This document shows positions 1 to 64,000 of a DNA stretch of 64,000 bases, in pieces. This stretch comes from an uncultured virus (IMG/VR IMGVR_UViG_641228477_000003). Its lineage: Duplodnaviria; Heunggongvirae; Uroviricota; Caudoviricetes. The DNA lies in IMG/VR virus record IMGVR_UViG_641228477_000003, positions 1 to 64,000 of that record; one strand, written 5' to 3'. The position numbers and the translations under genes were made by a program. Position 1 is the first letter of the stretch, and each line of letters opens with the position of its first letter. The notes beneath the pieces are model-generated. The model searched no databases. It was not told the DNA's origin and saw nothing but the letters and a program-made list of their open reading frames with translations.

Positions 1-92
1 TGCTGTTTCGTTGAACCATTCGGTAGAGCATCGCCCATTAAACTGAAGACGATAGACTCTACGCAGTAATTCCATTACTCTATCTTCGTTCA

Positions 93-389
93 TTATTTCG
101 ACCACTCGACCGATAGTATTTCGTCATGCTCTCCGCCATATGTGACTTCGATTTTGTCGCCTACCGTAACCTCATCTAGTATTGCGAATTCACCATCTTG
201 ATATAGGATTACACCTTCGTCGCCAGTCTTACCGATAACCGTGCCGTTCTCTACTTCAGTAACCTCATATCCGTGAATCTCGCCATATTGCGTTGCTGGT
301 GCGCCCTGTTGAGCGTGGGCGTCGATGCATCCGCTCATAAGTCCTAGTGATAGTCCAGCCGTTAATAATACTTTAGTTAGTGTTTTCAT
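93..389 (-). CDS. Putative lipoprotein/secreted protein
   Basis: Basic N-terminus, hydrophobic stretch, lipobox-like LMSGC; RBS GAGGT. Confidence 0.55.
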   Translation of the reverse strand: MKTLTKVLLTAGLSLGLMSGCIDAHAQQGAPATQYGEIHGYEVTEVENGTVIGKTGDEGVILYQDGEFAILDEVTVGDKIEVTYGGEHDEILSVEWSK

Positions 390-408
390 AGTTGATTACC
401 TCTTTCGT

Positions 409-741
409 TTAGTAGAATAGTTTGCGAATTGCTCTTCGTTTCATTGCCTTTGGCTTGTACTTGCGCAAAGGGTTCATTGTGTTATAGATGCTATATGGTA
501 CGAATACCACATCAGATTGCTTTGCTACTTCTTTAGTTGGCGCAGTAAGTTCGAGCGAGCCGTTACATACGCCAGTTTCCGATTGGATTTCCTTTAATAA
601 ATCGAGTACTTCTTCGTTAGTATGATGCGCATATCCACCGTGATATCGGTCGTTTAACTTTGTCGTAATCTCTGATACTAGAAGTGAATCATTCTCCTGA
701 AGTAATGCGATGATTGCTTGTTTGATTTGCGCTGTTGTCAT
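409..741 (-). CDS. Hypothetical protein (possible winged-helix N-terminus)
   Basis: ORF with GGAGG RBS in a co-directional operon. Confidence 0.6.
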   Translation of the reverse strand: MTTAQIKQAIIALLQENDSLLVSEITTKLNDRYHGGYAHHTNEEVLDLLKEIQSETGVCNGSLELTAPTKEVAKQSDVVFVPYSIYNTMNPLRKYKPKAMKRRAIRKLFY

Positions 742-753
742 GTTGCTTCCTCC

Positions 754-1512
754 TTATATGATTCCTAATTGTTTCTTAACGTCACGAGAATAAGATAGTG
801 CGTCGAACAATCCTTGTCGGAATTTACCTTCAGATTCTTTCGATAATGTTACTACCCACATAAGGTCTGTGTGTTTATTGTACAGTTGTATTTGCATTCC
901 ATTTTCGCTTTTCATAACGCACACTTTATCGCCTGTCTTCATCACATCGTCGAACTCGACACGTTCGTTTTCCTTCATGTATTCCGCCATATGGAATACT
1001 TCGTCGATTTGACTAATTGTTTCATTTTTTATATGTACTCGGAAGTTTTCAACACCATTCGTCACTTCTAGTGAAATTGAACCCCTACGCCCCATTACAT
1101 AGATTTCTAGTTCATTGAATGATTTCGCACATTTGATAACATCGACCGTTTTTGAAGGAATTGATATAGCAACAGCAGTCTCGGGACATTTCACATCTTC
1201 GGACTCAACTTTCTTCGGTGACTTGCCATCGTGTTTCGCCCACTTTTCAATATAATTGATTGCAGATTCAGGTGACTTAAATGTCTTGCGATTTCCGTCA
1301 GCTTTCGTTACGTCTACGTGACCTTTATCTATTAAACGGTGAGCCGTAGCCATATTCGTAGTAACGCATTCAAACTCGCCTTCTTCAGTTTCTGTTACAG
1401 ATACAAGGTACTTATCGCCCTGTATAAGGAATAGTACATCACCAGCATCTTTCTCGTCTTCATATGCGAATCCTGTTTGATTTAATAAAGTTTCAAATTT
1501 AGTCATTGTCAA
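754..1512 (-). CDS. Hypothetical early protein
   Basis: 252-aa ORF downstream of a sigmaA promoter, RBS GAGGT (start may be ATG at 1506). Confidence 0.7.
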   Translation of the reverse strand: MTMTKFETLLNQTGFAYEDEKDAGDVLFLIQGDKYLVSVTETEEGEFECVTTNMATAHRLIDKGHVDVTKADGNRKTFKSPESAINYIEKWAKHDGKSPKKVESEDVKCPETAVAISIPSKTVDVIKCAKSFNELEIYVMGRRGSISLEVTNGVENFRVHIKNETISQIDEVFHMAEYMKENERVEFDDVMKTGDKVCVMKSENGMQIQLYNKHTDLMWVVTLSKESEGKFRQGLFDALSYSRDVKKQLGII

Positions 1513-1534
1513 TTACCTCTTTCGTTTTTTTGTT

Positions 1535-1551
1535 TTACGCAACTTGCTTAA
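1535..1551. promoter_or_regulatory. Palindromic operator copy (TTACGCAACTTGCTTAA)
   Basis: One mismatch to the perfect copy at 20483-20499; just downstream of the early promoter. Confidence 0.7.
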
Positions 1552-1563
1552 CTCGTTGATGCA

Positions 1564-1593
1564 ATCATAACATCGACATGCAATACATGTCAA
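1564..1593 (-). promoter_or_regulatory. sigmaA-type early promoter
   Basis: TTGACA-N18-TATGAT with TG extension; near-identical to promoter at 6575-6604. Confidence 0.75.
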
Positions 1594-1620
1594 CAATAAA
1601 TAATAAAAAAAGAGAAACAC

Positions 1621-1860
1621 CTATAAAATAGATGCTTCCCTGTACGCAAATGCCCTGTCCATCGTGTCTTTGACCTGATACGGATAGCCTATGCCGACAT
1701 ACTTCCTATTAATATATACGTCAATCATCGGCGACTTCTTATAATATCCGTTCACATCGTAGCGTAGCTCGATTTCGTCCAGTTCTTTTACGTTCTTGAA
1801 TAGTTTTGATGATGTTTTGCGTTTAAGATCGGTAACGACGAACGTGTTTCGAAGTATCAT
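1621..1860 (-). CDS. Hypothetical protein
   Basis: ATGA overlap with upstream ORF. Confidence 0.55.
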   Translation of the reverse strand: MILRNTFVVTDLKRKTSSKLFKNVKELDEIELRYDVNGYYKKSPMIDVYINRKYVGIGYPYQVKDTMDRAFAYREASIL

Positions 1861-2276
1861 TCTTCTTCGTCCTCATCTTCGTAATTAACCACAAATGCAT
1901 CGCCACGTATTCCAGCTTCGTGAGCCTTACGCATCATACTATCAATATCATGTACAAACGATAAGTCTCGCTCAAGTGTCGCATCTTCAGGACATTCACT
2001 TAATGAACCGCAAGAGAAACTACCAGCAGGAGAATCGAATTCGATGCGTGATTCACCATTCCAATTCTTGCCCTCTAATATATTGATTTCGAACTTACCT
2101 TGTGGGATAAGGCGTAATGGATTGATTTCGTGGACGTCGTATGTTCCTTTCAGATTACCAGCCTGTCCAAGAGAACGGCTTAATGTCGCAGAATTATCGA
2201 AAGCCATTTGCCCACGTGCGCCCATGATTAATTTACCTGATTCCTTATCTACAGCAATGAAAATAGTCTGTTTCAT
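1857..2276 (-). CDS. Hypothetical protein, acidic C-terminus
   Basis: ORF with AGGAG RBS. Confidence 0.65.
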   Translation of the reverse strand: MKQTIFIAVDKESGKLIMGARGQMAFDNSATLSRSLGQAGNLKGTYDVHEINPLRLIPQGKFEINILEGKNWNGESRIEFDSPAGSFSCGSLSECPEDATLERDLSFVHDIDSMMRKAHEAGIRGDAFVVNYEDEDEEE

Positions 2277-2287
2277 ATTGCTTCCTC

Positions 2288-2578
2288 CTATTTAAGTAGA
2301 TTTACGCTCATACTATGCGCACGAATAATACGTTTATATTTAACTTCCACCCAAAAACGAGCAGATTCGTCGCCATAATGTACGTCGATAATATTAGTTC
2401 CATCGGATAACCTCGTACCGATCTCACACGGCATCGAGTTTAATAAGACACTTTGCGTTGCGCATAGATGTAGGAATTCCTCTTTATTAATAGGGAATCC
2501 CAACTTCTTCAGCACTTTGTACAATGATGGCTTTCTACGAAGACGTGATACGAAGTTAACTAAGTCCTCTAACGTCAT
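2288..2578 (-). CDS. Hypothetical protein (weak S4-like segment)
   Basis: TAATG coupling; LYKVLKKLGF...SVLLN loosely resembles S4. Confidence 0.5.
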   Translation of the reverse strand: MTLEDLVNFVSRLRRKPSLYKVLKKLGFPINKEEFLHLCATQSVLLNSMPCEIGTRLSDGTNIIDVHYGDESARFWVEVKYKRIIRAHSMSVNLLK

Positions 2579-3138
2579 TAGACCACCTTCAATCTACGAA
2601 TCTTACTCGGATTGATTGCGTCACGATACGCTTCGTTGTTTTCCTTCGCCTTCTCAAGCGCCTGTTCTTCGACCTTATGATTCTCGTAAGGTGAGCGCAC
2701 ACGACGATTAGGTCTTCGATAATTCTTGCCATCGGATGCTTGGGATTTAAGGGCTGCGTTAAAGTCCACGCTGATTTCGCCACGGTCTTGAACCCTACGT
2801 TTGATTTGATTAGGCGTAAGAACTGGTCGTTCTTCTAGCGTAATCTTGTCGGGACGTGCATCGCCCTCTAGAAACTCATACATAAGATGGTCAGCTAGTA
2901 AATCTAGCGCTTCTACGAATCGACCACGTCTATCTTGCATCTTAATCTTCGTAGGCATTTCGCCCCTGTGAGCGAAGTACGCTTCCGTTAAGGCTTCTAC
3001 GGCTTGGATGCGGTCTTCTAGCGGTAACATCAGCGATACTAGTTTGCTAGTTTCCGTGATGAATCCGCCTTTTGATGTGAATACTACTTTATCTAAATAC
3101 GATTTATATTCGTTAATATTGTTGATTTCCGTCGTCAT
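2578..3138 (-). CDS. Hypothetical protein
   Basis: 186-aa ORF, GGAGG RBS. Confidence 0.7.
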   Translation of the reverse strand: MTTEINNINEYKSYLDKVVFTSKGGFITETSKLVSLMLPLEDRIQAVEALTEAYFAHRGEMPTKIKMQDRRGRFVEALDLLADHLMYEFLEGDARPDKITLEERPVLTPNQIKRRVQDRGEISVDFNAALKSQASDGKNYRRPNRRVRSPYENHKVEEQALEKAKENNEAYRDAINPSKIRRLKVV

Positions 3139-3150
3139 TGTAATGACCTC

Positions 3151-3507
3151 CTATACATATTCCCACTTAGTGAAGATTTTCGTGATGTGTTTTAATCCAG
3201 CTTTGCGGTGTCTACTAACCGTAGATATGTCGCAGTTCATAATGCTTGCTACGTTGATTACAGATAAGTCCTTGTAATATAGAAGTTCGATAGCAAGGCG
3301 TTGCTTTTGCGTCATTCCTGATTTATCGATTGCGTGACGTAAATCTACTAATAGATCGATGGACGCCATGTCGCCACGAGTATACGCAGTTTCACGAATC
3401 TTATTGACATCCTTCAATAGACTCTCTACGCCTTCTTCGGTATTTAACATATAGCGAGTCTCTAATCGCTTCGTTCCAGCTTCTTTATCGAAACTACATA
3501 CGCCCAT
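3151..3507 (-). CDS. Sigma-70 region 4-like HTH protein
   Basis: MTQKQRLAIELLYYKDLSVINVASIMNCDISTVSRHRKAGLKHI; start moved to ATG after GGAGG. Confidence 0.75.
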   Translation of the reverse strand: MGVCSFDKEAGTKRLETRYMLNTEEGVESLLKDVNKIRETAYTRGDMASIDLLVDLRHAIDKSGMTQKQRLAIELLYYKDLSVINVASIMNCDISTVSRHRKAGLKHITKIFTKWEYV

Positions 3508-4084
3508 GTTGTGACCTCCACTTCTTATCGATATCAATTAATACCGCATCTAATTGCTGGATTAACGGAATCAGACCATCGTCGTTCTGAATCTCGTAAT
3601 CTACTTCGAAATCATCCGTCTGTGTTTCGGTAATATGATAGAAGTCCGCTTCTTTAAACTCATCGCCAGCATCGATAATACGTTGCTTTCGAATCTCATC
3701 GTCCGTTTTCACACGAATGATATATGCGCCCTGTTCTCGAAGAGAATCTATTTCGTTCTGTTGACGTACGTCCGTAATAACTACGTTCTTTCCGACCGAG
3801 CGTAAGAAATCAATCTTCGGCTGAAGTCGCTCAACCCATACTTCAGGATTTTCCTTGCGTTGCTCCTGTCCTTCGAATTGAAGTAATTCACGACGCTTTC
3901 CGCCTTCTTGCTTGCCATACTTGCGGTCAACATCCTTCTTTAGTTCGTCTGCATACGCACCACGTTCGAATCCGCCACGCTTCGTCTTGAACATTAACCT
4001 TGCGATAGTGTCCTTGCCTGTTCGCATCTTTCCTACTAAACCGATCATTACCGTTTCATTACTTGTTATCAATTTCCTTACCAC
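3494..4084 (-). CDS. Deoxynucleoside monophosphate (dNMP) kinase
   Basis: P-loop GKMRTGKDT, RELLQFEG, VVITDVRQQNE, HITE. Confidence 0.85.
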   Translation of the reverse strand: MVRKLITSNETVMIGLVGKMRTGKDTIARLMFKTKRGGFERGAYADELKKDVDRKYGKQEGGKRRELLQFEGQEQRKENPEVWVERLQPKIDFLRSVGKNVVITDVRQQNEIDSLREQGAYIIRVKTDDEIRKQRIIDAGDEFKEADFYHITETQTDDFEVDYEIQNDDGLIPLIQQLDAVLIDIDKKWRSQHGRM

Positions 4085-4250
4085 CCTTCACGATTAAATT
4101 CATTCCATAACTCATTGCGAACATTGCCACTGCATACTGAATAAATTCTGATACTGGATTACCACTCACGCTGTAACGTACGCCTATTGCGAATGCACCA
4201 GCACCTAGCCACATAAACATCCTTCCGACCATCATATTTTTCATCTTCAT
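4059..4250 (-). CDS. Small two-TM membrane protein
   Basis: Two hydrophobic segments; preceded by phage promoter motif. Confidence 0.6.
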   Translation of the reverse strand: MKMKNMMVGRMFMWLGAGAFAIGVRYSVSGNPVSEFIQYAVAMFAMSYGMNLIVKGGKEIDNK

Positions 4251-4277
4251 GACCTCTTCCTTTGCTTATTTACACTT

Positions 4278-4309
4278 ACATAAGGACATGAAGGCATAAA
4301 AAAAGAGCG
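4278..4309 (-). promoter_or_regulatory. Phage-specific promoter motif (representative of 16 copies)
   Basis: Minus strand CGCTCT-N16-GTCCTTATGT; see findings. Confidence 0.75.
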
Positions 4310-4322
4310 ACACCATTAGGCA

Positions 4323-5090
4323 TCACTCTCTTATATATCCTTGTACATATTTCACACCGAATGCGGACGTATCGGCTTCGTTAGCACCGAAGAACATATC
4401 GAAGGTATTTCCCTTGATTGCTCCACCCCTATCTTCGCAGATAAACGTACCGCCCAGTGCAGGTATGTCTATTTCAGTTCCGAATGCGTATTGCGGTGGA
4501 CACGCTAGAGTGCGGCCCTTTGTATAATCTGTACCACTAGCGGTCTTTCCTTCGCATCCGTTGCAATCAGCACCATATGCCGTAACTCGCATATCTATAT
4601 TGCGCCCACCACTTTTCGTAGGTTCTTCGACAGGTGTTTCCGCCTGTTCAACTTTGGGCTTCGGCTCTTGTGCCTGTGGCTTCGGAGGTACTTGCGGTTT
4701 CTCTATCGGCTTCTCCTTTGATTTAGCGATGGACGCTTGTAACTTTTTTAGGCGTTCGACCTCGCCTGTTAAGTGACTGACGACGTCATCTTTCGAATGA
4801 CTATCGGCTTGCGTCGCTTTATGGTTCTCACGCTCGACCGATAGGTCTTCTTGCGCCTGACCCAGTTCGATTTCGAGTTCGTTGATTCTCACATTCAATA
4901 CTTCGTCATGCTCTTTAATTACCTTGAGTTCTTCAGCATTTACGTTGTAATTGTGCTTCGTGCGAGCAAGATCGTTCTCTAATTCCGTAATTGTTTCGTT
5001 CGAGGTTCGTACTTTATCGACTAATACCGTGACGGTTACAAACGTAAGCATCGTCGCCAGTATCAGGATTAGGTATCGCATCCTACTCAC
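4323..5090 (-). CDS. Membrane-anchored coiled-coil 3D-domain protein (lytic transglycosylase-like)
   Basis: N-terminal TM, coiled coil, VTAY...GKTASG...EDRGGAIKGNTFDMFF. Confidence 0.85.
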   Translation of the reverse strand: MSRMRYLILILATMLTFVTVTVLVDKVRTSNETITELENDLARTKHNYNVNAEELKVIKEHDEVLNVRINELEIELGQAQEDLSVERENHKATQADSHSKDDVVSHLTGEVERLKKLQASIAKSKEKPIEKPQVPPKPQAQEPKPKVEQAETPVEEPTKSGGRNIDMRVTAYGADCNGCEGKTASGTDYTKGRTLACPPQYAFGTEIDIPALGGTFICEDRGGAIKGNTFDMFFGANEADTSAFGVKYVQGYIRE

Positions 5091-5323
5091 TTCATTTCAC
5101 CACGCTTAATCATGCCACGTACTTCTTTGAAGAACTCGTGCATGTTAACGACTTCGATTCCGAAATCATTTTGTAATTCGTGCATGAATGCCTTCGTAGA
5201 TTTAAGTGGGAAAATACCACCGAACCCTACGACCTTCTCCTTGCCTGTTTTCAACTCAATGACATGGAATGACTTTTTATTGATTGGTGCGAATCTGATT
5301 TCAGCTTTAATACGTTTTATCAT
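5087..5323 (-). CDS. Hypothetical protein
   Basis: ORF with GGAGG RBS. Confidence 0.55.
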   Translation of the reverse strand: MIKRIKAEIRFAPINKKSFHVIELKTGKEKVVGFGGIFPLKSTKAFMHELQNDFGIEVVNMHEFFKEVRGMIKRGEMK

Positions 5324-5325
5324 GT

Positions 5326-5901
5326 TTATTCCTCCCAGTTATAGTAATGATTTCGGCATACACTTTTGTATTCTTTGTCGCCGATCTGTACTTCCTCGCC
5401 ATCATAAGAAGGCATGCCACCTATCAAGCGCAGGTTCATCGTAGCCTTGCGGTCACATAATGCGCAGATACCTTTAATTTCCGCAACATCGTCGGCAAGT
5501 GCCAGTAATGCGGATGAGCCTTCAAATAACTCACCCTTGAAGTTCGTCTTCAGCCCATATGCGATAACAGGAATGTCGAACCCATCTACGACATCACACG
5601 CAAATATCTCGACTTGGTCACGTGTAAGGAATTGCGCTTCGTCGATTAAGATAACGTCAGGATAGTTTCGTCTACTTTCTTGACGAAGTAGTTCTACGAT
5701 AGATTCCGTCGCATCTAACTCGTAGGCATTGCGCTCTAGACCTACACGACTTACAATGAACCCTTGCTTTCGTGAAGTTCCTTTCGGAATAATCACGAGA
5801 ACATTGCGTCCGTTCTCTTCGTAGGTAACCGCAGTCTTCAGTAATTCGAGAGATTTACCAGCGGACATTGTACCTAGTTTTGCGTACATCTTTGCGCCCA
5901 T
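5326..5901 (-). CDS. tdk: Thymidine kinase (TK1 type)
   Basis: GTMSAGKS, IVSRVG, ILIDEAQF, YGLKTNF, FEGS, Zn lasso CALC...VCRNH. Confidence 0.95.
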   Translation of the reverse strand: MGAKMYAKLGTMSAGKSLELLKTAVTYEENGRNVLVIIPKGTSRKQGFIVSRVGLERNAYELDATESIVELLRQESRRNYPDVILIDEAQFLTRDQVEIFACDVVDGFDIPVIAYGLKTNFKGELFEGSSALLALADDVAEIKGICALCDRKATMNLRLIGGMPSYDGEEVQIGDKEYKSVCRNHYYNWEE

Positions 5902-5966
5902 ATAACGCCCTCCTTTCGCATACATAAGGACATGAGGGCATAAAAAAAGAGCGCTATATCAGCGCC

Positions 5967-6200
5967 CTAGTCTTTTAACTTTCCTTCAATTTGAATTATT
6001 TTATCTAGTGTTTCTTTTTTAGTCTCAAGTAGTGAAGCCATAAATTGTAATACTATAAATTGGACGACACCACCGAATACTAGCGTCAGCCCCCCGACGA
6101 TATCCCCATCGCCTAATGCAACGAATGTTGTAAATAGCATTATCGCTCCAAATATGATTGATAGTACACGAAGAATTGCTACGATGTTTTTCTGACTCAT
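5967..6200 (-). CDS. Small two-TM membrane protein (moron-like)
   Basis: Own sigmaA promoter TTGATA-N17-TATAAT with the operator in the spacer; own terminator; AT-rich. Confidence 0.7.
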   Translation of the reverse strand: MSQKNIVAILRVLSIIFGAIMLFTTFVALGDGDIVGGLTLVFGGVVQFIVLQFMASLLETKKETLDKIIQIEGKLKD

Positions 6201-6242
6201 TTATATAACCGCCTTTATATGATATGTAGTTAATATCATTAT

Positions 6243-6259
6243 ATAAGCAAGTTGCGTAA
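6243..6259. promoter_or_regulatory. Palindromic operator copy within a promoter spacer
   Basis: ATAAGCAAGTTGCGTAA. Confidence 0.7.
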
Positions 6260-6274
6260 ATATCAATAAAAAAA

Positions 6275-6541
6275 CTAGTCGTATGCTAGAATCTCTTCGA
6301 GAGTCTTCGAAGATTCTTTCACGTAGGAAATCTCGAAGAGATTCGGATATTCTTTACGAACGCACTCTCTCGCTTCTTCTTCGTCCTCACATCGATACCA
6401 TTCTAATCGTTGACGCTTGTCTTTGTCATAGAAATCCACCTCCCACGTCGGCGCTAGTGACCTATCAATTGCAGGTGTATGCGTTACTGGTGGCGCTCCT
6501 ACCGTTACTACTGGTGCATCAAACAAACTCATTTGTTCCAT
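6275..6541 (-). CDS. Hypothetical protein with N-terminal QMSLF (beta-clamp-binding-like) motif
   Basis: GAGGT RBS, own early promoter. Confidence 0.6.
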   Translation of the reverse strand: MEQMSLFDAPVVTVGAPPVTHTPAIDRSLAPTWEVDFYDKDKRQRLEWYRCEDEEEARECVRKEYPNLFEISYVKESSKTLEEILAYD

Positions 6542-6574
6542 GTGATTACCTCGTTTCATTAAGTTGTTGAATAC

Positions 6575-6650
6575 AGCATATCATCGACACGCAATGCATG
6601 TCAACAATAAATTTAAAGACATTGATTCGTACGCATAAAAGTGATATTAT
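6575..6650. promoter_or_regulatory. Divergent sigmaA promoters
   Basis: Minus TTGACA-N18-TATGCT (6604-6575); plus TTGATT-N17-TATTAT (6622-6650). Confidence 0.7.
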
Positions 6651-6694
6651 TAGGTTAACTTAATATGAATTGGACATTATAGGAGGAACAAGTC

Positions 6695-7081
6695 ATGAAT
6701 AACAAAGACTATGTTAACTTTGACCGTGTAACACAGGAAAGCGACGTTTGGCAAAAACGTAAATATAAAGGATATGCGCCACTACATCGAACGAAGACAC
6801 CGACTGGTATACGAATTGTGCTGGGCGACTATCTTAAAAAGATTGACATGTCACAACGTTCTCTAGCAGAATTATGCGGACTGACTCAGCCGATGGTGAA
6901 CGACATGTGCGAGAACAGGACGACGTTCTTAAATATATCGCATCTTGTTCGCATCACTAGCGTACTAGGAATCACGGTTGACGACATCATTCAGATTACA
7001 CCGATACAAGAAACAGCGTACACAGAATCAGACAGCATACACAGCGTAATAAACGGAAAAAGAAGCGGTGCTACTCGTTAG
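6695..7081 (+). CDS. XRE/Cro-C1 HTH transcriptional regulator
   Basis: MSQRSLAELCGLTQPMVNDMCEN...LVRITSVLGITVDDII; AGGAGG RBS. Confidence 0.85.
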   Translation: MNNKDYVNFDRVTQESDVWQKRKYKGYAPLHRTKTPTGIRIVLGDYLKKIDMSQRSLAELCGLTQPMVNDMCENRTTFLNISHLVRITSVLGITVDDIIQITPIQETAYTESDSIHSVINGKRSGATR

Positions 7082-7416
7082 GTAGACCGCTTTTTCTTTT
7101 GCCTTTCTTTATGAGTACGCATTAAACGCATCGCCTTCGATACCGTGTACGGATGATGTATCGGTAAATCGAACCCCGATGTAGTATCCCCATTGAACTC
7201 TTCGAACTCTTTCGCCAAGTCAGCGGATTTCGCTTCGACTGGGTGCTGTTCTTGTATCTTTGCGAGTTCCTTCGCCCATGCATCATAAGTATGATCGCTG
7301 ACCAACGTTTCATTAAATCGATAGTACAAACACGAATGTACGAGAATCTGATGACGCCTTCTAGTGATTAACTCGACGATACTCGTTTGTAATGATTGCG
7401 TCATTGCTGAAAACAC
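7078..7416 (-). CDS. Stand-alone LigA subdomain-Ia-like protein
   Basis: RRRHQILVHSCLYY...VSDHTYD...L matches the YY-x-SD-x-YD pattern of NAD-ligase domain Ia. Confidence 0.7.
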   Translation of the reverse strand: MFSAMTQSLQTSIVELITRRRHQILVHSCLYYRFNETLVSDHTYDAWAKELAKIQEQHPVEAKSADLAKEFEEFNGDTTSGFDLPIHHPYTVSKAMRLMRTHKERQKKKRST

Positions 7417-7642
7417 CCCTCATCATTGCGTACCAGTCTTCGTACAGTTTATGGTTCTTATCAGTAGTTAAATCAATCCACATATTCGGACGGTCAGCAC
7501 CCCAGCGTACACCACACATATGATGCCCTATCGGAACGGCTCGCATCTTGAATATATCGGAATCCCTTTCCTTATACCTTTCGTTCAGTAGATTCGCTTG
7601 CCTTACGGTATCAATCGTAACGATTGCGAATGTTCTCTTCAT
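7361..7642 (-). CDS. Hypothetical protein
   Basis: GGAGG RBS. Confidence 0.55.
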   Translation of the reverse strand: MKRTFAIVTIDTVRQANLLNERYKERDSDIFKMRAVPIGHHMCGVRWGADRPNMWIDLTTDKNHKLYEDWYAMMRGVFSNDAIITNEYRRVNH

Positions 7643-7643
7643 A

Positions 7644-7895
7644 CTAGCACCTCCCAGCGATGATATGGTCGTCGAATGACATTTGCTTCGATTCTTTCTT
7701 ACTCGCCTGATTTACGTTTAAGTCTATATATCCGTATGTTTGGTCAGTGCGGTCGCCTATTGTAACTACGCCATTAACGAAACCTCTACGACATTGCTCA
7801 CAATTTGTTACGATAGGTGCGTTGAACGGATATTTCGCCAGCATTTCGATTAACTCGCCGACTGTCTTCGCTTCTTTTAACTCTCTTGTCATCAT
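7644..7895 (-). CDS. Hypothetical protein
   Basis: TVGELIEMLAKYP phage small-protein motif. Confidence 0.55.
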   Translation of the reverse strand: MMTRELKEAKTVGELIEMLAKYPFNAPIVTNCEQCRRGFVNGVVTIGDRTDQTYGYIDLNVNQASKKESKQMSFDDHIIAGRC

Positions 7896-8010
7896 GTTTG
7901 CGCCAACTCCTTTTATAGAATAAGAACTCCACGAGATCGGCTATGAACATACCTATTAAGTACTCCATATAATCACCTCAAATACATAAGGGCTTATAAA
8001 CAAAGAAAAA

Positions 8011-8032
8011 GACTAGAGCCGAAGCCCTAGCC
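8011..8032 (-). terminator. Intrinsic terminator GGCTAGGGC-TTCG-GCTCTAGTC (identical copies at 46190-46211, 48342-48363)
   Basis: cUUCGg hairpin followed by U-tract. Confidence 0.85.
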
Positions 8033-8037
8033 TATTT

Positions 8038-9237
8038 TTAGAACATCATACCAGCAACTGACGCCGATAATAGATTCGCAAGTAATCCAGCAACTAATGC
8101 AAGCAATCCTAGTTTCGCTACATCTTTGCGGATAGATGGCGCTAACGCACCGATGCTACCCAATAAGATTGCGATAACCGAGAAGTTAGCGAAGCCACAT
8201 AATGCGAATGTTACTACCATCATCGCTTTCGGTGATAATCCAGCGTCAATGAGTGAACCAAACGCTACGAATTCGTTAAGAACCGTCTTCTGTCCGATTA
8301 ATGACGCAGAAGTCATAACATCACCAGCAGGAACTCCAATTAACCATGCAAGCGGTGCGAATAGATATCCTAATAGTTTTTCGATTGATAGTCCGTCGAA
8401 TCCGAAGATTGAACCGACGCCACCCAATACACCATTTAATAATGCAACGATAGCCATAAACGCCATTAACATAGCAGCGACAGATACTACGATTTGCATA
8501 CCTTCTTGTGCGCCACGTGCCATTGCGTCGAAGATATTCGCTGATTCTTTATCCTTCGCCAGTTTAACGTCAGATATATTCGATTTCATAGTCGTAGGTT
8601 TGATAATCTTTGCGATAACTAACGAAGATGGAATCGCCATGATAGATGCCGTTAGTAGATATTTTAACGGAATCCCAAGGGCCGCATACCCGATTAAGAT
8701 AGAACCAGCAACCGATGCGAGTGCCGAAGTCATAATCGTGAATAATTCTTCCTTCGTTAATTTCGTTAAGTATGGCTTGATAAGAATCGGTGCTTCCGAT
8801 GCTCCTAGCGCAACACAGCTGATAGATGTAACGCCCTCTATTCTAGAAACGCCCATTATCTTCGAAACGATAGCCCCAAAGAAGTTGACGACATGTTGCA
8901 TAATTCCTAGATAATACAGTAACGATACTAGTGAACTAATAAACACGATAACCATTAGCGCATGGAAGAAGAATACGAAGTTACCAGTCGCAAGATCGCC
9001 GAATACGAACTCGATTCCGCCCTTCGAATAATCCATGAAATGCTGTACGCCATTTGATGCGGATTCCAGTAATTTGACTCCGATAGATGATTTAGTTACG
9101 AAGAACGAGAACCCGATTAACAGCGCAAGACCAGCGCCTACAGTCCGTAAGTTGACTTTCTTCTTGTTATTTGATAGTAGAAACGCAATTGCTAGAACTC
9201 CAGTGATACCTATAATTCCCCTTAGAATATCTTCCAT
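8038..9237 (-). CDS. nupC: Concentrative nucleoside transporter (NupC/CNT family)
   Basis: GIEFVFG, GASEAP, ASVAGS, GQKTVLNEFVAF, FALCGFANFS, ANLLSASVAG. Confidence 0.95.
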   Translation of the reverse strand: MEDILRGIIGITGVLAIAFLLSNNKKKVNLRTVGAGLALLIGFSFFVTKSSIGVKLLESASNGVQHFMDYSKGGIEFVFGDLATGNFVFFFHALMVIVFISSLVSLLYYLGIMQHVVNFFGAIVSKIMGVSRIEGVTSISCVALGASEAPILIKPYLTKLTKEELFTIMTSALASVAGSILIGYAALGIPLKYLLTASIMAIPSSLVIAKIIKPTTMKSNISDVKLAKDKESANIFDAMARGAQEGMQIVVSVAAMLMAFMAIVALLNGVLGGVGSIFGFDGLSIEKLLGYLFAPLAWLIGVPAGDVMTSASLIGQKTVLNEFVAFGSLIDAGLSPKAMMVVTFALCGFANFSVIAILLGSIGALAPSIRKDVAKLGLLALVAGLLANLLSASVAGMMF

Positions 9238-9268
9238 CGTTTACCCTCCTAATTGTAGGGGCGCAGAA

Positions 9269-9916
9269 CTAGCGCCCAATTCTCGCTAGTTCCGACTTTA
9301 CGATTTCAACAACCTTTTTACGGTCTTCTTCGTTATTAACATAATCAAGGTTCGCTACGTTAATTTTGATTTTTGGTGATACATCATAGCCTGTATACCA
9401 TGTCGCATACTTGTCATTTAGACGTTCCCAGTACCCACGTTCTACTTGACTTTCCAGCCCTCGGTCACGTTTGCTAATACGCCCGATTGCTGTATCTACG
9501 TCGCACTCTAGGTAAACTAGTAACGTAGGTGGAATCGAATGTTCTAACATCGAATCTAGTAACGTTGAGTATGTGCGGAATTCTTCCCACGTCATACCCT
9601 CGCCACCGTCTTCTAAGTCTTCCGCCATCATTTCAGCGAATAATCTATCACCGAAAATACTACGGTCTAGCATGCCACCTCCATTTGCGTGAATATCTTT
9701 AATTTGGCGGAATCGTGTATTTAAGAAGTGAATCTGTAACGTAAATCCCCAGCGTGTACGCTTCGCATAGAATCGGTCTAGCAGATTGATAGTATCTTGA
9801 CTACCGATTTCCTCATATAACGGCATATCCAATTCCTTTTCTAGAATCTTTGCAAGCGTTGTTTTTCCACAACCTACCACTCCATCTATAACTAACACAG
9901 GCTTCTTCTCCCTCAT
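9269..9916 (-). CDS. Deoxynucleoside kinase (dAK/dGK/dCK family)
   Basis: GVVGCGKTT, LQIHFL, DRSIFGD-x-F, RISKRDRGLE. Confidence 0.92.
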   Translation of the reverse strand: MREKKPVLVIDGVVGCGKTTLAKILEKELDMPLYEEIGSQDTINLLDRFYAKRTRWGFTLQIHFLNTRFRQIKDIHANGGGMLDRSIFGDRLFAEMMAEDLEDGGEGMTWEEFRTYSTLLDSMLEHSIPPTLLVYLECDVDTAIGRISKRDRGLESQVERGYWERLNDKYATWYTGYDVSPKIKINVANLDYVNNEEDRKKVVEIVKSELARIGR

Positions 9917-9919
9917 GAT

Positions 9920-10420
9920 TTATTTATCCCCTTTGTCAATAATATTGTTCTGAATAAGGTGCGTAAGGATAATCGCACACGCATCCGATTCATCGTCTGA
10001 TATGAATATATAGTCGTCGTCCAGTCGCATAATCTTACGTACGGCTTTTTCGACTTCTTTCTTATCAGCTTTACCGTCGCCAGTCATTACAAGTTTAATC
10101 GTAGTAGGCGATATCTCAACGATTGCATAGTCCCGAAGGACTAAGTCGCTCACTCCGACTACTTTGAATAATGCTTGCGTGGTCTTTGCGAAACGACTGA
10201 ATCCTTGCTCACGAATGATAGTGTCGAACGGCTGATATTCGATAAGTATCGACTTCAGTTCCGTAGCGATCTTGTGCAGTCGCTCGCCATGTCGTTGTTT
10301 TGGATTCGTCTTGATGCGCTGTTTGTGAACGATTCGTAGTTCCCCATCTACGATATCGATTATCGCAATACCAGCACTTGCTAGTGACATATCAAGACCT
10401 AGAAAGCGCCTTGACGTCAT
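9920..10420 (-). CDS. ruvC: RuvC-like Holliday junction resolvase
   Basis: LGLDMS, IIREQ, TGDGKADK, DDESDA. Confidence 0.88.
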   Translation of the reverse strand: MTSRRFLGLDMSLASAGIAIIDIVDGELRIVHKQRIKTNPKQRHGERLHKIATELKSILIEYQPFDTIIREQGFSRFAKTTQALFKVVGVSDLVLRDYAIVEISPTTIKLVMTGDGKADKKEVEKAVRKIMRLDDDYIFISDDESDACAIILTHLIQNNIIDKGDK

Positions 10421-11538
10421 AGTCTACTGTCTTCCCATTTAGATTCGATGTATTCCCATGCAGTAACTACACCGTTTTTCTTCCACTGGGGCATGCGACT
10501 TCGCTTGATACGCTCTACTTGTGCGAAGATTTCGTCGTACTCATCGCTGGTTAGCGACTTGACAGTAGCTTCCTTGTAGTTATTGAACGTGAACTTCATG
10601 ATATCGAACTTAGGTGGTTGCTGTTTCTCGACCGCAATCAGTACCTGTTCAAATTTATCAAGGATTTCCATACGTCCTTCGTCGGTTAACTCTACTTCGA
10701 ATGCACGTAAGTCGGGATTGCTTTCGTAATCCTCTTTCACCATATTCCACGACTTTTTCGCCATGTTTCCGTACAGTACAACGGCTTTGCTGATTCCATA
10801 GTCCGCATACAATTCCGAATACAGTACCGTTTGTCGCTCGTGGTCTTCTCCGACTTGTTTCATCGAATAGAAACCTGTTTGCGCTGATGTCGTCTGTTTC
10901 GACTTGATTTCGAGTACTACGAGTTCACCTGTAGAAGTATCTACGAGGATTCCGTCACACTGTCCGAGAATAGAGATCGTTCTTCCGTTATGCTCGATGT
11001 GCTTGATTTCTTGCGCATATTTCTCCCATGCAGGATACCTACGCCCATTGACTTCGACATAATACGGAATGAATGGCGGTTTCTCGCCGAATTCCTTTTC
11101 CCAGTGCTTTTCGATGAACAGTAAATCACGCTGTAGCATGTCGCCATATGCGCTACCCATTCGACGCCAGCGCCCTTGATGCGCCTGTCCTTCTTCTTGG
11201 TCACGAGGTTCTTTCATCATCTTCATGTACAATTCACGAGAATCTGAATTCGCACTAGATGGACTGAAGTACTTCGCTCCCTTCTTGCCCCACGGCAATC
11301 TTTTACGGTTCGTTTTTCGAATCTCCATTTCCCAACGGTGAATATCCGCATCTAACTGGTCATCCCATATTTCCTTATGAGCATGCCATTTGTCGAACAT
11401 TGCGAGAATGCGGTTCGCTAGTTCGGTGTTTCCACGTTCAGGCGTTTCCGTTTCGGTAGCCGTTTCCGTGGTCTTCGTTCTGTTAGTGCCAAGTACGTTT
11501 ACTGGCTTAAACATTAACGTAGTGTCCACTTTCTCCAC
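10417..11538 (-). CDS. PD-(D/E)XK exonuclease (phage recombination nuclease)
   Basis: SPSS...RELY, GQCDG, LEIKS, Q-xxx-Y. Confidence 0.75.
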   Translation of the reverse strand: MEKVDTTLMFKPVNVLGTNRTKTTETATETETPERGNTELANRILAMFDKWHAHKEIWDDQLDADIHRWEMEIRKTNRKRLPWGKKGAKYFSPSSANSDSRELYMKMMKEPRDQEEGQAHQGRWRRMGSAYGDMLQRDLLFIEKHWEKEFGEKPPFIPYYVEVNGRRYPAWEKYAQEIKHIEHNGRTISILGQCDGILVDTSTGELVVLEIKSKQTTSAQTGFYSMKQVGEDHERQTVLYSELYADYGISKAVVLYGNMAKKSWNMVKEDYESNPDLRAFEVELTDEGRMEILDKFEQVLIAVEKQQPPKFDIMKFTFNNYKEATVKSLTSDEYDEIFAQVERIKRSRMPQWKKNGVVTAWEYIESKWEDSRL

Positions 11539-11644
11539 TTCCTTTCGATATGGGCTTGCTTGCCTTACAAGTACATAAGGGCGCTCGATGCATACTTTCG
11601 GTCACTTGTCAATATTAAATTTAGGCACAAAAAAAGAGCGCCTA

Positions 11645-11857
11645 TTAAGCGCCCTCTCTCAGTAGTTCATCGATATCGTACACTTCCTGTTCTCGTGCAG
11701 AAACGATATGCCCTTCGTTTCGTCTACGATTGATGGTCGGATATACTTCAGTGACATCAGTTACGATATCCAGTGCGTAGGTGTTCGCTGTTTTCAAGTC
11801 GAACCCATACACTAGATATACTTTAGTTCTCTTCGTCGAACTCATAGATAACATCAT
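11645..11857 (-). CDS. Hypothetical protein
   Basis: ORF in operon, followed by terminator. Confidence 0.45.
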   Translation of the reverse strand: MMLSMSSTKRTKVYLVYGFDLKTANTYALDIVTDVTEVYPTINRRRNEGHIVSAREQEVYDIDELLREGA

Positions 11858-12101
11858 CGGGCATAGTCGTCATGTCTAGTGAATGTCCAAACGATGTGAT
11901 TTCGACCATTCCTGACGCATGTTTCATATCGTCATTGTACGTCTTATCGATGTATTCGAGTTTCTTATCGAGATTATCGACGTGATTCACGATGAGTTCT
12001 TCTTGCGGAAAATCTTTCATCTTCACGCCGAAGTAGAATACCGTCATGCCTTTGATTGCTGTCATCTTCATGAGTTCCATGAATTGCTCTTTCCTAGTCA
12101 T
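11823..12101 (-). CDS. Hypothetical protein
   Basis: TAATG coupling. Confidence 0.6.
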   Translation of the reverse strand: MTRKEQFMELMKMTAIKGMTVFYFGVKMKDFPQEELIVNHVDNLDKKLEYIDKTYNDDMKHASGMVEITSFGHSLDMTTMPDDVIYEFDEEN

Positions 12102-12916
12102 TACTTCACCACCTTCGTATGTTCAGCGTATTTGATTAACTCGTCGCCTTCATCAGTTCTGATGATTACGATTTGTGTGCCGTCCATTTCGTCAGTAATC
12201 TTACCGTTGATGTACGCATCAAGAACGACGCCTACTTTACCGAAGTCATTACCTGTTTGCGTAATCTTCACTTTCTTTCCGACTAGCTTGAACTCTTTCG
12301 ATGTCTTCACTTTCGCATGTCTCGGTGTGAATTTGTTCGGACGTTCGGGCGAATCGACAATCATGTTTTGAACTACAGATCGTTTAATTCCTCGCTCTTT
12401 TATTTCGGATAGTTGCGATTTCAATACGCCGATAGTTGCTTCGATATCATTCATCGCTCGGTGAGCGCCTTCCAGTTTAACGCCACGTCTTTCAGCTGTT
12501 GGTGCTAGACTCGCAGATTTATCAGGCGTTAGTAATCGTTCGATTGAGCGAGTACATAAGAATAGTTCAGGCGCAATCAATGCTTTGAATAAGTATGCGA
12601 AATCAAATGGCGCATAGTGTGCGACTACAATACTGTTGCCCATGAATGCCATAAGATTGATAAGCGCTTGATGTTCGACCATTCCGTTTACTAGCATATA
12701 GTCACGTAAGTCTGTGTTATCGACTAGGAAGTCGGGTAACTTCTTGCCTTCGTTTAATTTAACGAGAATATGCATGCGACCTAGTTCTTGTTCTAAGTCC
12801 GTTCGGATAGCAGCGATTTCAACTACTTGCTCGTTCTTGTAATCTAGTCCAGTAGTTTCGAGGTCGAATACCGTGAATATTTCCTTTGCTTGTGGTTGTG
12901 CTAGTACGTTGTTCAT
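12101..12916 (-). CDS. DEDDh 3'-5' exonuclease (DnaQ/epsilon-like)
   Basis: VFDLETTG, VAHYAPFD, AHRAMND. Confidence 0.92.
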   Translation of the reverse strand: MNNVLAQPQAKEIFTVFDLETTGLDYKNEQVVEIAAIRTDLEQELGRMHILVKLNEGKKLPDFLVDNTDLRDYMLVNGMVEHQALINLMAFMGNSIVVAHYAPFDFAYLFKALIAPELFLCTRSIERLLTPDKSASLAPTAERRGVKLEGAHRAMNDIEATIGVLKSQLSEIKERGIKRSVVQNMIVDSPERPNKFTPRHAKVKTSKEFKLVGKKVKITQTGNDFGKVGVVLDAYINGKITDEMDGTQIVIIRTDEGDELIKYAEHTKVVK

Positions 12917-13119
12917 ATCGTCGTTCCCTCCGCTAATTTATAGTATTTTTCGATATTGAATGCTACAGCGCCATCTTGCGCCATATCCTTCAGTCCTTGT
13001 TCGCCGACTCCTAAAGAATCGTTATATGATGCGATATCCTGTGCGATACTTAACGGCGTAAGATCGCTGTTATACCAAACGACTACGAATGTTTCTTCGA
13101 GTTTACGCAAATTTCTCAC
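12913..13119 (-). CDS. Hypothetical protein
   Basis: Overlapping operon ORF. Confidence 0.5.
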   Translation of the reverse strand: MRNLRKLEETFVVVWYNSDLTPLSIAQDIASYNDSLGVGEQGLKDMAQDGAVAFNIEKYYKLAEGTTI

Positions 13120-13405
13120 CTAGCCTATGCTGGGTTTCCATTTGCCACTTGCGACAAACCATTCCTAATTGCAATAAATCAGCGAGCGGATATTCACGAC
13201 CAGCACTACGACGACCTTTCGTCCACACGCTTACTGATGTACTATTAAAATCGTATTTTAAACCCAGCGAACTTCCTTCGAGTAGAATGAAGTCAGGTGT
13301 GTAATTCTTAATACTTGTAATTCCTAAACCTAGTTTGCGTACCTCTTTTAATAACGCTTCTCTTGCATCTGTCCATTCTTTAGATGATGTTGATAGTTCA
13401 CGCAT
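13103..13405 (-). CDS. Hypothetical protein (contains YTPDF)
   Basis: AAGGAG RBS before ATG 13405. Confidence 0.55.
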   Translation of the reverse strand: MRELSTSSKEWTDAREALLKEVRKLGLGITSIKNYTPDFILLEGSSLGLKYDFNSTSVSVWTKGRRSAGREYPLADLLQLGMVCRKWQMETQHRLGEKFA

Positions 13406-13471
13406 TTTCGTCCAACTCCTTATATAAAATAAAAACGCCTTACACATACATAAGTGCAAGACGTCGTTTAA

Positions 13472-14551
13472 TTAGGCTACTTTTGGACAAGCATTTTCGA
13501 AATCCCATTCGCTAGGGTCGTATTCCTTACCCCATACAGTTTCGATAACCGTATCGGATTTCAACGGTAATGATAGTTCGACTGACTTCGTCATGATATC
13601 CGTAATCAAGTCGCAGTTTTCAAGCGTCAGGTCTTTGCGTGGAACTTCGACCTTAATCTCATCGTGAATAGATGCGTTAAGATACCATCCACGTTTTTGA
13701 CACTCTCTGTATAGGCGTATCATGTTTAACTTCAGAATATCAGCTCCTGTACCTTGGATTACCGAGTTGAACGAAGCACGTTCCCAGTACCCGACCATGT
13801 TACGCATTTCAGCCATTGGCTTGATTAGTTCTTCGAGTGTATCAAGACGTTCGAAGTCATATCGTGACTTGACGACTTTCTTTCGAATCCTTGCTCGCTC
13901 GATATACAAGTCCATTAGTTTGCGTTCGTTGCGCTTAACGATCTTAGACCACTCGGCTAGTTGTGGGAATCTACGTTTGCGTCCGTACAATGTTTCGCTG
14001 TATCCTTTATCATACGCAAACTTACGTTTATCACGAACCATGTTAATGAATGAGGGGAATGCGGTATCGAATTTCTCGTAGAACATATTTCCCACTTCTA
14101 TCGAAACACCCATCGTATTACAGAAGTTGCCGACCTGTTGGTCGTATGATTTCGCAAGTACTCCTGTTTTCATCATCGCACGTGGCTTAAACGTACCTGT
14201 CGGGTCGTACGCTTTATCGACGCAATACTTCTCGTCAAGATTGAATACCATCATCGCCATCGTCGTATATAAATCACGACCAGCTGTGAAGATTGAGCGA
14301 AGAGAGTTGTCGCCATATATCGTCCACATGATGTGCGCCATGATTCTCGGTTCGATTTGCGAGAGATCGGCCGCTAGATAAAACCAGCCTTCTTGCGGTT
14401 TGAAAGCACCACGCACACGAGCGCCTTCTTTACTTCGTGCAGGTATATTCTGTAGGTTCGAACCTTTCGATATCTTATCGTCATTTGTCACTAGTTTCAT
14501 AACTATGTCGTGGAAATTATCATCACGTACTTCTACTGGAAATTGTGCCAT
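13472..14551 (-). CDS. DNA polymerase family A, C-terminal (palm/fingers) part
   Basis: NLQNIP, motif A DLSQIEPR, motif B RAMMKTGVLAKSY, TLYGRKR, NSVIQGTGAD, motif C IHDE. Confidence 0.95.
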   Translation of the reverse strand: MAQFPVEVRDDNFHDIVMKLVTNDDKISKGSNLQNIPARSKEGARVRGAFKPQEGWFYLAADLSQIEPRIMAHIMWTIYGDNSLRSIFTAGRDLYTTMAMMVFNLDEKYCVDKAYDPTGTFKPRAMMKTGVLAKSYDQQVGNFCNTMGVSIEVGNMFYEKFDTAFPSFINMVRDKRKFAYDKGYSETLYGRKRRFPQLAEWSKIVKRNERKLMDLYIERARIRKKVVKSRYDFERLDTLEELIKPMAEMRNMVGYWERASFNSVIQGTGADILKLNMIRLYRECQKRGWYLNASIHDEIKVEVPRKDLTLENCDLITDIMTKSVELSLPLKSDTVIETVWGKEYDPSEWDFENACPKVA

Positions 14552-14709
14552 TAGTTTCGCCCTCCATTCGCATATATGTAGGTGAACGTTACTTTCTCTT
14601 TTCCGTACATTTCACAATTAATAATCCAATCCCTTACGACCGTTTCGAGATATTCATACGAACCCATTGCGTAGAATTTATCGTTAATATACAACTTGAA
14701 CATTTGCAT
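14551..14709 (-). CDS. 52-aa protein MQMFKLYIND...GGRN (not in ORF track)
   Basis: GAAAGGGTG RBS; its TAA overlaps the ATG of the polymerase C-part. Confidence 0.7.
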   Translation of the reverse strand: MQMFKLYINDKFYAMGSYEYLETVVRDWIINCEMYGKEKVTFTYIYANGGRN

Positions 14710-14765
14710 CACCCTTTCGTATAAAAGAAAAGCACCAGTACCGAAGTACCAGCGCTTTTTATTCG

Positions 14766-16337
14766 TTATTTAGATAGTTTTAATGACACACGACTTTCTT
14801 TCGTTGCGATGATTTCTTGCACATGTGTGCTGTTACCAGCGCCAATCAGTCCTTGACCTTGACGACCGAAGTCGAAGCGGTATGTTCCGTAAGAATTTTT
14901 GCTAACGTTTCTGATTTCAGCAATAGAGCCTTTATCGAATCCGTTTGCGTATGTGTTTGTACCGAATACTACGACATCGCCGTTACGTAATTCACCTACT
15001 TCACGACCTAACTTCGCCCATTCAGCTTTCTCTTTGCGTTGGATTTCGAATTCAGCTTCTTTCTTTTGGAATTCCGCCTTCTCTTCGCTAGTTGCTAATC
15101 GGTATTTACCATCACGTAATGTACCGCCCATGTTATCGCCTTCCGCATTGTTTAAGTGAATATGTCCGTTACAGCGAGAGCGTACTTTGCCGATAGTACC
15201 TTCCTCGTGGCGGTTATACGACGTTACTACTACGACTACATCACCACGTTTTACACGTTTCGCATCTTCTTTGCGTTTAGCTTCGTTGTACTCTTCTTCC
15301 GTAATCTTCTCAACTTCGCCACGCTCATCGATGTAATGGAAGTCTCCGTCATTATCGCCAGCTTTAACAGCCGAGAAGTGGATGCCGTCGAATCGCCCTA
15401 CTTTAACCACATCGCCTACTCGGAATGAATCGTTTTTGATTACTCGTGCGTAGTCGCCTTGCTTAATAACTAACTTCGCATCTTCTTTCGCCTTGTTGAA
15501 ATCAGCGATTTCTTGCGTAGTTGCCATGCGTACATTTCGACGATGTTTGTAACTAGCGTCCTTGCCGTCAGCATGTAGCATTCGGAATCCTTCACTTCCA
15601 CGGTCGAACTTTTGGATTTCTACAATGTCGCCTACTTTCGAATGTTGGTTACCTTCGTTCTTTAAGATGACAACGATGTCGCCTACTTTCGCTACTTTAA
15701 CTTGCATTTGTAACGCTGTCTCTTCGTCAACGATTACCATATCCTCTACACGGATTGAGTTCGTTTGAAGTCGTTCAACACTTTCGCCCTCGAATGACAT
15801 TTCGCTGTATTTGTAAGTCAGTTTGATGATTTCGCCAGTCTTGAATGAGTGAGCGCCATTGTGACGCTCTGTAGCTTTAACATCAGTTACTTTTGCGAAT
15901 TTACCTACACTGAACTTTTCAGTACGTAGTTTAGTTTCGAATGCTTTGATATCCTCATCCGTTGCTACACGTAAGCGTTCTTTGTTTAATCGTATTCGGT
16001 CGCCAGTACGTAAGTTGTGAACACCAAACGTGATAGTACTAACTTCTTTAATTTCTACGATGTCACGTAATGAAATAGATTCGTTACCTGACGCATCCAC
16101 TACGATTGCTTTAACGCCTTCTTTTAATTCGCTGTACTCTACGAAACGTTGCGTAGTATAGAAGTCTAATTCAGGCTGACGTTCACGAGTTCTTCCGTCA
16201 GACTTGTTAGTTCCCATTAACTTGCCATTTTCGATGAAATAGATAACGCCGTAATCACTGTTTTGATTCTCTTCGAACTGTAATTTCTTCGCTTCCATTT
16301 CCTTTAATGCTGATGCACCTACGTATACTTGAGTCAT
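14766..16337 (-). CDS. 523-aa protein of tandem SH3/KOW-like repeats
   Basis: Repeated (V/Q/R/N)GD-x-V-x-(V/I) ... R-x-AT-x-E-(E/D)-I units; own promoter motif and hairpin. Confidence 0.75.
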   Translation of the reverse strand: MTQVYVGASALKEMEAKKLQFEENQNSDYGVIYFIENGKLMGTNKSDGRTRERQPELDFYTTQRFVEYSELKEGVKAIVVDASGNESISLRDIVEIKEVSTITFGVHNLRTGDRIRLNKERLRVATDEDIKAFETKLRTEKFSVGKFAKVTDVKATERHNGAHSFKTGEIIKLTYKYSEMSFEGESVERLQTNSIRVEDMVIVDEETALQMQVKVAKVGDIVVILKNEGNQHSKVGDIVEIQKFDRGSEGFRMLHADGKDASYKHRRNVRMATTQEIADFNKAKEDAKLVIKQGDYARVIKNDSFRVGDVVKVGRFDGIHFSAVKAGDNDGDFHYIDERGEVEKITEEEYNEAKRKEDAKRVKRGDVVVVVTSYNRHEEGTIGKVRSRCNGHIHLNNAEGDNMGGTLRDGKYRLATSEEKAEFQKKEAEFEIQRKEKAEWAKLGREVGELRNGDVVVFGTNTYANGFDKGSIAEIRNVSKNSYGTYRFDFGRQGQGLIGAGNSTHVQEIIATKESRVSLKLSK

Positions 16338-16419
16338 AATTGATTACCTCCGAATGTTTTATTTGTTTGCTTTACACATTCATAAGGGCGACATGTCTCC
16401 GCATTAGGTCAAAAATGAA

Positions 16420-16454
16420 AAAAGAAATAAAAAAAGAGCGCTGAAATAGCGCCC
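16420..16454 (-). terminator. Intrinsic terminator right after the polymerase N-part
   Basis: GGGCGCT-ATTTC-AGCGCTC-TTTTTTT. Confidence 0.8.
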
Positions 16455-18238
16455 TACTTGAATTCGTCCAGTATGTCGATAGGTCTTCCATTATACGCAG
16501 AAGAACTATATCGTCCTGTTGTCGTTCCGCCTGAATCGAACTTACTGTGGAATCGTCCGTCGGCTTCCATTGCTTTCGGAATCTTACTTACGAATGAACC
16601 TAGTAACTTCTGAAACTCGGCAACGACCGCCAGTGGTGCGAGTGCTTCCTCATCTTCATAGTACATTTCGAGTACTTTCGTAGATGTACCACGCTTCTTA
16701 CCTTTATCGATTCTATGCGTACGATCTTTGATTCCGAGATGGTCATAGATTAGATACGCAATATGATTTCGATTACTGAATTCGAATGTTTTAATGAATA
16801 AGTCTACGTCTTCTTCGTTTAGAATGCGGATGAACTCGTCCAGTTCTTGCTTGTATTTCTTAACGTTATCCTTCGCATTCAGATACTTCTTAGTCGTAGT
16901 CTTTCCGTTATCTTTGCATTCTTTTACGATATCTCTCGCTCGTAACATTTGTGTACGTTTCTTCTCGATGCGAGTCTTTTGCTTGGACTTCCAGTCCTGT
17001 ATCTTCTTGCCGTTAAGTGTTAGCGACATCTTGCGAAGGAAGTCATCATCGATGTTGTATGTCGAGAATACGGCGTCGATTGCTTCGTCTACTTTTACTG
17101 TGAACTCTTTCTCTAGTTGTGCGAATTCATCTAAGTCTACGTTGAATCCACTACGTACCATATACGCATCTACTTGCGATAACTTACTGTCAATCAGCGC
17201 ATAACAGTCTAGCAGCTTATCAGTTTTCTTCATTGTTTCGAATTGCCATTCCGTCAACTTCCATCCGTAATACACGTCATATATCGCATAGATTCCGACA
17301 ATCAGCGTATTAAATGGTGCAGGTGATCGCTTTCCGAATAAGTCATCGAATGTATATACTTCGTTTTCGATTCCTAAATAGCGCTGTCCGTATCGTTGAA
17401 TTAACGGCTTCAATCCGTATGAGTTTAAGTGTTCAGTCATGATGTACATTGCATCGAGCGAATCCCAAACGCAACCGTCGATTGTGTATCCGTCATTCTC
17501 CGCAATATGTAAATCGTATCTAGCGCTACCCATATGGAACGACTTGCCGTGGTCTTTGTTCGATAAGTATGGTGTAATCATATCCAGCACTCTACTACGA
17601 GTAAGTTGCGGTGCATCCGACTTGTGTGCGTATTCTTCGGGAATGCTTTCGTCCTCTATTTCTACGTGTCCATATGCGAGATAGTATCCTTCGTCCAAGA
17701 TCGGTAACCATATCGAGAATCCTATCGATAAATCAAGGAACGCATCGATACCAGTTCCCTCGAAGTCATTTGCGGTCAGTGATTTAACGCCAAGCATTTC
17801 GAATCTATCTTTCCATTGCGCTTGCTGTAGCTTCACTTCTTCTCGCAATCTTTGCATGAATGGATGTAGCTGTTCATCTTTCATGATTACGTGGAAATTC
17901 TTCGGCTGGTTCTCGATTACATCACGAATGCGGTCGGATTTTAGGGAAGACTCACGTTTCGCCATGACTTTCGCACCAATACCGAGCGCTTCCCCTTTCG
18001 TCATCTTACCACTACCAGTCCTACCAGCTTCTCCATTCTTGACGGCTTCTCTCGCTACTTTCAATTGCATACTCTCTTTATCGTTCAATTTCATTTGCGA
18101 TATTCTGTCGAATGCTTCTTCGATAGTTTCTGACGCATCTTTAACTTTCTGTTTTACTTCCGCAACACGTTTGCGCTGTTCTTGACCTTTTGTTGCATTA
18201 CTTCTCATAGATAGGTTCATTTCAAGTTTCAGTTCCAT
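16454..18238 (-). CDS. DNA polymerase family A, N-terminal (3'-5' exonuclease + thumb) part
   Basis: ExoI DFEGTG, ExoII ARYD, ExoIII YAIYD, DGRFHS, TTTGRYSSS. Confidence 0.92.
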   Translation of the reverse strand: MELKLEMNLSMRSNATKGQEQRKRVAEVKQKVKDASETIEEAFDRISQMKLNDKESMQLKVAREAVKNGEAGRTGSGKMTKGEALGIGAKVMAKRESSLKSDRIRDVIENQPKNFHVIMKDEQLHPFMQRLREEVKLQQAQWKDRFEMLGVKSLTANDFEGTGIDAFLDLSIGFSIWLPILDEGYYLAYGHVEIEDESIPEEYAHKSDAPQLTRSRVLDMITPYLSNKDHGKSFHMGSARYDLHIAENDGYTIDGCVWDSLDAMYIMTEHLNSYGLKPLIQRYGQRYLGIENEVYTFDDLFGKRSPAPFNTLIVGIYAIYDVYYGWKLTEWQFETMKKTDKLLDCYALIDSKLSQVDAYMVRSGFNVDLDEFAQLEKEFTVKVDEAIDAVFSTYNIDDDFLRKMSLTLNGKKIQDWKSKQKTRIEKKRTQMLRARDIVKECKDNGKTTTKKYLNAKDNVKKYKQELDEFIRILNEEDVDLFIKTFEFSNRNHIAYLIYDHLGIKDRTHRIDKGKKRGTSTKVLEMYYEDEEALAPLAVVAEFQKLLGSFVSKIPKAMEADGRFHSKFDSGGTTTGRYSSSAYNGRPIDILDEFK

Positions 18239-18292
18239 TTCGCTTCCCTCCTTAGATAAAAGAAAAAGAGCAGGGCATTTCGCCCTACCCTC

Positions 18293-18352
18293 TTAGTCGT
18301 CCCAACCGCCTGTATCTACTACGATGATAGGTCTTGGTCGTCTACTTGACAT
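18293..18352 (-). CDS. 19-aa microprotein MSSRRPRPIIVVDTGGWDD
   Basis: Strong AAAAGGAGGG RBS; fills the gap between ssb and a terminator. Confidence 0.55.
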   Translation of the reverse strand: MSSRRPRPIIVVDTGGWDD

Positions 18353-18368
18353 ATGTATCCCTCCTTTT

Positions 18369-19097
18369 CTAGAAGTCTTCGTCAGCAGGTTTTTCCGATT
18401 TCTCCGCTGGACGCTCTAATCCTAATCGCTCGATATCGAAACCGAATGCGATTAAGTCCTCGATTTGTTGCGCTTCGTCGTTGATACTGAATACCTTTCC
18501 GAAGGATTCCATATCGAACTCGTGACCTAACGACTTTTCGAATTGCTCGAATTGCTTTGGTTCTAAGTCATCTTCCGTATCTACTACGATAGTGAACGAG
18601 ATTTTCGTGTCAGTACTAGAGCCTGTTTTCGTGATTTCAAACGCACGTTTATCGATTTTCTTTTCGTACTTCTTCATCACAGCGATAACCTCACGACCTT
18701 GCGTCGCCGTTAAATCAACGATGATAGGCAGTCCAGTATCTAGACTTACGAACCCAATCATGTAACGCTCTTTCGCCTTGATTGCGTAAGCACGGTCTTT
18801 AATTACCTTTACTTCCGCTTCAGTTGCGCCAGCTTCTTCAGCTTCTTTCGCATCCTTATACAATAAGTCGCAAGCCTTGTCGTATAAGTCCTCTTTGCCC
18901 ATTGGTTTCGTGCATGGTGTAGAGTAGAATGACTTGTACACAGAATGACAGTGATATTTAACTACAGCGGTAGGTAACGCACGTACTAGTAACGTTTTAC
19001 CGTTTTGTACCTTCGTTAATAACTTACTGTAATCCACCTTTTCCGTTGTTGCATCCTCTACAGCTTGTGCGCCAGTTGATACGATAAATGATGACAT
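18369..19097 (-). CDS. Single-stranded DNA-binding protein (gp32-like)
   Basis: Position in replisome, H/C ligands, acidic-aromatic tail ADEDF. Confidence 0.65.
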   Translation of the reverse strand: MSSFIVSTGAQAVEDATTEKVDYSKLLTKVQNGKTLLVRALPTAVVKYHCHSVYKSFYSTPCTKPMGKEDLYDKACDLLYKDAKEAEEAGATEAEVKVIKDRAYAIKAKERYMIGFVSLDTGLPIIVDLTATQGREVIAVMKKYEKKIDKRAFEITKTGSSTDTKISFTIVVDTEDDLEPKQFEQFEKSLGHEFDMESFGKVFSINDEAQQIEDLIAFGFDIERLGLERPAEKSEKPADEDF

Positions 19098-19168
19098 TAA
19101 ACATTTCCCCTTTATGATGTATTAGGAATTAACTTGTGTTAACCCACATACGACCATCTCCTTTCGTT

Positions 19169-19699
19169 TTAGATATATAGTGCGATGCCTTTAACGATCT
19201 TGGACTTCTCGACTTGGAACGATAGCAATTCCGCTTTCGCTTCCTCGAAACGTCTTCGTAAAAATTCAACTCTTGCTGGGCGCTTGATTCCCGAACTTTC
19301 GCCGACAGCCTTTTCGATTGTGTACTCAAGGTCTTTAGTCATCAGGCGCTCTTTTAACGTAGATTCCTTTTCTTCATACTCTCGCAACTTGTCCAGTAAG
19401 AACGGTCGCAACATTTCACGAACTTCAGCGCTCGCCATGTCTCGTCGGTACACTGTAATAAGGACATCGTTGTCACGTTCTAGGATGAAACAGTAGCGTC
19501 GGTGGGCGAATAATCTATCGACCTTTCCATTTGTTGCGACAATTTCACCTAAAGGTGTCGCCTTGTCCATGTACTCACGCATGATTCGTTTAACTTTCGG
19601 AATTGACAACGTGCCTGTCGTCGTATCCTCGAATTGCTCGTCCTTTAAAATCTCATTACGCATTTCTTCGACTGAATGGTTTGTGATGATTAAGTCCAT
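19169..19699 (-). CDS. Hypothetical protein (N-terminus RelE/DUF4258-like, C-terminal coiled coil)
   Basis: IITNHSVEEMR...VLITVY; TAATG coupled to sigma-like gene. Confidence 0.55.
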   Translation of the reverse strand: MDLIITNHSVEEMRNEILKDEQFEDTTTGTLSIPKVKRIMREYMDKATPLGEIVATNGKVDRLFAHRRYCFILERDNDVLITVYRRDMASAEVREMLRPFLLDKLREYEEKESTLKERLMTKDLEYTIEKAVGESSGIKRPARVEFLRRRFEEAKAELLSFQVEKSKIVKGIALYI

Positions 19700-20370
19700 T
19701 AGAATGCCACCTCCGCTTTTCTGTTTTTGATGAATGTTTTAAGTACGCTACGTGCGCTATGGAATGATTTGCCTGTAATGTCGGCTAGTCTTCTAGCTAT
19801 GTCATAATGCGTTAAACCACCGTATGTATTGTGTTTCGTGATGATATCGACGATGATTTCGTCAGTATCCTTCTTGCAATAGATGCTTTTTAACTCTTCG
19901 ATATCAGCTTCTTCGGTAACGATCTCTTCCGTAGATTTCTGTAGCATTTGTGTTTCCGCATATAATACTGTTCCGATATCCCCTTCGCTATTGTCATCGG
20001 CGTTGTTCGCAACCATGCCATCTAACATTTCGATATTCTTTCGTAGCTGTCCACGCTTACCGCAGTACTTTGCGATACTTTGCTTGAATAGGCGTGTGAT
20101 ACGTGCATCAAAATTACCGAGTTCAGGGTTATAATTCTTCACCGCATGTTGGATGCGATTTTCTGCATCGTTAACGAAATGCGTATCGTTGTTCATGTGA
20201 TGCCAATGACGTTCTCTTAACATTTCGATAGTTGGTGTGTAGTGTGCTTTCAGTAGCCACATAGCTTCTTCGCTTGTTTGTGCAAGTACCGCTAGTTCGT
20301 TTACTTCCGCTTTCGTTAGTTCATCTATCGTTTTATTCGTGCGTAGTTCGTTTAAAAGGTTAGTCGTCAT
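19699..20370 (-). CDS. Phage RNA polymerase sigma-like factor
   Basis: NELAVLAQ...EEAM, HAVKNYNPELGNF (region 2), C-terminal HTH-like segment. Confidence 0.7.
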   Translation of the reverse strand: MTTNLLNELRTNKTIDELTKAEVNELAVLAQTSEEAMWLLKAHYTPTIEMLRERHWHHMNNDTHFVNDAENRIQHAVKNYNPELGNFDARITRLFKQSIAKYCGKRGQLRKNIEMLDGMVANNADDNSEGDIGTVLYAETQMLQKSTEEIVTEEADIEELKSIYCKKDTDEIIVDIITKHNTYGGLTHYDIARRLADITGKSFHSARSVLKTFIKNRKAEVAF

Positions 20371-20480
20371 GGTTAAATTCCTCCGAATTTCGTAAAGTTT
20401 TGGTTGATACATGTACATAAGGGCGTCGTATTTCGGGAAAAGATTAAAAATCTAATTTTTTTTTAAAAAAGTTTCAGGAG

Positions 20481-20501
20481 AATTACGCAACTTGCGTAAT
20501 T
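20481..20501. promoter_or_regulatory. Perfect palindromic operator AATTACGCAACTTGCGTAATT
   Basis: 10-bp arms around a central base; upstream of sigma gene; further copies 20557-20573, 21011-21027. Confidence 0.85.
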
Positions 20502-20652
20502 GCATACAAGGTGCAACCGAAAGAACGTTCTCGTCCCCTGTGGTTGACAGCTTATTTTACGCAAGTTGCTAAATTAGACAAAAGAAAAAGGCGAGTAAAC
20601 CGACCAAAAATGGTCAGCTACTCACCTTAAAATTAAGCTATATGCGAAAATT

Positions 20653-20666
20653 AGAACGGTTGTTCT
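20653..20666. promoter_or_regulatory. LexA/DinR (Cheo) box AGAAC-GGTT-GTTCT
   Basis: Matches GAAC-N4-GTTC; just upstream of TATAAT at 20692-20697. Confidence 0.65.
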
Positions 20667-20900
20667 CTTTTCAACATATGAAACCTTAGATATAATAAGT
20701 TTACAGAAGTTAAGAGGAAGTAAATTGCTAGTTATAGCAAAAAATTCCACTAACTCTGTACAGTGTAGTCCCTTGTTTTCGTGGTGAAGATAAGGTACAC
20801 TAGTCATTTGGTTTGCTTGTGGTGAGCGAATCGATATTGTAGTTAAAGAAGGGGCGCTGTGGTGGCGCTCCTTTGCCTGTTTATGTAAAAACAAAAAAAG

Positions 20901-21010
20901 TAAGTTGGTTAATCTCACTCGTAAGGAATAAGAATGGTTAGTTCTTATTTAAATAAAACAAGACTGGTTAGGTCTTATTTAGGTACGAAAAGACTGGTTA
21001 GGTCTTATTT
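20901..21010 (+). repeat. 30-bp-period array of AAGAmTGGTTAGkTCTTATTT (3 full + 1 degenerate)
   Basis: TGGTTA at 20906, 20935, 20965, 20995. Confidence 0.9.
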
Positions 21011-21164
21011 TTTCGCAAGTTGTGTAATTCGAAATCAGACTACTTGCCATACTTTTCTATTATAACAAAGATTATCCATTATGTAAATGACTTCACGACC
21101 TTTTCGGTCGATTCGACATACGGTCGTCATACCTTTAATTCGAGTGCTTAAAGGAGGTACTTTT

Positions 21165-21611
21165 ATGAAAAATACATCTACTGAATCTACAGCGAAGAAG
21201 GCGAAGACGGCGAAAAAGAAACCGCAAAAGAAGCCACAGCCACACGCTGAATTTATGGAGATATCGCAGTATTTGCGAAAAGTAAGGGAATCGAAAGGTC
21301 TTACACTAGTTGATGCAAGTGAGAAGATCGGAATTGGATTCGTATTTCTGAGCGAAATTGAAAGGGCTTTAAAAGCGCCATCAACTATTGCTATTCAAGG
21401 AATTGCGAGAACGTACGGAATAAACGAGTGCGAAATAGCGTTAGCATACCGTAAAGTTCCGATTAGCGTACTCGATGCTTTAACGGAACATAAAGAAGTG
21501 CTTAATATAATCTATGACGTCACGAACAATGAGAAAATAACGCAAGGAATCAGAGAAAAGTTCTACGGTGATGTGTTTGAAATTTATAGTAACATAGTAA
21601 TCTCAAAGTAG
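21165..21611 (+). CDS. XRE-family repressor (CI-like)
   Basis: LRKVRESKGLTLVDASEKIGIGFVFLSEIERALKAPS; AAAGGAGG RBS; divergent from lytic operon. Confidence 0.85.
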   Translation: MKNTSTESTAKKAKTAKKKPQKKPQPHAEFMEISQYLRKVRESKGLTLVDASEKIGIGFVFLSEIERALKAPSTIAIQGIARTYGINECEIALAYRKVPISVLDALTEHKEVLNIIYDVTNNEKITQGIREKFYGDVFEIYSNIVISK

Positions 21612-21660
21612 AAAGTAGAATATCAAAATTTATAAATAAACATAAAAAGAAGCCCAAACC

Positions 21661-22638
21661 TTACGCTACCTTAAATAACGCAGGTTCTAGGGCTTTTTTA
21701 TTTGCGATTGCTTCTGTTAATTGGTGCGGTGTCATGTCGTTTAAATCCTTGCAACCATCGGGAAACTCAATACTATACAGCCGTATCGCTCCACTGAATT
21801 CAGATTCAATTTGCTTACGTAACTTCTCACCAGCTTTATCGTTATCTGATGCGATGATTAGTTCCTTGATTGGACTACGTCTGATTACGGACGCTTTCTC
21901 TTTCGTTAATGACGATGTTCCTACGCCAAGTCCAAGAATGCCTGTAACTGAATATCCGTACATTGCGTCGATTTCCGCTTCTGTTACGATAGCGATCTCG
22001 TGATTGTCTCGATGTGCCAAGTCAATTCCGTAGACCAGTTCTCGCATCGGTACGCCACCGCCTTCGTAGAAGAACATTTTCGAATCAGTGCGTCGTTTTT
22101 TAAGGGCTGCTAGACGCCCATTAGGTGTTAAATACGGAAACATTACGAGTCCTTTAGCTTCATCATACACTGTAGTGTAGTATTCTTGAGTCTCATAAGA
22201 TACGCCACGACCGTGCAAGTATTCGCTGTGTACCGTCAATCCTTCGATTAATGACATTGGTAATCCCCTCACTTCCGTTTTCATTTTGATTCGTGATAAA
22301 TCGATTTCTAATTTCGTTGTTCCGTCCCAGTCGGACGCATATTCTTCTAGTAAATATTCGATAACTTCTTCTTCGCTACAGTCTCGCAGGAATGAAAGTA
22401 ATTGCGTGAAATGTCCTTTCTGATGCTCTCCACCGCCACCACTATCTCCCCAAGAACCAGCGAATGCAGTCGCAGTATCTTGTAAGTAAACGTAGAATGA
22501 TGGTGAACTATCATAACGAAATGGAGAACAAGCGATAAGCCTGTCCGCACTCCACTTCGCACGATACCAGTTATAGTCTTCGATTTCTCGTTCGACATCT
22601 ACGTCCACATCACGACCACGTATCGATATAATCGCCAT
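21661..22638 (-). CDS. dnaG: DNA primase (TOPRIM, degenerate Zn-binding N-terminus)
   Basis: CSPFR...PSF, TEAEIDA, ASDNDKAGE, CKDLND. Confidence 0.9.
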   Translation of the reverse strand: MAIISIRGRDVDVDVEREIEDYNWYRAKWSADRLIACSPFRYDSSPSFYVYLQDTATAFAGSWGDSGGGGEHQKGHFTQLLSFLRDCSEEEVIEYLLEEYASDWDGTTKLEIDLSRIKMKTEVRGLPMSLIEGLTVHSEYLHGRGVSYETQEYYTTVYDEAKGLVMFPYLTPNGRLAALKKRRTDSKMFFYEGGGVPMRELVYGIDLAHRDNHEIAIVTEAEIDAMYGYSVTGILGLGVGTSSLTKEKASVIRRSPIKELIIASDNDKAGEKLRKQIESEFSGAIRLYSIEFPDGCKDLNDMTPHQLTEAIANKKALEPALFKVA

Positions 22639-22642
22639 GTAA

Positions 22643-22813
22643 TCACTTCCTTCTGAATGTTGTCGATATCGGGAAGATGACCGTTCCTGAATCATCACGT
22701 ATGAAGAAACCGATGCCCTGTACCTTCTCGACTTCGTATTCTCGACCTTTCGTAGTATGGTCGTACTTGTCCGAATTAGTGGCGATTAGAATATCACCTA
22801 CCTTTAGTTCCAT
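22643..22813 (-). CDS. 56-aa SH3-like protein MELKVGDILIAT... (not in ORF track)
   Basis: AAGGAG RBS, fills gap exactly. Confidence 0.65.
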   Translation of the reverse strand: MELKVGDILIATNSDKYDHTTKGREYEVEKVQGIGFFIRDDSGTVIFPISTTFRRK

Positions 22814-22825
22814 ATAGATCGCTCC

Positions 22826-23323
22826 TTAGTTTAAATCAATATTGAATGTTTCTTGAATCGTTCCTTCGGGAACATAGATATACTTCGCTGTATCAAAGAA
22901 CGGCGCAGTTATGAAGTTTGCGAATGTACTTTTATACACGACCTCAGTGCGTTCGATTCTCGGTTTCGAGCCGTCTTTAATGTATCGTAACTCATCGATA
23001 TCGTTCGCTTTTTCGAAGTCAATCGCATATCCGTCGCCTTTCTTCATTGCGTATTTGTACACTAAATCACCGTCGATACTTCCCGAACCTAAGAACATTC
23101 GACCACTTACCGATGAACCATCGTTCAATGCGATTAATTCCGTTACATCACGTTTGACTACTTTTTCGTTTTGCGATTCAATAGCCGATAACCCTCCGAA
23201 GAATATTAGTCCAAACGTAATGACTATCGTTGACATCATTAAGAATGTCCAGTCTTCATTGATGCAAAACACGATAAACCCAGCGATAAACGCTATCGCT
23301 AATGAGATTAATAATAGAATCAT
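22826..23323 (-). CDS. Membrane protein (2 TM + external domain)
   Basis: Hydrophobic N-terminus; SGRMFLGSGSI. Confidence 0.7.
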   Translation of the reverse strand: MILLLISLAIAFIAGFIVFCINEDWTFLMMSTIVITFGLIFFGGLSAIESQNEKVVKRDVTELIALNDGSSVSGRMFLGSGSIDGDLVYKYAMKKGDGYAIDFEKANDIDELRYIKDGSKPRIERTEVVYKSTFANFITAPFFDTAKYIYVPEGTIQETFNIDLN

Positions 23324-23379
23324 ATATTCGCCCCCTAAGTAACATTCCGACAACTATTCCTATGATAAACGCCCACATC

Positions 23380-24738
23380 TTACCAATCATCCTTTAATGC
23401 TTCGGCTTGTAACGCACCTGTCGGCATTTGTTCGATAATTCCGTAACCAGCTAGGTAGATAAGATTAACTTGTGTACCTTCACCGCCATTACGACCTTTA
23501 CCGAGTTTGATAACACCCTCGCCATCGAGCGTATCAATACCGAAGGTATTCGTTGCATCTTCGAGAACTTGCTTCGTCTTCTTGATTTCATCACGATGCG
23601 GTGGTCTTAGTACACGAGATTCCGTTTCCTTGTCGTTCTCGTCCTTCGTTTCTTCCGCCTGTGTAATTACGAGAAGTACAGTCTTAGTTCTACCAGCTAA
23701 ATGACGCAGTTGCATCGATAGGGCCGCATAGTTACCGCCATTTACTCCTGATTCATTTCGTGGTGTGTGCATGTAATAGAATGGGTCAACTAACACCACA
23801 TCCGCCTTGCTGTTGATGATGTCTTGTTCTAATGCCTTATAACTACGGTCAATGAAATTTTCACAATCCACTCCACGGATTACGATATTCCCTTTGATGT
23901 GTTCGTTTATATTCTTTAGGAAGTCTTCGAAGTGTTCTTCGTGTTCATCCGATAATTCACCCATTAACAAGTGCTTCGTATTGAATCCAGCACCATATTC
24001 GATACCTTTGACTTGCGTTCTGAACATCTTCTTCTTCGCAGATACTAGCGAATAGATACGCACCAGCACTTCGTACTTGGACATTTCCAGCGCCCATATT
24101 AATACGTTTGCGCCTTGCATTCCCATTTCAACTACTTCCGCCAGTGTTGTCGCTGATTTACCACGACCTGAACGTCCATAGAACGTATACATGTTTCCGC
24201 TGAAGTAACCGCCAATTGCATCGTTAATATCGCTGAACTTCGATAACCATACTTTGAATGATTCGCCAGCTTTGCGATTACGGTATTCCGTTAAGAAATC
24301 TTCCGTATCGACCTTCGCATCCGTACCGATCTTGCCACCAATTGTATTAAGGTCTAGTACTTTCTGTACTTTCTTCGCTAACCATTCGCCATATTCAATA
24401 CCTTCGCCGTCAGGCATTTCCGTGAACATCTTCGACGCTTCGCCTTGTAACAGCTGTAAGAATCCGTACTTTGCGTTATTACCCTTCAGTTCACGCACTA
24501 AATATTCGTAGCTGTCTCCTACATTCGGCTCGTAGTTGAAATCCATAACTTGCTCGACTACTGTATCGAATGGTGGCGCTTGATTACGGTTCTTTATCGC
24601 ATAATCCTGAATGAATTTGAATGCGTCACGTTCTTCTTGCGTTCTGAAATGGTCAGGGCGAAGATTGAATCGGACAATCGCTTGTGGGTCATTCAGTTGA
24701 ACAATCTTACTTAGTAGCTTTTCTCCTGTTCTACTCAT
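23380..24738 (-). CDS. dnaB: Replicative SF4 helicase
   Basis: GRSGRGKS, LEM, VLVDPFY, ITQ, KGRNG. Confidence 0.92.
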   Translation of the reverse strand: MSRTGEKLLSKIVQLNDPQAIVRFNLRPDHFRTQEERDAFKFIQDYAIKNRNQAPPFDTVVEQVMDFNYEPNVGDSYEYLVRELKGNNAKYGFLQLLQGEASKMFTEMPDGEGIEYGEWLAKKVQKVLDLNTIGGKIGTDAKVDTEDFLTEYRNRKAGESFKVWLSKFSDINDAIGGYFSGNMYTFYGRSGRGKSATTLAEVVEMGMQGANVLIWALEMSKYEVLVRIYSLVSAKKKMFRTQVKGIEYGAGFNTKHLLMGELSDEHEEHFEDFLKNINEHIKGNIVIRGVDCENFIDRSYKALEQDIINSKADVVLVDPFYYMHTPRNESGVNGGNYAALSMQLRHLAGRTKTVLLVITQAEETKDENDKETESRVLRPPHRDEIKKTKQVLEDATNTFGIDTLDGEGVIKLGKGRNGGEGTQVNLIYLAGYGIIEQMPTGALQAEALKDDW

Positions 24739-24749
24739 CTAGCACCCTC

Positions 24750-25778
24750 CTAAAATACCTTCCGAACGTTTGGATTGAATGTGTGCGAGAACTTGTCTAT
24801 CATTTCCTGACGACGTTTCTCGTTAACTATCTTTCGTTCTTCCAGTTTCTTCGTGTATTCCTCGTCCCACGGACATTCGATTCCTTGGTCAAGATATACG
24901 TCACCTAACCATTTCATTGACGCTTTATATTTCAACGGCTCATGGTCGAATAGTATCTTCAAGTCCTTCGATAGATTGCGACTGAATGGACATCCGATAC
25001 AGCCAGTTCTATCAGCGCCGTACACTTCGTAAGCATCCGATAGTTTGACATTGTATTTCTCGATGAACTCTTCGCAGATTTCGTCAGACCAGTCGATAAT
25101 CGGCATTGACATCAGATAGTCACGCTTATTCTTACCTTTTCCGATTGACTTCAGCATTACGCAAGACTTATATGCAAGCGCCCTTTGTCCACCTTCGGCA
25201 GTACGTACGCCAGTGAATGCGCCGTTCATATCATGCTCTTTTGCGAAGTCGTAGAATGGAAACTTCTTCATATATTGACAGCACATATTCGCAACCTTAT
25301 ACTCTAGGTCAGGGTGTAACATATGGAATTGCTTGATACTCAATGCAACTTGAGATCGGTAACCTTGTTTCTCCCCAGCTTTCTCGGCTTCTCCTGATAT
25401 CAACTGTCTAGTACGTGCTTTCGATAATGGTGCATCAATATTACGTTGGTAAGTTCCCATTAACTCACTCTTCGTCTTGCCCATCGTCGGCTTACCGTAC
25501 TCCTTCAGAATTTGTCCGAAAGGCTTACGTGGTTTTAGAATGTGAATATTATCGTACGGATAGTTCTTTACGTGTCGTACAGTTGCATCTAGTTCGATTC
25601 GTGTGTCGGCAAACACAAACGGAATCTTTGTTGGCAAGTCCGCCATTTTGATTAATTCCGCTAGAATCGTACTATCCTTTCCGCCACTGAACGACAAGTA
25701 GATTTTACCGTTCGTACGTTTATATTCACGCTTGATTCGGAAGAGTGCGTCCTCTATCGCCATTTCTAGATTAAGCAT
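24750..25778 (-). CDS. PAPS reductase-family PP-loop protein
   Basis: SFSGGKDS, CC...KK, GVRTAEG..R, RTGCIGCPF. Confidence 0.88.
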   Translation of the reverse strand: MLNLEMAIEDALFRIKREYKRTNGKIYLSFSGGKDSTILAELIKMADLPTKIPFVFADTRIELDATVRHVKNYPYDNIHILKPRKPFGQILKEYGKPTMGKTKSELMGTYQRNIDAPLSKARTRQLISGEAEKAGEKQGYRSQVALSIKQFHMLHPDLEYKVANMCCQYMKKFPFYDFAKEHDMNGAFTGVRTAEGGQRALAYKSCVMLKSIGKGKNKRDYLMSMPIIDWSDEICEEFIEKYNVKLSDAYEVYGADRTGCIGCPFSRNLSKDLKILFDHEPLKYKASMKWLGDVYLDQGIECPWDEEYTKKLEERKIVNEKRRQEMIDKFSHTFNPNVRKVF

Positions 25779-25987
25779 TAATATCGACCTCTCTTTCCAC
25801 TCTTGTGTGCGATGAAATCACGAAACTGTTTCTTTTGTTCTTTCTTGTACTCTTTTTCGTCATACTCGATAGCGCCCTCAAGTGCGATTTTCCTACACGA
25901 TTCCGCCAACTTCTCGGCTTCTTCACGATTCCACCATAACGACGTCATAATGTGTTTGATTGCGTCCTTCATTGGATATCTCATCAT
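25778..25987 (-). CDS. Hypothetical protein
   Basis: Coupled overlaps both sides. Confidence 0.55.
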   Translation of the reverse strand: MMRYPMKDAIKHIMTSLWWNREEAEKLAESCRKIALEGAIEYDEKEYKKEQKKQFRDFIAHKSGKRGRY

Positions 25988-26748
25988 TTCCGCTTCGCCC
26001 CTCTCTTGCTGTCGCCTGTGAACGTGAATTGAATCGTCATGTCCTTAATTCGGTCAGCTAGTCGTTCTTCTCGGAAGATACGTGGTAGTTCCGTAAGTGG
26101 TACATTGCTCGTATAGATCGTTGGCAGCTCCTCAACATTTCGATGATTAATCAGCGCATGTAAGTCCATTCGAAACGCATCCGATACATCTTCACGTACT
26201 CCAATGTCGTCCATAACGAGCATAGGTGCGTTTCTAGCGATGCTTTCCATACCGTAGTATTCAGCGCTTGCTTTCTCTGCTATATGGCGTGGTACGCCGT
26301 GTCTAGTGAACTGTGTATACAGCTTGTTCCAGTAGTTGACGTCGAAGAAATACGCTGGGAACTGTTGTGGCTGTAGACCTCGCTTAACACTTCCTACGTA
26401 ATGCCGTACGATGAATTCGTTTAGCAATGCGCATGCGGTTGTGGTCTTGCCGTTCCCTGTCTTCGGACTATAGATATACAGCCCTTTGATTTGCGTACTT
26501 CCTTCGTATTCCTCGCCGAATTGACGTACGAAGGTTTTGATGTACTTGTCTAGCTTTGCGTAAATCCTCGGCTCGTCCGCTCGTACGACGCTATCCTGAA
26601 CGAGAACGTCACGATATTGCTTCGGTACATTTGCGTTCGAAACTCGACCACCTTCGCCACTCAATCCGTGGATAGCGATGTAGTGCGGTAGCAATTCCGC
26701 ATCAGTAATCGAATCGGCTACGGCAAAACGTAAGATTCCTTTCTTCAT
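25984..26748 (-). CDS. DnaC/IstB-like helicase loader ATPase
   Basis: KTGNGKT, LVMDDIG, PTIYTSN, RLADRI. Confidence 0.9.
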   Translation of the reverse strand: MKKGILRFAVADSITDAELLPHYIAIHGLSGEGGRVSNANVPKQYRDVLVQDSVVRADEPRIYAKLDKYIKTFVRQFGEEYEGSTQIKGLYIYSPKTGNGKTTTACALLNEFIVRHYVGSVKRGLQPQQFPAYFFDVNYWNKLYTQFTRHGVPRHIAEKASAEYYGMESIARNAPMLVMDDIGVREDVSDAFRMDLHALINHRNVEELPTIYTSNVPLTELPRIFREERLADRIKDMTIQFTFTGDSKRGAKRK

Positions 26749-26759
26749 TTCGTTCCCTC

Positions 26760-27134
26760 CTAGAATTCAATATCGTCCATGTCGTCTTGCTCGACAGCGA
26801 TCTGCTTTTGTCGTTGCATCGCAAGTTGTACGTCAGGCATTACTTGCGCCTTCATATACGTGGACATAAACCAAAACGTAGCAACCTTGAATTGTGCGCT
26901 TCCCCTGTATTGCTTCAGGCACTCATCGATAAACATCTTCGTTTCTTCCTTGCCGAACTCGTCATACATTCGTTTAATCATCGACACGTCAATCTTGATT
27001 CCCTTTGCTGAAAAGTAATCGATGCCTCTACGCTGTCTATGTGCGTCGCATAAGTACGCAAAGAACGTATGGCTGTTCCAGTCCTTGATTTCTCTAGACT
27101 TCCAATCCTTTGCTGGCGGTAGTTTCTTAGCCAT
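26760..27134 (-). CDS. Hypothetical replication protein (possible initiator C-terminal partner)
   Basis: Between HTH initiator and loader; own phage promoter motif. Confidence 0.6.
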   Translation of the reverse strand: MAKKLPPAKDWKSREIKDWNSHTFFAYLCDAHRQRRGIDYFSAKGIKIDVSMIKRMYDEFGKEETKMFIDECLKQYRGSAQFKVATFWFMSTYMKAQVMPDVQLAMQRQKQIAVEQDDMDDIEF

Positions 27135-27233
27135 AAAATCATCTCCTTTACTCACATAAGGACATTACTGCGTATAAATAGGTCATATATTTCTGTCCTA
27201 TACTCTTACTGCGTTTCTTTACGCAGAGTAATG

Positions 27234-27305
27234 TTTATAATGGCTATAGTTATTTATGGTTCTAGTTAGTGAGTGGTTGAGCCATGATAGGTAGACCGCT
27301 CATGG
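27234..27305 (-). repeat. Copy 1 of 72-73 bp inverted repeat (origin/recombination-site candidate)
   Basis: Reverse complement of 27257-27305 equals 56720-56768 (49/49). Confidence 0.95.
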
Positions 27306-27653
27306 ATGTAGTTCTGTCGAGAACCTAAACGCAACATTCGGATTAATCAAGTACCTTGTATTCGAGAATTGATTTCCTTCATGTCGCCCCTTGATCGCTG
27401 TTACTAACTTCTCACCCTGCCATTCGACTTCGCATAATCGCCTGATGCGTATGCCAGCCGTTTCCCTACGTACACCCATCGCTCTAGCCAGCTGTGATTG
27501 CGAAGGATAGCAATAGCCGTCCCTGTCCATATATGTAGCCAGTGCGCTATACGTTTGCCAAAGTTCCGAGCCTAAGTACGCCATGAGTCCATTACGGACA
27601 CCTGCGAACATCTTGATAAATACCTCGCCTTGCTGTACGCCACCGTTCTGCAT
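27300..27653 (-). CDS. Winged-HTH replication-initiator-like protein (HTH_36 type)
   Basis: YSALATYMDRDGYCYPSQSQLARAMGVRRETA...NTRY. Confidence 0.8.
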   Translation of the reverse strand: MQNGGVQQGEVFIKMFAGVRNGLMAYLGSELWQTYSALATYMDRDGYCYPSQSQLARAMGVRRETAGIRIRRLCEVEWQGEKLVTAIKGRHEGNQFSNTRYLINPNVAFRFSTELHP

Positions 27654-27749
27654 ACACATCACTCCTTTACGTACATAAGGACATGAAGACGCAAAAAAAG
27701 ACGCTACCCGATTGGGTAACGCCTAATAATCATGCATCATATTAAGTTA

Positions 27750-28019
27750 CTATAGTTCGAATTCTTCTATATCGTCATTGCTTGACTTCGGAGGTTTCGT
27801 TTCAGTTCCCTGCTCACGATTTCCTTGCGAGAACAGCCCTGTCTCGATACTCGAAATCATGTTATCGATTGCCGTTTGCTTTGCGTTCTCCATGCGTACA
27901 TATACTTTCATCGCTTCTATTACGTGATACTGCGTCGGCTTACCTTCGAGAAAGTCGTTAATCATCTTCTCATCGGGATTCGTCGTGTTACATTTGAATG
28001 AATGTTGTTTTACTGCCAT
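27750..28019 (-). CDS. ParR-like centromere-binding adaptor
   Basis: Small RHH-like N-terminus, acidic tail, directly after ParM. Confidence 0.65.
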   Translation of the reverse strand: MAVKQHSFKCNTTNPDEKMINDFLEGKPTQYHVIEAMKVYVRMENAKQTAIDNMISSIETGLFSQGNREQGTETKPPKSSNDDIEEFEL

Positions 28020-28030
28020 CTGTAACCCTC

Positions 28031-29065
28031 CTATTTCGCTACCGCTTTAGCATCTTGAATCATCGCATATTTAGTGTAGCCTTTAACGTTAGCTGTTTGC
28101 GCTCCCTGCTCTGCTTTCGTATTCACGCCTGTTAGATATGGCTTGATATACTTGTGAAGCGCTAGAAGGCTACCACCAGTGAATAACACTACATCGTAGT
28201 CTTTTAATACGTAGCCTAGATTGTCCACACGTTGCATAACGATACGTGCCGTATATTCTAGCGCTTGTTCCATAAGGTCTTTAATTTCGTACTCTTTACC
28301 GCCTATTTCGATAATAACTTTTGACAGGATTTCCTTGTCAGTAAATTCGTCCTTAACGTACTCTCGTTTAGCATTTCGCAATAATGTATCCATATGCAAG
28401 AGTGACACGATACCTCTAGCGCCACGTTTCGAAAGTTCATCTTTAATTATGCGATTGGCTTCCAGCATTCCGACTTGTACACCATCATATCGTACTATAC
28501 GCAATCCCTCAGCTTCACATACATCAGTTGTACCGAAGCCGATATCGATTACTAATTTACGTGCTGTACGTTCGCTCTCCATGTCTTTACGTACTTTCAG
28601 GTTGTAATCATAGATGCGGTTAACAACAGAGCCTATCGGTTGCATTGGCGTATAAACTCGTAAGATACTGAATGTCTTTGTTTTACCGTCAATTTGTACC
28701 GTATGTTCCCCAACTAGATTGCGTTTAACCTTTTCGTGATTATCGCCGTTCTTGTAGTCTTCGCTAGGAAGTCCAGTTCCGACTACTATCTCGCTACCGT
28801 CTTTCACTAATTGCGAGATTGCTAGAATCGTTTCTGTTCGATATCCAGCGCTAGAGTATCGGTCATCATTTCTTGCGCTACTGCTTATGCCCTGCGCTTC
28901 GCCGATGACATAGCGTATGCCCTCGTATGTATAAACCGTAAGCCCTGTCGTATCCTCAAATGATTCTACTCGTCTTAAAGTATTCAGATAGCACAACTCT
29001 TCGTTCGCTGACGCAACCTTCACGAAAGAATTCGCTGACTCTACGCCGATATAATCTACAGTCAT
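28031..29065 (-). CDS. parM: ParM/StbA/Alp actin-like segregation ATPase
   Basis: GVESANSFVK, GTGLP, MQPIG, VIDIGFGTTD, FTGG, ANVKGY. Confidence 0.92.
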   Translation of the reverse strand: MTVDYIGVESANSFVKVASANEELCYLNTLRRVESFEDTTGLTVYTYEGIRYVIGEAQGISSSARNDDRYSSAGYRTETILAISQLVKDGSEIVVGTGLPSEDYKNGDNHEKVKRNLVGEHTVQIDGKTKTFSILRVYTPMQPIGSVVNRIYDYNLKVRKDMESERTARKLVIDIGFGTTDVCEAEGLRIVRYDGVQVGMLEANRIIKDELSKRGARGIVSLLHMDTLLRNAKREYVKDEFTDKEILSKVIIEIGGKEYEIKDLMEQALEYTARIVMQRVDNLGYVLKDYDVVLFTGGSLLALHKYIKPYLTGVNTKAEQGAQTANVKGYTKYAMIQDAKAVAK

Positions 29066-29074
29066 GTGTAGTCC

Positions 29075-29205
29075 TCCTAGTATTTGAATTCACTTTTAAG
29101 TATTTGAGTATATTATACTACACTTGTCTGATAGAATTCAATAGGGTTTTTGTATAAATTTATACAATTCACTACACATATCTATAGTTTTGTATTCGTA
29201 TGTAT
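29075..29205 (-). promoter_or_regulatory. par promoter and candidate centromere (parC)
   Basis: TTGAAT-N18-TATAAT (29141-29112); perfect palindrome TTGTATAAATTTATACAA 29150-29167; short repeats AGTATTTGA, AATTCACT, ACTACAC. Confidence 0.55.
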
Positions 29206-29209
29206 TAAA

Positions 29210-30190
29210 TTACCACGGTAGGTCGTCGTTATTGAAGGTAGATTCCCCGAAATCTAGTTCACTAAGACTAACGTGTCTAGCGCCCTCAATGCGAGTATTC
29301 ACGAATCTTTCAGCAATCGGATTATTAAGCCAGTCGAATTCCTTCTCTACGTCAATTTCAGAAACCTGTTCATGCGTATGATAGTCGTTAAACATGTTTA
29401 AAGCCGTCTTGTAGATGTACCCACATAGTTCGTCTTCGCTACCATCTTTCTTGTTCCTGATAGATTGCGTGATTCTATCGCCTAGTTCTCTCGCAAAAGT
29501 AGAGTCGTGCTTACAACGGTCTTGTAGTTTCCATGCGGAATCCGAAGCTAGTCCACTATTCTTGTAGGCGCTCACTAGTCTTTTAGTCAGTTTGTTACCT
29601 AAAGACGAATCTATTAAAGCGTAAGCATGTCGAAGAACCTCGGGAGTATCCGCAAAAAGTTGCTCCTGCTCTATTTCTATATCTTTAACTAGTTTAGTAT
29701 TATTATTCTTTTCGAAGTCTTTTAAGGATTTATTAAGGGTTTTAGGAAGAGATTGAGAAAGAGATTCTTTTTCTGATTTCGGCTCATCGACCTTACTCTC
29801 CGTAGGATTCACGATGATTTCGCAGTCTGCAAAACGCTCTGCAAGACCGTCTGCAATACGGCATGCAATAACATAAACGTTAGCGCCTGAACCACCGCTC
29901 TTTTTACGTAGAGTTTCGTACTTATCCACAAGCCCTAAGTCTACTAATTTCTTCGTTGCGTAATTAATAGTACGAAGTGATTTACCAACACCTTCGGCAA
30001 TAGTCGGTACTTTTAGGTACGCCACGCCTACGGCTTTTAACGCATGTTGAGCGATAAAGTCTAGTACGGCAATTTGTGTTTTATTAAGTTCATGCGAATA
30101 ATGTTTCTTAGCGATCTCTAGAGCGAAATCCATTTCTTCAGTAGTTTCAAATAAAGATAAGCTATCATATTGATTCATGTAGTTTTTCAT
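29210..30190 (-). CDS. Plasmid-type replication initiator (wHTH)
   Basis: VAYLKVPTIAEGVGKSLRTINYATKKLVDLGLV...GANVY; internal iterons; adjacent to par. Confidence 0.8.
   Translation of the reverse strand: MKNYMNQYDSLSLFETTEEMDFALEIAKKHYSHELNKTQIAVLDFIAQHALKAVGVAYLKVPTIAEGVGKSLRTINYATKKLVDLGLVDKYETLRKKSGGSGANVYVIACRIADGLAERFADCEIIVNPTESKVDEPKSEKESLSQSLPKTLNKSLKDFEKNNNTKLVKDIEIEQEQLFADTPEVLRHAYALIDSSLGNKLTKRLVSAYKNSGLASDSAWKLQDRCKHDSTFARELGDRITQSIRNKKDGSEDELCGYIYKTALNMFNDYHTHEQVSEIDVEKEFDWLNNPIAERFVNTRIEGARHVSLSELDFGESTFNNDDLPW
29826..29873. repeat. Four 12-bp iterons inside rep (plasmid origin candidate)
   Basis: TCTGCAAAACGC TCTGCAAGACCG TCTGCAATACGG CATGCAATAACA beside an AT-rich tract. 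Confidence 0.75.
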
Positions 30191-30262
30191 TGTGGTAAAT
30201 CCTTCCGAGAAAAGAACACAAATAACCGTTGATTCATTCGAGGGAATATCGTATAATGAGGG

Positions 30263-30466
30263 TAGTGATTTCTCATATAAGATATGCATAAAGGTATTTA
30301 TGTAATTTCTCTTTATAATTTTTTAGCGTCATTTTCCGATGACGTCTGTTTTACCGCCATTTTCCGATGGCGTTGTTACATTGTCGTTGCGCTTTGTCGA
30401 GCGCATATTGTCGATTATAACTTTCGTTCTGACCGTTGGTGACTGCAATCACTAGCGGTCTTTTTC
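30263..30466 (+). ncRNA. Putative antisense (counter-transcript) RNA to the rep leader
   Basis: TTGATT-N17-TATAAT at 30229-30257; terminator hairpin 30431-30460 + T-run. Confidence 0.65.
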
Positions 30467-30498
30467 TGTTTTTTTGTCGAAAACAACTTACGAGTACT

Positions 30499-30527
30499 AT
30501 ATTACGCTGACTTGCGAATCGTGTCAA
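30499..30527 (-). promoter_or_regulatory. sigmaA promoter of rep
   Basis: TTGACA-N17-TAATAT; two TTGCAGACCG iteron-like boxes at 30535-30557. Confidence 0.75.
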
Positions 30528-30586
30528 CACTTTTTTGCAGACCGAAATTGCAGACCGTAAAAAGACAAAAAGAAAGAGCGCCATAA

Positions 30587-30781
30587 TCAGCGCCCTTCGT
30601 AATAATTCTGCAATCCTTTTGACATGTATCGTCTGTCTTTGTGTGACCTCGTCATAGTAGTAGATGCTACAGAATCATCGTTCTTTAGCTTTATCGTTAA
30701 CAGCACACCCCCGAGAAGTCCTGCAATCCCTGCGAATGCTGTTCCGAATAGAATTCCACCTGCAAATGAAATTGGTAACAT
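30587..30781 (-). CDS. Small single-TM protein
   Basis: Gly-rich TM; own TTGACA promoter with operator at 30874-30890. Confidence 0.6.
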   Translation of the reverse strand: MLPISFAGGILFGTAFAGIAGLLGGVLLTIKLKNDDSVASTTMTRSHKDRRYMSKGLQNYYEGR

Positions 30782-31029
30782 TGTCGATTCCTTCTTTCGT
30801 ATTATATTTAATTTTGTGTTACATTCGTGTTGTTAATTACATACTAAATTAATATGAATCGCATGTCAACGCTTTTCGCAAATTGCGTAATAATTTCACG
30901 TACCCTAATATAAGTAAAAAGACGCAGACACCTGAATCAAAGTCGAAGTGTCCACGCCTGTCAGCAGTATTGTCGTAGTTTGGGAGATAGATGTTTCATG
31001 AGACTTACGAGAATTAACAGTGCCAGCCG

Positions 31030-31302
31030 TTAACCTCGTTCGATATCTTCTAACACATGGAACGTAATTTCTTCGTTAGGGGCATCGCTGAAGCCCTTTC
31101 CGACTGATGCGTTATTGATTACGCCCATTGCGATTAATCCTGTTAATCCCCAGTCCGCTAGAGTTACGATAGAATCCGCAACTTCCTGCGTCGGAATGTA
31201 TCCGTAGGCTAGACCTTGTTTAACCAAGAACGCTACTAACGCAAGTAACGTCCCTCGGTTCATAAGGCGCAATCCGAGTTTACGGAATTGCATATTCTTC
31301 AT
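31030..31302 (-). CDS. Holin
   Basis: Two TMs, RLMNRGTLLAL...GVINN; lysis cassette; MKNM start. Confidence 0.8.
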   Translation of the reverse strand: MKNMQFRKLGLRLMNRGTLLALVAFLVKQGLAYGYIPTQEVADSIVTLADWGLTGLIAMGVINNASVGKGFSDAPNEEITFHVLEDIERG

Positions 31303-31559
31303 TACGCAACAACCTCCCAATCTTCCGCTAGACAATCGCCTACGGACGGAACCCACGTACTTATAGTTCCTGAAACCGTCTTAATAGCGAAATACGGATT
31401 ATAGTGCGCTACTTCTCCAAACTCTTTCTTCGCAACTTCCGTCACTGTCGGATACGAGTTGGCTGGGACGTAGTAAACAAACATCCCTTTGCCATTCCAC
31501 CCCTTTCTCGCAACCTTCTTCATTTGCTTTAATGCTTCGATAGCTTTTCCGAAATCCAT
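31302..31559 (-). CDS. DUF2829 / Tad2-like anti-Thoeris sponge
   Basis: MDFGKAIEALKQMKKVARKGWNGKGMFV...WVPSVGDCLAEDW. Confidence 0.85.
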   Translation of the reverse strand: MDFGKAIEALKQMKKVARKGWNGKGMFVYYVPANSYPTVTEVAKKEFGEVAHYNPYFAIKTVSGTISTWVPSVGDCLAEDWEVVA

Positions 31560-31577
31560 ATGATCGCTTCCTCTCTA

Positions 31578-32576
31578 TTAGTCTTGTACGAATCGAATAT
31601 AGGCTGGGTCGTAGAATACCCATTGATTTCCGCCGAGATTTAACCAGTCGCCTTCTCTCGCCCACACTTTGTATTCCTCGGGCTTGTTCAACTTACGAAT
31701 GAATTCGCCGTTCTTGCTCGGTGATTTACGTAGATTGACGTTAGTACCTAGAATGTACGCCACACCTGTTACGGTAGGTTTTGGTTGACTGTTTAACTTG
31801 AGCGTAGTATATGAAGGGTCGGCGTATACCCACTCATCGCCACCGACGCAAGCCCATCCGTTTTGCATCGCCCATACGATGTAAGTGTTCGGCACAATCT
31901 GACGTTTTACTGGGAAGTTAGTACCAGCGCCAGTGCGGATATTCACGCCAGTACCTGCAATCGTAATCGTACCAATACCATTTTCTGTTGGCGGTGGTGT
32001 CGGTGTCGGCGAAGGTGTGGAACTTCCGTTATACGATTTACCTAAGTACGTACAGATCGCTCTCGCATATCCTTGCGCCAACTTACGAAGAACATCGTCC
32101 TTGCGAATGTGTGCCATCTCTGACGCATTACTAATAAATCCGTTTTCTGTTAGTACCGCTGGCATATGAGTCTCACGCAATACTGCGTAGTCTGCTGTCT
32201 TCATGCCACGGTCACGGAATCCTAATACCTTCATACCTTCCGTATGGATTAAGTCCTGTAAGCGGTTCGTGTTTTTGTCGTTGCGGTTGAATACGAATGT
32301 TTCGTAACCTAGCGCACTTGGATTATCAGACGAGTTTAAGTGATTCGAAATGAATACTTTTGCGCCACGGTCATTTGCGAACCTAGCACGAGCAGACAGC
32401 GATAAGAATGTATCACTCGCACGAGTCATCGCAACCGATACGCCACTATTTACTAACTCATCTCGCAAGTATAATGATAGTTTTAGCGCTCGCTCTTTCT
32501 CTAGTAATCCGTTCCCGACCGCACCTGAATCGTGGTCACCGTGTCCTGCATCAATAATTACTTCTTCGTTTGCCAT
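31578..32576 (-). CDS. Endolysin: Amidase_3 N-acetylmuramoyl-L-alanine amidase + two SH3-like domains
   Basis: IDAGHG, E, SNHLN, LTENGFISN; PT linker; two VN(I/L)R...W repeats. Confidence 0.95.
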   Translation of the reverse strand: MANEEVIIDAGHGDHDSGAVGNGLLEKERALKLSLYLRDELVNSGVSVAMTRASDTFLSLSARARFANDRGAKVFISNHLNSSDNPSALGYETFVFNRNDKNTNRLQDLIHTEGMKVLGFRDRGMKTADYAVLRETHMPAVLTENGFISNASEMAHIRKDDVLRKLAQGYARAICTYLGKSYNGSSTPSPTPTPPPTENGIGTITIAGTGVNIRTGAGTNFPVKRQIVPNTYIVWAMQNGWACVGGDEWVYADPSYTTLKLNSQPKPTVTGVAYILGTNVNLRKSPSKNGEFIRKLNKPEEYKVWAREGDWLNLGGNQWVFYDPAYIRFVQD

Positions 32577-32644
32577 GTAATCGACCTCCTAGTTTTAGTG
32601 GGCTTGACAACGCCCTTACATTATGATAAGGGCGTGAGCCGTCG

Positions 32645-32992
32645 TTATAAGGTCGGAAACACTAACTTAATTCCAACAAGTCCACCTAAGATCGTTAGAA
32701 TGAAGACAATAATGATAGTGAACCATTTTGATAGTTGCATTTGATTGGACAAGAACTTGTCCTGCTTTCTATCGAATCCGTCAATCTTCTCACCATGCCT
32801 TACACTAGACTTCGTTAGTTCCATAAGCATTGCGTTGATATCGTCCATACGCTTCTCCAGTACGCTGATGCGCTCATGGGCCGCCTTCTGCGACTTGTAC
32901 GTAGAGTTACGTAGCTGGTGTAGTTCTCGCTCTAGTTCCGCTTGTTTGCGAATAACATCTTCGAGTGTTTGACGTCTTTCCTGCGTTGTCAT
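32645..32992 (-). CDS. XhlA-like coiled-coil + C-terminal TM lysis protein
   Basis: Architecture and position before endolysin; operator copy 33006-33022 over its RBS. Confidence 0.7.
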   Translation of the reverse strand: MTTQERRQTLEDVIRKQAELERELHQLRNSTYKSQKAAHERISVLEKRMDDINAMLMELTKSSVRHGEKIDGFDRKQDKFLSNQMQLSKWFTIIIVFILTILGGLVGIKLVFPTL

Positions 32993-33064
32993 CGTCAGCA
33001 CCTCCTTTCGCAAGTAGCGTAATTTTCAGAAAAGAAAAGAGCGGTTATATACCGCCCTCTCTCG

Positions 33065-33283
33065 CTACGCATCGATTACTTCTGTAGCAGGTTCGCTTTT
33101 CTCTGCTGGCTTTTCTAGAAATACGATTCGCTCTTGCTGTTCTCGTACAATAGATTCTAGCGCTAGTTTATCGTTAGCAAGAACACGAACCTGCTCCTGC
33201 AATACCGCTTTGTCTGATGTTAGATTAGCGACTTGAATCGCTAAGTCATTGCGAATGTTATCGTGATTGACATCTACAGTCAT
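33065..33283 (-). CDS. Small coiled-coil protein
   Basis: ORF followed by terminator. Confidence 0.55.
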   Translation of the reverse strand: MTVDVNHDNIRNDLAIQVANLTSDKAVLQEQVRVLANDKLALESIVREQQERIVFLEKPAEKSEPATEVIDA

Positions 33284-33290
33284 CTGTGTA

Positions 33291-33797
33291 TTACTCAACA
33301 TCCGTCACCTCCGCCCCATCAACGACATCTTTCGGAATGTTAGCTTCCTCTATTAACCACGTGCGAAGGTCACGAGAGCGCATCATACCGTTAACCATTT
33401 CGACATACTCTAGTCGCTCATCAGCGCCGTACATTCGAGCGATCTTACGAAGTCGGACACGTTCAAGATATTCGAGTTCCGCTTCTTCTCTGCGAATTCT
33501 AGCTTCCATCTCTTCACGGACTGCCTTATCTTCCGCAGTTTCACCCCATCGAAGCGTTGTGATTTTCGTGTAACAGTCCTCGCAGATACGTGTGCCTTCC
33601 CAATCATGCGTTTTAATGTTTCGACTACATGCTGTACATCGATGTTCCGTTTGATTGATTACTACGCCACCGAGCGTACCCAGCACCTCTACTGTAGTAG
33701 GTAGTTCAATCCCTGCGAACTCTAGCATGAATTTCGGAATAGTGATTGTTCCGTCCTCGCCGACTTCGACAAGTTTCCCTAAGAATGGATTTTGCAT
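33291..33797 (-). CDS. AbrB/SpoVT-like regulator with Zn ribbon
   Basis: VGEDGTITIPK...GI; CTAC...CEDC. Confidence 0.75.
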   Translation of the reverse strand: MQNPFLGKLVEVGEDGTITIPKFMLEFAGIELPTTVEVLGTLGGVVINQTEHRCTACSRNIKTHDWEGTRICEDCYTKITTLRWGETAEDKAVREEMEARIRREEAELEYLERVRLRKIARMYGADERLEYVEMVNGMMRSRDLRTWLIEEANIPKDVVDGAEVTDVE

Positions 33798-33872
33798 ATA
33801 ATTTCCCCTTTCCATAATAGAAGGCGAACGCCCTACCCCTGTATAAGGGCGCTCAACCGATTGATTAGGTCA

Positions 33873-36800
33873 TTAACCGACGCCGAACGTCTTGATTACT
33901 TGCCAGCCATTACCTACGAACAGATACAGCCCCATACCTGCGCCACCTGCTCCATACCATAGCGCTCCGTTCTCGTTTGAAACGATTCTGTTAGGGCTAT
34001 TAAATACGAAGTGAGGTGCTTTTATGGTAGCCTGTCCATTGGCGATGATATCAGCGTCCCATGTACGAATCATCTTCGATGTATCAATACCTGCACCTGC
34101 CGAGTTTCCGCCTTGGATGTTTATGCCTTGCTGTGGCAGGAGCGGTGCATGTACTCTCATTTGCGAGTTTACCATTACTTCAGCAGTATGCTCGTAACCT
34201 AGATGCAGATTTCCGTCAGCGGCAGATAGTGTTACATTGTTGTTTCCGTGGTCTACCAGTATGCCCTTGTCCTTGTGTCCTCGCAGATATTTGAATCGCA
34301 TGTTCATCGCATCTAATGTGTCGCTAACTGTTACATTATCCGACTGTAATCTGCGATATTGCAGTCTAGCTAACGCAGATTTCCATAGACTGTCTTCCGC
34401 TTCATAGGGAGATGCCTTCGAGCCTGATACGACCTGAACGCCGTCAACCACGCACCAGTTTGCATTAGTTGTCACTATGTTAATGCGAAGCGCTCTACGT
34501 GTGTACTGCGATAGATTTGCGTGGGCTGTTACAGTGACTCCATATCGTACGACATCGCCAATGTTAGCGTTAGGTACTGGGAAGTCCTTCGTTTCTGAAT
34601 GGATAACAACACCGTTAACATCCGTTCCATTAAATCCTACATGCTGAACCATTAATCTAGGCGCACCTGCGCCAAGTCCTCCGAATGGCTTACCAGCGTG
34701 TAGAGATATCGTGTACTGTTTATTCGGACTTACGGTTACATCTTGGAACACATAGTTCGCATTGTTAACAAGTAAGGCTTTCATGCCGAATGGGACTGCT
34801 TCAGGTTGCGCCGAACCACCGTAATATGTAGCGATTCTTGGCGTACCTCTTTTCGCCCACTGATATGACTTGTCATTGTCGTTAATGGTTTTAGTATCTA
34901 CTGGATTGTAAATACCGCCTATAACGCCACCACTCACATTTGCGTTAATCAGTTCGAAGGAATGGTCATGGACTAGATTCGTAGCCGAGACTGCACTAGA
35001 TAGCAAACCAGTCTTCGCATCTTTAATTAAGAAATCAGCATCAGTTACTGTTACGCCAGCCTTTCCGATAGTCACACGACCGTTACTGATTTCAACGTTG
35101 TCAGCATTTATTGTACCTGATGCGATGTTCTGCGCCTTCAGATTGATAATGTTCGTATTGGTAGCGTTGATAGTTCCGCCAGTAATGCGGTCAGCTGACA
35201 TCGTACCACCAGTGATAACTCCAGCACTTAGATTCTTTACAGTTACTTTTGACGCATCGAGTACGCCTGTTTGAATCATCGAAGCACTAATCGCATTCGT
35301 GGCGATCTTGTCCGCCGTGATTGCACCAGCGACAATCTTCGAAGCGTTAATCGAGTTCACTGCAATCTTATCGGCTGTAACTGCATTCGCCTGAATCTTT
35401 GAAGCATCGATAGCATTCGCAGATAACTTCGAAGCGTTGATAGCACCAGCGACAATCTTGTCCGCTGTAACTGCATTCGTAGCAATCTTGTCGGCAATTA
35501 CCGAGCCAGCGACGATTTTATCGGATGTTATCGAATTCGTAGCAATCTTCGAAGCGTTAACTGTACCTGCGCCGATTCTATCTGCATGTAACGTACCAGC
35601 CGTGATGTTTCCAGCGTTCATATTCGTAACAGCAATCTTCGAAGCATCAATCGTACCTGAAACGATATTCCCTGCCTTCAGATTGATGATATTCGTATTC
35701 GTTGCGTTGATTGTACCGCCATTGATTCGGTCAGCGGTCATCGTACCTGACGTGATGTTATTCGCCTTCAGATTCGTTACGTTGACCTTATTCGCATCTA
35801 ACGTACCAGCTACGATTCGTTCAGCGACAATCGTTCCGCTATCTACTGCACTAATTGATGGTGAATGCCATAGGATGGATGCATCCTTATTCTTCACTTT
35901 CGGATAGTATCCACTATAGAAACGAACACGCAGGTACTTAGTTGCTGGATGCATTCTGTAGGACGCCTGAATATTACGACCTTGTGGCGCTTCGTTTCCA
36001 CCTGCTTGCGAGGATAATACGTAACCGTCCATAAACAGCCATCTCCCTACCTCTCCCTCTCCGCTCCAAAAATACGGATTAGTTCTAGGGTCGCCTGATA
36101 GTGCGCCATTAATTGGATTTAACGGCTGTACAGGAAGTTCCTTTTGATTCTTATCGTATGCATTTAATCCGAAGTACTGCGCCCCTTGCATTTCATTCTT
36201 CTCAACAAACATGCCGATACTTGCCTTGTATGTTTGGTTCGGGTCTACTTCGAAGTACTCGGAATTATATAACGTAGGTTGTTCGTGTTCTGCCGTTGTG
36301 AATCCGTGGACAAGAACGTCACCCATATTCGAAGAACCTCGCATCATTACCGTGGATGTAGCGTGTTTACTAACTCCCCATCCTGTTGAGTCGTTTCCTG
36401 TGAGTGTAGGGTTTGCGATAAGACTTTTCGCAAGTACATGCAACTTTTCCGTAGTGATCGCTCCTGCTAGAATCTTCTCGGCGGTTACTGCATTCGCCTG
36501 TAACTTCGAAGCATTAATCGAATTCGCCTGTAGTTTATCTGTAGTTACTGCGCCAGCTTGAATCTTGTCGGCTATAACTGCATTCGACGCAATCTTATCG
36601 GCTACGATCGCATTTGCTACGATTTTAGATGCGTTCACAGCGTTCGCTGATATCTTGTCGGTAGTTACTGCGTTAACTGCAATCTTATCCGCCACAATCG
36701 CATTAGCTACGATCTTGGATGCATTAACGGAATTAGCCACCAGCTTATCAGTAGTTACTGCGTTAGTCGCAATCTTTTCGGCGGTAATCGTATTCGCTCC

Positions 36801-39800
36801 GATTCGGTCGGCGTGAATAGTACCCACCTTGATATTACCTGCGTTCAGGTTATCTACGTTGACCTTAGTCGCATCGATACGACCTGTTACGATTGAGTCA
36901 CCAGTAAGAATCGAACCGCCCTGCGTTGCCATTACTTCGAAGTTAGCGATATTAACTGCCGTCTGACTCGGTTGTGGCTCTCTTATTGTTAGCCTAACAT
37001 ATTGAACTTGGCGACCTCCGAACGTATAACTTAACGGTACTGCTGTATTGTTAGTGACGTCCGCTACGACTTCCCACGTCGTATTGTTCATTGATGTTTC
37101 TATCTTGAAACTCTTCGGCGTGTATCGTGCATCGGTCGTATAGTACGTAGTAAATCCGATACGAACCACTTCTCCGACGATGTTGCCTAAGTTTACTGTA
37201 GCCGTCGCTGGGAACTGTTTTACCATCCAACGAGGTACTGCGGTGTTATCCGCCCCTGTCATTCCGTTGGCTATTAGGTCGCCACTACTGTATGTAGTCG
37301 GCGCATTACCTGCTACATTGCGAAGACGTCCGCCGAACTCTAAATGGTCAGCGCTAATCGAGCCAACCTTCAAGCGAGATGCATCTAGCGTACCAACCGT
37401 GATGTTTCCTGCATCGATATCGACTATCTTCGCGCTATTACCGCTTATTGTTACACCATGCAGTCGTTGAGCTGCTAACGTACCTTGCGTGATATTGCTC
37501 GCATTTTTGGCGAAGTCTTCTACTTCCTTCTTAACGTCATTCGCTCGATTCGTTGCGTTGGTTTGCGCTTCCTTCGCCTTGTCTTCCGCATGCTTCTTGA
37601 TGTCTGCGAATTCTTTATCGATTTCTTCTAGTGGCTGGTCATACTCAGTAAACTTCGTACCGATGCCGACTTTGTATTCGTACATGTCAATTGTACCGTT
37701 CGTGAAGTCCCTAGCCAGTGAGTAGAATGACAATTCCTTAATCGGCTTATCATCTATCTTTGTAGCTGCTTGAATTAGCTGTCGAGTGTACTGCACATTT
37801 GGTTTGATAATCGTTTCGAATCTAGCCGACCTGTACATTTCCGTACCGTCTGTGAATGTTATCTTTAATTCAGCGCCAACCCATGGACTCGTAGTTCCTA
37901 TCGATGCGATCTTACCGTCCATTCTAAGAGAGATTACGATACTCTGACCTCGAAGCTGTTCTTTAGCGGTAGGTGTGAAACCGAAGTACGTATGTGGCTT
38001 ATTCTCGTTATTTACTACGACATGATGCTTGCCCTTCGTACCTATAAGTAAGTTACGACCAGCATTAGACATCTCGTTAATCTTATTCGTTAATTCACTA
38101 CGAACCTTGGCATCTTCCTCTTTCGCCTTTTTGTCGGCTTCTGTAATGGCTTGAGTCTTCGCATCTTCAGCTAACTTCTTCGCATCTTCAGTTGCAAGTC
38201 GCTTCGCTTCGTCCGCCAGTTTCTTCGCTTCTGCTTCCGCTTGAGTCTTCGCATCCCCTGCCAGCTTCTTCGCATCTTCGGTCGCTAGGCGTTTCGCCTC
38301 ATCTGCTAACTTCTTCGCTTCTGCTTCGGCTAGGCGTTGGGCTTCACTAGATAACTTCGTAGCTTCGTCCTTCGCATTCTTCTCGGCTAATTGTCGAGCC
38401 TTCTCCGCTTCTGCTTTCGCATCCTTTAACGCTTGGTCTACCGCATTACTTTGTGCAGTATCCGCCTTATCTTGTGAATCCTGCTTGAGCGCTTCTTCGA
38501 CAGTCTTCGTTACTTCGTTCGTGTGATTGTTCGCATTCGTTTCGGCTTCTTTGGCGATTCGCTCGGCTTCGCTCTTGATTGCTAAATCGAGATTCTTCGC
38601 TTCTTCAATCGCACTCGTACGAGCCTTTTCCGCTTCTGCTTTTGCTTCTTTAATAGCGTCCTCTCTAGCTTTATCAGCTTTCTCGATTACGTCGTTGAGG
38701 TCAGGCGCTCCAATATCCGCTGGTACTTGTGGCGAAGTTGGAATCCATTCCTTTCCGTCATACTTCTTCAATATATATGGCTTCTTGGTCGTATCCATCC
38801 ATAGCTTCGTCGTATCGGCTGGCGGTTTAATATCAACATGCATCGATTTTTCTGAATAGCTTTCCGTGAATAGCTTTGCGTTGTCTTCAGCATCCTTCGC
38901 AACCTTATTCGCATGCTCTTGTAACTCCGCTTCGACTTCAGGAATTAAGCCGTCAACATAGCTTTTCGTTTCAATGATAGTCTCTTCGACTACCTCGATG
39001 ACTTTCTCATTCGTGTAGTTGTTTGCTTCCGAGATCGCTTCTTCCTTCTTTTGCGTGGCATCTTTCTCCGCAGTTTCAATCGCTTGCTTCTCGGCTTCTT
39101 TCGCTTTTTCTTGCGCGCCACTCGGTGTCTCCGCTCCGATATCGCTTGCTTCTGTTGCTGTCGCTTTTACCCACACTTCATTCTCCGCATCCCAACGTTT
39201 CATGATGTTAGGTTCTCGGCTCGTATCCAGCCATAGCATATCAGGCTCTCGTTTCGATTTGATTGGCGGTGTCTTGGATTTGTATACCGTTTCGCCTTTT
39301 GATTCCCACTTCGACATATTCGAATTGATTTGGTCTTGAATCGCTTCGATTTGTTTATTCGGCTCGATGATTACTGGAACGAACTCGCCCAGTACCACAG
39401 CATCTTGCGAAGGGTCTGTGTAGGAACGCTTGATTTGAATTACTCGTGCATCTACTGCAAGGTACGGAACAAACATCGTATCCTTAACAAGAACGTAATC
39501 ACCAAGTCGAACGGCTTCGTGTTTCCATTTCGCCAGTCTTTCCAGTAAGACCACTTGTGTTTCGTAGGTCATTCGAGGTTTGTTGCGCTTCTTGATTTCC
39601 TCTACGCCAGCTTTCATTAGTGCGTATACGTCTTCGATGCTACTGAACTCAACACGACCGAAGATGTGCTTTCCTGCGACGCCGAATTGCTGTAACGCAT
39701 CATTATCGCCTATCCAGTTCTGGTCTTTTGGTGAAACCCATCCGTCGAACTGACCGTCATGTCCTGCGAGGGTCAGGCGCTTCCCTGATTCGTCAGCCTT

Positions 39801-40463
39801 TCCGACTGGTACGATTGCAGTACACATATCGCTTCTATCCTCTTCACGAGATACGCCGATAAGGTCTTTGTTATAGGTGAACCGTTTGCCTGTGCGCCTT
39901 CCTCGCTTCTTGACAAGATGGACTAACTGCGATATTATCCGCTGACCATTCCAGTGAATCGTGAACTCTAATTCCAAACCGAATACTTCACGAATCTTGT
40001 GTAGTCCTGCGAGTCCTGTCGGAAACTCATTTAAGTCTACGTCATTTAGTCCAGTGTAATCAGCGACACCGATTTCCCAGCCAGTACCTTGTAATACATA
40101 GACGCCAGCTTGTTTCGCACTTACACCGACTAACTTCGTTCCAGTAACGACATGTCCAATGAGATCGCCTACTGCTGAATTCTCTGCGAATATTCTACGG
40201 ACATATTGACCTTCCGAATTACGTGACTCATGTGTACGCAGAATAGTGAACTTCATTAATCGTTTGTCAAGGTCACGTACAAGTACGCTATTTCCTGCGA
40301 CAAGGGCTGATGTAGCTACGCTATTCGCTAGTACTTCGAATTCGTACGTTAAGACACCGTCAAGGGATTCAAAATGACTGTCCTTGAAGTATTGCGGTGC
40401 TTTCGGACTTGAATTCGTTAGAATCGTTTTCTGCTTGTTATATTGGTCTACTACGATAATCAT
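33873..40463 (-). CDS. Large tail spike/central fibre (Tal-type N-terminus, repeats, carbohydrate-binding modules)
   Basis: Minor structural N-domain, LWLDTS repeats, 11-aa AEK repeats, 10-aa beta repeats, discoidin-like domain. Confidence 0.9.
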   Translation of the reverse strand: MIIVVDQYNKQKTILTNSSPKAPQYFKDSHFESLDGVLTYEFEVLANSVATSALVAGNSVLVRDLDKRLMKFTILRTHESRNSEGQYVRRIFAENSAVGDLIGHVVTGTKLVGVSAKQAGVYVLQGTGWEIGVADYTGLNDVDLNEFPTGLAGLHKIREVFGLELEFTIHWNGQRIISQLVHLVKKRGRRTGKRFTYNKDLIGVSREEDRSDMCTAIVPVGKADESGKRLTLAGHDGQFDGWVSPKDQNWIGDNDALQQFGVAGKHIFGRVEFSSIEDVYALMKAGVEEIKKRNKPRMTYETQVVLLERLAKWKHEAVRLGDYVLVKDTMFVPYLAVDARVIQIKRSYTDPSQDAVVLGEFVPVIIEPNKQIEAIQDQINSNMSKWESKGETVYKSKTPPIKSKREPDMLWLDTSREPNIMKRWDAENEVWVKATATEASDIGAETPSGAQEKAKEAEKQAIETAEKDATQKKEEAISEANNYTNEKVIEVVEETIIETKSYVDGLIPEVEAELQEHANKVAKDAEDNAKLFTESYSEKSMHVDIKPPADTTKLWMDTTKKPYILKKYDGKEWIPTSPQVPADIGAPDLNDVIEKADKAREDAIKEAKAEAEKARTSAIEEAKNLDLAIKSEAERIAKEAETNANNHTNEVTKTVEEALKQDSQDKADTAQSNAVDQALKDAKAEAEKARQLAEKNAKDEATKLSSEAQRLAEAEAKKLADEAKRLATEDAKKLAGDAKTQAEAEAKKLADEAKRLATEDAKKLAEDAKTQAITEADKKAKEEDAKVRSELTNKINEMSNAGRNLLIGTKGKHHVVVNNENKPHTYFGFTPTAKEQLRGQSIVISLRMDGKIASIGTTSPWVGAELKITFTDGTEMYRSARFETIIKPNVQYTRQLIQAATKIDDKPIKELSFYSLARDFTNGTIDMYEYKVGIGTKFTEYDQPLEEIDKEFADIKKHAEDKAKEAQTNATNRANDVKKEVEDFAKNASNITQGTLAAQRLHGVTISGNSAKIVDIDAGNITVGTLDASRLKVGSISADHLEFGGRLRNVAGNAPTTYSSGDLIANGMTGADNTAVPRWMVKQFPATATVNLGNIVGEVVRIGFTTYYTTDARYTPKSFKIETSMNNTTWEVVADVTNNTAVPLSYTFGGRQVQYVRLTIREPQPSQTAVNIANFEVMATQGGSILTGDSIVTGRIDATKVNVDNLNAGNIKVGTIHADRIGANTITAEKIATNAVTTDKLVANSVNASKIVANAIVADKIAVNAVTTDKISANAVNASKIVANAIVADKIASNAVIADKIQAGAVTTDKLQANSINASKLQANAVTAEKILAGAITTEKLHVLAKSLIANPTLTGNDSTGWGVSKHATSTVMMRGSSNMGDVLVHGFTTAEHEQPTLYNSEYFEVDPNQTYKASIGMFVEKNEMQGAQYFGLNAYDKNQKELPVQPLNPINGALSGDPRTNPYFWSGEGEVGRWLFMDGYVLSSQAGGNEAPQGRNIQASYRMHPATKYLRVRFYSGYYPKVKNKDASILWHSPSISAVDSGTIVAERIVAGTLDANKVNVTNLKANNITSGTMTADRINGGTINATNTNIINLKAGNIVSGTIDASKIAVTNMNAGNITAGTLHADRIGAGTVNASKIATNSITSDKIVAGSVIADKIATNAVTADKIVAGAINASKLSANAIDASKIQANAVTADKIAVNSINASKIVAGAITADKIATNAISASMIQTGVLDASKVTVKNLSAGVITGGTMSADRITGGTINATNTNIINLKAQNIASGTINADNVEISNGRVTIGKAGVTVTDADFLIKDAKTGLLSSAVSATNLVHDHSFELINANVSGGVIGGIYNPVDTKTINDNDKSYQWAKRGTPRIATYYGGSAQPEAVPFGMKALLVNNANYVFQDVTVSPNKQYTISLHAGKPFGGLGAGAPRLMVQHVGFNGTDVNGVVIHSETKDFPVPNANIGDVVRYGVTVTAHANLSQYTRRALRINIVTTNANWCVVDGVQVVSGSKASPYEAEDSLWKSALARLQYRRLQSDNVTVSDTLDAMNMRFKYLRGHKDKGILVDHGNNNVTLSAADGNLHLGYEHTAEVMVNSQMRVHAPLLPQQGINIQGGNSAGAGIDTSKMIRTWDADIIANGQATIKAPHFVFNSPNRIVSNENGALWYGAGGAGMGLYLFVGNGWQVIKTFGVG

Positions 40464-40547
40464 GGATATAATCCGCCCCTTTCTGTAGAATCCTCTACAT
40501 AAAAATAAGGACGCCAACGCCCCAATAAAGAGCGCTAACGTCCTCGT

Positions 40548-41999
40548 CTATAAGTGCTTCTCATCGTAATAGATGTATGTTTCTCCTACCGATGGTGGGT
40601 AGATTGCTAACTGCGACTTACCTACAGGAATCGGGAAGAAGTCACTCGACGGTTCGAGCAATTCATTCGCTAGGATTCCGTTATGGTAGACAGCCCCTTT
40701 CTCCATATCTACCTCGACAAAGTCGCCAGTTTTAAGTGGTTTGTCGTTATAGATATCACGATTTCCCTCGTTATACTTGAATACATTAACGTGATTTAAC
40801 GTCATGTAATAGCGGTTCGTGCCGTCACCGAGCGCAGATGCTTCTATTTGAACGCCAGCCAGTTTCCGATTAGTCCATGCTCGTGCATAGTCCGCATATT
40901 CACGGTACAGTTCCGTATGATAACGACCTGTCTTCGTGTCTTTGATTGCGAAGTATGTGAACCACGTATCGTAACCATCTCGCTTCTTGCGACCGAATCG
41001 AATGATACCCTCATTCCACCCACTCCATACGCCAGCATAAGCGCCTTGGTCATACACGAATGCGATTCCGTCGGCTTGCGGCCCGAACTTCGCAGTAGCG
41101 ATTTGTTGCGATTGAGTCCATGTAACATCGTTCATCTTGGCGCTACCAAACTGCTTGCCGTTCTCATCTAGGAAGTAGAAACCCAAACGCCCCATATCTA
41201 ATCTGTCCCACGACAAGAAGGTGCAATGTAATTCGACCATGAAGTTCTCACAAGGTTGATTCAGCGATCTATACGCAGATGCGCCGTGCCAGCCAGCGCC
41301 TTTCCCATAATCCTTAACTTCGAATTGATATCCGTTGCTTGTGAAATCCGCCGTTATCTGCCCATCGTCGATAGTAGACGCTCTCTTCCACAGGCTCGTG
41401 TCGATTAACTCATCGTATAGAACTCGTTCCTCATACGGTAGAGTTTCCTTTTCGAAGTCAGGCGCATAACCTACAGTTACCGATTTATCACGACCTACTA
41501 ACGAGAACTGATGCGTATCTTCTTCGATTGCAACTCGCACTGACGGATATGCTGGTGCAGTTCCTTTATTATCGATATCCACGGTCATATTACCTCGTCC
41601 GATTCCGCTTGCTTTCGTTAGCCCAGTTCCGACAGGGTCAGCGCACAATAATGTGAAGTTGATTTCCGCACTAGTTCCGATATGGTTAAGCGGTGTATCA
41701 CCATCAAGAACCGCAGTATAACTCACGTGATTCTTCCAGTTGAAAACGAGTTCACCCTCGCCACCTTGTAGCCATACTTTAATCGCATCTAGTTTCGCTT
41801 CACGTTGCGTAATGCTGTTCGCTGTAATCGTTCCTTTAATTTGATACGTAACTACTTCCTGCTCACTACCGAAGTAGTAAGCGCCGAGTTTCCCCGACGC
41901 TCGTAATAGGCTCGCTTTTTGAGTAGGTAGCAAGCCACGCTCAATTGAGTTCACCGTCATGTAATTCCTTGCATCTTTACCTCTGAATATGAATGACAT
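40548..41999 (-). CDS. Distal tail protein (Dit) with inserted domain
   Basis: MSFIFRG, GELVFN, FTLLCADP, NKGTAPAYP, SDFFPI. Confidence 0.88.
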   Translation of the reverse strand: MSFIFRGKDARNYMTVNSIERGLLPTQKASLLRASGKLGAYYFGSEQEVVTYQIKGTITANSITQREAKLDAIKVWLQGGEGELVFNWKNHVSYTAVLDGDTPLNHIGTSAEINFTLLCADPVGTGLTKASGIGRGNMTVDIDNKGTAPAYPSVRVAIEEDTHQFSLVGRDKSVTVGYAPDFEKETLPYEERVLYDELIDTSLWKRASTIDDGQITADFTSNGYQFEVKDYGKGAGWHGASAYRSLNQPCENFMVELHCTFLSWDRLDMGRLGFYFLDENGKQFGSAKMNDVTWTQSQQIATAKFGPQADGIAFVYDQGAYAGVWSGWNEGIIRFGRKKRDGYDTWFTYFAIKDTKTGRYHTELYREYADYARAWTNRKLAGVQIEASALGDGTNRYYMTLNHVNVFKYNEGNRDIYNDKPLKTGDFVEVDMEKGAVYHNGILANELLEPSSDFFPIPVGKSQLAIYPPSVGETYIYYDEKHL

Positions 42000-42000
42000 A

Positions 42001-45000
42001 TTACCACTGTCCTCTCGCTCGTTGTTTTTGACGCTCTAGTCTCGATAGCTGTTGCGCAATCTTCTCAACATCGGCTTCCTCTCGGACTACTAATTCCGCT
42101 ACTTGAATCGTAGATTGATAGACGTTTCCACCTTGTTGCTGTCCACTTTTTGATGGTGATGCGACGCCCATTGTCGAAGGTCTATTCGCTGTTCGAATGA
42201 AGTTGAATAGATTCGCTTGTTGTGCCTGTGTTAATACCATCTCGTTCTTTAGTAGTCTCGCATCTACTTCGTCGAACTTCGCACTTTTACCGACTAGTCC
42301 ACGAGGTGAACCGCCACTGTGATACTTCGGTCGTGTAGATCGGTTCGATGGCGATGAACCTACTGTACCTCCACTATGGAAATACTTCAGAGGATTCAGG
42401 TCACCGAGCCATTCCAGTGAGATTCGCTTCGTCTTCGGTGCGGTAGCTTTGCGGTCTAAATCGTTGACCTTGCCGTCAGCATCGGATTTATCGACGTCGA
42501 CTTTCTTCGTCTTCTTCGCTTCTGCATCTTTATCTAGTCCTTTGACGGACTTGTTACCTTGCGCAGTATCAGCGAGTACTTTCTTGATTTTCTGCGCCGT
42601 CGCATCCTTATCCAACTTCTGAACGGCAGTCGTACCTTGCGCAGTATTCGCCTGAACCTCCTTGATTTTCTTCGCAGTAGCATCTTTGTCGAGTTGCTTG
42701 ACCTTGCCGTCCGCTTGCGACTTATCAGCATCTACCTTTTTCGTAGCCTTCTTCTCGACGTCTTTGTTCAGTTTGTCGTTCTTCGACTGTGCTTCCTTAT
42801 CATCGAGTCCAGCCTTCTTGTCTTTCTTCTGCTCGACGTCCTTGTTTAACTTATCGTTCTTAGATCGCGCTTCTGAATCATCGAGTCCAGCCTTCTTGTC
42901 TTTCTTCTGCTCAACTTCTCCTTCCAGTTCTTTGTTCTTGCCTTTGGCTTCGTCAGTCTTCAGGTTGACGTCTTTATCAACGTCTTTCCCAGCTTCATCG
43001 TTGAATAAGATAACCTTTCCAGTAGCTTCGTCCCATACGCCTACCATCTGATTGGTTTCGTTACGAGTGCTTTCGATTTCACCCTTCGCCTTTTCTAACT
43101 CGCTCGTGTACTTCTTGGACTCTTCGTACTGCTGTCGCTGTTCTTCGGTAAGTTCTTTCCCTTTACCAACTTGCTTGTCCATTCCGTCACGTTTCTTTTG
43201 CTCGGCTTCCATCGCCTGATTGATTGCTTCGACTTCCTTACCACGTTCCGCAGTAAGTTCTAGGGCGACCATTTTTTCCTCGACGATTTGGTCGGTGATT
43301 TGGTGAATCTTCGCTTCCTTCTTATCGAGTTCGGAGATAGTTCTTTTTGCAGTTTCCATGTTGATTTTGGATTCGATACCTTCCTGCTTGATTGCGTCAC
43401 GCATTTGCTCTTGATTCGATAGTGAGTCTTTCGCAAGCCATAACCTTGCCTGACCAGCGACGCTACTGTCCTTTTCGTACTTAGCGACTTCCTTTTTCTT
43501 CTCGGCGACTGCCTTCTCAGCCAGTTCGAGATTCTTCGTATGCTCGTTTGTCTTACTCTTCTCGGTGTTAATGGTTTTAACGGCTTCCTTGTAGTCCTCG
43601 ATGTGCTTTAACTGGTTCTTCATTGCCTGTTGACGTTGAATCTCCAATTCGATTCTCTGTTGCTCCTTTAACTCGTTCGTAAGCTTCCTCGCTGCGTCCG
43701 AGTTTTTCGCCATTGCGTTGCCTTTTGTGCTGTACGCTTGCTCTGTCGCAGGTGCTTTCGCAATCATTTCGTCATTGGCTTCGATGTACTTCAGTAACTC
43801 TTCTTTCGATACACCCGACTTCTTTGCGAGTTCATCGATTTGGTTGATGTACGCCTGTTTCTTCGCAGGGTCTTCAACACGCTCGACTTCCGTTAACGCA
43901 TCACGATATTGGAGCATTTCGTCCGCAGACAATTTGACCTTACTCTTCATTTGGTCAAACTTATTCGCAACATCTTCGACGCTTCGTGATTGCTCGCCTA
44001 ACTGCTGGTAAGTATCGAGATTGACATCTTGATAGTCTTTCGTAGCAGATTTCGCATTCATCATTACAGCCGTAAGAACACCAACCGCCGCACTCACGCC
44101 AGCAATCCACATCGTAGCTGGATTCATCGTAATAGCGACAGATAGTGCCTTCATTGCCGTAACGATCTTGTAGATTCCGACGCCGACTAACGCAGTACCA
44201 GCGCTAACTGCTCCGAGTGTTAATCCGAATGATACGAATTGTGGGTCTAGCTTTCCGATTACTCCTACAAGCCCAGCCATACCGCCAGCCATGTTCGTAA
44301 GTGCAGGAAGGAATGCTTCTCCGATTTCGATTGCCAGTCCTTCGACGGCTGATGTTAATTCGTCCCATGCGCCTTTCAGCGTTTCTTGCTGAATACGTGC
44401 GACACGTTCTGCCGTTCCGCCAGCGTTCTCAAGACTTCGCTTATATCCTTCTAGTGAGCCTTGTCCTTGACTGATTAATGCAAGGAAACCTGCGGATGCT
44501 TCCGTCCCTACTAACTGGGCCGCGGTTACGGTCTTCTGTGCATCCGTCATGCCTTCCATCTTTCCGCTGATGTGTCCAATTAATTCAGGAAGCGGTTTGA
44601 ATTGCCCATTAGCATCTACTACTGATATTCCTAACTCATCGAAGGCTTTCGCTGTTTGTCCTGTAGGATTCGCTAGGGATAGTAGCATCGCACGTAATGA
44701 CGTACCTGCTTGTGAACCTTGAATACCTGCATCGGACATTTTTGCGATAGCAGTCGCTGTATCTTCCATGCCCCACCCTAATGCGGATGCAACTGGCGCA
44801 ACATATTTCATACCCATACCTAACATGTCTAAATCGGTATTTGCAGTCGTCATCGTTTTCGCTAATATATCGACAGCTTTGTCAGTATCCTTCGCAGATA
44901 ATCCGAACCCTGTCATGATATTCGACGCTATGTCCGCACTCTTACCTAAGTCCATACCACCGACTGCCGCTAAGTTTAAAACGGCTGGCAAGGCGTCTAT

Positions 45001-45384
45001 AGAATCTTGCGCTTTGAAACCTGCCATCGATAGAAACGACAGACCTTCCGCTGCCTGTGATGCACTGAACTGCGTAGACGCCCCTAAATCCTTCGCCGTC
45101 TTCGTTAACTGTGCGAACTCAGTATCTGTCGCACCTGATATCGCCTTAACCTTAGCCATAGATTGCTCGAAGTTCATCGCAGATTGTACCGATGCACCAA
45201 TAGCGCCGACCATCGCAACCCCTGCGACAGCTGACGCTTTACCTAGTGATGACATACTTTTCGATGTACTTTGAGAACCTCTATCGAGTCCTTGCATATC
45301 CGCACGTGACTGCTGTACACCTGCACGGAATTGAGCGTTATCTAGGACGAGTCTTGCCCTGACTTCACCTGCACTTGCTGACAT
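42001..45384 (-). CDS. Tape measure protein (TP901 core)
   Basis: FEQSMAKVKAISGA, TQFSASQAAE, GIQGSQAGTSLR; K/D-rich tandem repeats. Confidence 0.95.
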   Translation of the reverse strand: MSASAGEVRARLVLDNAQFRAGVQQSRADMQGLDRGSQSTSKSMSSLGKASAVAGVAMVGAIGASVQSAMNFEQSMAKVKAISGATDTEFAQLTKTAKDLGASTQFSASQAAEGLSFLSMAGFKAQDSIDALPAVLNLAAVGGMDLGKSADIASNIMTGFGLSAKDTDKAVDILAKTMTTANTDLDMLGMGMKYVAPVASALGWGMEDTATAIAKMSDAGIQGSQAGTSLRAMLLSLANPTGQTAKAFDELGISVVDANGQFKPLPELIGHISGKMEGMTDAQKTVTAAQLVGTEASAGFLALISQGQGSLEGYKRSLENAGGTAERVARIQQETLKGAWDELTSAVEGLAIEIGEAFLPALTNMAGGMAGLVGVIGKLDPQFVSFGLTLGAVSAGTALVGVGIYKIVTAMKALSVAITMNPATMWIAGVSAAVGVLTAVMMNAKSATKDYQDVNLDTYQQLGEQSRSVEDVANKFDQMKSKVKLSADEMLQYRDALTEVERVEDPAKKQAYINQIDELAKKSGVSKEELLKYIEANDEMIAKAPATEQAYSTKGNAMAKNSDAARKLTNELKEQQRIELEIQRQQAMKNQLKHIEDYKEAVKTINTEKSKTNEHTKNLELAEKAVAEKKKEVAKYEKDSSVAGQARLWLAKDSLSNQEQMRDAIKQEGIESKINMETAKRTISELDKKEAKIHQITDQIVEEKMVALELTAERGKEVEAINQAMEAEQKKRDGMDKQVGKGKELTEEQRQQYEESKKYTSELEKAKGEIESTRNETNQMVGVWDEATGKVILFNDEAGKDVDKDVNLKTDEAKGKNKELEGEVEQKKDKKAGLDDSEARSKNDKLNKDVEQKKDKKAGLDDKEAQSKNDKLNKDVEKKATKKVDADKSQADGKVKQLDKDATAKKIKEVQANTAQGTTAVQKLDKDATAQKIKKVLADTAQGNKSVKGLDKDAEAKKTKKVDVDKSDADGKVNDLDRKATAPKTKRISLEWLGDLNPLKYFHSGGTVGSSPSNRSTRPKYHSGGSPRGLVGKSAKFDEVDARLLKNEMVLTQAQQANLFNFIRTANRPSTMGVASPSKSGQQQGGNVYQSTIQVAELVVREEADVEKIAQQLSRLERQKQRARGQW

Positions 45385-45398
45385 ATGATTCCCTCCTA

Positions 45399-45683
45399 TT
45401 AATTGAGCGCTCGTAATTCCTCGAATTTATCTCGGTTAAACTTCTGCTCTTTCTCTTTGATTTCTGCTTCTCGCATATATCTGCGAACCAGTTCTTTGTA
45501 GTCCTTCTCTTCTAGATGTTTCGAACGCAGTATGTTCAGTAACTCTAGCTTCATAATCGCTTGCTGTTTTCGCTTGACTTGCGCCAATCTCGGCAAGTCT
45601 ACCCAGTAATGCTCGTGCATTATTTGATGTTGGGTTACGCCCATTACACCAGCCAATTCGAGTAAGTATTCGTCGATTGTCAT
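45399..45683 (-). CDS. Tail assembly chaperone, gpT-like part
   Basis: In the -1 frame of the upstream gene's slippery site. Confidence 0.8.
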   Translation of the reverse strand: MTIDEYLLELAGVMGVTQHQIMHEHYWVDLPRLAQVKRKQQAIMKLELLNILRSKHLEEKDYKELVRRYMREAEIKEKEQKFNRDKFEELRALN

Positions 45684-45703
45684 TTGACCGATCTCTTCTT
45701 CGT

Positions 45704-46108
45704 CTACTCCTTCGGATTCGTCGTCGGCAACAGGCTTGCGAGGTTTTTTACTATCTTCCCGATTCCGTTAAACTTCGCCATTTGCGTAATGTACTCGACA
45801 ATCTCGTCCAATCCAACGCCACCGCTCGCTAAGTAATCCGCATCAATATTCGAAAGTGTTGACGTGACATTAACGAGGTCATCCATTCCGACATCAAGTG
45901 CTGACATAATGTATGCCATTCTATCCTCTTCAGGCGCTTGGATAATCTGTACAATCATGTTCGGCAAGTTACCGATAACCGCCATTAATTCCTTGTACTC
46001 TGCTGGCGTAATCTTTCGAACTCGTACCGTCTTTTCTCCTAGTTTTAATGTTTCAGGCATTTGCATTGCTTTGCTTGCCTTGTTCTTTGTGAATAAATCA
46101 CGGAACAT
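45704..46108 (-). CDS. Tail assembly chaperone, gpG-like
   Basis: Between tail tube and TMP; A AAA AAC at 45749-45743. Confidence 0.85.
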   Translation of the reverse strand: MFRDLFTKNKASKAMQMPETLKLGEKTVRVRKITPAEYKELMAVIGNLPNMIVQIIQAPEEDRMAYIMSALDVGMDDLVNVTSTLSNIDADYLASGGVGLDEIVEYITQMAKFNGIGKIVKNLASLLPTTNPKE

Positions 46109-46217
46109 AAATATCCCTCCTTGTCAAGTTTGACAAACACACGAAAGTATGCTTGTACATACATAAGGGCATGAAGGCATAAAAAAAGAGACTAGAGCCG
46201 AAGCCCTAGCCTATTGT

Positions 46218-46784
46218 TTATTTTTGCTTTGATAATGCAAGCGTTTCAGTTTCTGCTACAGACTCGTCACCTAAGATGTACAATTCGCCTGTCTCCATGT
46301 TTGGGTAAGCGTTGAACGTCACGTTCGTCACTCGCTCGTTATCAGAGTCGTATGTGTAATCAGGGTCAGCAGATGCACCAGCGAGTGGAATCGTAATCCA
46401 GTCGTTTGCTGTCGCATTCGGGTCAGTTGGTTTGATAACCATCTTGCGAGCAGTCGATAACATATCGAAACCAGCTTGCGCATTAACAACTAACTTCTTC
46501 TTTTCACCTTGAACATGTAGCTTAGTGTTCGGCATTACCATCGCCAACTTCTCCAAGTCGTGTAATGCGAATGGAACTGTCGTTTCTGCCTTACGACCTT
46601 TCATGATTGCTTTTACTGGTGTCTCACCATATTGGTCAACCGTTACTTCCTGAACCGACGTAGATGCACCGAATGTGATACCGCCTTTCGTGATATCGAA
46701 CTTCACCATGTCAGTACCTTCACCATATTCCACGATAGCAGCCCCGATTGGTACGTTAATAGATTTCGTTTTCACATTAGTCAT
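46218..46784 (-). CDS. Major tail tube protein
   Basis: ITKGGITF, TVDQYGETP; position; terminator. Confidence 0.85.
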   Translation of the reverse strand: MTNVKTKSINVPIGAAIVEYGEGTDMVKFDITKGGITFGASTSVQEVTVDQYGETPVKAIMKGRKAETTVPFALHDLEKLAMVMPNTKLHVQGEKKKLVVNAQAGFDMLSTARKMVIKPTDPNATANDWITIPLAGASADPDYTYDSDNERVTNVTFNAYPNMETGELYILGDESVAETETLALSKQK

Positions 46785-46796
46785 ATGTAATTCCTC

Positions 46797-47168
46797 CTAG
46801 TTTCGTATAGTAGTTTCGAAATTCAGCGAGAAGATCGGTCGCTTTGCTCCGTCCTCACCTGTCCATGTAGGCGCTGATTGCATCGCTTTCATCTCAACCA
46901 CTGAAGTTTCGCCAATCATAAAATCACGTTTGAACTTCATCGCATCGTATAATCGATACGCCATTTCTTCCGCACCAGCCTTATCATTCGGTGTCCCACG
47001 CACAAGCAACTGAATGCTCGGACGTCTTACACCTGTCTCTTCGGTAGGAAAACCGCCGTTGATAAGAATTACTACGCTGTCATCTCGCCCAGTAGTTGGG
47101 AAAGAATAGGCGTAATATGTATGCGGTACGAGCGATTTGACATAACTCTCAACTTCTGCCATACGCAT
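46797..47168 (-). CDS. Tail terminator / minor capsid-family protein
   Basis: PSIQLLVRG...FSLNF; position. Confidence 0.75.
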   Translation of the reverse strand: MRMAEVESYVKSLVPHTYYAYSFPTTGRDDSVVILINGGFPTEETGVRRPSIQLLVRGTPNDKAGAEEMAYRLYDAMKFKRDFMIGETSVVEMKAMQSAPTWTGEDGAKRPIFSLNFETTIRN

Positions 47169-47169
47169 C

Positions 47170-47580
47170 TTAACCACCCATTCCTCTCCGAACTGCGTCA
47201 GCAATCCAACGATTATATTTCGGTAGTTCCATCTTCAGAGGTCTTTCGAGATATTTGCGACCGACAGCGTATCCCATGTAAGAACCGCTTTGTTTCGGCG
47301 TATATGACCATTCATGCATCGCAACAGCGTAATCAAAACCGTTACGTCCTCGGATTGAGAACGACACATCCGCCGTTACACCAGTCGCAGATACCTTTAA
47401 CTTCTTCGTATGGGACTTTCGTAGTGAACCTTTATCTAGTGGCGCTAGATTCGAACTGATTCGGATTAAATCATCCGCACAATCATTCAGACCTTTTTCA
47501 GCACCCTCAAGCGCACCTTGCTCGATTCGTTGCATTGCGCTAATGAAACTCGACATATCGATAGTAAGTCCGTCACTCAT
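47170..47580 (-). CDS. HK97 gp10-like neck protein
   Basis: APLDKGSLRKS, YAVAMHE, KYLERP. Confidence 0.8.
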   Translation of the reverse strand: MSDGLTIDMSSFISAMQRIEQGALEGAEKGLNDCADDLIRISSNLAPLDKGSLRKSHTKKLKVSATGVTADVSFSIRGRNGFDYAVAMHEWSYTPKQSGSYMGYAVGRKYLERPLKMELPKYNRWIADAVRRGMGG

Positions 47581-47909
47581 ACGTACACCCACGTAAGCAA
47601 CGGTTTACCTGTAAAATCCCTCTTAATCGTTATATTTCTTGGTTTACCTTTGTGAACCGTGCCAGCTTCGTTAACGTATTCCAGTTCGTCCTCATATCCG
47701 ATATCAGCGAGTTTGTCCAGTACTAGTTTTAAGTCAACGACAACGGTAGCGCCTTGAGTTTGACTTTGTCTGTCAGTTGTGGTATGAGAACCTTCTTCAG
47801 CACGACATTTCAATTCGGTGATTTCAATCTCTTCAGGTTTCCCCCAAATATTTAATTCACCTGTCTCTCGATAACGCTTAACGGTTTGTCTTAATGGAAT
47901 CATCGCCAT
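47577..47909 (-). CDS. Head closure/stopper protein
   Basis: Position and size. Confidence 0.7.
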   Translation of the reverse strand: MAMIPLRQTVKRYRETGELNIWGKPEEIEITELKCRAEEGSHTTTDRQSQTQGATVVVDLKLVLDKLADIGYEDELEYVNEAGTVHKGKPRNITIKRDFTGKPLLTWVYV

Positions 47910-47910
47910 G

Positions 47911-48312
47911 CTATGTCAACCACCCTATCTTTCTCCCACTCGTTTGTAGATTGTCGTTTGCTTCGTCAATTAGCTTCGCTACACTGTCGGGGATTAGTTC
48001 GTCAGGGGATTGACCAATAGCACTCGATACGTTGTTCTCTTTGAATGTGAAAGAACCAACACCTGTTACACTGAAGGACGCAATCCCTTGTTGTTGTAAC
48101 CTGTTCGTATCGTTATACACGATTGCTAGATACGCACTGAATTCGTAGATTGCTTCAGGTGGGATAACTGTGTCTTTGCCATAATGGTTTCGCAATGTCC
48201 TACCAGCAACGTTCATCAGCCGTACTTTCTTCGCATCATCCGATTCGTGCCAGTCTTCGTTGGTAATCACGTACAAATCGATATGTTCCGTAGCGTTTAA
48301 GATTCTCTCCAT
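47911..48312 (-). CDS. Head-tail adaptor
   Basis: QGIASFSV; follows capsid gene. Confidence 0.75.
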   Translation of the reverse strand: MERILNATEHIDLYVITNEDWHESDDAKKVRLMNVAGRTLRNHYGKDTVIPPEAIYEFSAYLAIVYNDTNRLQQQGIASFSVTGVGSFTFKENNVSSAIGQSPDELIPDSVAKLIDEANDNLQTSGRKIGWLT

Positions 48313-48374
48313 GAATCACCGCCCTCCTTATACGAAAAAGCGACTAGAGCCGAAGCCCTAGCCGTTCATTCCGA

Positions 48375-49550
48375 TTATTTTGCTGTTGCTGTTGCTTTGC
48401 GAGCCGAAGCCTTTAGTGTTTCAGGCTCAGTTGGTGGCACTGTTGGTTTAGCAGTACCGACGCCAGTGATGCGAGCGTGTGCTTGTTCTTGTAAGAACTC
48501 CATAGTGTACTCACCTACAAGCATTCCTTTCATGTAGTCACCTTTCTTACCCAAGAACTCATGAGAGAATTCACGTGTAGTAAGTGGGCGGATGCTGATA
48601 CGGTTCGAATCGACGATTAAGATTTCGTCAGAACGAAGGTTGTTGTTAAGAACGATCTCAGCAGCCCCGAAGTCAGACATGTAGTGGTCAACGACTTGTC
48701 CACGTCCGTTATCTAAACGGTCTAAGCGGATTTGCGCATTACCGAATTGAGAGATAGCAACCTTCTGTGTACCACCTACGATGATTTTGAAGTTACCGCC
48801 AGAGTTCATACCGCCTTTCTCGAAGATTGAACGGAATGCGTTGATTAACATGTCATCATTTACTGACTCGCCTTCAGCTTTGATAACGTTCGTTTCGATG
48901 AATGAACGAATACCACGCATCATACGCTTGCTACCAGCTTCGTAACGAATACCGTTGATAACCGCTTTTTCTAACGCTAACGCTAGTTCTAGCTGTTTCT
49001 TTTGCTTCTCTTTCTCGTACTCGTTGTTTACGCCGTATTGAGCGACAGCCATCGCAGTACCAGTAAGTTCCACAGACTCATCGAAGATTTGCGTGATATT
49101 AGATACACGCTTACGTGGTTTGTAGCGAGAGTCACGAGCGTCTGCGCCTTCAGAACCTTCGACGAACATTACTTCGATAACGTCGCCTTCCGCAATTGCT
49201 TCGGCAGTTGTGTCCGCATATCCACGAGCAACCGTTAATTTATTACCTGCTACAGAAACAACAAGGATTAACTCGTCGCCAGCACGAACAACTTGTAATT
49301 TACGGAATGCTTCTGAATCAGCCACTTCGATTTCTGTCGCAGTAGCAGTTGCCTCTTTCGTTGCTGTAGACTCTTGAGCGAACATTTCATCTTCGAACCA
49401 AATATGCTCTACCGCCGTAACGGCTTGTCCGAATCCCACAAGAGATAACATCGGTGTTTGTAATGGATTCAATAATAGAAACTCATCTACTACGGATTCC
49501 TTCTTTCCTACTAAATCCTCGTTATAAACCTTCTCAGTAACTACTGTCAT
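48375..49550 (-). CDS. Major capsid protein (DUF5309/SU10-like)
   Basis: TPMLS, HIWFED, NITQIF, RMMRGI, GEYTME; terminator after. Confidence 0.9.
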   Translation of the reverse strand: MTVVTEKVYNEDLVGKKESVVDEFLLLNPLQTPMLSLVGFGQAVTAVEHIWFEDEMFAQESTATKEATATATEIEVADSEAFRKLQVVRAGDELILVVSVAGNKLTVARGYADTTAEAIAEGDVIEVMFVEGSEGADARDSRYKPRKRVSNITQIFDESVELTGTAMAVAQYGVNNEYEKEKQKKQLELALALEKAVINGIRYEAGSKRMMRGIRSFIETNVIKAEGESVNDDMLINAFRSIFEKGGMNSGGNFKIIVGGTQKVAISQFGNAQIRLDRLDNGRGQVVDHYMSDFGAAEIVLNNNLRSDEILIVDSNRISIRPLTTREFSHEFLGKKGDYMKGMLVGEYTMEFLQEQAHARITGVGTAKPTVPPTEPETLKASARKATATAK

Positions 49551-49631
49551 GTATGTTTCCCTCCATTATTGTAATAAGAAAAGACGCCCAAATTGAGCGC
49601 CTTGACTTTTAGCGTATTTATGTTAAGTGGA

Positions 49632-50303
49632 TTACTTCCCTAATTTGTGTTTCAGGTTAACGTAAGCGATCTTATCTTCCATACGTTGAGTACGGCGATA
49701 CTTGTCAGCTGATTCCTGTAACAACTGTTCGTCAGATTTCTCCGACTTCGGATTAGCGTGATTAGACGCTCCACCGATTTCACGTTGTTGAACTTCCTTT
49801 TCTTTAACTAAGAACGGTCGCTCTTTAACGAGTTTAGTGACGATTTCTTTGATGTCTTCGACCTTAGTTGCGTCAGTCACCTTTGCAAGTGTTTTCGCAT
49901 CTTCTAGGAACTCCGTCGGGATGTTCACTGTCAGCGCTACTTCGGCAAACTTGTCGTTAACCTCTTTCGCCTTTTGTGCTTGTTTCATCGACTCGACTTC
50001 GGCTTGCAACGTTGTTAAAGCGTCGTCCTTCGTCTTAATCGTTTCGTTAGCACGTTCCAGTTCGTCCATCTTTGCAAGTCGTGCTTCGTCTGCAATACGT
50101 TCAGCTTCTTCAGCCTTCGTCTTGAAATCGTCGAAACCTTCGTACTTACGATGTACTTGCTGTTTGGATTTTGCGATAACTGCATCAAATTCAGCTTGCG
50201 TCATACTTACTGTCTTTTCAGCGTCAATCACTTCGTCCACTTTCGTTTCTGTAACTACTTCTCCACCATCAGGCGTTTGGGTTTCTTTGATTTCTTCTGC
50301 CAT
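49632..50303 (-). CDS. Capsid scaffolding protein
   Basis: TQAEFD, acidic coiled coil, RPFL; precedes capsid gene. Confidence 0.85.
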   Translation of the reverse strand: MAEEIKETQTPDGGEVVTETKVDEVIDAEKTVSMTQAEFDAVIAKSKQQVHRKYEGFDDFKTKAEEAERIADEARLAKMDELERANETIKTKDDALTTLQAEVESMKQAQKAKEVNDKFAEVALTVNIPTEFLEDAKTLAKVTDATKVEDIKEIVTKLVKERPFLVKEKEVQQREIGGASNHANPKSEKSDEQLLQESADKYRRTQRMEDKIAYVNLKHKLGK

Positions 50304-50457
50304 TGTTTCCTCCCACCGTTTAAAGACCGTCGTCATTTAGTTTCCGACTTGTTGCGATTCGCCAGTCGTCAGCGTAGTGTGTTCCGAAAAGGTTGTATTC
50401 CTCTTCGTACTATATCGGTGGCTAATGCCCTTTTATTTGCATACAAATGTAAACTTT

Positions 50458-51411
50458 TTAAGATTTTCTTTCGTTTTCTACATTTGCAGGGTTTCGCCCA
50501 CCTGCTTCTAGTGCTTTGTCGCCAGTCTTCTGTTGCTTATCTGCTAGAGATCGCTCCCAGTTACTTAATAAACTAGCATCTCGCAATGGGATGATATGGT
50601 GCTTACAATTCGGGTGGAATATCTGACCTGACATTTTCAACTGGTCTATAGTCGGATAATTACCTTCGGCTTCGCTCGTCAGCTTCACGATTCGTCCTTG
50701 ATGATATCTACAAGCGTCTTTCGTATTTGCGTTGAAGGAAATCGTTGCGTAATACGCCCCACGTCCGATTGCTTCATTCGAACAGGCTTCACTATGTAGT
50801 TGCGTCATCTTCGTGCGAGCCAGCATTTCCGTATAATGCTCGACAGTCCATTTTCGATTTCCTCTATCTACGATTGCGACATCCACAGAATCACGTAGCT
50901 TTTTCTGCAATTCCTCGATGCGCTTCGCCATTTCCTTGCTGGTAATCTGTACTTGGTTATTCATTGCGATGTTCTCTGCGATAACCGTTGAGGACACTTT
51001 GCGAATCTCTTCTACGAAATGCTTGTTCATATTCTGCGTGATTGCTAGTACATCTTCGAAAGTGTCTTCGACCGCCTTCGTAAGTAGTAGTGCGTTTGCT
51101 TGATTGAAGCGAACGATCTTGAGCGCTTCCTCACGACTTTCTACATATTCAAGTGCGACGAGCGAATCAGCGATTCCGTCCTTCGTAGCAATTACGATAT
51201 TCTCCTTCACCCATTCGACTGCTTCCTTATCTACTTTCAGTAGTTCGGCTTGAAGGTTTCGGATGAGCGCATAAGTAGATGCTTGCGTCAGTAATCGAAC
51301 ATCTACCGCATCCAATTCTTTCTGCAATCGAAGCAATGCTTTCTTATATATAGAAACTAACCGCCCCACGTTTTTCTCGTAGGACGGCATTTTGAAATCA
51401 TTTCTACTCAT
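50458..51411 (-). CDS. Minor capsid/head morphogenesis protein
   Basis: DRGNRKW...Y..M..RT, C...QG, HPNCKH. Confidence 0.85.
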   Translation of the reverse strand: MSRNDFKMPSYEKNVGRLVSIYKKALLRLQKELDAVDVRLLTQASTYALIRNLQAELLKVDKEAVEWVKENIVIATKDGIADSLVALEYVESREEALKIVRFNQANALLLTKAVEDTFEDVLAITQNMNKHFVEEIRKVSSTVIAENIAMNNQVQITSKEMAKRIEELQKKLRDSVDVAIVDRGNRKWTVEHYTEMLARTKMTQLHSEACSNEAIGRGAYYATISFNANTKDACRYHQGRIVKLTSEAEGNYPTIDQLKMSGQIFHPNCKHHIIPLRDASLLSNWERSLADKQQKTGDKALEAGGRNPANVENERKS

Positions 51412-53029
51412 CTACTTCTTCAGTTTCCTTTTCTTCGGGCTTCTCTTCTTCGACGTCCACCTGCGCTAGTGGGTCGAACTTATTGAAGTCTTCAGGTTGT
51501 GCCAGCTTATCAGCTTCGCCATCCTTCTCCATAGCTTCGATGATTGCTTCCGCTTGTGCATCGTCAAGACCATCCATATTCTTGATTGCTGTACGAACAT
51601 CAATCGTAGGACGACCGCCTGTACGAATCTGCATAACTTCAGCGAGTTCCTTCTCGTTAGCTGGTAAACCATCACGCCATCTAATCTTTGGATATACCGC
51701 AGTATAGTGAGTGAATCCGATTTCGTTTGCGGTATTCTCAAGTAATTGAGAGATGTACAGCGAATCACGGAATGCTCGGTCAATATTCGTTCTAATTCGT
51801 TTTACTTTCGACAAGATCGGCATGAACCTCGCCTTGATTGCTGAACCGTCGGTATGTGACGTACCAGTTCCGCCAGCGTTTCCGATTGTAGTTCCGAATA
51901 ACCACTGTGGCGTTTCAGATACTTGGAAGACTAAGTTAATCAGCGTTTCTAACTGCTTGAATGCATCCGCTAACTTACCATCCCACGTCATGTATGATGG
52001 TGCGACTTCTTCCTTACGCATAGGGATGTATCGACCGCCCCATGTCATTTCGACTTGTTGTAAATCGGGTCCATATGCCGTAGGGTCGCTATGTTTCAAT
52101 AGAATGTAATCGATTTGCGTTAGACGATCATTAATGGCATAGATAAGCGATTCAATCTTTTCAGTAGACGAAATCCCATTCCAGTGCGTGTCCGTTGCTT
52201 TGTACGGAATGTGGCGAATTAGATTCATAGGAACGCCAGTCTCTACTACATCGTGGTCACGGTCTGTCGCTACTTCCTCTAAGATTTCGTATTGCTTTTG
52301 TGTAACTTTATATTCCGTGATGATTTGTGGTAATGGATTCAACTTGAATCTACGATATTGAATGAATCCTGCGAGGTGGCGTTCGACATTTAGATACGGA
52401 TGTTCTTCGCCATTCAATTCCATAACCCATTCGATTTGAGCGATATTGACCGCTTTGAACTTCTTCTTGCTTCCTCGTGCCAATTCAGGGAATACAGTCG
52501 AAGGGTCTTGTGATTCGATAATCGCTTCCATCTCGACACCTTTCGGAACGAACGGTAATTCGCTGAAGTCCTCACGGTAAGAGAAATACGTTTTGATGAA
52601 TGCATCGCCACGGATACCAGCACCTACGACCAGTTCTTGTCCAAGCGCTGACATATCGTTTTCCTCTACTATAGAAGAAAGACGTAATTGCTCAGTGGAA
52701 TCCGCATTCATTCCACTTTCAAACGATGGGTCTTCGCTGAACATTAAATCCGCTGGTTTATGAATGATAATATCTGTTAGGTTAACTGCGAGATACAACG
52801 ATTGAAGACGTTTGACGTGCGGTGTATCCTTCAATAGTTCCTGCGCTCGCTTCGGTAAGTCTCTGAAGTTACCTTCGTATAATTTGCGACCACGTTCGTA
52901 TTTTGCTAGACGTTCTAAATCGTCAGTTGGTGGGAACAGCTTCCCTTTTTCGAATAACGTATCGGATGGTCTGTACTCGTATTCGATACTGTCGTCGTGC
53001 TTTTCTCTTCTTAGTAGTTTGTTGAACAT
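51404..53029 (-). CDS. Portal protein (SPP1-like)
   Basis: 541 aa, position, IRWRDGLP, acidic tail. Confidence 0.88.
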   Translation of the reverse strand: MFNKLLRREKHDDSIEYEYRPSDTLFEKGKLFPPTDDLERLAKYERGRKLYEGNFRDLPKRAQELLKDTPHVKRLQSLYLAVNLTDIIIHKPADLMFSEDPSFESGMNADSTEQLRLSSIVEENDMSALGQELVVGAGIRGDAFIKTYFSYREDFSELPFVPKGVEMEAIIESQDPSTVFPELARGSKKKFKAVNIAQIEWVMELNGEEHPYLNVERHLAGFIQYRRFKLNPLPQIITEYKVTQKQYEILEEVATDRDHDVVETGVPMNLIRHIPYKATDTHWNGISSTEKIESLIYAINDRLTQIDYILLKHSDPTAYGPDLQQVEMTWGGRYIPMRKEEVAPSYMTWDGKLADAFKQLETLINLVFQVSETPQWLFGTTIGNAGGTGTSHTDGSAIKARFMPILSKVKRIRTNIDRAFRDSLYISQLLENTANEIGFTHYTAVYPKIRWRDGLPANEKELAEVMQIRTGGRPTIDVRTAIKNMDGLDDAQAEAIIEAMEKDGEADKLAQPEDFNKFDPLAQVDVEEEKPEEKETEEVDE

Positions 53030-53077
53030 CGAATCCCTCCTAGTATATAAAAGAAAAAGAGCGCTGAATGAGCGCCC

Positions 53078-53629
53078 TTAGATTACCTCACCTTTGTAGT
53101 AAACCTTCTCTAGTTCGTTGATGCGAACGTCGAAGTTATATGCTTCTAGTGCTTCACGAGATTCTAGGAATGCGTGACAAGACTCAGTTAGCATGATGTT
53201 CTTCGGTAAGTCCGTTTTGTCATCGAATAAGATAACAGGACGTTGAATTACGCTTGCGGCCCCTAGTTCCCAGTTCGTACCACTGTCAGTCGAGTGAACT
53301 GCGACAACGATATCACATGTTAGGATTTCTTTAACGTCGTTATTGTACGTGGCTTTTCGCCATTCAACCGAACCGAATTCGAATTGTGGATTTTGATGCT
53401 CACGTGGTGAGAATACTTGCAACCCTTTCGCTCGTAACGTCTTTTCGACGAATTCTACTCGTTCGATTTCTTCGTCATTGAAGAATGGGGATGCGAGGTA
53501 GACTTTCATTGGCTTTTTCGGTAATGGAAGTACTGTGCGAGTTACATGAGTCGTAACGATCTTGTCTGCTTCGATACTTCCTACATTGATTGCCTTTGCT
53601 TTGATAGTTCCTGTTGTGATTTTACCCAT
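53078..53629 (-). CDS. Nucleoside 2-deoxyribosyltransferase-family protein
   Basis: VYLASPFF, SP, D...CDIVVA, DSGTNWELG, NIML. Confidence 0.9.
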   Translation of the reverse strand: MGKITTGTIKAKAINVGSIEADKIVTTHVTRTVLPLPKKPMKVYLASPFFNDEEIERVEFVEKTLRAKGLQVFSPREHQNPQFEFGSVEWRKATYNNDVKEILTCDIVVAVHSTDSGTNWELGAASVIQRPVILFDDKTDLPKNIMLTESCHAFLESREALEAYNFDVRINELEKVYYKGEVI

Positions 53630-53709
53630 TGGTAAATACCTCCTAGTGTTTGTTTAATTGACCTATCCGTCCTACACTTTCATAAGGGCAGGACAGAATT
53701 TGAAAAGGT

Positions 53710-55470
53710 CTATAACCACAAAGGCTTGTCTCTCATTACTGCACGAGGTCGAGCGACATATTCGACGGACATTTGCAACGCATCGACTGAATCGACGTAA
53801 TCCCCGAATGGATATGCGTCCATCTGCTCTAGCAACGTCTTGTGGTGACGGTTGAATAGAAGAGTTTTGTTGACGCAATACGGTTCGAGAGATTCGATAC
53901 GCTGTTCCTTCGAAGACTTCTGTGCTTTGACGTCAATTACTTTCGTAGAATATAAGTGATGACGTGGTAGTTCTTCTTGTAGCTGACGATAGAATTCATG
54001 CTGTGCGTTGATAGTCTCAACGATTAGTAGATTCGGTCGGTAAGAAGAAACACGTTGAATAATACCTTGCATGAATTTATGTGGTGGCTCTTTGGTAGCG
54101 TATTCGTCCAGCACAAAAATACGCCCAGTTGCTTCATGGCGTCCAGTTGTAACTAACGCATTGTAGCAGGAGCGAGCGCTTTTACCCATTGCTATATCCC
54201 ATGCCGAACTGATAGACATATCGGCAAGGTCATATCTCTCGCCTTCATATACGCAGTAGCGTTCGTCGGTAAGGGGGTCGTGCTGAATCGTGTAATATCC
54301 GAACTGATCGGTGAAGAAGTACTTCTCATCTTCCGAGAATGCTCGGTTTCGATACTCGGAATTGAAGGTCTTCGTTCCCATATTCGCTTTACGCTCCATT
54401 AACGCCTTATAAGTCCAGCGCCATTCCCATGCGGTTTCTACGCCGTCCATCATAGCAACTTCGTTTTTATCGTAGAATGCTTCGTGTTCTTCACCATCTC
54501 CATGCAGATATAAATCGGTATATTCTTCCCACATTTGCGGATGATTCGGTTCACTTACAATCGCATCATAGAAACAGTGTTTGAAGTCACGGCGATTCAG
54601 AACGTGCGCCAATAGCCCAGTGGACGATACCATCGTGCCGACTAGGATTTGATTTGTGGTTTTAGAGCCGATTGGCATTACTACGGCGTTAAACCAGTTA
54701 ATTAACTTTTCACGTGCTTCTTTCGTTCCTTCGTTATTCGCTGATGATGGGTCATCGGTAATAACTGTAGTCGGACGTAATGCGCCATGACGCTTACCAC
54801 GTAATTGCTTCCCTGACGATGATGCTTCGACAAGCTGGTTCTCTCTCGTAATGAAAGAACTCTCGTTATCTTTCTCATTCGCCATTGGATTATCGTATAA
54901 GAGACATCCGAAGTCTTCTATTAACTTGCGATTATACTTTAATTGCTTATTACACCAGCTGACTAACTTCTTCGAAAGGTCGTCCGTTTCCGATATAATC
55001 AGAATGTATCTGTGCGATAATTGGCGGAATAATATGCCTTTTAGCGCATATGCATTCGAGAATATACCTGATTTCGAGTGACCACGAGGGGCTGCGATGC
55101 CTAAGTTCACGCCCTTACCTGCATCTACTTCGTCACATAATCCGAAGAATTCTTTATGTATTCCTGCCATTTCTTCAAGTGGTTGATGCTGTTCGCCGTC
55201 GTCTTGATTCTGAATGATGTTGTCTTCGTTATCAGGATTATGACCATCACTAAGATATTCCATCGTAAAGTATGCGTTATCCACTTCCGCACGATGTATG
55301 CGCTCTAAGCGAATTAATTCTTCCTTACTATTTAGTAATATTTCAATATGGTAGTCCGACGCATCACCTTGCTTATGTAGTTGCATAAGCGTGGCAAGGC
55401 GCTCTTTTACGAGCGCAATGCGTTCGGCACGTTCTTCACGATTGATAAACCGTTCGCCATTCCATGCCAT
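53710..55470 (-). CDS. terL: Terminase large subunit
   Basis: APRGHSKS, LRG.R, ITDD, VGT, AWDIAMG, KEQRI, YVDSVDA. Confidence 0.93.
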   Translation of the reverse strand: MAWNGERFINREERAERIALVKERLATLMQLHKQGDASDYHIEILLNSKEELIRLERIHRAEVDNAYFTMEYLSDGHNPDNEDNIIQNQDDGEQHQPLEEMAGIHKEFFGLCDEVDAGKGVNLGIAAPRGHSKSGIFSNAYALKGILFRQLSHRYILIISETDDLSKKLVSWCNKQLKYNRKLIEDFGCLLYDNPMANEKDNESSFITRENQLVEASSSGKQLRGKRHGALRPTTVITDDPSSANNEGTKEAREKLINWFNAVVMPIGSKTTNQILVGTMVSSTGLLAHVLNRRDFKHCFYDAIVSEPNHPQMWEEYTDLYLHGDGEEHEAFYDKNEVAMMDGVETAWEWRWTYKALMERKANMGTKTFNSEYRNRAFSEDEKYFFTDQFGYYTIQHDPLTDERYCVYEGERYDLADMSISSAWDIAMGKSARSCYNALVTTGRHEATGRIFVLDEYATKEPPHKFMQGIIQRVSSYRPNLLIVETINAQHEFYRQLQEELPRHHLYSTKVIDVKAQKSSKEQRIESLEPYCVNKTLLFNRHHKTLLEQMDAYPFGDYVDSVDALQMSVEYVARPRAVMRDKPLWL

Positions 55471-55481
55471 GCTTATTCCTC

Positions 55482-55904
55482 CTATTTCTTTAATAGTGCG
55501 TTGATTTCTGCGATTTCTTTCTCAAGATCGCTATTTGACTTCACGCCGTCAGCCGTATTGTCTTCGATGACTTTCTTATCAGTAAGCAAGCCGTGTCTAC
55601 GTAAGAACAGGTCGATACCTTTGATTGACGGTTGCGAACCGCTAATCGTACGCAGTAATTGACGATATACAAAATCACGCTTTTCCGATAAAAACTCGTC
55701 AGCGATCATATTCTTGTAATCGATGAATGATTTGTTTTGCGTTCTCCATTTGTATAGGCACATGCGAGTGACGCCTAATTCTTGCGCAATCTCTTCCTGT
55801 GTCTTACGTTCTCCCTCGATGTTGAGTTCGTTCTCTACCAGTAATAGAGCAGCTTCACGTTGTTTTAAGTTCAAGCGAGATTCTAATTCCTTCTTACTAG
55901 CCAT
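55482..55904 (-). CDS. terS: HTH protein, probable terminase small subunit
   Basis: TQEEIAQELGVTRMCLYKWR; directly upstream of terL. Confidence 0.75.
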   Translation of the reverse strand: MASKKELESRLNLKQREAALLLVENELNIEGERKTQEEIAQELGVTRMCLYKWRTQNKSFIDYKNMIADEFLSEKRDFVYRQLLRTISGSQPSIKGIDLFLRRHGLLTDKKVIEDNTADGVKSNSDLEKEIAEINALLKK

Positions 55905-56016
55905 GCGTATCTCTCCTTTCGGTATAATAAAAAAGTGTTGCGATTCCGTACGTTCTCATTTATACTGAATGTAACACAAACAGAAAAGAGATACATATGG
56001 AAGGTGGCAACACAAA

Positions 56017-56565
56017 ATGAATGAAGTTCAGCCAATTAGACTGAAGAAAGATATAAATAAAATGAAACGTGCCTTGCACGGTCGTGATAGATTGATGTTT
56101 GTTTTGGGAATTAATTTAGGTCTTCGTATTTCCGATTTATTACAATTGAAGGTTTCTGATTTTTATGGTGAGAATAACCGCTTCCTAAAACATGCGGTAG
56201 TTACCGAAGAGAAGACGGATAAGAATCGTAAGATGGCGATATCTGACGCAGTCAAGCGTGAAATCAAAGAAGCAGGATTCACGCAATATAGCGAAGAATA
56301 TCTATTTCCATCACGCAAAGGCGATAAGCCTATCGGACGTGTGCAAGCATACCGCATCCTAAATGCAGGGGCGGAACGTGCAGGTATTACCGAAATCGGG
56401 ACGCATACATTGCGTAAGACATTCGGATATCACGCATATAAGGCAGGTTCATCGATTCAAACGATTCAAAAACTACTGAATCATTCTAGCGAGAAGGATA
56501 CGATTAAATACATCGGTATCAATCAAGATAATCTCGACGAAGTACATTTGACACTTTCGTTGTAA
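56017..56565 (+). CDS. Short tyrosine recombinase (catalytic domain only)
   Basis: GLRISD, EKT, HTLRK, LNH, KYIG; promoter TTGCGA-N17-TATACT 55938-55966. Confidence 0.92.
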   Translation: MNEVQPIRLKKDINKMKRALHGRDRLMFVLGINLGLRISDLLQLKVSDFYGENNRFLKHAVVTEEKTDKNRKMAISDAVKREIKEAGFTQYSEEYLFPSRKGDKPIGRVQAYRILNAGAERAGITEIGTHTLRKTFGYHAYKAGSSIQTIQKLLNHSSEKDTIKYIGINQDNLDEVHLTLSL

Positions 56566-56567
56566 TA

Positions 56568-56604
56568 GAAAAAGCGCTACCCGACGTGGGTGGCGCTCTT
56601 TTTG
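56568..56604. terminator. Bidirectional terminator
   Basis: AAAAAGCGCTACCC-GACGT-GGGTGGCGCTCTTTTT. Confidence 0.8.
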
Positions 56605-56719
56605 CGTTTATTTCTCTTCATTCTATATACACGCCTGTATGCGATAGTTTTGTATACATTGTGTAAACTATTTAACGCAGATATAGATTCACGGCTTATC
56701 TGTCGGGGCATATACTGAC

Positions 56720-56792
56720 CCATGAGCGGTCTACCTATCATGGCTCAACCACTCACTAACTAGAACCAAAGAATAACTATAGCCAATATAAA
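56720..56792 (+). repeat. Copy 2 of the inverted repeat
   Basis: CCATGAGCGGTCTACCTATCATGGCTCAACCACTCACTAACTAGAACCA... Confidence 0.95.
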
Positions 56793-57059
56793 TATATTAG
56801 AGTCACTACGTTCCTCTAAGAAGATTTAACGCAGTAATATACATAATAAAGAGAGGGCGAGCCTTTAAAGATACGCTTAAACGTTATATAAAGACTGCGT
56901 AAGTATTTAAAAGAAGAAAGAAGAACGTTCTTAGTCGCCAATTTTATGCGCTGAATGTTTGCTGAAAAGTGCGCCACTCATTTTAAGGCGTCTAGAAGGC
57001 GTCAGAAGACGTTTTAATCGATAGAGATATGATAGGTCTTCGAAAGGGGCTTAGTAAGC

Positions 57060-58300
57060 GTGATTACGCTACTTGCGTAATATAATCGGTAGATATGCGC
57101 TAGGATTAATTTAAGAGGGATATCGATAGGACTTCATGTGGATTTCGGTAGGCTTCGTACAAGATCGGTAGGACTGCGTAGGATTACATGTGGATTTCGT
57201 ATAGGACTTCGTGTAGGAATAACACCCTGAGTTGAAAATTGCGTGTACTTTTCGAGGGGGTTTGCTTCAGGGGGGTTGATGGGGTGGCTTGGGGGGTGGT
57301 GGCATTTTGCGATTTGGGTGGACGGCTTGTTGAATATCGAATTCACTCGAATGAATAACGAATGAAACAGAAGGACTTTGTGTTACTTTCGACAATCTCT
57401 TTTAAACGTTGATTTAACAATCTTCTTCGCACTTTCAACGAACATTCAATTCGAATAAAGTTTTATGCATTAAAAGAAACGTTGAGTTAATAACATTCTT
57501 CTTTCGCATTCGATTCGATTAAGATGAATAAGAAGTTGCATAAAGAAAGACACACGATTCTTTTAAACCCCTTGAGTTTCGAGTCGCTTCTCCACAGAAG
57601 TTCTCAGCTGATTAAATCAATCGAAGTTCTTCACGCATTCTTCTCGCACACACAACGATACTCACACTACTATTACTATGCGTCATGCTACCGTATACCC
57701 ACGTGGCTGTATCGTATATCAGTACGCCATACTACCTATATGTTAACGTGGTACAGTCTTGCGCTGGTATCTCGAATACATTTAGCGAAACCATTTCCGA
57801 TTACATTTCCGTTGTAATCTACAGTAAACTATAACCGCTATTACTATGGCTACTATATACGTATGGTATATGCCCTATGTTATAACAGGGCATTGCGATA
57901 TGGTACTCGGCTATTGGTCATATGTACTGACGGCTTGGTATATATAGTACCGCCCTGTTATATATACAGTGTATGCGTTGGTAATATAGCGGTCATATAC
58001 AGCCCTATGATCGGTAGTATATGCGCCTTGGTATTCGTACATTTATGCGTACATTTATATAGTTTACATTGCGTCCTATTAACGCTACATTTATCGACCT
58101 ATTTATCGTATCATTTAGCTACATTTAACATATGTATATACTAATGCATAGCGTAATGATATATAAGAAATAGGAAGTATCTATCGTACATTTAGCGCCT
58201 ATTTAACGCACATTTATCGGACATTTAATCGCCTGTATATAGCGACATATTCGGTCTTCCTTAGACGACTAAAGGCGTATATATGTGTATAGTATAGCCG
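57060..58300. other. Repeat-rich non-coding region; candidate packaging (cos/pac)/genome-end region
   Basis: Upstream of terS; G-tract cluster, TAGGA(C)TT, AAACGTTGA and ACATTTA repeats; operator 57064-57080. Confidence 0.5.
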
Positions 58301-58448
58301 TATAATTTAAGTTATTTTTGGATAATATAGCAACATAAAGACACGCAAAAACACATCTGAAAAATAATTGTTGACATGTTTTACGTATCAATGTTATACT
58401 AAGTATGTGCTTGAGAGAGTACAATACATCCGAAAGGAGGTATCGAAT

Positions 58449-58604
58449 ATGCAAGAAGTGTTAACATTCCTCTTCGACAACTTACATAGTCCGATGTCAT
58501 TCGTTATCATCTTCATGGTTTGCACTGAATTTGGTTTCAGCGTAAAACGTGTAAATGGTAAGATTGACTTCGAGATAACAGTAAACTATCGATTCAGGAA
58601 GTAA
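58449..58604 (+). CDS. 51-aa small protein (moron)
   Basis: TTGACA-N18-TATACT promoter (58371-58400), GAAAGGAGG RBS. Confidence 0.7.
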   Translation: MQEVLTFLFDNLHSPMSFVIIFMVCTEFGFSVKRVNGKIDFEITVNYRFRK

Positions 58605-58670
58605 ATAAGGTCATAGGGCGTGTTACAGCACGTCCTACCCTTTAACAAATAGTATAACACTTCGACGCAT

Positions 58671-58850
58671 ATGAATACAATTATGAGCGATAAAAATAAA
58701 GTTAGATACCTATTGATGACGGCGCTGGTGTTTTTACTGATAACGAGGATTATCGGCAATCCCATCGCAGGAGGACTCGCAGTTGTATTTGCTATAGCTG
58801 TAGCCTGTGCAGTCTTCACGGAACGAATCGGAAGAAAGCGAAGACAGTAG
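58671..58850 (+). CDS. 59-aa two-TM protein with basic tail (not in ORF track)
   Basis: MNTIMSDKNKVRYLLMTALVFLLITRIIGNPIAGGLAVVFAIAVACAVFTERIGRKRRQ; no SD; terminator follows. Confidence 0.55.
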   Translation: MNTIMSDKNKVRYLLMTALVFLLITRIIGNPIAGGLAVVFAIAVACAVFTERIGRKRRQ

Positions 58851-58914
58851 TCTCATCGTACTCTTTCGAGCATAATAAAAAGCGGTACACGTTAATTCGT
58901 GTCCGCTTCTTTTT

Positions 58915-59163
58915 TTATTTCGGCATCTTCTTCATAATCAGGTAGTTTCGTACGATGAGTCCGTGGTCTTTATGAATCTCCTGCAACAACGCACCAGCAG
59001 TAAATACCCTATCGTGCCAATACGAATAATAGCCGTCCGCCCTCATAAGAAATACACGACCGTTTATCGGATTCAGGCGTACGTCATACGTATGTGTAGC
59101 ACGTCCGAACATCCATTGAATGGCGACTCTATCGCCTACCTCTAGTGTAATTGGTCTAGCCAT
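58915..59163 (-). CDS. Paralog family A, member 4
   Basis: VGDRVAIQW...Y...GRVFL. Confidence 0.7.
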   Translation of the reverse strand: MARPITLEVGDRVAIQWMFGRATHTYDVRLNPINGRVFLMRADGYYSYWHDRVFTAGALLQEIHKDHGLIVRNYLIMKKMPK

Positions 59164-59432
59164 TATATATCGCTTCCTTTCGGATAGATTACATATGATT
59201 CGACAATAGGCATGTCGCCCATCATATCGCCTTTAATCATGTCCAGCAGGTCAATCGTATTCATGAGAACAGGACGACGATACGCATATCTATTTGTACC
59301 CTTCCTACGCAAGAATACTCGACCATCTTCGCCTTGTACTACGAAGTATGTGTGTTTCTCGAATGTATGCCATGTGATGTCGATAGTATCATCGATGTAC
59401 AGGCGCTCAATCGTTTCGCCTAGATTACCCAT
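59163..59432 (-). CDS. Paralog family A, member 3
   Basis: IDDTIDITW...Y...GRVFL. Confidence 0.7.
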   Translation of the reverse strand: MGNLGETIERLYIDDTIDITWHTFEKHTYFVVQGEDGRVFLRRKGTNRYAYRRPVLMNTIDLLDMIKGDMMGDMPIVESYVIYPKGSDI

Positions 59433-59524
59433 GATTACGACCGCCCTTCACATATTTATAGATATCTCTCGCAACCCGACAGACGAGAACCGTAACAATA
59501 ACAACGCCAATATTAACCGCCATT

Positions 59525-59716
59525 CTATTCATCCTCCCCATACAAATACTTATTCGCATTGTGGTAAGAGTCCGTATCATAAGCGTGACAATTGTCCATC
59601 GTACTCATACAGTCCTGAAGTAAGTCCGTTAATATATCAACCTTCGCAGTCAGTTCGTTATTGTCTTCGACTAGCTTTTCGATTCGTTCTTCGTATGCAT
59701 GTGTAATGCTACCCAT
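59525..59716 (-). CDS. Small coiled-coil protein
   Basis: TAATG coupling. Confidence 0.55.
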   Translation of the reverse strand: MGSITHAYEERIEKLVEDNNELTAKVDILTDLLQDCMSTMDNCHAYDTDSYHNANKYLYGEDE

Positions 59717-60024
59717 TATTTCGCCACCGCCTTTCGTCGTATCACCATTTCCCATTCGGCTTGTGCCAGTACTACGTAATGCTCTATCGTAGAGTGGTCA
59801 GCGATTGCCTTCAATAATCCGTGCAATGTTCTCCCCTTACTCTTAAAAGCGTAATTCGAACCGTTGACGCAAGCTAAGAAAACATCATCAACACGTGCGC
59901 CCATTTCAGCACTTTCCTGTACGAGATACAATTCGTAATCCTTTCGTCCAGTCCACAAGATCGCTACGAAGTCACCGACTCTCAGGTTCGTTGGCTTCGC
60001 TAATCCTTCGACAGTTGCCATCAT
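59716..60024 (-). CDS. Paralog family A, member 2
   Basis: VGDFVAILW...Y...VFL. Confidence 0.7.
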   Translation of the reverse strand: MMATVEGLAKPTNLRVGDFVAILWTGRKDYELYLVQESAEMGARVDDVFLACVNGSNYAFKSKGRTLHGLLKAIADHSTIEHYVVLAQAEWEMVIRRKAVAK

Positions 60025-60323
60025 TATTGACCGCCACCCTTTCGCTCCATTTTCAGCTTCCAAAACTCTTTCGAATACAACGTGTATGACTCTAGTAAAT
60101 CAGCTTCGTGACGCAATGCGTTAATCAAATCGACAATACGAGCGTCGGATTGTTGCAAGAATGAATATCCTACGCCATCAATACCCATTAAACATAAGCG
60201 ATTACCCACTGGCGTCTTTATAATCAAGTACACTTTAGGCGTCTTTTCGCCTTTCCACTGGATTTCTACAACGTCACCAAGACCGTATTCTCTCGTTAAT
60301 TCCTTTGAAATTTCTATTTCCAT
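60024..60323 (-). CDS. Paralog family A, member 1
   Basis: LGDVVEIQW...Y...RLCL. Confidence 0.7.
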   Translation of the reverse strand: MEIEISKELTREYGLGDVVEIQWKGEKTPKVYLIIKTPVGNRLCLMGIDGVGYSFLQQSDARIVDLINALRHEADLLESYTLYSKEFWKLKMERKGGGQ

Positions 60324-60390
60324 ATTTATCGCTCCCTTATCGCTATTTACACATACATAAGGACGCAGGACACGACGAAAAGAGCGAATA

Positions 60391-61725
60391 CTAAATGTAT
60401 CCGCCCTCGATAATCTTATCCATCAACGCACTAATGACATTCACCGTCACCGCATTGCCAGCCGTCTTATATAATTGTGCGTTTGATATGCCGTTTTCGT
60501 GTAGCAGCTCATGTATCTCATCTCTAAATCCCTGTAGCCTGAAACACTCTTTCGGCGTGATTTTCCGCACTTTCCATTCATGCGTAAGTGTAACGAGATA
60601 GTTCGTAGTCTCTAGCGTATGACAAACGCCATGACCGACTCGACCACGCCTTGTCTTACTCGAAGGGAATTTGATATTTATCGAATCACCTACACCAGCG
60701 ACCGCATATCCCTTCTTCGTAGCTTCGAGAACAGCAACCTTCGGCTCTTGATTTCCACCTTGCATCGTAGTCAGCGCAGGAGAAACACCATTCGGTGAAT
60801 ACACACGTTTCAGGATATCGTGTCCTTTTACGTCAATTCGTCCGATACAGTCTGTTTCTAACTTTCCGACCATATCAGGCAGTCCATTTGCATCGAGCAT
60901 CTTCAATATCTCGGCTGATGCGTCCTCTTTGATGTAGAATCTCTTATCTACACTTTCTTCGAGTATATCAATCAGCGATACATTGACATCTTCTTGCGCA
61001 GGGAAGTCGAAGTTAAACGACTGTACGCCTAAATTCAATAGATTTCGCTTGCAGTTTGCAACCACATTCTTTCCTTTGATGCGCCATTCTTCGGACTGTA
61101 CTAAATCCTTTCGTACACATACGACGAATATACGCTCCCTATTTTGGGCTACATCGAAGTACTTCGAATTGATGCTTTCGAAATCAATCACGTAGCCGAT
61201 CTTGTTCATTGTTTCCGCAATCACTCGCATCGTTTCACCTTTTGCTGAAGAAATGAGTCCTTTTACATTCTCCATTAATACTACCTTTGGTTGCGCATAT
61301 TCAGCTACACGTGCCACCTCGTAGAATAGCATTCCACGTATATCCTTCGGCTTCGCTTCGTCACAACATTCGGTGCATCTTACGTTACGCATCTTGTATC
61401 GTTCGAAGTCAATTACAAACTCATGCTTACATCGTGGATTGATGCATTTGTACATCATGCCATCTCTACCGCCAGCTACTGAAAACGTAGGGCAGGGAAA
61501 GCCAGCAGTCAGGATATCGTGTCTCGGTACGTCCATTGATCGCACTTTCGTGATATCACCCACCGTCTTCTTTCCGTAAATCAATTCGTACGCTGTGTTT
61601 GCGTATTTATCGACTTCTGACGCCATAACGCAAATACCGCCTTTTCCATTCAGTGCTTGTTCGAAGCCACCGATTCCTGAAAAAAGCGATACATATTTAA
61701 ACCATATATTACCCTCACTTCCCAT
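60391..61725 (-). CDS. C5-cytosine DNA methyltransferase, probably bispecific
   Basis: FSGIGG, GFPC, ENVKG, QNRER, two TRD-like modules, YKTAGNAV. Confidence 0.95.
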   Translation of the reverse strand: MGSEGNIWFKYVSLFSGIGGFEQALNGKGGICVMASEVDKYANTAYELIYGKKTVGDITKVRSMDVPRHDILTAGFPCPTFSVAGGRDGMMYKCINPRCKHEFVIDFERYKMRNVRCTECCDEAKPKDIRGMLFYEVARVAEYAQPKVVLMENVKGLISSAKGETMRVIAETMNKIGYVIDFESINSKYFDVAQNRERIFVVCVRKDLVQSEEWRIKGKNVVANCKRNLLNLGVQSFNFDFPAQEDVNVSLIDILEESVDKRFYIKEDASAEILKMLDANGLPDMVGKLETDCIGRIDVKGHDILKRVYSPNGVSPALTTMQGGNQEPKVAVLEATKKGYAVAGVGDSINIKFPSSKTRRGRVGHGVCHTLETTNYLVTLTHEWKVRKITPKECFRLQGFRDEIHELLHENGISNAQLYKTAGNAVTVNVISALMDKIIEGGYI

Positions 61726-61790
61726 ACATACCACCCTTTCACGTTTGGTACGTACATAAGGGCGTGAAGACATAAAAAAAGAGCGACCGC

Positions 61791-62504
61791 TTATGCGACC
61801 GCCTTTTCGTTGATATGTCGTTTATATTCCTGAATCACATTCTCGTTTGCACGTGGCTTTCGAATTGTCTTGCCAGTGTTACAGAATGGGTTCAGTGCTT
61901 TAATCAGATACGTTTCGTAGATGTCTCGATGGAACACGTTACTTACATACATGTAGTCCACTCGATGCACAAGATCGTTACGCATCAATTCCTTTAACCG
62001 ATGATTTGAACTGATACCAATTATGTGCGTATTCGTTCGGTGGTATAGGCTACCTGTGATTCCTACATACAATGGATTGCTGAATGCATCATAGAATACA
62101 TATACGCCAGCAACCATCTTCAGGTCGTCAATCAACGATAAATCACGTTTGACCGAATCTACATACACCGTCTTACGTATTGTAGGTGGTTTAATCGAAA
62201 TCAGACCATCATCATACGCATTCTCGGATTGCTTCGCTTTGAATTCGACCGCCTTCGCAAACTCTTCAGCGATCAGTTTCTTTCGTTCGCCGTCCGTGAC
62301 CATATATTTGCCGTTCTCGTTCAACTTACGTTTGATTCTCGTAATCGTTTCGCTGGATGTTGCGTTCACACAATCATCGACAGACTTGATGTTATCGAAA
62401 TGACGCCAGTACGTAGTGACCAGTAATCTGTCGTTTATGCGTGTCGCAGGATAATTCTGTAGAATGTATTCTACCTTCGCTTTCTTCGTTCGTTTTCGTG
62501 CCAT
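61791..62504 (-). CDS. GIY-YIG nuclease-domain protein
   Basis: GVYVFYD...LYVGIT...R...H...E...P..N. Confidence 0.85.
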   Translation of the reverse strand: MARKRTKKAKVEYILQNYPATRINDRLLVTTYWRHFDNIKSVDDCVNATSSETITRIKRKLNENGKYMVTDGERKKLIAEEFAKAVEFKAKQSENAYDDGLISIKPPTIRKTVYVDSVKRDLSLIDDLKMVAGVYVFYDAFSNPLYVGITGSLYHRTNTHIIGISSNHRLKELMRNDLVHRVDYMYVSNVFHRDIYETYLIKALNPFCNTGKTIRKPRANENVIQEYKRHINEKAVA

Positions 62505-62520
62505 TTCTCACACTCTCCCC

Positions 62521-62874
62521 TTAGAATGATATCTTCGTAGAACCACTTAAATGACCAGCATTTATGATTCCGCCTTGTATTTTCATGTTCGGGCCGCCTA
62601 ACCACGCAGTCCCTTTTACTGGATTCAGGAATTCCACTGAAACAACTGTCGCATCCCTAATTTTCGGATTGTATATCACCGCAAGTACAGGATGTGATTC
62701 CGACGGTTGTGGTACATTGATGATTTTTAGAATATCTACTACATCGCCACGCACATAATTGATAATATCTACATAGTCGTCGAACACATCGCCGTCATGT
62801 ACTTCAGCAAGTCCAAATGATTCGTTTATTATTGCGCTATCCCCAACATTGAATTTATGATCGCTCATCATCAT
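62521..62874 (-). CDS. Hypothetical SH3-like protein
   Basis: KFNVGD start; RBS. Confidence 0.6.
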   Translation of the reverse strand: MMMSDHKFNVGDSAIINESFGLAEVHDGDVFDDYVDIINYVRGDVVDILKIINVPQPSESHPVLAVIYNPKIRDATVVSVEFLNPVKGTAWLGGPNMKIQGGIINAGHLSGSTKISF

Positions 62875-62912
62875 TTCCCCTTTACGTTGTATTTCGTACA
62901 GAAAAAGACGCC

Positions 62913-63296
62913 CTAGAGCGCCTTTATGCTGGTAACATTCGGATACATCGACATGACAGCCGAACGCATACCAAACGTCATTACTTCGTATTTCTTTCCT
63001 TCCTTTAACTTAGCCTGAAAGTCAGCACTATCGTACTTTCCAGCGAAGAAGCTGTCGGTGTTCTCAAGAACGTGAGTCTCGCCGTTCTCATCCTCGATTA
63101 CAACGAAGAACTTATCGACACTATCAATACGCTTCGTGTATTTATCTACGACAGTACCGACGATAGGCTCACGTGATTCCGAATTGTTCACGCTGGTGCG
63201 TACAGCCGAGCATGATATGGTAATAGCGAGAATGAACGCAATAATACCAGTGATGATTAGACCTCTACGGACATTAGTTCGTGATTTGCGGTTCAT
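62913..63296 (-). CDS. Membrane-anchored/lipoprotein, OB-fold-like
   Basis: TM + ITISC; VVDK...LENTDS...YPNV. Confidence 0.65.
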   Translation of the reverse strand: MNRKSRTNVRRGLIITGIIAFILAITISCSAVRTSVNNSESREPIVGTVVDKYTKRIDSVDKFFVVIEDENGETHVLENTDSFFAGKYDSADFQAKLKEGKKYEVMTFGMRSAVMSMYPNVTSIKAL

Positions 63297-63670
63297 TATT
63301 TCACCGCCATTTCTTCGAAGTATCCACGTACGTTGCGTAGGAATTGCATTGCTTCCTCCGCCTTGGCTTCGTTAAGGATGATGATCGCGTAATCACCAGC
63401 GCCATAGATTTCAACACGAATACTCTTGCTATCGCTTTGTCGTCTGATTTTCATGTAATAATTGTGCTTGTCTACCAAGCATTTAATATCCCCTGATGCT
63501 GTACCCTTCTCTAAGTTGGATTTTAGTACGCCCAGTAACACTGTAGGATTTACGAAGGTAGTACGATATGTGTCGTTAGCCTTAGCCATTAACGCAACAT
63601 TTCCATTTGGCATCATCTTCATTTCCAGCGTGTCTTTTTCTCTATATGAGCAATTAATTGTCTTCTTCAT
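63296..63670 (-). CDS. Paralog family B, member 2
   Basis: Ends EMAVK. Confidence 0.65.
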   Translation of the reverse strand: MKKTINCSYREKDTLEMKMMPNGNVALMAKANDTYRTTFVNPTVLLGVLKSNLEKGTASGDIKCLVDKHNYYMKIRRQSDSKSIRVEIYGAGDYAIIILNEAKAEEAMQFLRNVRGYFEEMAVK

Positions 63671-63671
63671 A

Positions 63672-63998
63672 CTATTTCACCGCCATTTCGTCGAGAACGC
63701 CGATAACGTTCTTTAAGTCATTCGTGAAGTCTGTGAATGTTTTTAAGCCCATAATCATCGCATGTAATGGCTCATTAGGCATTTTAATACCGATACCTAC
63801 GTCGCCATCTGAATGATACGTCTTAATGTGTTTCTTTTCGCCAGCCTTGAATTTAGTGTCTGAAGTACCTTTATTGCGGTGAATCTCAAGTGAATTCAAC
63901 AACTCTTTCGGTTGCTTGATTTCGGCTGTAACCATTGGTCTACCACCCATTGAAATCGTGAGATACGCCTTCTCGTCGTGCGCCACACATACCGACAT
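63672..63998 (-). CDS. Paralog family B, member 1 (start may lie outside window)
   Basis: Ends EMAVK; LL..L.....KGT shared. Confidence 0.6.
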   Translation of the reverse strand: MSVCVAHDEKAYLTISMGGRPMVTAEIKQPKELLNSLEIHRNKGTSDTKFKAGEKKHIKTYHSDGDVGIGIKMPNEPLHAMIMGLKTFTDFTNDLKNVIGVLDEMAVK

Positions 63999-64000
63999 AG

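Follow-up and report, generated by a model that had tools for sequence, protein, structure and literature searches.

The window, the whole stretch of DNA analyzed here (64,000 nucleotides), comes from a phage living as a plasmid in soil Bacillus. On its minus strand, a small gene for a winged-helix (HTH_36) protein stands between a plasmid-maintenance block (27750-30289) and a replication block (21661-27155), and a small tyrosine recombinase gene lies far off on the plus strand, followed by a stretch poor in open reading frames. A sequence module occurs beside each of the two genes, as copy H (HTH side) and copy R (recombinase side):

21661-22698, minus strand: primase, downstream of copy H
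23380-24738, minus strand: DnaB-like helicase, downstream of copy H
25984-26748, minus strand: DnaC-like loader, downstream of copy H
26760-27155, minus strand: phrog_6154 protein, downstream of copy H
27234-27305, minus strand: module copy H (dyad, box, iterons and AT-rich tail, read on the minus strand)
27295-27302, minus strand: copy H 5' arm, TGAGCGGT
27280-27286, minus strand: copy H CATGGCT box
27270-27277, minus strand: copy H 3' arm, ACCACTCA
27257-27267, minus strand: copy H iteron 1, AACTAGAACCA
27241-27251, minus strand: copy H iteron 2, AACTATAGCCA, followed by the AT-rich tail
27300-27662, minus strand: small winged-helix protein of 120 aa (Pfam HTH_36), the candidate reader of the module, with its stop codon inside copy H
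27750-28019, minus strand: 89-aa protein of the plasmid-maintenance block, upstream of the HTH gene
28031-29065, minus strand: actin-like ParM (ALP_N, E 1.9e-15), upstream of the HTH gene
29210-30289, minus strand: long HTH_36/O-like protein, upstream of the HTH gene
56017-56565, plus strand: small tyrosine recombinase (182 aa, catalytic domain alone), divergent from terS
56573-56597, plus strand: terminator-like hairpin between the recombinase gene and copy R
56688-56716, plus strand: sigma-A-like promoter match TTCACG-17-TATACT (9 of 12), ending 4 nt before copy R
56720-56798, plus strand: module copy R (dyad, box, iterons and AT-rich tail)
56723-56730, plus strand: copy R 5' arm
56739-56745, plus strand: copy R CATGGCT box
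56748-56755, plus strand: copy R 3' arm
56758-56768 and 56775-56785, plus strand: copy R iterons 1 and 2
56786-56798, plus strand: copy R AT-rich tail
56799-58370, no strand: about 1.6 kb beside copy R without a convincing open reading frame
57127-57215: TAGGACTTC-type repeats in the ORF-poor region
57240-57300: G-rich block in the ORF-poor region
58030-58240: ACATTTA repeat array in the ORF-poor region

A repeat search of the window recovered two arms (27257-27305 and 56720-56768) of 49 nt that are 100% complementary and separated by 29,414 nt. With up to three mismatches allowed, the 49-mer has exactly two matches against 0.00 expected from 100 shuffles. The perfect inverted repeat is real and no product of chance; search and shuffles agree with the initial annotation, which had described a 49-bp repeat with 29 kb between its copies. 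Similarity, already noticed beyond the 49 bp, extends to about 27234 and about 56795 (73-75 nt, 95-95.9% identity), and the repeat is the core of a module of roughly 75 bp, which combines a dyad and an invariant CAYGGCT box with two 11-bp direct iterons and an AT-rich tail. The internal dyads reported earlier (CCATGA-N12-TCATGG and TGAGCGGT-N17-ACCACTCA) and the AT-rich tail are all present in the sequence, as is the stop codon of the HTH gene within copy H, and copy R, placed about 155 bp past the recombinase, was measured to lie 154 nt after its reading frame.

The iteron, AACTA[GT]A[GA]CCA, occurs four times genome-wide, every time inside copy H or copy R. The spacer between the iterons is unlike in the two copies (TAAAT vs AAGAAT); both iterons are identical. 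In copy R and most relatives, 12-16 bp made up of A and T alone come after iteron 2; at copy H of KBAB4 this run is weaker. Together, the dyad and the two iterons provide repeated short boxes of the kind found in initiator-linked phage origins. The dyad is maintained by compensatory change: 90.9% of cells pair, three of the eight pairs change on both sides, and the pairing score was reached by 0/500 shuffles, while pairing in slid controls reaches no more than 52% of cells.

Compensatory changes that keep the dyad could also point to a structured RNA, such as an antiterminator resembling put, an attenuator placed between the HTH and replication genes, or a small RNA from a TATAAT/TATATT box on the opposite strand, and boxes of this kind read into the dyad in KBAB4, L004 and L081. 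We consider such an RNA highly improbable. Rfam gave no match at gathering score in the window and none in 56550-56950 with E relaxed to 1, fold z-scores are modest (-1.3 to -2.7), and the direct iterons and AT-rich tail would play no part in the structure. Moreover, a G.T occurs in the KBAB4 arm on one strand and in the inner dyad of L087 and L092 on the other; because non-Watson-Crick positions favor opposite strands in different genomes, symmetry at the DNA level fits better than a single RNA strand.

In all relatives examined (KBAB4, L081, L087, L092, HM311 p2, pBwiPL1-3, pl62, G003 and the distant Mgbh1, KLEB27-1, Tripp and Halcyone), the module either overlaps the HTH_36 stop codon or sits within about 15 nt past it. 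Its position is kept in these four distant phages, whose HTH proteins are 38-42% identical, and in distant Bacillus and Paenibacillus phages, too, the HTH gene and module head the helicase-loader, helicase and primase genes. Copy R is found at the corresponding place past the recombinase gene in G001, G002, L076, HM311 p2, pBwiPL1-3, pl62 and G003. A second, inverted copy after the small recombinase, 28-32 kb away from the first, is present in 5/5 complete ParM-bearing genomes, and the integrase-bearing relatives searched whole (n = 2) have one module copy each. Within a genome, the copies show 89-96% identity across 57-77 nt; the perfect stretch measures 49 bases in KBAB4 and 41 in G003.

Other scans added little to this set. 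The exact 37-mer had no match in viral contigs, the 49-mer pattern none in genome contigs, and a protein-led scan of genome contigs with the HTH none either; megablast against phages gave no match, and a distant blastn search with copy R returned only a chance 23-nt match. A metagenome scan yielded three loci: L076 (a duplicate of the G001 type), L075 (which looks like chance) and L077, a partial look-alike beside a tRNA-Leu that has neither iterons nor an HTH_36 neighbor and was left out of all counts.

Perfect identity over 49 bp could suggest a recent copy, and the initial annotation had proposed that absence of copy 2 in relatives would mark a recent chance duplication or assembly artefact. 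Its suggested check, whether related phages keep both copies, came out the other way: the pair is kept in all five complete ParM-bearing genomes, copy 2 being conserved in the plasmid group. Relatives whose DNA is only about 70% identical keep both positions, and in two other public runs the 49-mer forms a contig of its own at about twice the flank depth. A duplication, an artefact or an attP remnant is barely credible as an explanation. Regarding attP, G004 and G005, which IMG/VR classes as integrated proviruses, carry the module unbroken, 1.6-2.4 kb in from the left end, and it is therefore not split as an attP would be (attL/attR).

The recombinase matches Pfam Phage_integrase (PF00589) at E 2.4e-24 over model positions 10-169 of 172, its catalytic residues having been read by eye from the translation only, and it has relatives in 270 phage records, each below 60% identity. 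It was hypothesized initially that the copies form a flip-flop pair inverting the 29-kb block between them, possibly with Flp/FRT-like amplification. In such a model this enzyme would recombine the copies and flip packaging, structural, lysis and par genes. As in Flp/FRT of the yeast 2-micron plasmid and in FimB/FimE-fimS, inverted repeats and a tyrosine recombinase with its catalytic domain share one replicon; the two sites are near-identical and in inverted orientation, and one is close to the recombinase gene. The enzyme is about as small as FimB/FimE-type invertases, and the long perfect cores in KBAB4 and G003 could reflect exchange between copies. Unlike in those systems, however, no alternative isomer appears here: among assemblies, the inverted orientation was found in 0/5 complete genomes, all of the same isomer, and in 0/16 junction observations (parental in 8/8 on the HTH side and 8/8 on the recombinase side, some lineages being near-duplicates). 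Sites and enzyme are also uncoupled across relatives, since Mgbh1 has the module and no annotated small recombinase, whereas KLEB27-1 has a 50%-identical recombinase and a single module that is not beside the recombinase gene. The dyad arms are 17 bp apart, compared with 6-8 bp in lox, FRT and dif cores, and do not fit a crossover core; an 11-7-11 reading of the module matches at only 6-9 of 11 positions, and the arm spacing ranges from 6 to about 30 bp across Tripp/Halcyone, Mgbh1 and KLEB27-1. In PL1-3, pl62 and HM311, identity between the copies reaches only 89-92%, and a search for lox-like sites around the recombinase gave short, unconvincing repeats. As judged from these assemblies and site comparisons, the Flp-like flip model appears not to be supported, and we regard inversion by the recombinase as improbable. 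A transient, induction-dependent inversion would not show in the assemblies compared, and the public DNA runs consist of contigs broken at the 49-mer.

The HTH_36 protein matches the HTH_36 profile at E 1e-07, phrog_12720 and, weakly, phrog_270 ('replication initiation protein', E 4.7e-06). Its structure model is a winged helix (mean pLDDT 72). Against PDB sequences the best match has E 0.075, with none below E 0.07, and Foldseek with the model found no match at E 0.001 or better; the weak structural rows mix MarR-type regulators, which are the best, with plasmid Rep proteins. No sequence relation to SPP1 gp38 was found, Pfam giving HTH_36 alone.

Variation in the module runs parallel to variation in this protein. 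Three types of 3' arm occur (CCACTCA in KBAB4; ACGCACA in HM311 and G003; CGTCACA in PL1-3, pl62 and G001), and both copies share the type in each of the six genomes where both are known. Of the genomes with the common arm, 7/7 carry the helix motif RET.[NS]RR, and of those with other arms, 4/4 have an altered form (KBAB4 RETAGIR, HM311 RETVNKR, L081 RETVSKR, G003 REAVNRR). A non-standard arm thus accompanies a changed HTH recognition helix, and the association holds in 11/11 genomes. Independent lineages among these are few: HM311, L081 and G003 appear to form a single clade, PL1-3 is close to G001, and Tripp is close to Halcyone. There is no simple residue code from helix to arm, because the same arm type goes with K in HM311 and with R in G003. 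The natural arm variants and variant recognition helices are ready-made material for a specificity swap.

It is hypothesized that the two copies are paired binding sites for the HTH_36 protein, comprising an origin and a second origin-like site as in SPP1 oriL/oriR, a reading to which we assign a probability of about 45%. The phage's own small winged-helix protein would bind the module. Copy H, at the 3' end of the HTH gene and ahead of the loader, helicase and primase genes, would then most likely be the lytic replication origin. Copy R, 29 kb off, inverted, and at the edge of a non-coding region beside the recombinase and packaging genes, would be a second site for the same protein and may act as a second origin, as a protein-bound fork barrier, or as a pairing partner that throttles copy H. 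The initial annotation's other proposal, two oppositely oriented origins, is consistent with the dyad, iterons and AT-rich tail, the linkage to a winged-helix gene and the shared arm variants; initiation at the copies remains putative, and both the binding of the HTH_36 protein and a part for the module in starting replication are inferences. Against this reading, no known initiator shows significant similarity to the HTH_36 protein, the AT-rich tail is short and, at copy H of KBAB4, weaker, and the longer HTH_36/O-like protein (29210-30289), with no detectable paralogy to the short one, could be the true initiator. GC skew gave no origin signal and is uninformative on origins because the one-strand gene layout dominates the skew. 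A split initiator, with the HTH and phrog_6154 proteins as halves of an O/G38P-like protein, was considered and dropped: a search for a fused HTH and C-terminal organizer found one longer homologue (520 aa) and no fusion, and phrog_6154 homologues are stand-alone genes.

Alternatively, the HTH_36 protein may be a transcription factor and the module its operator, serving the replication operon at copy H and transcription at the non-coding edge at copy R, with no origin involved. The generic winged-helix fold and the MarR-type structural rows agree with this, and the arm-to-helix association would suit any DNA-binding role. A hairpin and an ACGCAG[TC]A motif follow within 35-55 nt of each copy in all genomes compared, copy H has a phage-type promoter motif (ATGTCCTTATGT) 75 nt downstream, and the sigma-A-like match directly precedes copy R. 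However, ATGTCCTTATGT is missing downstream of copy R, promoter matches in that region are at chance level (11 vs 11.4 expected), and the roughly 1.6 kb past copy R have no plus-strand gene. This ORF-poor stretch is about 69% conserved with G001, and a gap of the same size lies at the same place in 3/3 annotated plasmid relatives. An arrangement with iterons beside an AT-rich tail at a gene's 3' end, and not upstream of it, is more typical of origins, and we consider the operator rather unlikely.

The precedent for the paired-site reading is SPP1, for which the published account describes gp38 binding oriL within gene 38 and a distant non-coding oriR, each composed of repeats together with an AT-rich stretch (PMC6316719). 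Both phages are Bacillus siphoviruses with two distant origin-type sites, one at an initiator-type gene before the helicase-loader and helicase genes and the other in a non-coding stretch near late genes (PMC6316719). In contrast to SPP1, the site here lies past the gene and not within it, direct repeats are joined by a dyad in the module, the two copies face opposite ways, only the plasmid-living lineage is seen to carry a second copy, and binding and firing are putative. In staphylococcal pathogenicity islands (rep-ori) and in lambda (O and ori-lambda), an initiator gene is followed by iterons and an AT-rich region. These resemble the present locus in linking a winged-helix protein in cis to such elements at the head of the replication genes; they differ in having a single origin, and the protein here is only 120 aa without a recognizable helicase-recruiting domain. 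In the P1 plasmid, incC/incA handcuffing involves iteron sets that both flank repA within about 2 kb, as arrays of 19-bp iterons. P1, too, is a phage-plasmid; repeats that bind the initiator there, and may do so here, occupy two loci and could limit initiation by pairing, although here 29 kb separate the copies, each of which is a complete dyad-plus-iteron module. P1-like pairing of the copies would explain why the second one is found only in plasmid-living relatives.

Fork stalling at SPP1 gp38-oriR has been proposed, in the accounts covered, as a trigger of the theta-to-sigma switch (PMC6316719; PMC3485210). A lytic replication-mode switch at copy R from theta to concatemers, either by a recombinase fork flip (a Futcher-type double rolling circle, as in 2-micron) or by HTH-bound copy R stalling the fork, seems very unlikely. 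If either switch were true, copy R would move a plasmid-living phage from low-copy maintenance to packaging-ready concatemers.

The replication origins and copy control of ParM-type plasmid prophages of the Bacillus cereus group are not known to have been mapped. Our literature search, in the papers it covered, found no account of the repeat pair or of an origin in these plasmids, and a survey listing the group states, in the portion covered, that no tests were done on it and does not use the term 'inverted repeat' there (PMC8026635). New here are a cis-module common to a wide set of Bacillus and Paenibacillus siphoviruses, with its likely reader protein named, and a second inverted copy in every plasmid-living relative examined that is absent from the integrating relatives searched whole. 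The pair offers a handle on how a phage-plasmid separates low-copy maintenance from lytic replication, and bears on whether the SPP1-like two-site arrangement is general.

The paired repeat of this element is best read as a putative origin linked to its initiator gene, of which a further copy lies far away. The initial annotation had described a perfect 49-bp inverted repeat, one copy of which ends a helix-turn-helix gene while the other follows a tyrosine recombinase gene, and this observation was confirmed in all details. The arms are fully complementary, similarity beyond the 49 bp extends over ~73-75 nt at 95-96%, the HTH_36 stop codon lies inside the first copy, and the second copy starts 154 nt past the recombinase ORF, on the far side of a terminator-like hairpin. 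No third copy of the 49-mer occurs in the window at ≤3 mismatches, and chance expectation is likewise none. The features concerned are:

27234-27305, - strand: copy H, the module after the HTH_36 stop codon
27257-27305: first arm of the 49-bp repeat
27300-27662, - strand: ORF of the short HTH_36 protein
56017-56565, + strand: ORF of the small tyrosine recombinase
56720-56768: second arm of the 49-bp repeat
56720-56798, + strand: copy R, the module beyond the recombinase

Read in the sense in which the second copy is the + strand, the repeat forms the core of a longer module in both copies. Its parts are, in order, the 5' arm (TGAGCGGT), 17 nt with a constant CAYGGCT box at their end, the 3' arm (ACCACTCA), which is the complement of the first, a constant CACTAAC, a pair of direct 11-bp iterons (AACTAGAACCA and AACTATAGCCA) at a spacing of 16-17 bp, and an AT-rich tail. 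Genome-wide there are four occurrences of the iteron motif, every one within copy H or copy R. The iterons are identical between the copies whereas the inter-iteron spacer and the sequence past the tail differ, a pattern expected of selection on binding boxes and not of a fresh duplication. An octamer, ACGCAGTA, has 12 sites against 2.2 expected (including 27166-27173, 27207-27214 and 56829-56836), and each module copy is followed by one or two of these at a distance of 35-55 nt; relatives have ACGCAG[TC]A at the matching place. A partial look-alike, with the dyad, CATGGCT and CACTAAC followed by AATGTCC and without iterons, was seen at 2862-3050 of a phage-like but unrelated metagenome contig (L077), where it is flanked by a tRNA-Leu gene and by a small ORF.

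The virus record totals 64,977 bases, of which the window covers 64,000, and is rated complete by CheckV. A 2-kb window query matched a plasmid record, NC_010182.1 (Bacillus mycoides KBAB4, 64,977 bp), at 100% identity. Annotation with PHROG and Pfam gave a siphovirus gene set almost entirely on the - strand. Virion structure and lysis are represented by terS/terL, portal, capsid, tape measure and Dit genes, the gene of a 2,214-aa tail protein, and lysis genes; plasmid maintenance by actin-like ParM, a small protein downstream of it and a long HTH_36/O-like protein; and replication by the short HTH_36 protein, a loader resembling DnaC, a helicase resembling DnaB, primase and polymerase genes, then RuvC. 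A sigma factor gene (3151-3537) and the 182-aa recombinase, divergent from terS, complete the set. The same annotation found no other integrase in the window. The B. weihenstephanensis plasmid among the 'Group 2' putative plasmid prophages of a published survey is presumably the window's record, an identification supported by the other two Group 2 plasmids being exactly the relatives that the 2-kb query returned. The accessible portions of that survey list it with pBwiPL1-3 and B. thuringiensis p2, give ~70% DNA identity among the three, and describe them as untested (PMC8026635). Dimer resolution is presumed there for their Xer-like recombinase, and the term 'inverted repeat' is absent from those portions (PMC8026635).

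Several further features of the gene set were observed. The DNA polymerase appears to be split into two ORFs (16454-18238 and 13472-14551) with a 523-aa ORF of unknown function between them (14766-16337), and a 3'-5' exonuclease has an ORF of its own (12101-12916). The 2,214-aa tail protein gene (33873-40517) carries long 30-nt-periodic repeat arrays at 35.1-37.4 kb and 45/90-nt repeats at 38.1-38.7 kb. The motif ATGTCCTTATGT has 21 occurrences at ≤2 mismatches against 6.0 expected, mostly on the - strand (including 4278-4289, 5922-5933, 27154-27165, 27673-27684 and 46161-46172) between terminator hairpins and ribosome-binding sites and close to both; its copies are probably the promoters that the phage-encoded sigma factor recognizes. 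A similar repeat family, AATGTCCCGAT, is present in Bacillus phage KLEB27-1 together with two sigma genes. One sigma-A-type promoter/operator is present in three copies (1567-1597, 6575-6619 and 58356-58400), which adjoin either genes of HTH regulators on the + strand (6695-7081, 21087-21611) or the unit that the + strand carries at 58.4 kb, and look like an early or lysis-lysogeny control set; the copy at 58371-58400 reads TTGACA-18-TATACT with TG, an 11/12 match.

The module begins at the HTH_36 stop codon, or within ~15 nt of it, in every relative examined. These include the close relatives L081, L087 and L092 (contig loci), HM-311 p2, pBwiPL1-3, pl62 and the metagenomic genome G003, and extend to Bacillus phages Mgbh1 and KLEB27-1 and Paenibacillus phages Tripp and Halcyone, in which the HTH protein is only 38-42% identical; phi18-2 has a weaker module of iterons only. 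Helicase-loader, helicase and primase genes lie downstream in all of them. In integrating relatives an integrase takes the place of ParM and its partner, and the long HTH_36 protein is held in common (32% identity to KLEB27-1 gp30, E 3e-17). On this comparative evidence, the association of copy H with the HTH_36 gene is both ancient and close. A phage attachment site (attP) was also considered; the module stands uninterrupted 1.6-2.4 kb inside the left end of two records classed as integrated proviruses, and it is therefore not attP.

The second copy is kept in all five complete ParM-bearing genomes (KBAB4, HM-311 p2, pBwiPL1-3, pl62 and G003), always downstream of the small recombinase, inverted, 28-32 kb from copy H and bordering 1.6-1.9 kb in which no genes are annotated. 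Two further genomes (G001 and G002) have both copies on separate contigs, although G002 equals pBwiPL1-3 in both module cores and was left out as an independent case. By self-BLAST the two copies agree over 73 nt at 95.9% in KBAB4 (perfect core 49 bp), 61 nt at 92% in HM-311 p2, 57 nt at 91% in pl62, 77 nt at 90% in G003 (perfect core 41 bp) and 65 nt at 89% in pBwiPL1-3, so that the perfect 49 bp of KBAB4 is the top of a conserved range and no oddity. Whole-genome self-BLAST found one copy each in KLEB27-1 and Mgbh1, and in IMG/VR contigs resembling either phage the pattern matched once per contig. By these comparisons copy R is conserved, but only within the plasmid-living lineage. The ~1.6 kb beside it (56799-58370) has no convincing ORF, yet is ~69% conserved with G001. 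Within it are repeats of the TAGGACTTC type (57127-57215), a block rich in G (57240-57300), paired AAACGTTGA.TTAA boxes (57404, 57477) and an ACATTTA repeat array (58030-58240); a similar gap is found in the same place in 3/3 annotated plasmid relatives, and the stretch is a probable location of packaging ends, of cis sites of the plasmid, or of both.

As one of two readings, the initial annotation had proposed a site pair that inverts the 29-kb block between the two copies, possibly a Flp/FRT-like switch. Nothing in the genome comparisons supports this: the same isomer is found in 5/5 complete genomes, and the junctions are parental in 8/8 cases on the HTH side and 8/8 on the recombinase side (near-duplicates included, ~6 independent lineages per side). 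The module is also found without the small recombinase and the recombinase without the pair, as in KLEB27-1, which though single-copy encodes a homologue of 50% identity, and the arms stand 17 bp apart against a crossover core of 6-8 bp. A rare or induction-dependent site-specific inversion is given a low probability. Public DNA runs consist of k=31 contigs broken at the 49-mer, which in two of them is a separate contig at ~2x flank depth; the RNA runs compared lack the element. One run (X4) holds a strain variant with 25798-25984 exchanged (185 nt for 212 other letters) and 37 single-base differences across 24500-30500, the 49-mer being unaltered and still at double depth. A search for lox-like sites near the small recombinase gave nothing convincing. 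A 14-bp inverted repeat (55901-55914 / 55987-56000, 86% complementary) flanks the 72 bp that separate the start codon of terS from that of the recombinase gene, and one of its arms overlaps the terS ribosome site and ATG.

The outer dyad is maintained across the alignment of 11 copies, in which 90.9% of cells pair and 3/8 pairs show two-sided changes; its covariation score was reached by 0/500 shuffles, and slid controls pair in ≤52% of cells. The inner dyad, CCATGA/TCATGG, is weaker (two-sided change in 1/6 pairs; score reached by 7/500 shuffles). Because the strand favoured at non-Watson-Crick positions differs between genomes and the arm spacing varies in distant relatives, we read the dyad as a symmetry of the DNA (two half-sites or a cruciform) and not as an RNA helix. 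There are three 3'-arm types, CCACTCA (KBAB4), ACGCACA (HM-311, G003) and CGTCACA (pBwiPL1-3, pl62, G001), and both copies match in type in all six genomes in which both are known. The predicted recognition helix of the HTH_36 protein is RET.[NS]RR in 7/7 genomes with the common arm and deviates in 4/4 with other arms. No simple helix-arm code follows, since K in HM-311 and R in G003 go with the same arm, and with lineages few and partly related the association is suggestive and not proven.

Most likely, the module is an origin-type nucleoprotein site with the HTH_36 protein as its putative reader, because iterons adjoin an AT-rich stretch, the module is tightly linked to the 3' end of the winged-helix gene and stands at the head of the replisome genes, and two copies track the specificity of one protein. 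The main rival is a purely transcriptional role, since the properties of the protein do not decide between the two: its predicted structure shows a winged helix of generic type (mean pLDDT 72), no Foldseek match reached E 0.001 or better, and both MarR regulators and plasmid Rep proteins are among the weak matches. Our literature search returned no description of the repeat pair, the module or an origin in these plasmids. For the origin-type reading, SPP1 offers a direct precedent of the two-site arrangement: gp38 binds oriL, which lies within the gp38 gene, and also a second site, oriR, in non-coding DNA, and fork collision with gp38 at oriR is the proposed trigger of the change to concatemer synthesis (PMC6316719; PMC3485210). 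Copy R may restrain or switch the lytic origin during plasmid maintenance, either as a fork barrier or because the two modules pair when bound, a role that is attractive because the second copy is found only in plasmid-living relatives.

Follow-up and report, generated by a model that had tools for sequence, protein, structure and literature searches.

The window analyzed here, a stretch of DNA 64,000 nucleotides long, comes from pBWB403 of Bacillus mycoides KBAB4 (NC_010182.1; 64,977 bp for the whole record), a 65-kb circular plasmid-prophage that is a siphovirus of the Bacillus cereus group. A near-identity search among phages returned no match to the window, and a scan of IMG/VR did not find a close relative, the best match being 42% identical. 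The features discussed below are collected in Table 1.

Table 1. Genes, protein segments and surviving restriction sites in the pBWB403 window
Feature	Position	Strand	Basis or remark
Orphan C5 cytosine DNA methyltransferase	60391..61773	-	PF00145, alignments, dcm annotation
Cysteine-rich insert past the catalytic Pro-Cys motif	61339..61458	-	Alignment
Variable-region module 1, residues 310-346	60736..60846	-	Counterpart of phi3T/SPbeta-specific module
Variable-region module 2, residues 350-388	60610..60726	-	Sits where phi3T/SPR carry the GGCC module
GIY-YIG nuclease-domain gene, directly upstream of methylase	61791..62504	-	PF01541
PAPS-reductase-like gene	24750..25778	-	PF01507, phrog_424
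Nine surviving GGCC sites	4514..62595	.	Each overlaps a GCNGC
65 surviving GATC sites	1827..63383	.	All in GATCG/CGATC; oriented consensus R-A-GATC-G-B-T

The methyltransferase reading frame encodes 460 amino acids from its first ATG (444 from the start at 61725 in the collection's gene call) and matches the PF00145 profile with an E value of 1.1e-67. Its best phage matches are the enzymes of phi3T (M.Phi3TI, M13488) and SPBc2 (mtbP; M.SPBetaI or MtbP of SPbeta), with 44% identity over 94%, and the invariant motif columns, including the catalytic Pro-Cys, ENV, and QxRxR, are common to the phi3T, SPbeta, SPR, and pBWB403 proteins. Alignment places the protein in the phi3T/SPbeta-type family of multispecific C5 enzymes, in keeping with the kinship to multispecific Bacillus phage methylases that the original prediction had proposed. 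The cysteine-rich insert is present in the phi3T and SPbeta enzymes (18 of 40 residues identical to phi3T) and absent from that of SPR (1 of 40). As was also predicted, the variable region holds two modules; they lie in tandem between motifs VIII and IX, as do those of M.Phi3TI and M.SPBetaI, and further enzymes carry alignable counterparts of each independently of its partner. A natural homologue (P0004) is without module 1, and two others (P0002 and P0003) represent the same methylase at 89% and 77% identity. In a column alignment, the module common to SPR, phi3T, and SPbeta, presumably the GGCC module because all three enzymes methylate GGCC, is absent from the pBWB403 protein, which has in its place a module (module 2) that phi3T, SPbeta, and SPR lack.

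Like its two closest phage counterparts, the pBWB403 methylase is phage-borne and has no partner nuclease: a cognate restriction endonuclease is absent, and the GIY-YIG gene is the sole adjacent nuclease gene. The latter is kept in pl62, pBwiPL1-3, and Bt p2, all of them without a C5-methylase, and its inheritance without the methylase in these three relatives rules out an Eco29kI-like restriction-modification pair. No C5-methylase was found in six related genomes. The PAPS-reductase-like gene is the only other candidate DNA-modification gene of pBWB403; judged from annotation, none of three related plasmids has a counterpart.

Exact word counts were made on the window and on the whole record, and a first-order Markov model gave expected counts for four words (GGCC, 75; GATC, 317; CCGG, 102; CGCG, 336). 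CCGG does not occur in the window and CGCG occurs five times (six in the whole plasmid), so an earlier claim that the former is absent and the latter very rare holds on exact counting. Many short restriction targets are strongly depleted in pBWB403, and the depleted sets differ between close relatives, as in phage restriction-site avoidance generally, of which the loss of GATC from Staphylococcus phage K is an example. The case of pBWB403 differs from usual avoidance in that depletion is conditional on context, that the survivors lie in one longer word and are evenly spaced, and that the presumed methylation target of its own enzyme is purged. Shares of CpG contexts were considered as a further difference and rejected, being the same among the four plasmids compared.

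We propose that pBWB403 may evade restriction by two routes, the near-total loss of many restriction targets and the shielding of some remaining sites by its orphan two-module methylase, and that two-site restriction would have thinned the GATC sites according to their distance. The counts, contexts, spacing, module homology, and comparison with relatives are observations; each methylation step and the identity of the selecting enzymes are inferred from them. Taken as a whole, we give this explanation about even chances of being correct; its parts are considered separately below.

The nine surviving GGCC sites lie at positions 4514, 8680, 14369, 23722, 32879, 41080, 44518, 53258, and 62592. 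These are the coordinates of the original prediction, and its statement that every site is in GGCCGC/GCGGCC is correct (9/9); eight of the nine are in GGGCCGC. GGCCGC is present 9 times against 9-13 expected and GGGCCGC 8 times against 1-3 expected, and the spacing of the survivors has a coefficient of variation (CV) of 0.34 (p about 0.002). In two GATC-rich relatives the GGCCGC context accounts for 38 of 135 and 17 of 58 GGCC sites, a baseline from which 9/9 would arise with a probability of about 2e-5. A methylase-less relative that has also lost GGCC retains nine sites, one of them in GGCCGC.

Module 1 is identical to its phi3T counterpart at 24 of 37 residues, to that of phage LY1 at 27 of 37, and to the first module of SPR at 12 of 37, which agrees with the earlier suggestion that it resembles the GCNGC recognition domain of phi3T. 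We take the phi3T-specific module to be the GCNGC module, from the specificities of the phage enzymes, and on this homology the target of module 1 would be GCNGC as well. Excerpts of two papers lend this assignment partial support (PMC4736252, PMC3459991). If the first C of GCNGC is methylated, one strand of GGCCGC would have its methyl group at the inner C of GGCC, and only GGCC sites with such an overlap could be retained. The same overlap may account for some surviving AGCTC and CGCG: three of five AGCTC survivors lie inside GCAGCTC, which would put the GCNGC methyl inside AGCT on the other strand, and of the six CGCG survivors one is in GGCCGCGG and two are in GATCGCG.

This geometry has a parallel in the M.BatI assay. 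There, according to excerpts of PMC8936443, the overlap of GCNGC methylation with GGCC was used against HaeIII: the inner C of GGCC doubles as the first C of GCCGC, its methylation blocks HaeIII, and hemimethylation suffices to block Fnu4HI. M.BatI, in contrast, is a small C5 enzyme without relation to the pBWB403 protein and leaves GCCGC unmethylated, and for pBWB403 the overlap is read from genome statistics, not from a digest. Module 1 homology and the lack of strict contexts in four methylase-less relatives support the idea, already put forward in the original prediction, that GCNGC methylation shields GGCC. With the 9/9 context in pBWB403 and 1/9 in the methylase-less relative, we consider such shielding probable. 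To this extent, word statistics alone can read part of the specificity of a methylase.

The original model also implied that GCNGC itself would be free of selection. It is instead purged about sixfold (27 sites against about 157 expected), and the purge is seen in pBWB403 alone, its relatives having 363, 341, and 410 sites. Methylated GCNGC is the target of BisI-type enzymes, of which Bce95I and BceYI occur in B. cereus strains (PMC4926085, in excerpt). Since this family cuts GCNGC only when it carries m5C, it is a candidate reason for the purge. On this view anti-restriction methylation carries a price, one to be expected should methylation-dependent nucleases in the host group retaliate. BisI-type enzymes are putative in pBWB403 hosts; simple shielding by itself does not predict GCNGC depletion and needs this added argument, and LY1, carrying the same module 1, has normal numbers of GCNGC (121 against 102 expected). 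SPbeta-group phages of B. subtilis are described as relying on methylation itself; the B. cereus-group plasmid-prophage differs from them in having a genome that avoids GGCC and even GCNGC.

All 65 GATC sites have a C before or a G after them (65/65). Exact counting by flanking base thus found no GATC or GGCC site outside the contexts originally described. Written in one orientation, the GATC survivors comprise 50 AGATCG, 14 TGATCG, 1 CGATCG, and no GGATCG. In two GATC-rich relatives the GATCG context accounts for 355 of 552 and 397 of 604 sites, from which the chance of 65/65 is about 1e-13. Because the genome is 93% coding and 25 of the 28 coding-strand GATCG sites fall in one codon phase, the pattern might simply follow from base composition and codon usage, or be due to chance. 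We regard this as extremely improbable given the two probabilities above (about 1e-13 for GATC and 2e-5 for GGCC), the persistence of the flank consensus in all coding phases and both orientations (with T at +3 in every phase), the absence of the pattern from relatives that match pBWB403 in genes and GC content, and the spacing described below, in which GATC is the most even of 5288 words. Remnants of Illumina adapters (AGATCGG...) were also ruled out, as only some sites extend in this way and reading frames are intact.

The simplest reading of the strict GATCG context is that one strand carries a methyl group at the C of GATC, which would by elimination be the work of module 2. The original prediction assigned (A)TCG to this module, and the counts do not support that assignment. 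CGATCG, which would be shielded on both strands, occurs once against 32-40 expected; GATCGA occurs once against 66-82 expected, while TCGA (515) and ATCGAT (45) are not avoided; and TGATCG (14 against 54) does not match AGATCG (50 against 53). Avoidance of the ClaI site does not explain the missing GATCGA, since 39-48 ATCGAT are expected. In addition, LY1, whose second module is identical to module 2 at 28 of 39 residues, has 4 GATCG against 58 expected, all 4 also inside CAGATC. Genome word statistics can therefore falsify a proposed specificity (TCG for module 2) as well as read one. The enriched words are longer: RAGATCGBT is present 29 times against about 5 expected, AGATCGBT 36 times against 9.5 (12-14 in relatives), and GGGCCGCA 5 times against 0.3-0.8. 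On this reading module 2 would recognize an asymmetric word of greater length, close to AGATCG(B)T. Plain GATC was ruled out as the target, since the module-bearing pBWB403 and LY1 both avoid it. Staphylococcus phage Golestan101-M avoids GATC too (15 against 105 in 50 kb), but carries little weight because its gene looks truncated; CUB-EPI_14 and SpP are uninformative on this point. Excerpts of papers on M.BatI, streptococcal prophage Dcm, and Proxi-RIMS-seq2 did not give the target of module 2; the study of the group B streptococcal prophage Dcm itself had found no motif.

Comparison with other genomes bears on whether the phage methylase is the shield at GATCG. Complete purity of GATC context is found in both methylase-bearing, GATC-depleted genomes (65/65 in pBWB403; 32/32 in CAGATC in LY1, where CAGATCA is present 27 times against 5.8 expected). 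The four methylase-less relatives, whether they kept or lost their sites, have no strict GATC or GGCC contexts. Two methylase-less genomes that are depleted of GATC have biased contexts nonetheless: in Bt p2, 18 of 54 sites are in GATCG and about 24 of 54 in AGATCA, and in PBC1, 30 of 43 are in GGATC. None of the 20 proteins scanned had a methylase domain, and the sites of both genomes are evenly spaced as well, from which it follows that part of the pattern needs no phage methylase. The different context that accompanies the LY1 homologue indicates either that module 2 changes specificity easily or that it is not the shield. On balance, we put the case for the phage methylase as the shield of GATCG sites slightly short of even.

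Another shield is conceivable, either a further phage-encoded modification, for instance by the PAPS-reductase-like protein, or methylases of the usual hosts acting on the resident plasmid. The lack of an annotated counterpart of the PAPS-reductase-like gene in three relatives, the bias in Bt p2 and PBC1, which have neither a C5-methylase nor a recognizable methylase domain, and the differing contexts of module 2 homologues are in line with this possibility. A lone PAPS-reductase-like protein, however, is not known to have sequence-specific DNA activity; host methylases vary among strains and would not yield one fixed word; strict purity is confined to the two methylase-bearing genomes; and the obligatory G that follows GATC is consistent with a mark on the cytosine of that site. 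We think another shield improbable.

Alternatively, GATC might carry no methyl group at all, with the selecting endonuclease or endonucleases cutting some flanks poorly and two-site dependence thinning the rest. An A 5' of GATC is indeed favored in three depleted genomes (33/33 oriented sites in LY1, 50/66 in pBWB403, and about 40/54 in Bt p2, against 45% in pl62), and even spacing accompanies depletion with or without a methylase. The favored 3' flank, however, differs sharply (G in pBWB403, A in LY1), which is not expected of one host enzyme, the 65/65 purity is hard to obtain from rate differences alone, and the GATC sites cleaved in the DpnIII study had no pattern in their flanks (PMC4471560). 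Poor cutting of some flanks is, in our estimate, a decidedly improbable account of the contexts.

The GATC survivors of pBWB403 are also evenly spaced. Their mean distance is 962 bp with a CV of 0.55, a value reached by none of 10000 simulations, and the largest gap is 2720 bp. Even spacing was found in all four GATC-depleted B. cereus-group phage genomes examined (CV 0.55 in pBWB403, 0.39 in LY1, and 0.61 and 0.74) and in none of four GATC-rich relatives (CV 1.05-1.16). Because the positions of GCNGC are independent of those of GATC, the spacing rule is specific to GATC; a generic m5C-dependent two-site restriction was ruled out as its cause on the same ground. Distance-dependent selection would best explain the even spacing. 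Sau3AI is a two-site looping enzyme (PMC1474071) that is blocked by cytosine methylation, and the related DpnIII cleaves hemimethylated GATC in part (PMC4471560), both according to excerpts of these papers. The GATC target, the m5C block, the partial hemimethylated cutting, and the need for two sites of this Type IIE-like family (Sau3AI, LlaKR2I, DpnIII) accord with the thinning as well as with the context rule, and a member of it may have acted in pBWB403 hosts.

Since a Sau3AI-family enzyme needs two sites and partly cuts hemimethylated ones, a GATC-rich ancestor would have lost close GATC pairs before others, leaving sites that were isolated and shielded. A model that removes the closest pairs yielded a largest gap of 2.1-2.7 kb at a CV of 0.35, as a toy calculation of a process in which DNA looping has no sharp distance cut-off. 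Two-site thinning is a plausible cause of the even spacing, to which we assign somewhat less than an even chance. Partial cutting of hemimethylated GATC by such enzymes is also an objection to one-strand shielding.

Passive survival alone does not give the excess of AGATCGBT and GGGCCGCA. Each motif orientation is evenly spaced by itself (CV 0.67 and 0.52), and the orientations alternate above chance (43 runs against 32.6 +/- 3.9), which no part of our explanation predicts. Of 34 alignable survivors, 15 and 14 are also GATC in two GATC-rich relatives, of whose GATC sites pBWB403 kept 15 of 298 and 14 of 343, figures that favor our explanation; the retention of only 3-14% of the relatives' AGATCG sites weighs against it. 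At shared sites the flanks lean to the consensus, with T at +3 in 17 of 27 comparisons in pBWB403 against 9 of 27 in the relatives. Such a drift at ancestral sites, the enrichment of the longer words with T at +3 in every coding phase, the small largest gap, the orientations that are each even and alternate, and the excess of evenly spaced CAGATCA in LY1 would all fit a functional lattice under positive selection, formed by the survivor words (RAGATCGBT at intervals of about 1 kb, GGGCCGCA at intervals of about 7 kb). Its self-marks would be read by a phage or host protein, with the methylase writing the mark or being unrelated, and might help to tell the strands apart, direct repair to nicks, guard against a processive nuclease, or have some other role.

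Against such a lattice, phages within one host group differ in their word (AGATCGBT, CAGATCA, GGATC, AAAGATC), with only the restriction target GATC as common core. No lattice is seen in GATC-rich relatives that share the replication and packaging genes, alternation is absent from LY1, the thinning model gives the CV and maximum gap without positive selection, and no reader protein was identified. We judge a functional lattice unlikely. It is similarly doubtful, and perhaps a little more so, that these phage-specific asymmetric words (RAGATCGBT in pBWB403, CAGATCA in LY1, GGATC elsewhere) form a functional lattice in which each copy receives a mark on one strand from the modular C5-methylase of the phage itself. 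A GATC-directed two-site nuclease, or a factor of repair or replication, would then read these self-marks, spaced no more than about 2.5 kb apart, and the last module of such methylases would be a rapidly retargetable reader of words that contain GATC.

Returning to two-site thinning, even spacing of surviving GATC appears to be general among GATC-losing B. cereus-group phages. When the literature was searched for even GATC spacing in phages, nothing relevant appeared among the papers listed, and the phenomenon is apparently undescribed in the literature searched. The regularity suggests that two-site restriction selects on the spacing of sites and not on their number alone.

Module 2 extends well beyond pBWB403. 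All 12 aligned homologues have it as a near-invariant block, and eight other enzymes are identical to it at 23-34 of 39 residues; a search of genome contigs with the module segment returned 8 loci, which were left out of the analysis. A tblastn search found it in no fewer than 165 phage records, with Streptococcus accounting for 113, so learning its target would annotate many enzymes.

The window is a 100% protein-search match in the plasmid collection to NC_010182.1, plasmid pBWB403 of Bacillus mycoides KBAB4, and spans the first 64,000 bases of this single 64,977-bp contig. The plasmid encodes terminase, portal, major head, tape measure, endolysin, a family-A DNA polymerase, primase, helicase, and a ParM-like segregation protein, and the minus strand carries nearly all window genes (80 of 92 crude ORF calls). 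It has been grouped with pBwiPL1-3 and Bacillus thuringiensis plasmid p2 (Bt p2) as putative plasmid prophages with ∼70% nucleotide identity (PMC8026635). As controls, the complete sequences of three related plasmids (pl62, pBwiPL1-3, and Bt p2) were compared with pBWB403; they align to it at ∼71% identity over about half the length, and no C5-methylase is encoded in any of the three.

Exact counting confirmed the site contexts from which the specificity of the pBWB403 methylase had been predicted. All nine GGCC sites lie within GGCCGC or GCGGCC, every one of the 65 GATC sites has a C before or a G after it (GATCG/CGATC), CCGG is missing, and CGCG is rare. When GATC is read so that G follows, the sites comprise 50 AGATCG, 14 TGATCG, one CGATCG, and no GGATCG. 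This context restriction is real and stronger than originally stated, and word avoidance reaches well past the words first listed. Known B. cereus systems match further avoided words, namely GCWGC, GGWCC, and ACGGC (PMC3459991). CCCG is followed by A at 49 of 49 occurrences in the whole window, with CCCGC, CCCGG, and CCCGT each at 0, compared with 66–85 for CCCGC and CCCGT in the related plasmids; the CCCGA sites are not evenly spaced (CV 0.86). Despite their shared identity, the four plasmids (the window and records L094–L099) differ widely in word profile.

Word counts in pBWB403 and the related plasmids (expectations for CCGG, CGCG, GGCC, and GATC are first-order Markov; brackets give GGCC sites in GGCCGC context)
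Word	pBWB403 observed	pBWB403 expected	pl62	pBwiPL1-3	Bt p2
GATC	65	317	552	604	54
GGCC	9	75	135 (38)	58 (17)	9 (1)
CCGG	0	102	0	0	0
CGCG	6 (whole plasmid)	336
CCWGG	0	33	100	2	1
GGWCC	1	45
GGATC	0	99
CCCGC	0	58
CCCGT	0	74
CCAGA	2	69
GAGGC	3	68
AGCTC	5	104	1	57	127
CTCGAG	0	17	0	0	0
GCNGC	27	about 157
AGATCGBT	36	9.5
RAGATCGBT	29	5
GGGCCGCA	5	under 1

The closest phage relatives of the methylase are the phi3T enzyme and SPbeta MtbP (44% identity), with which it has in common a cysteine-rich insert that follows the catalytic motif and is missing from SPR (18 of 40 residues identical to phi3T, 1 of 40 to SPR). In the Trautner-lab literature, the phi3T and SPbeta methylases target GGCC and GCNGC, and that of SPR targets GGCC, CCGG, and CCWGG. 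The variable region contains two modules. Module 1 is identical at 24 of 37 positions to the module of phi3T and SPbeta that SPR is without, and the module common to all three phages is absent from the pBWB403 methylase in the alignment. From the phage specificities, the common module is the GGCC module and the phi3T-specific one the GCNGC module. These specificities are supported in part by the protection that phi3TI gives from the GCNGC enzyme Cac824I (PMC4736252) and by an H2-type orphan that methylates GGCC, GCNGC, and GDGCHC (PMC3459991, Table 1). The proposed resemblance of module 1 to the phi3T GCNGC module thus holds up. Module 2 sits where the GGCC module would be. Numerous methylases of Firmicutes phages and prophages have it as their final module, near-invariant in sequence (12 of 12 aligned); tblastn placed it in 165 phage records (113 from Streptococcus), and no target for it was found in the literature searched. 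The annotated C5-methylase of Staphylococcus phage Golestan101-M (LC557520; 383 amino acids) ends ahead of motifs IX–X when aligned, a possible truncation; over the 50 kb counted, this phage avoids GATC, GGCC, CCGG, CGCG, and GCGC.

In GGCCGC, a methyl group on the first C of GCNGC would fall on the inner C of GGCC. This overlap has been exploited in an assay to block HaeIII, and Fnu4HI is blocked by hemimethylation alone (PMC8936443). GGCC is lost as thoroughly in methylase-less Bt p2 as in pBWB403, and just one of the nine Bt p2 sites is in the GGCCGC context compared with nine of nine here; because depletion is equal, the strict context goes with the methylase. Based on these results, the predicted GCNGC module probably shields the surviving GGCC sites, as proposed. 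GCNGC also overlaps three of the five AGCTC survivors (in GCAGCTC) and one of the six CGCG survivors (in GGCCGCGG).

The strict requirement for a 3′ G is consistent with methylation of the C in GATC. Cytosine methylation inhibits Sau3AI, and fully methylated DNA resists the Sau3AI-related DpnIII, which still cuts hemimethylated DNA in part (PMC4471560). The counts contradict the assignment of TCG or ATCG to module 2 in the original prediction. Under TCG, both strands of CGATCG would carry the mark, but this word occurs once (32–40 expected), as does GATCGA (66–82 expected), and TGATCG is also depleted (54 expected) compared with AGATCG (53 expected); the depletion of these three words excludes TCG and ATCG as the target. 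TCGA (515 sites) and ATCGAT (45 sites, 39–48 expected) are not avoided, so ClaI-site avoidance was rejected as the cause of the missing GATCGA. Sequencing-adapter remnants were rejected as a source of the GATC sites. The survivors follow a longer asymmetric consensus, R-A-GATC-G-B-T, whose T at +3 (the third base 3′ of GATC) is found in 48 of 66 oriented sites compared with 29% of other ATCG contexts, whichever the codon phase or orientation (19/26, 5/7, 10/13, and 10/13).

Bacillus phage vB_BceS_LY1 (LY1; ON366410) has homologues of module 1 (27/37 identical) and module 2 (28/39), in a methylase of 595 amino acids with four module-like segments. LY1 also avoids GATC (32 sites, 139 expected), with 32 of 32 sites in CAGATC/GATCTG, four GATCG (58 expected), and 27 CAGATCA (5.8 expected). 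Because a module 2 homologue is found there with a different GATC context, either module 2 shifts specificity readily, or another of the extra modules of LY1 acts there, or the shield is something other than module 2. Context purity is complete in both methylase-bearing depleted genomes (65/65 in pBWB403, 32/32 in LY1), and contexts are mixed in the two depleted genomes without a C5-methylase. Bt p2 has GATCG at 18 and AGATCA at about 24 of 54 sites. In Bacillus phage PBC1 (NC_017976), where no C5-methylase was detected, GATC occurs 43 times (121 expected), and 30 of these sites are GGATC, compared with about 50% as the baseline of its family. Domain scans of 20 proteins from the methylase-less relatives revealed no methylase. 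Perfect purity with a methylase and mixed contexts without one argue in favor of a methylase role in the GATC shield, and we tentatively suggest that the predicted phage methylase may shield GATCG. The broader proposal, survival of sites under cover of the phage's own methylation, is therefore well supported for GGCC, through the GCNGC module, and plausible but unproven for GATC; all methylation in pBWB403 is inferred from sequence.

Simple shielding predicts that GCNGC is tolerated, so the purge of this word from pBWB403 (27 sites, where the related plasmids hold 363, 341, and 410) counts against the original model as stated. BisI-family enzymes, including B. cereus Bce95I and BceYI, cut GCNGC only if it is methylated and cut hemimethylated substrates too (PMC4926085), and B. 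anthracis is reported to restrict cytosine-methylated DNA (PMC8936443). Because methylated GCNGC is cut by such enzymes, a GCNGC-methylating phage would gain from having few of these sites, and BisI-type host enzymes would favor the purge. LY1, however, has a close module 1 and a normal GCNGC count (121, 102 expected). Purging of an enzyme's own predicted target was found in no paper in the literature searched.

The surviving GATC sites are evenly spaced. The gap CV for the 65 sites is 0.55 compared with 0.985 for random placement, a value reached in 0 of 10,000 simulations, and only four of 5288 words of 4–7 bases have spacing at z < −3, all of them GATC or words nested around it. Taken separately, the two GATCG orientations (window 1827–63383) are each evenly spaced, as are the nine GGCC sites (CV 0.34, p about 0.002). 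All four GATC-depleted genomes are even (CV 0.55 in pBWB403, 0.39 in LY1 with gaps of 435–2402 bp, 0.61 in PBC1 with p 0.0003, and 0.74 in Bt p2; p ≤ 0.009), and none of the four GATC-rich relatives is (pl62 1.16, pBwiPL1-3 1.05, Wes44 1.05, BCE1 1.12); in Wes44 and BCE1, relatives of PBC1, the 176 and 185 sites are randomly spaced. Even spacing is thus general among the depleted genomes examined (n = 4), and no precedent for it was found in the literature searched. The combination of site avoidance with a modular phage methylase is of a known kind, to which pBWB403 adds the own-target purge and this spacing.

Sau3AI acts on two sites and loops the DNA (PMC1474071), which makes selection mainly on close GATC pairs plausible; a two-site GATC nuclease would remove close pairs and leave evenly spaced survivors. 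A toy thinning model, in which sites begin at one per 100 bp and one member of the closest pair is deleted at each step, gave a CV of 0.35 ± 0.04; the largest gap averaged 2112 and 2672 bp for the two genomes modelled, and the observed largest gaps are 2720 bp (pBWB403) and 2402 bp (LY1). Many survivors are ancestral: of 34 that could be aligned with each relative, 15 are also GATC in pl62 and 14 in pBwiPL1-3, representing just 15 of 298 and 14 of 343 aligned GATC sites of those relatives. GCNGC and GATC positions are independent (union CV 0.76 compared with 0.70 ± 0.04 under random shifts), which argues for a GATC-specific mechanism and led us to reject a generic m5C-dependent one.

Thinning does not explain three features, and the surviving GATC words may therefore, with lower probability, form a functional lattice. 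The long word AGATCGBT exceeds expectation in pBWB403 and occurs just 12–14 times in the related plasmids. Flanks at shared GATC sites drift toward the consensus, with T at +3 in 17 of 27 comparisons here compared with 9 of 27 in the relatives (sites counted once per relative). Finally, the GATCG word alternates in orientation above chance (43 runs compared with 32.6 ± 3.9), but LY1, against a lattice, has no such alternation.

Positions of features in the window
Feature	Position	Strand	Remark
C5-methyltransferase ORF	60391–61773	minus	PF00145
Module 1	residues 310–346 of the methylase
Module 2	residues 350–388 of the methylase
GGCC sites	4514, 8680, 14369, 23722, 32879, 41080, 44518, 53258, 62592
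Four tandem small ORFs	58915–60323	minus	82–115 amino acids; just downstream of the methylase
PAPS-reductase-like gene	24750–25778	minus	between helicase and replication genes
DNA polymerase, family A (two ORFs)	16454–18238 and 13472–14551	minus
523-amino acid ORF	14766–16337		unknown family; between the polymerase ORFs
Nucleoside-salvage set	3494–9916 and 53078–53629		NupC-like transporter, deoxynucleoside kinase, thymidine kinase, dNMP-kinase-like ATPase

A GIY-YIG gene beside the methylase was rejected as its restriction partner because it is kept in all three methylase-less relatives. The four small ORFs look mutually paralogous by eye, and the three that were scanned had no Pfam match. 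The PAPS-reductase-like gene has no annotated counterpart in the three related plasmids. The polymerase is split similarly in those plasmids with different inserts, and they carry a nucleoside 2-deoxyribosyltransferase gene between the portal and terminase genes. GC content is ∼43.7% in all four plasmids, well above the roughly 35% of the host group.
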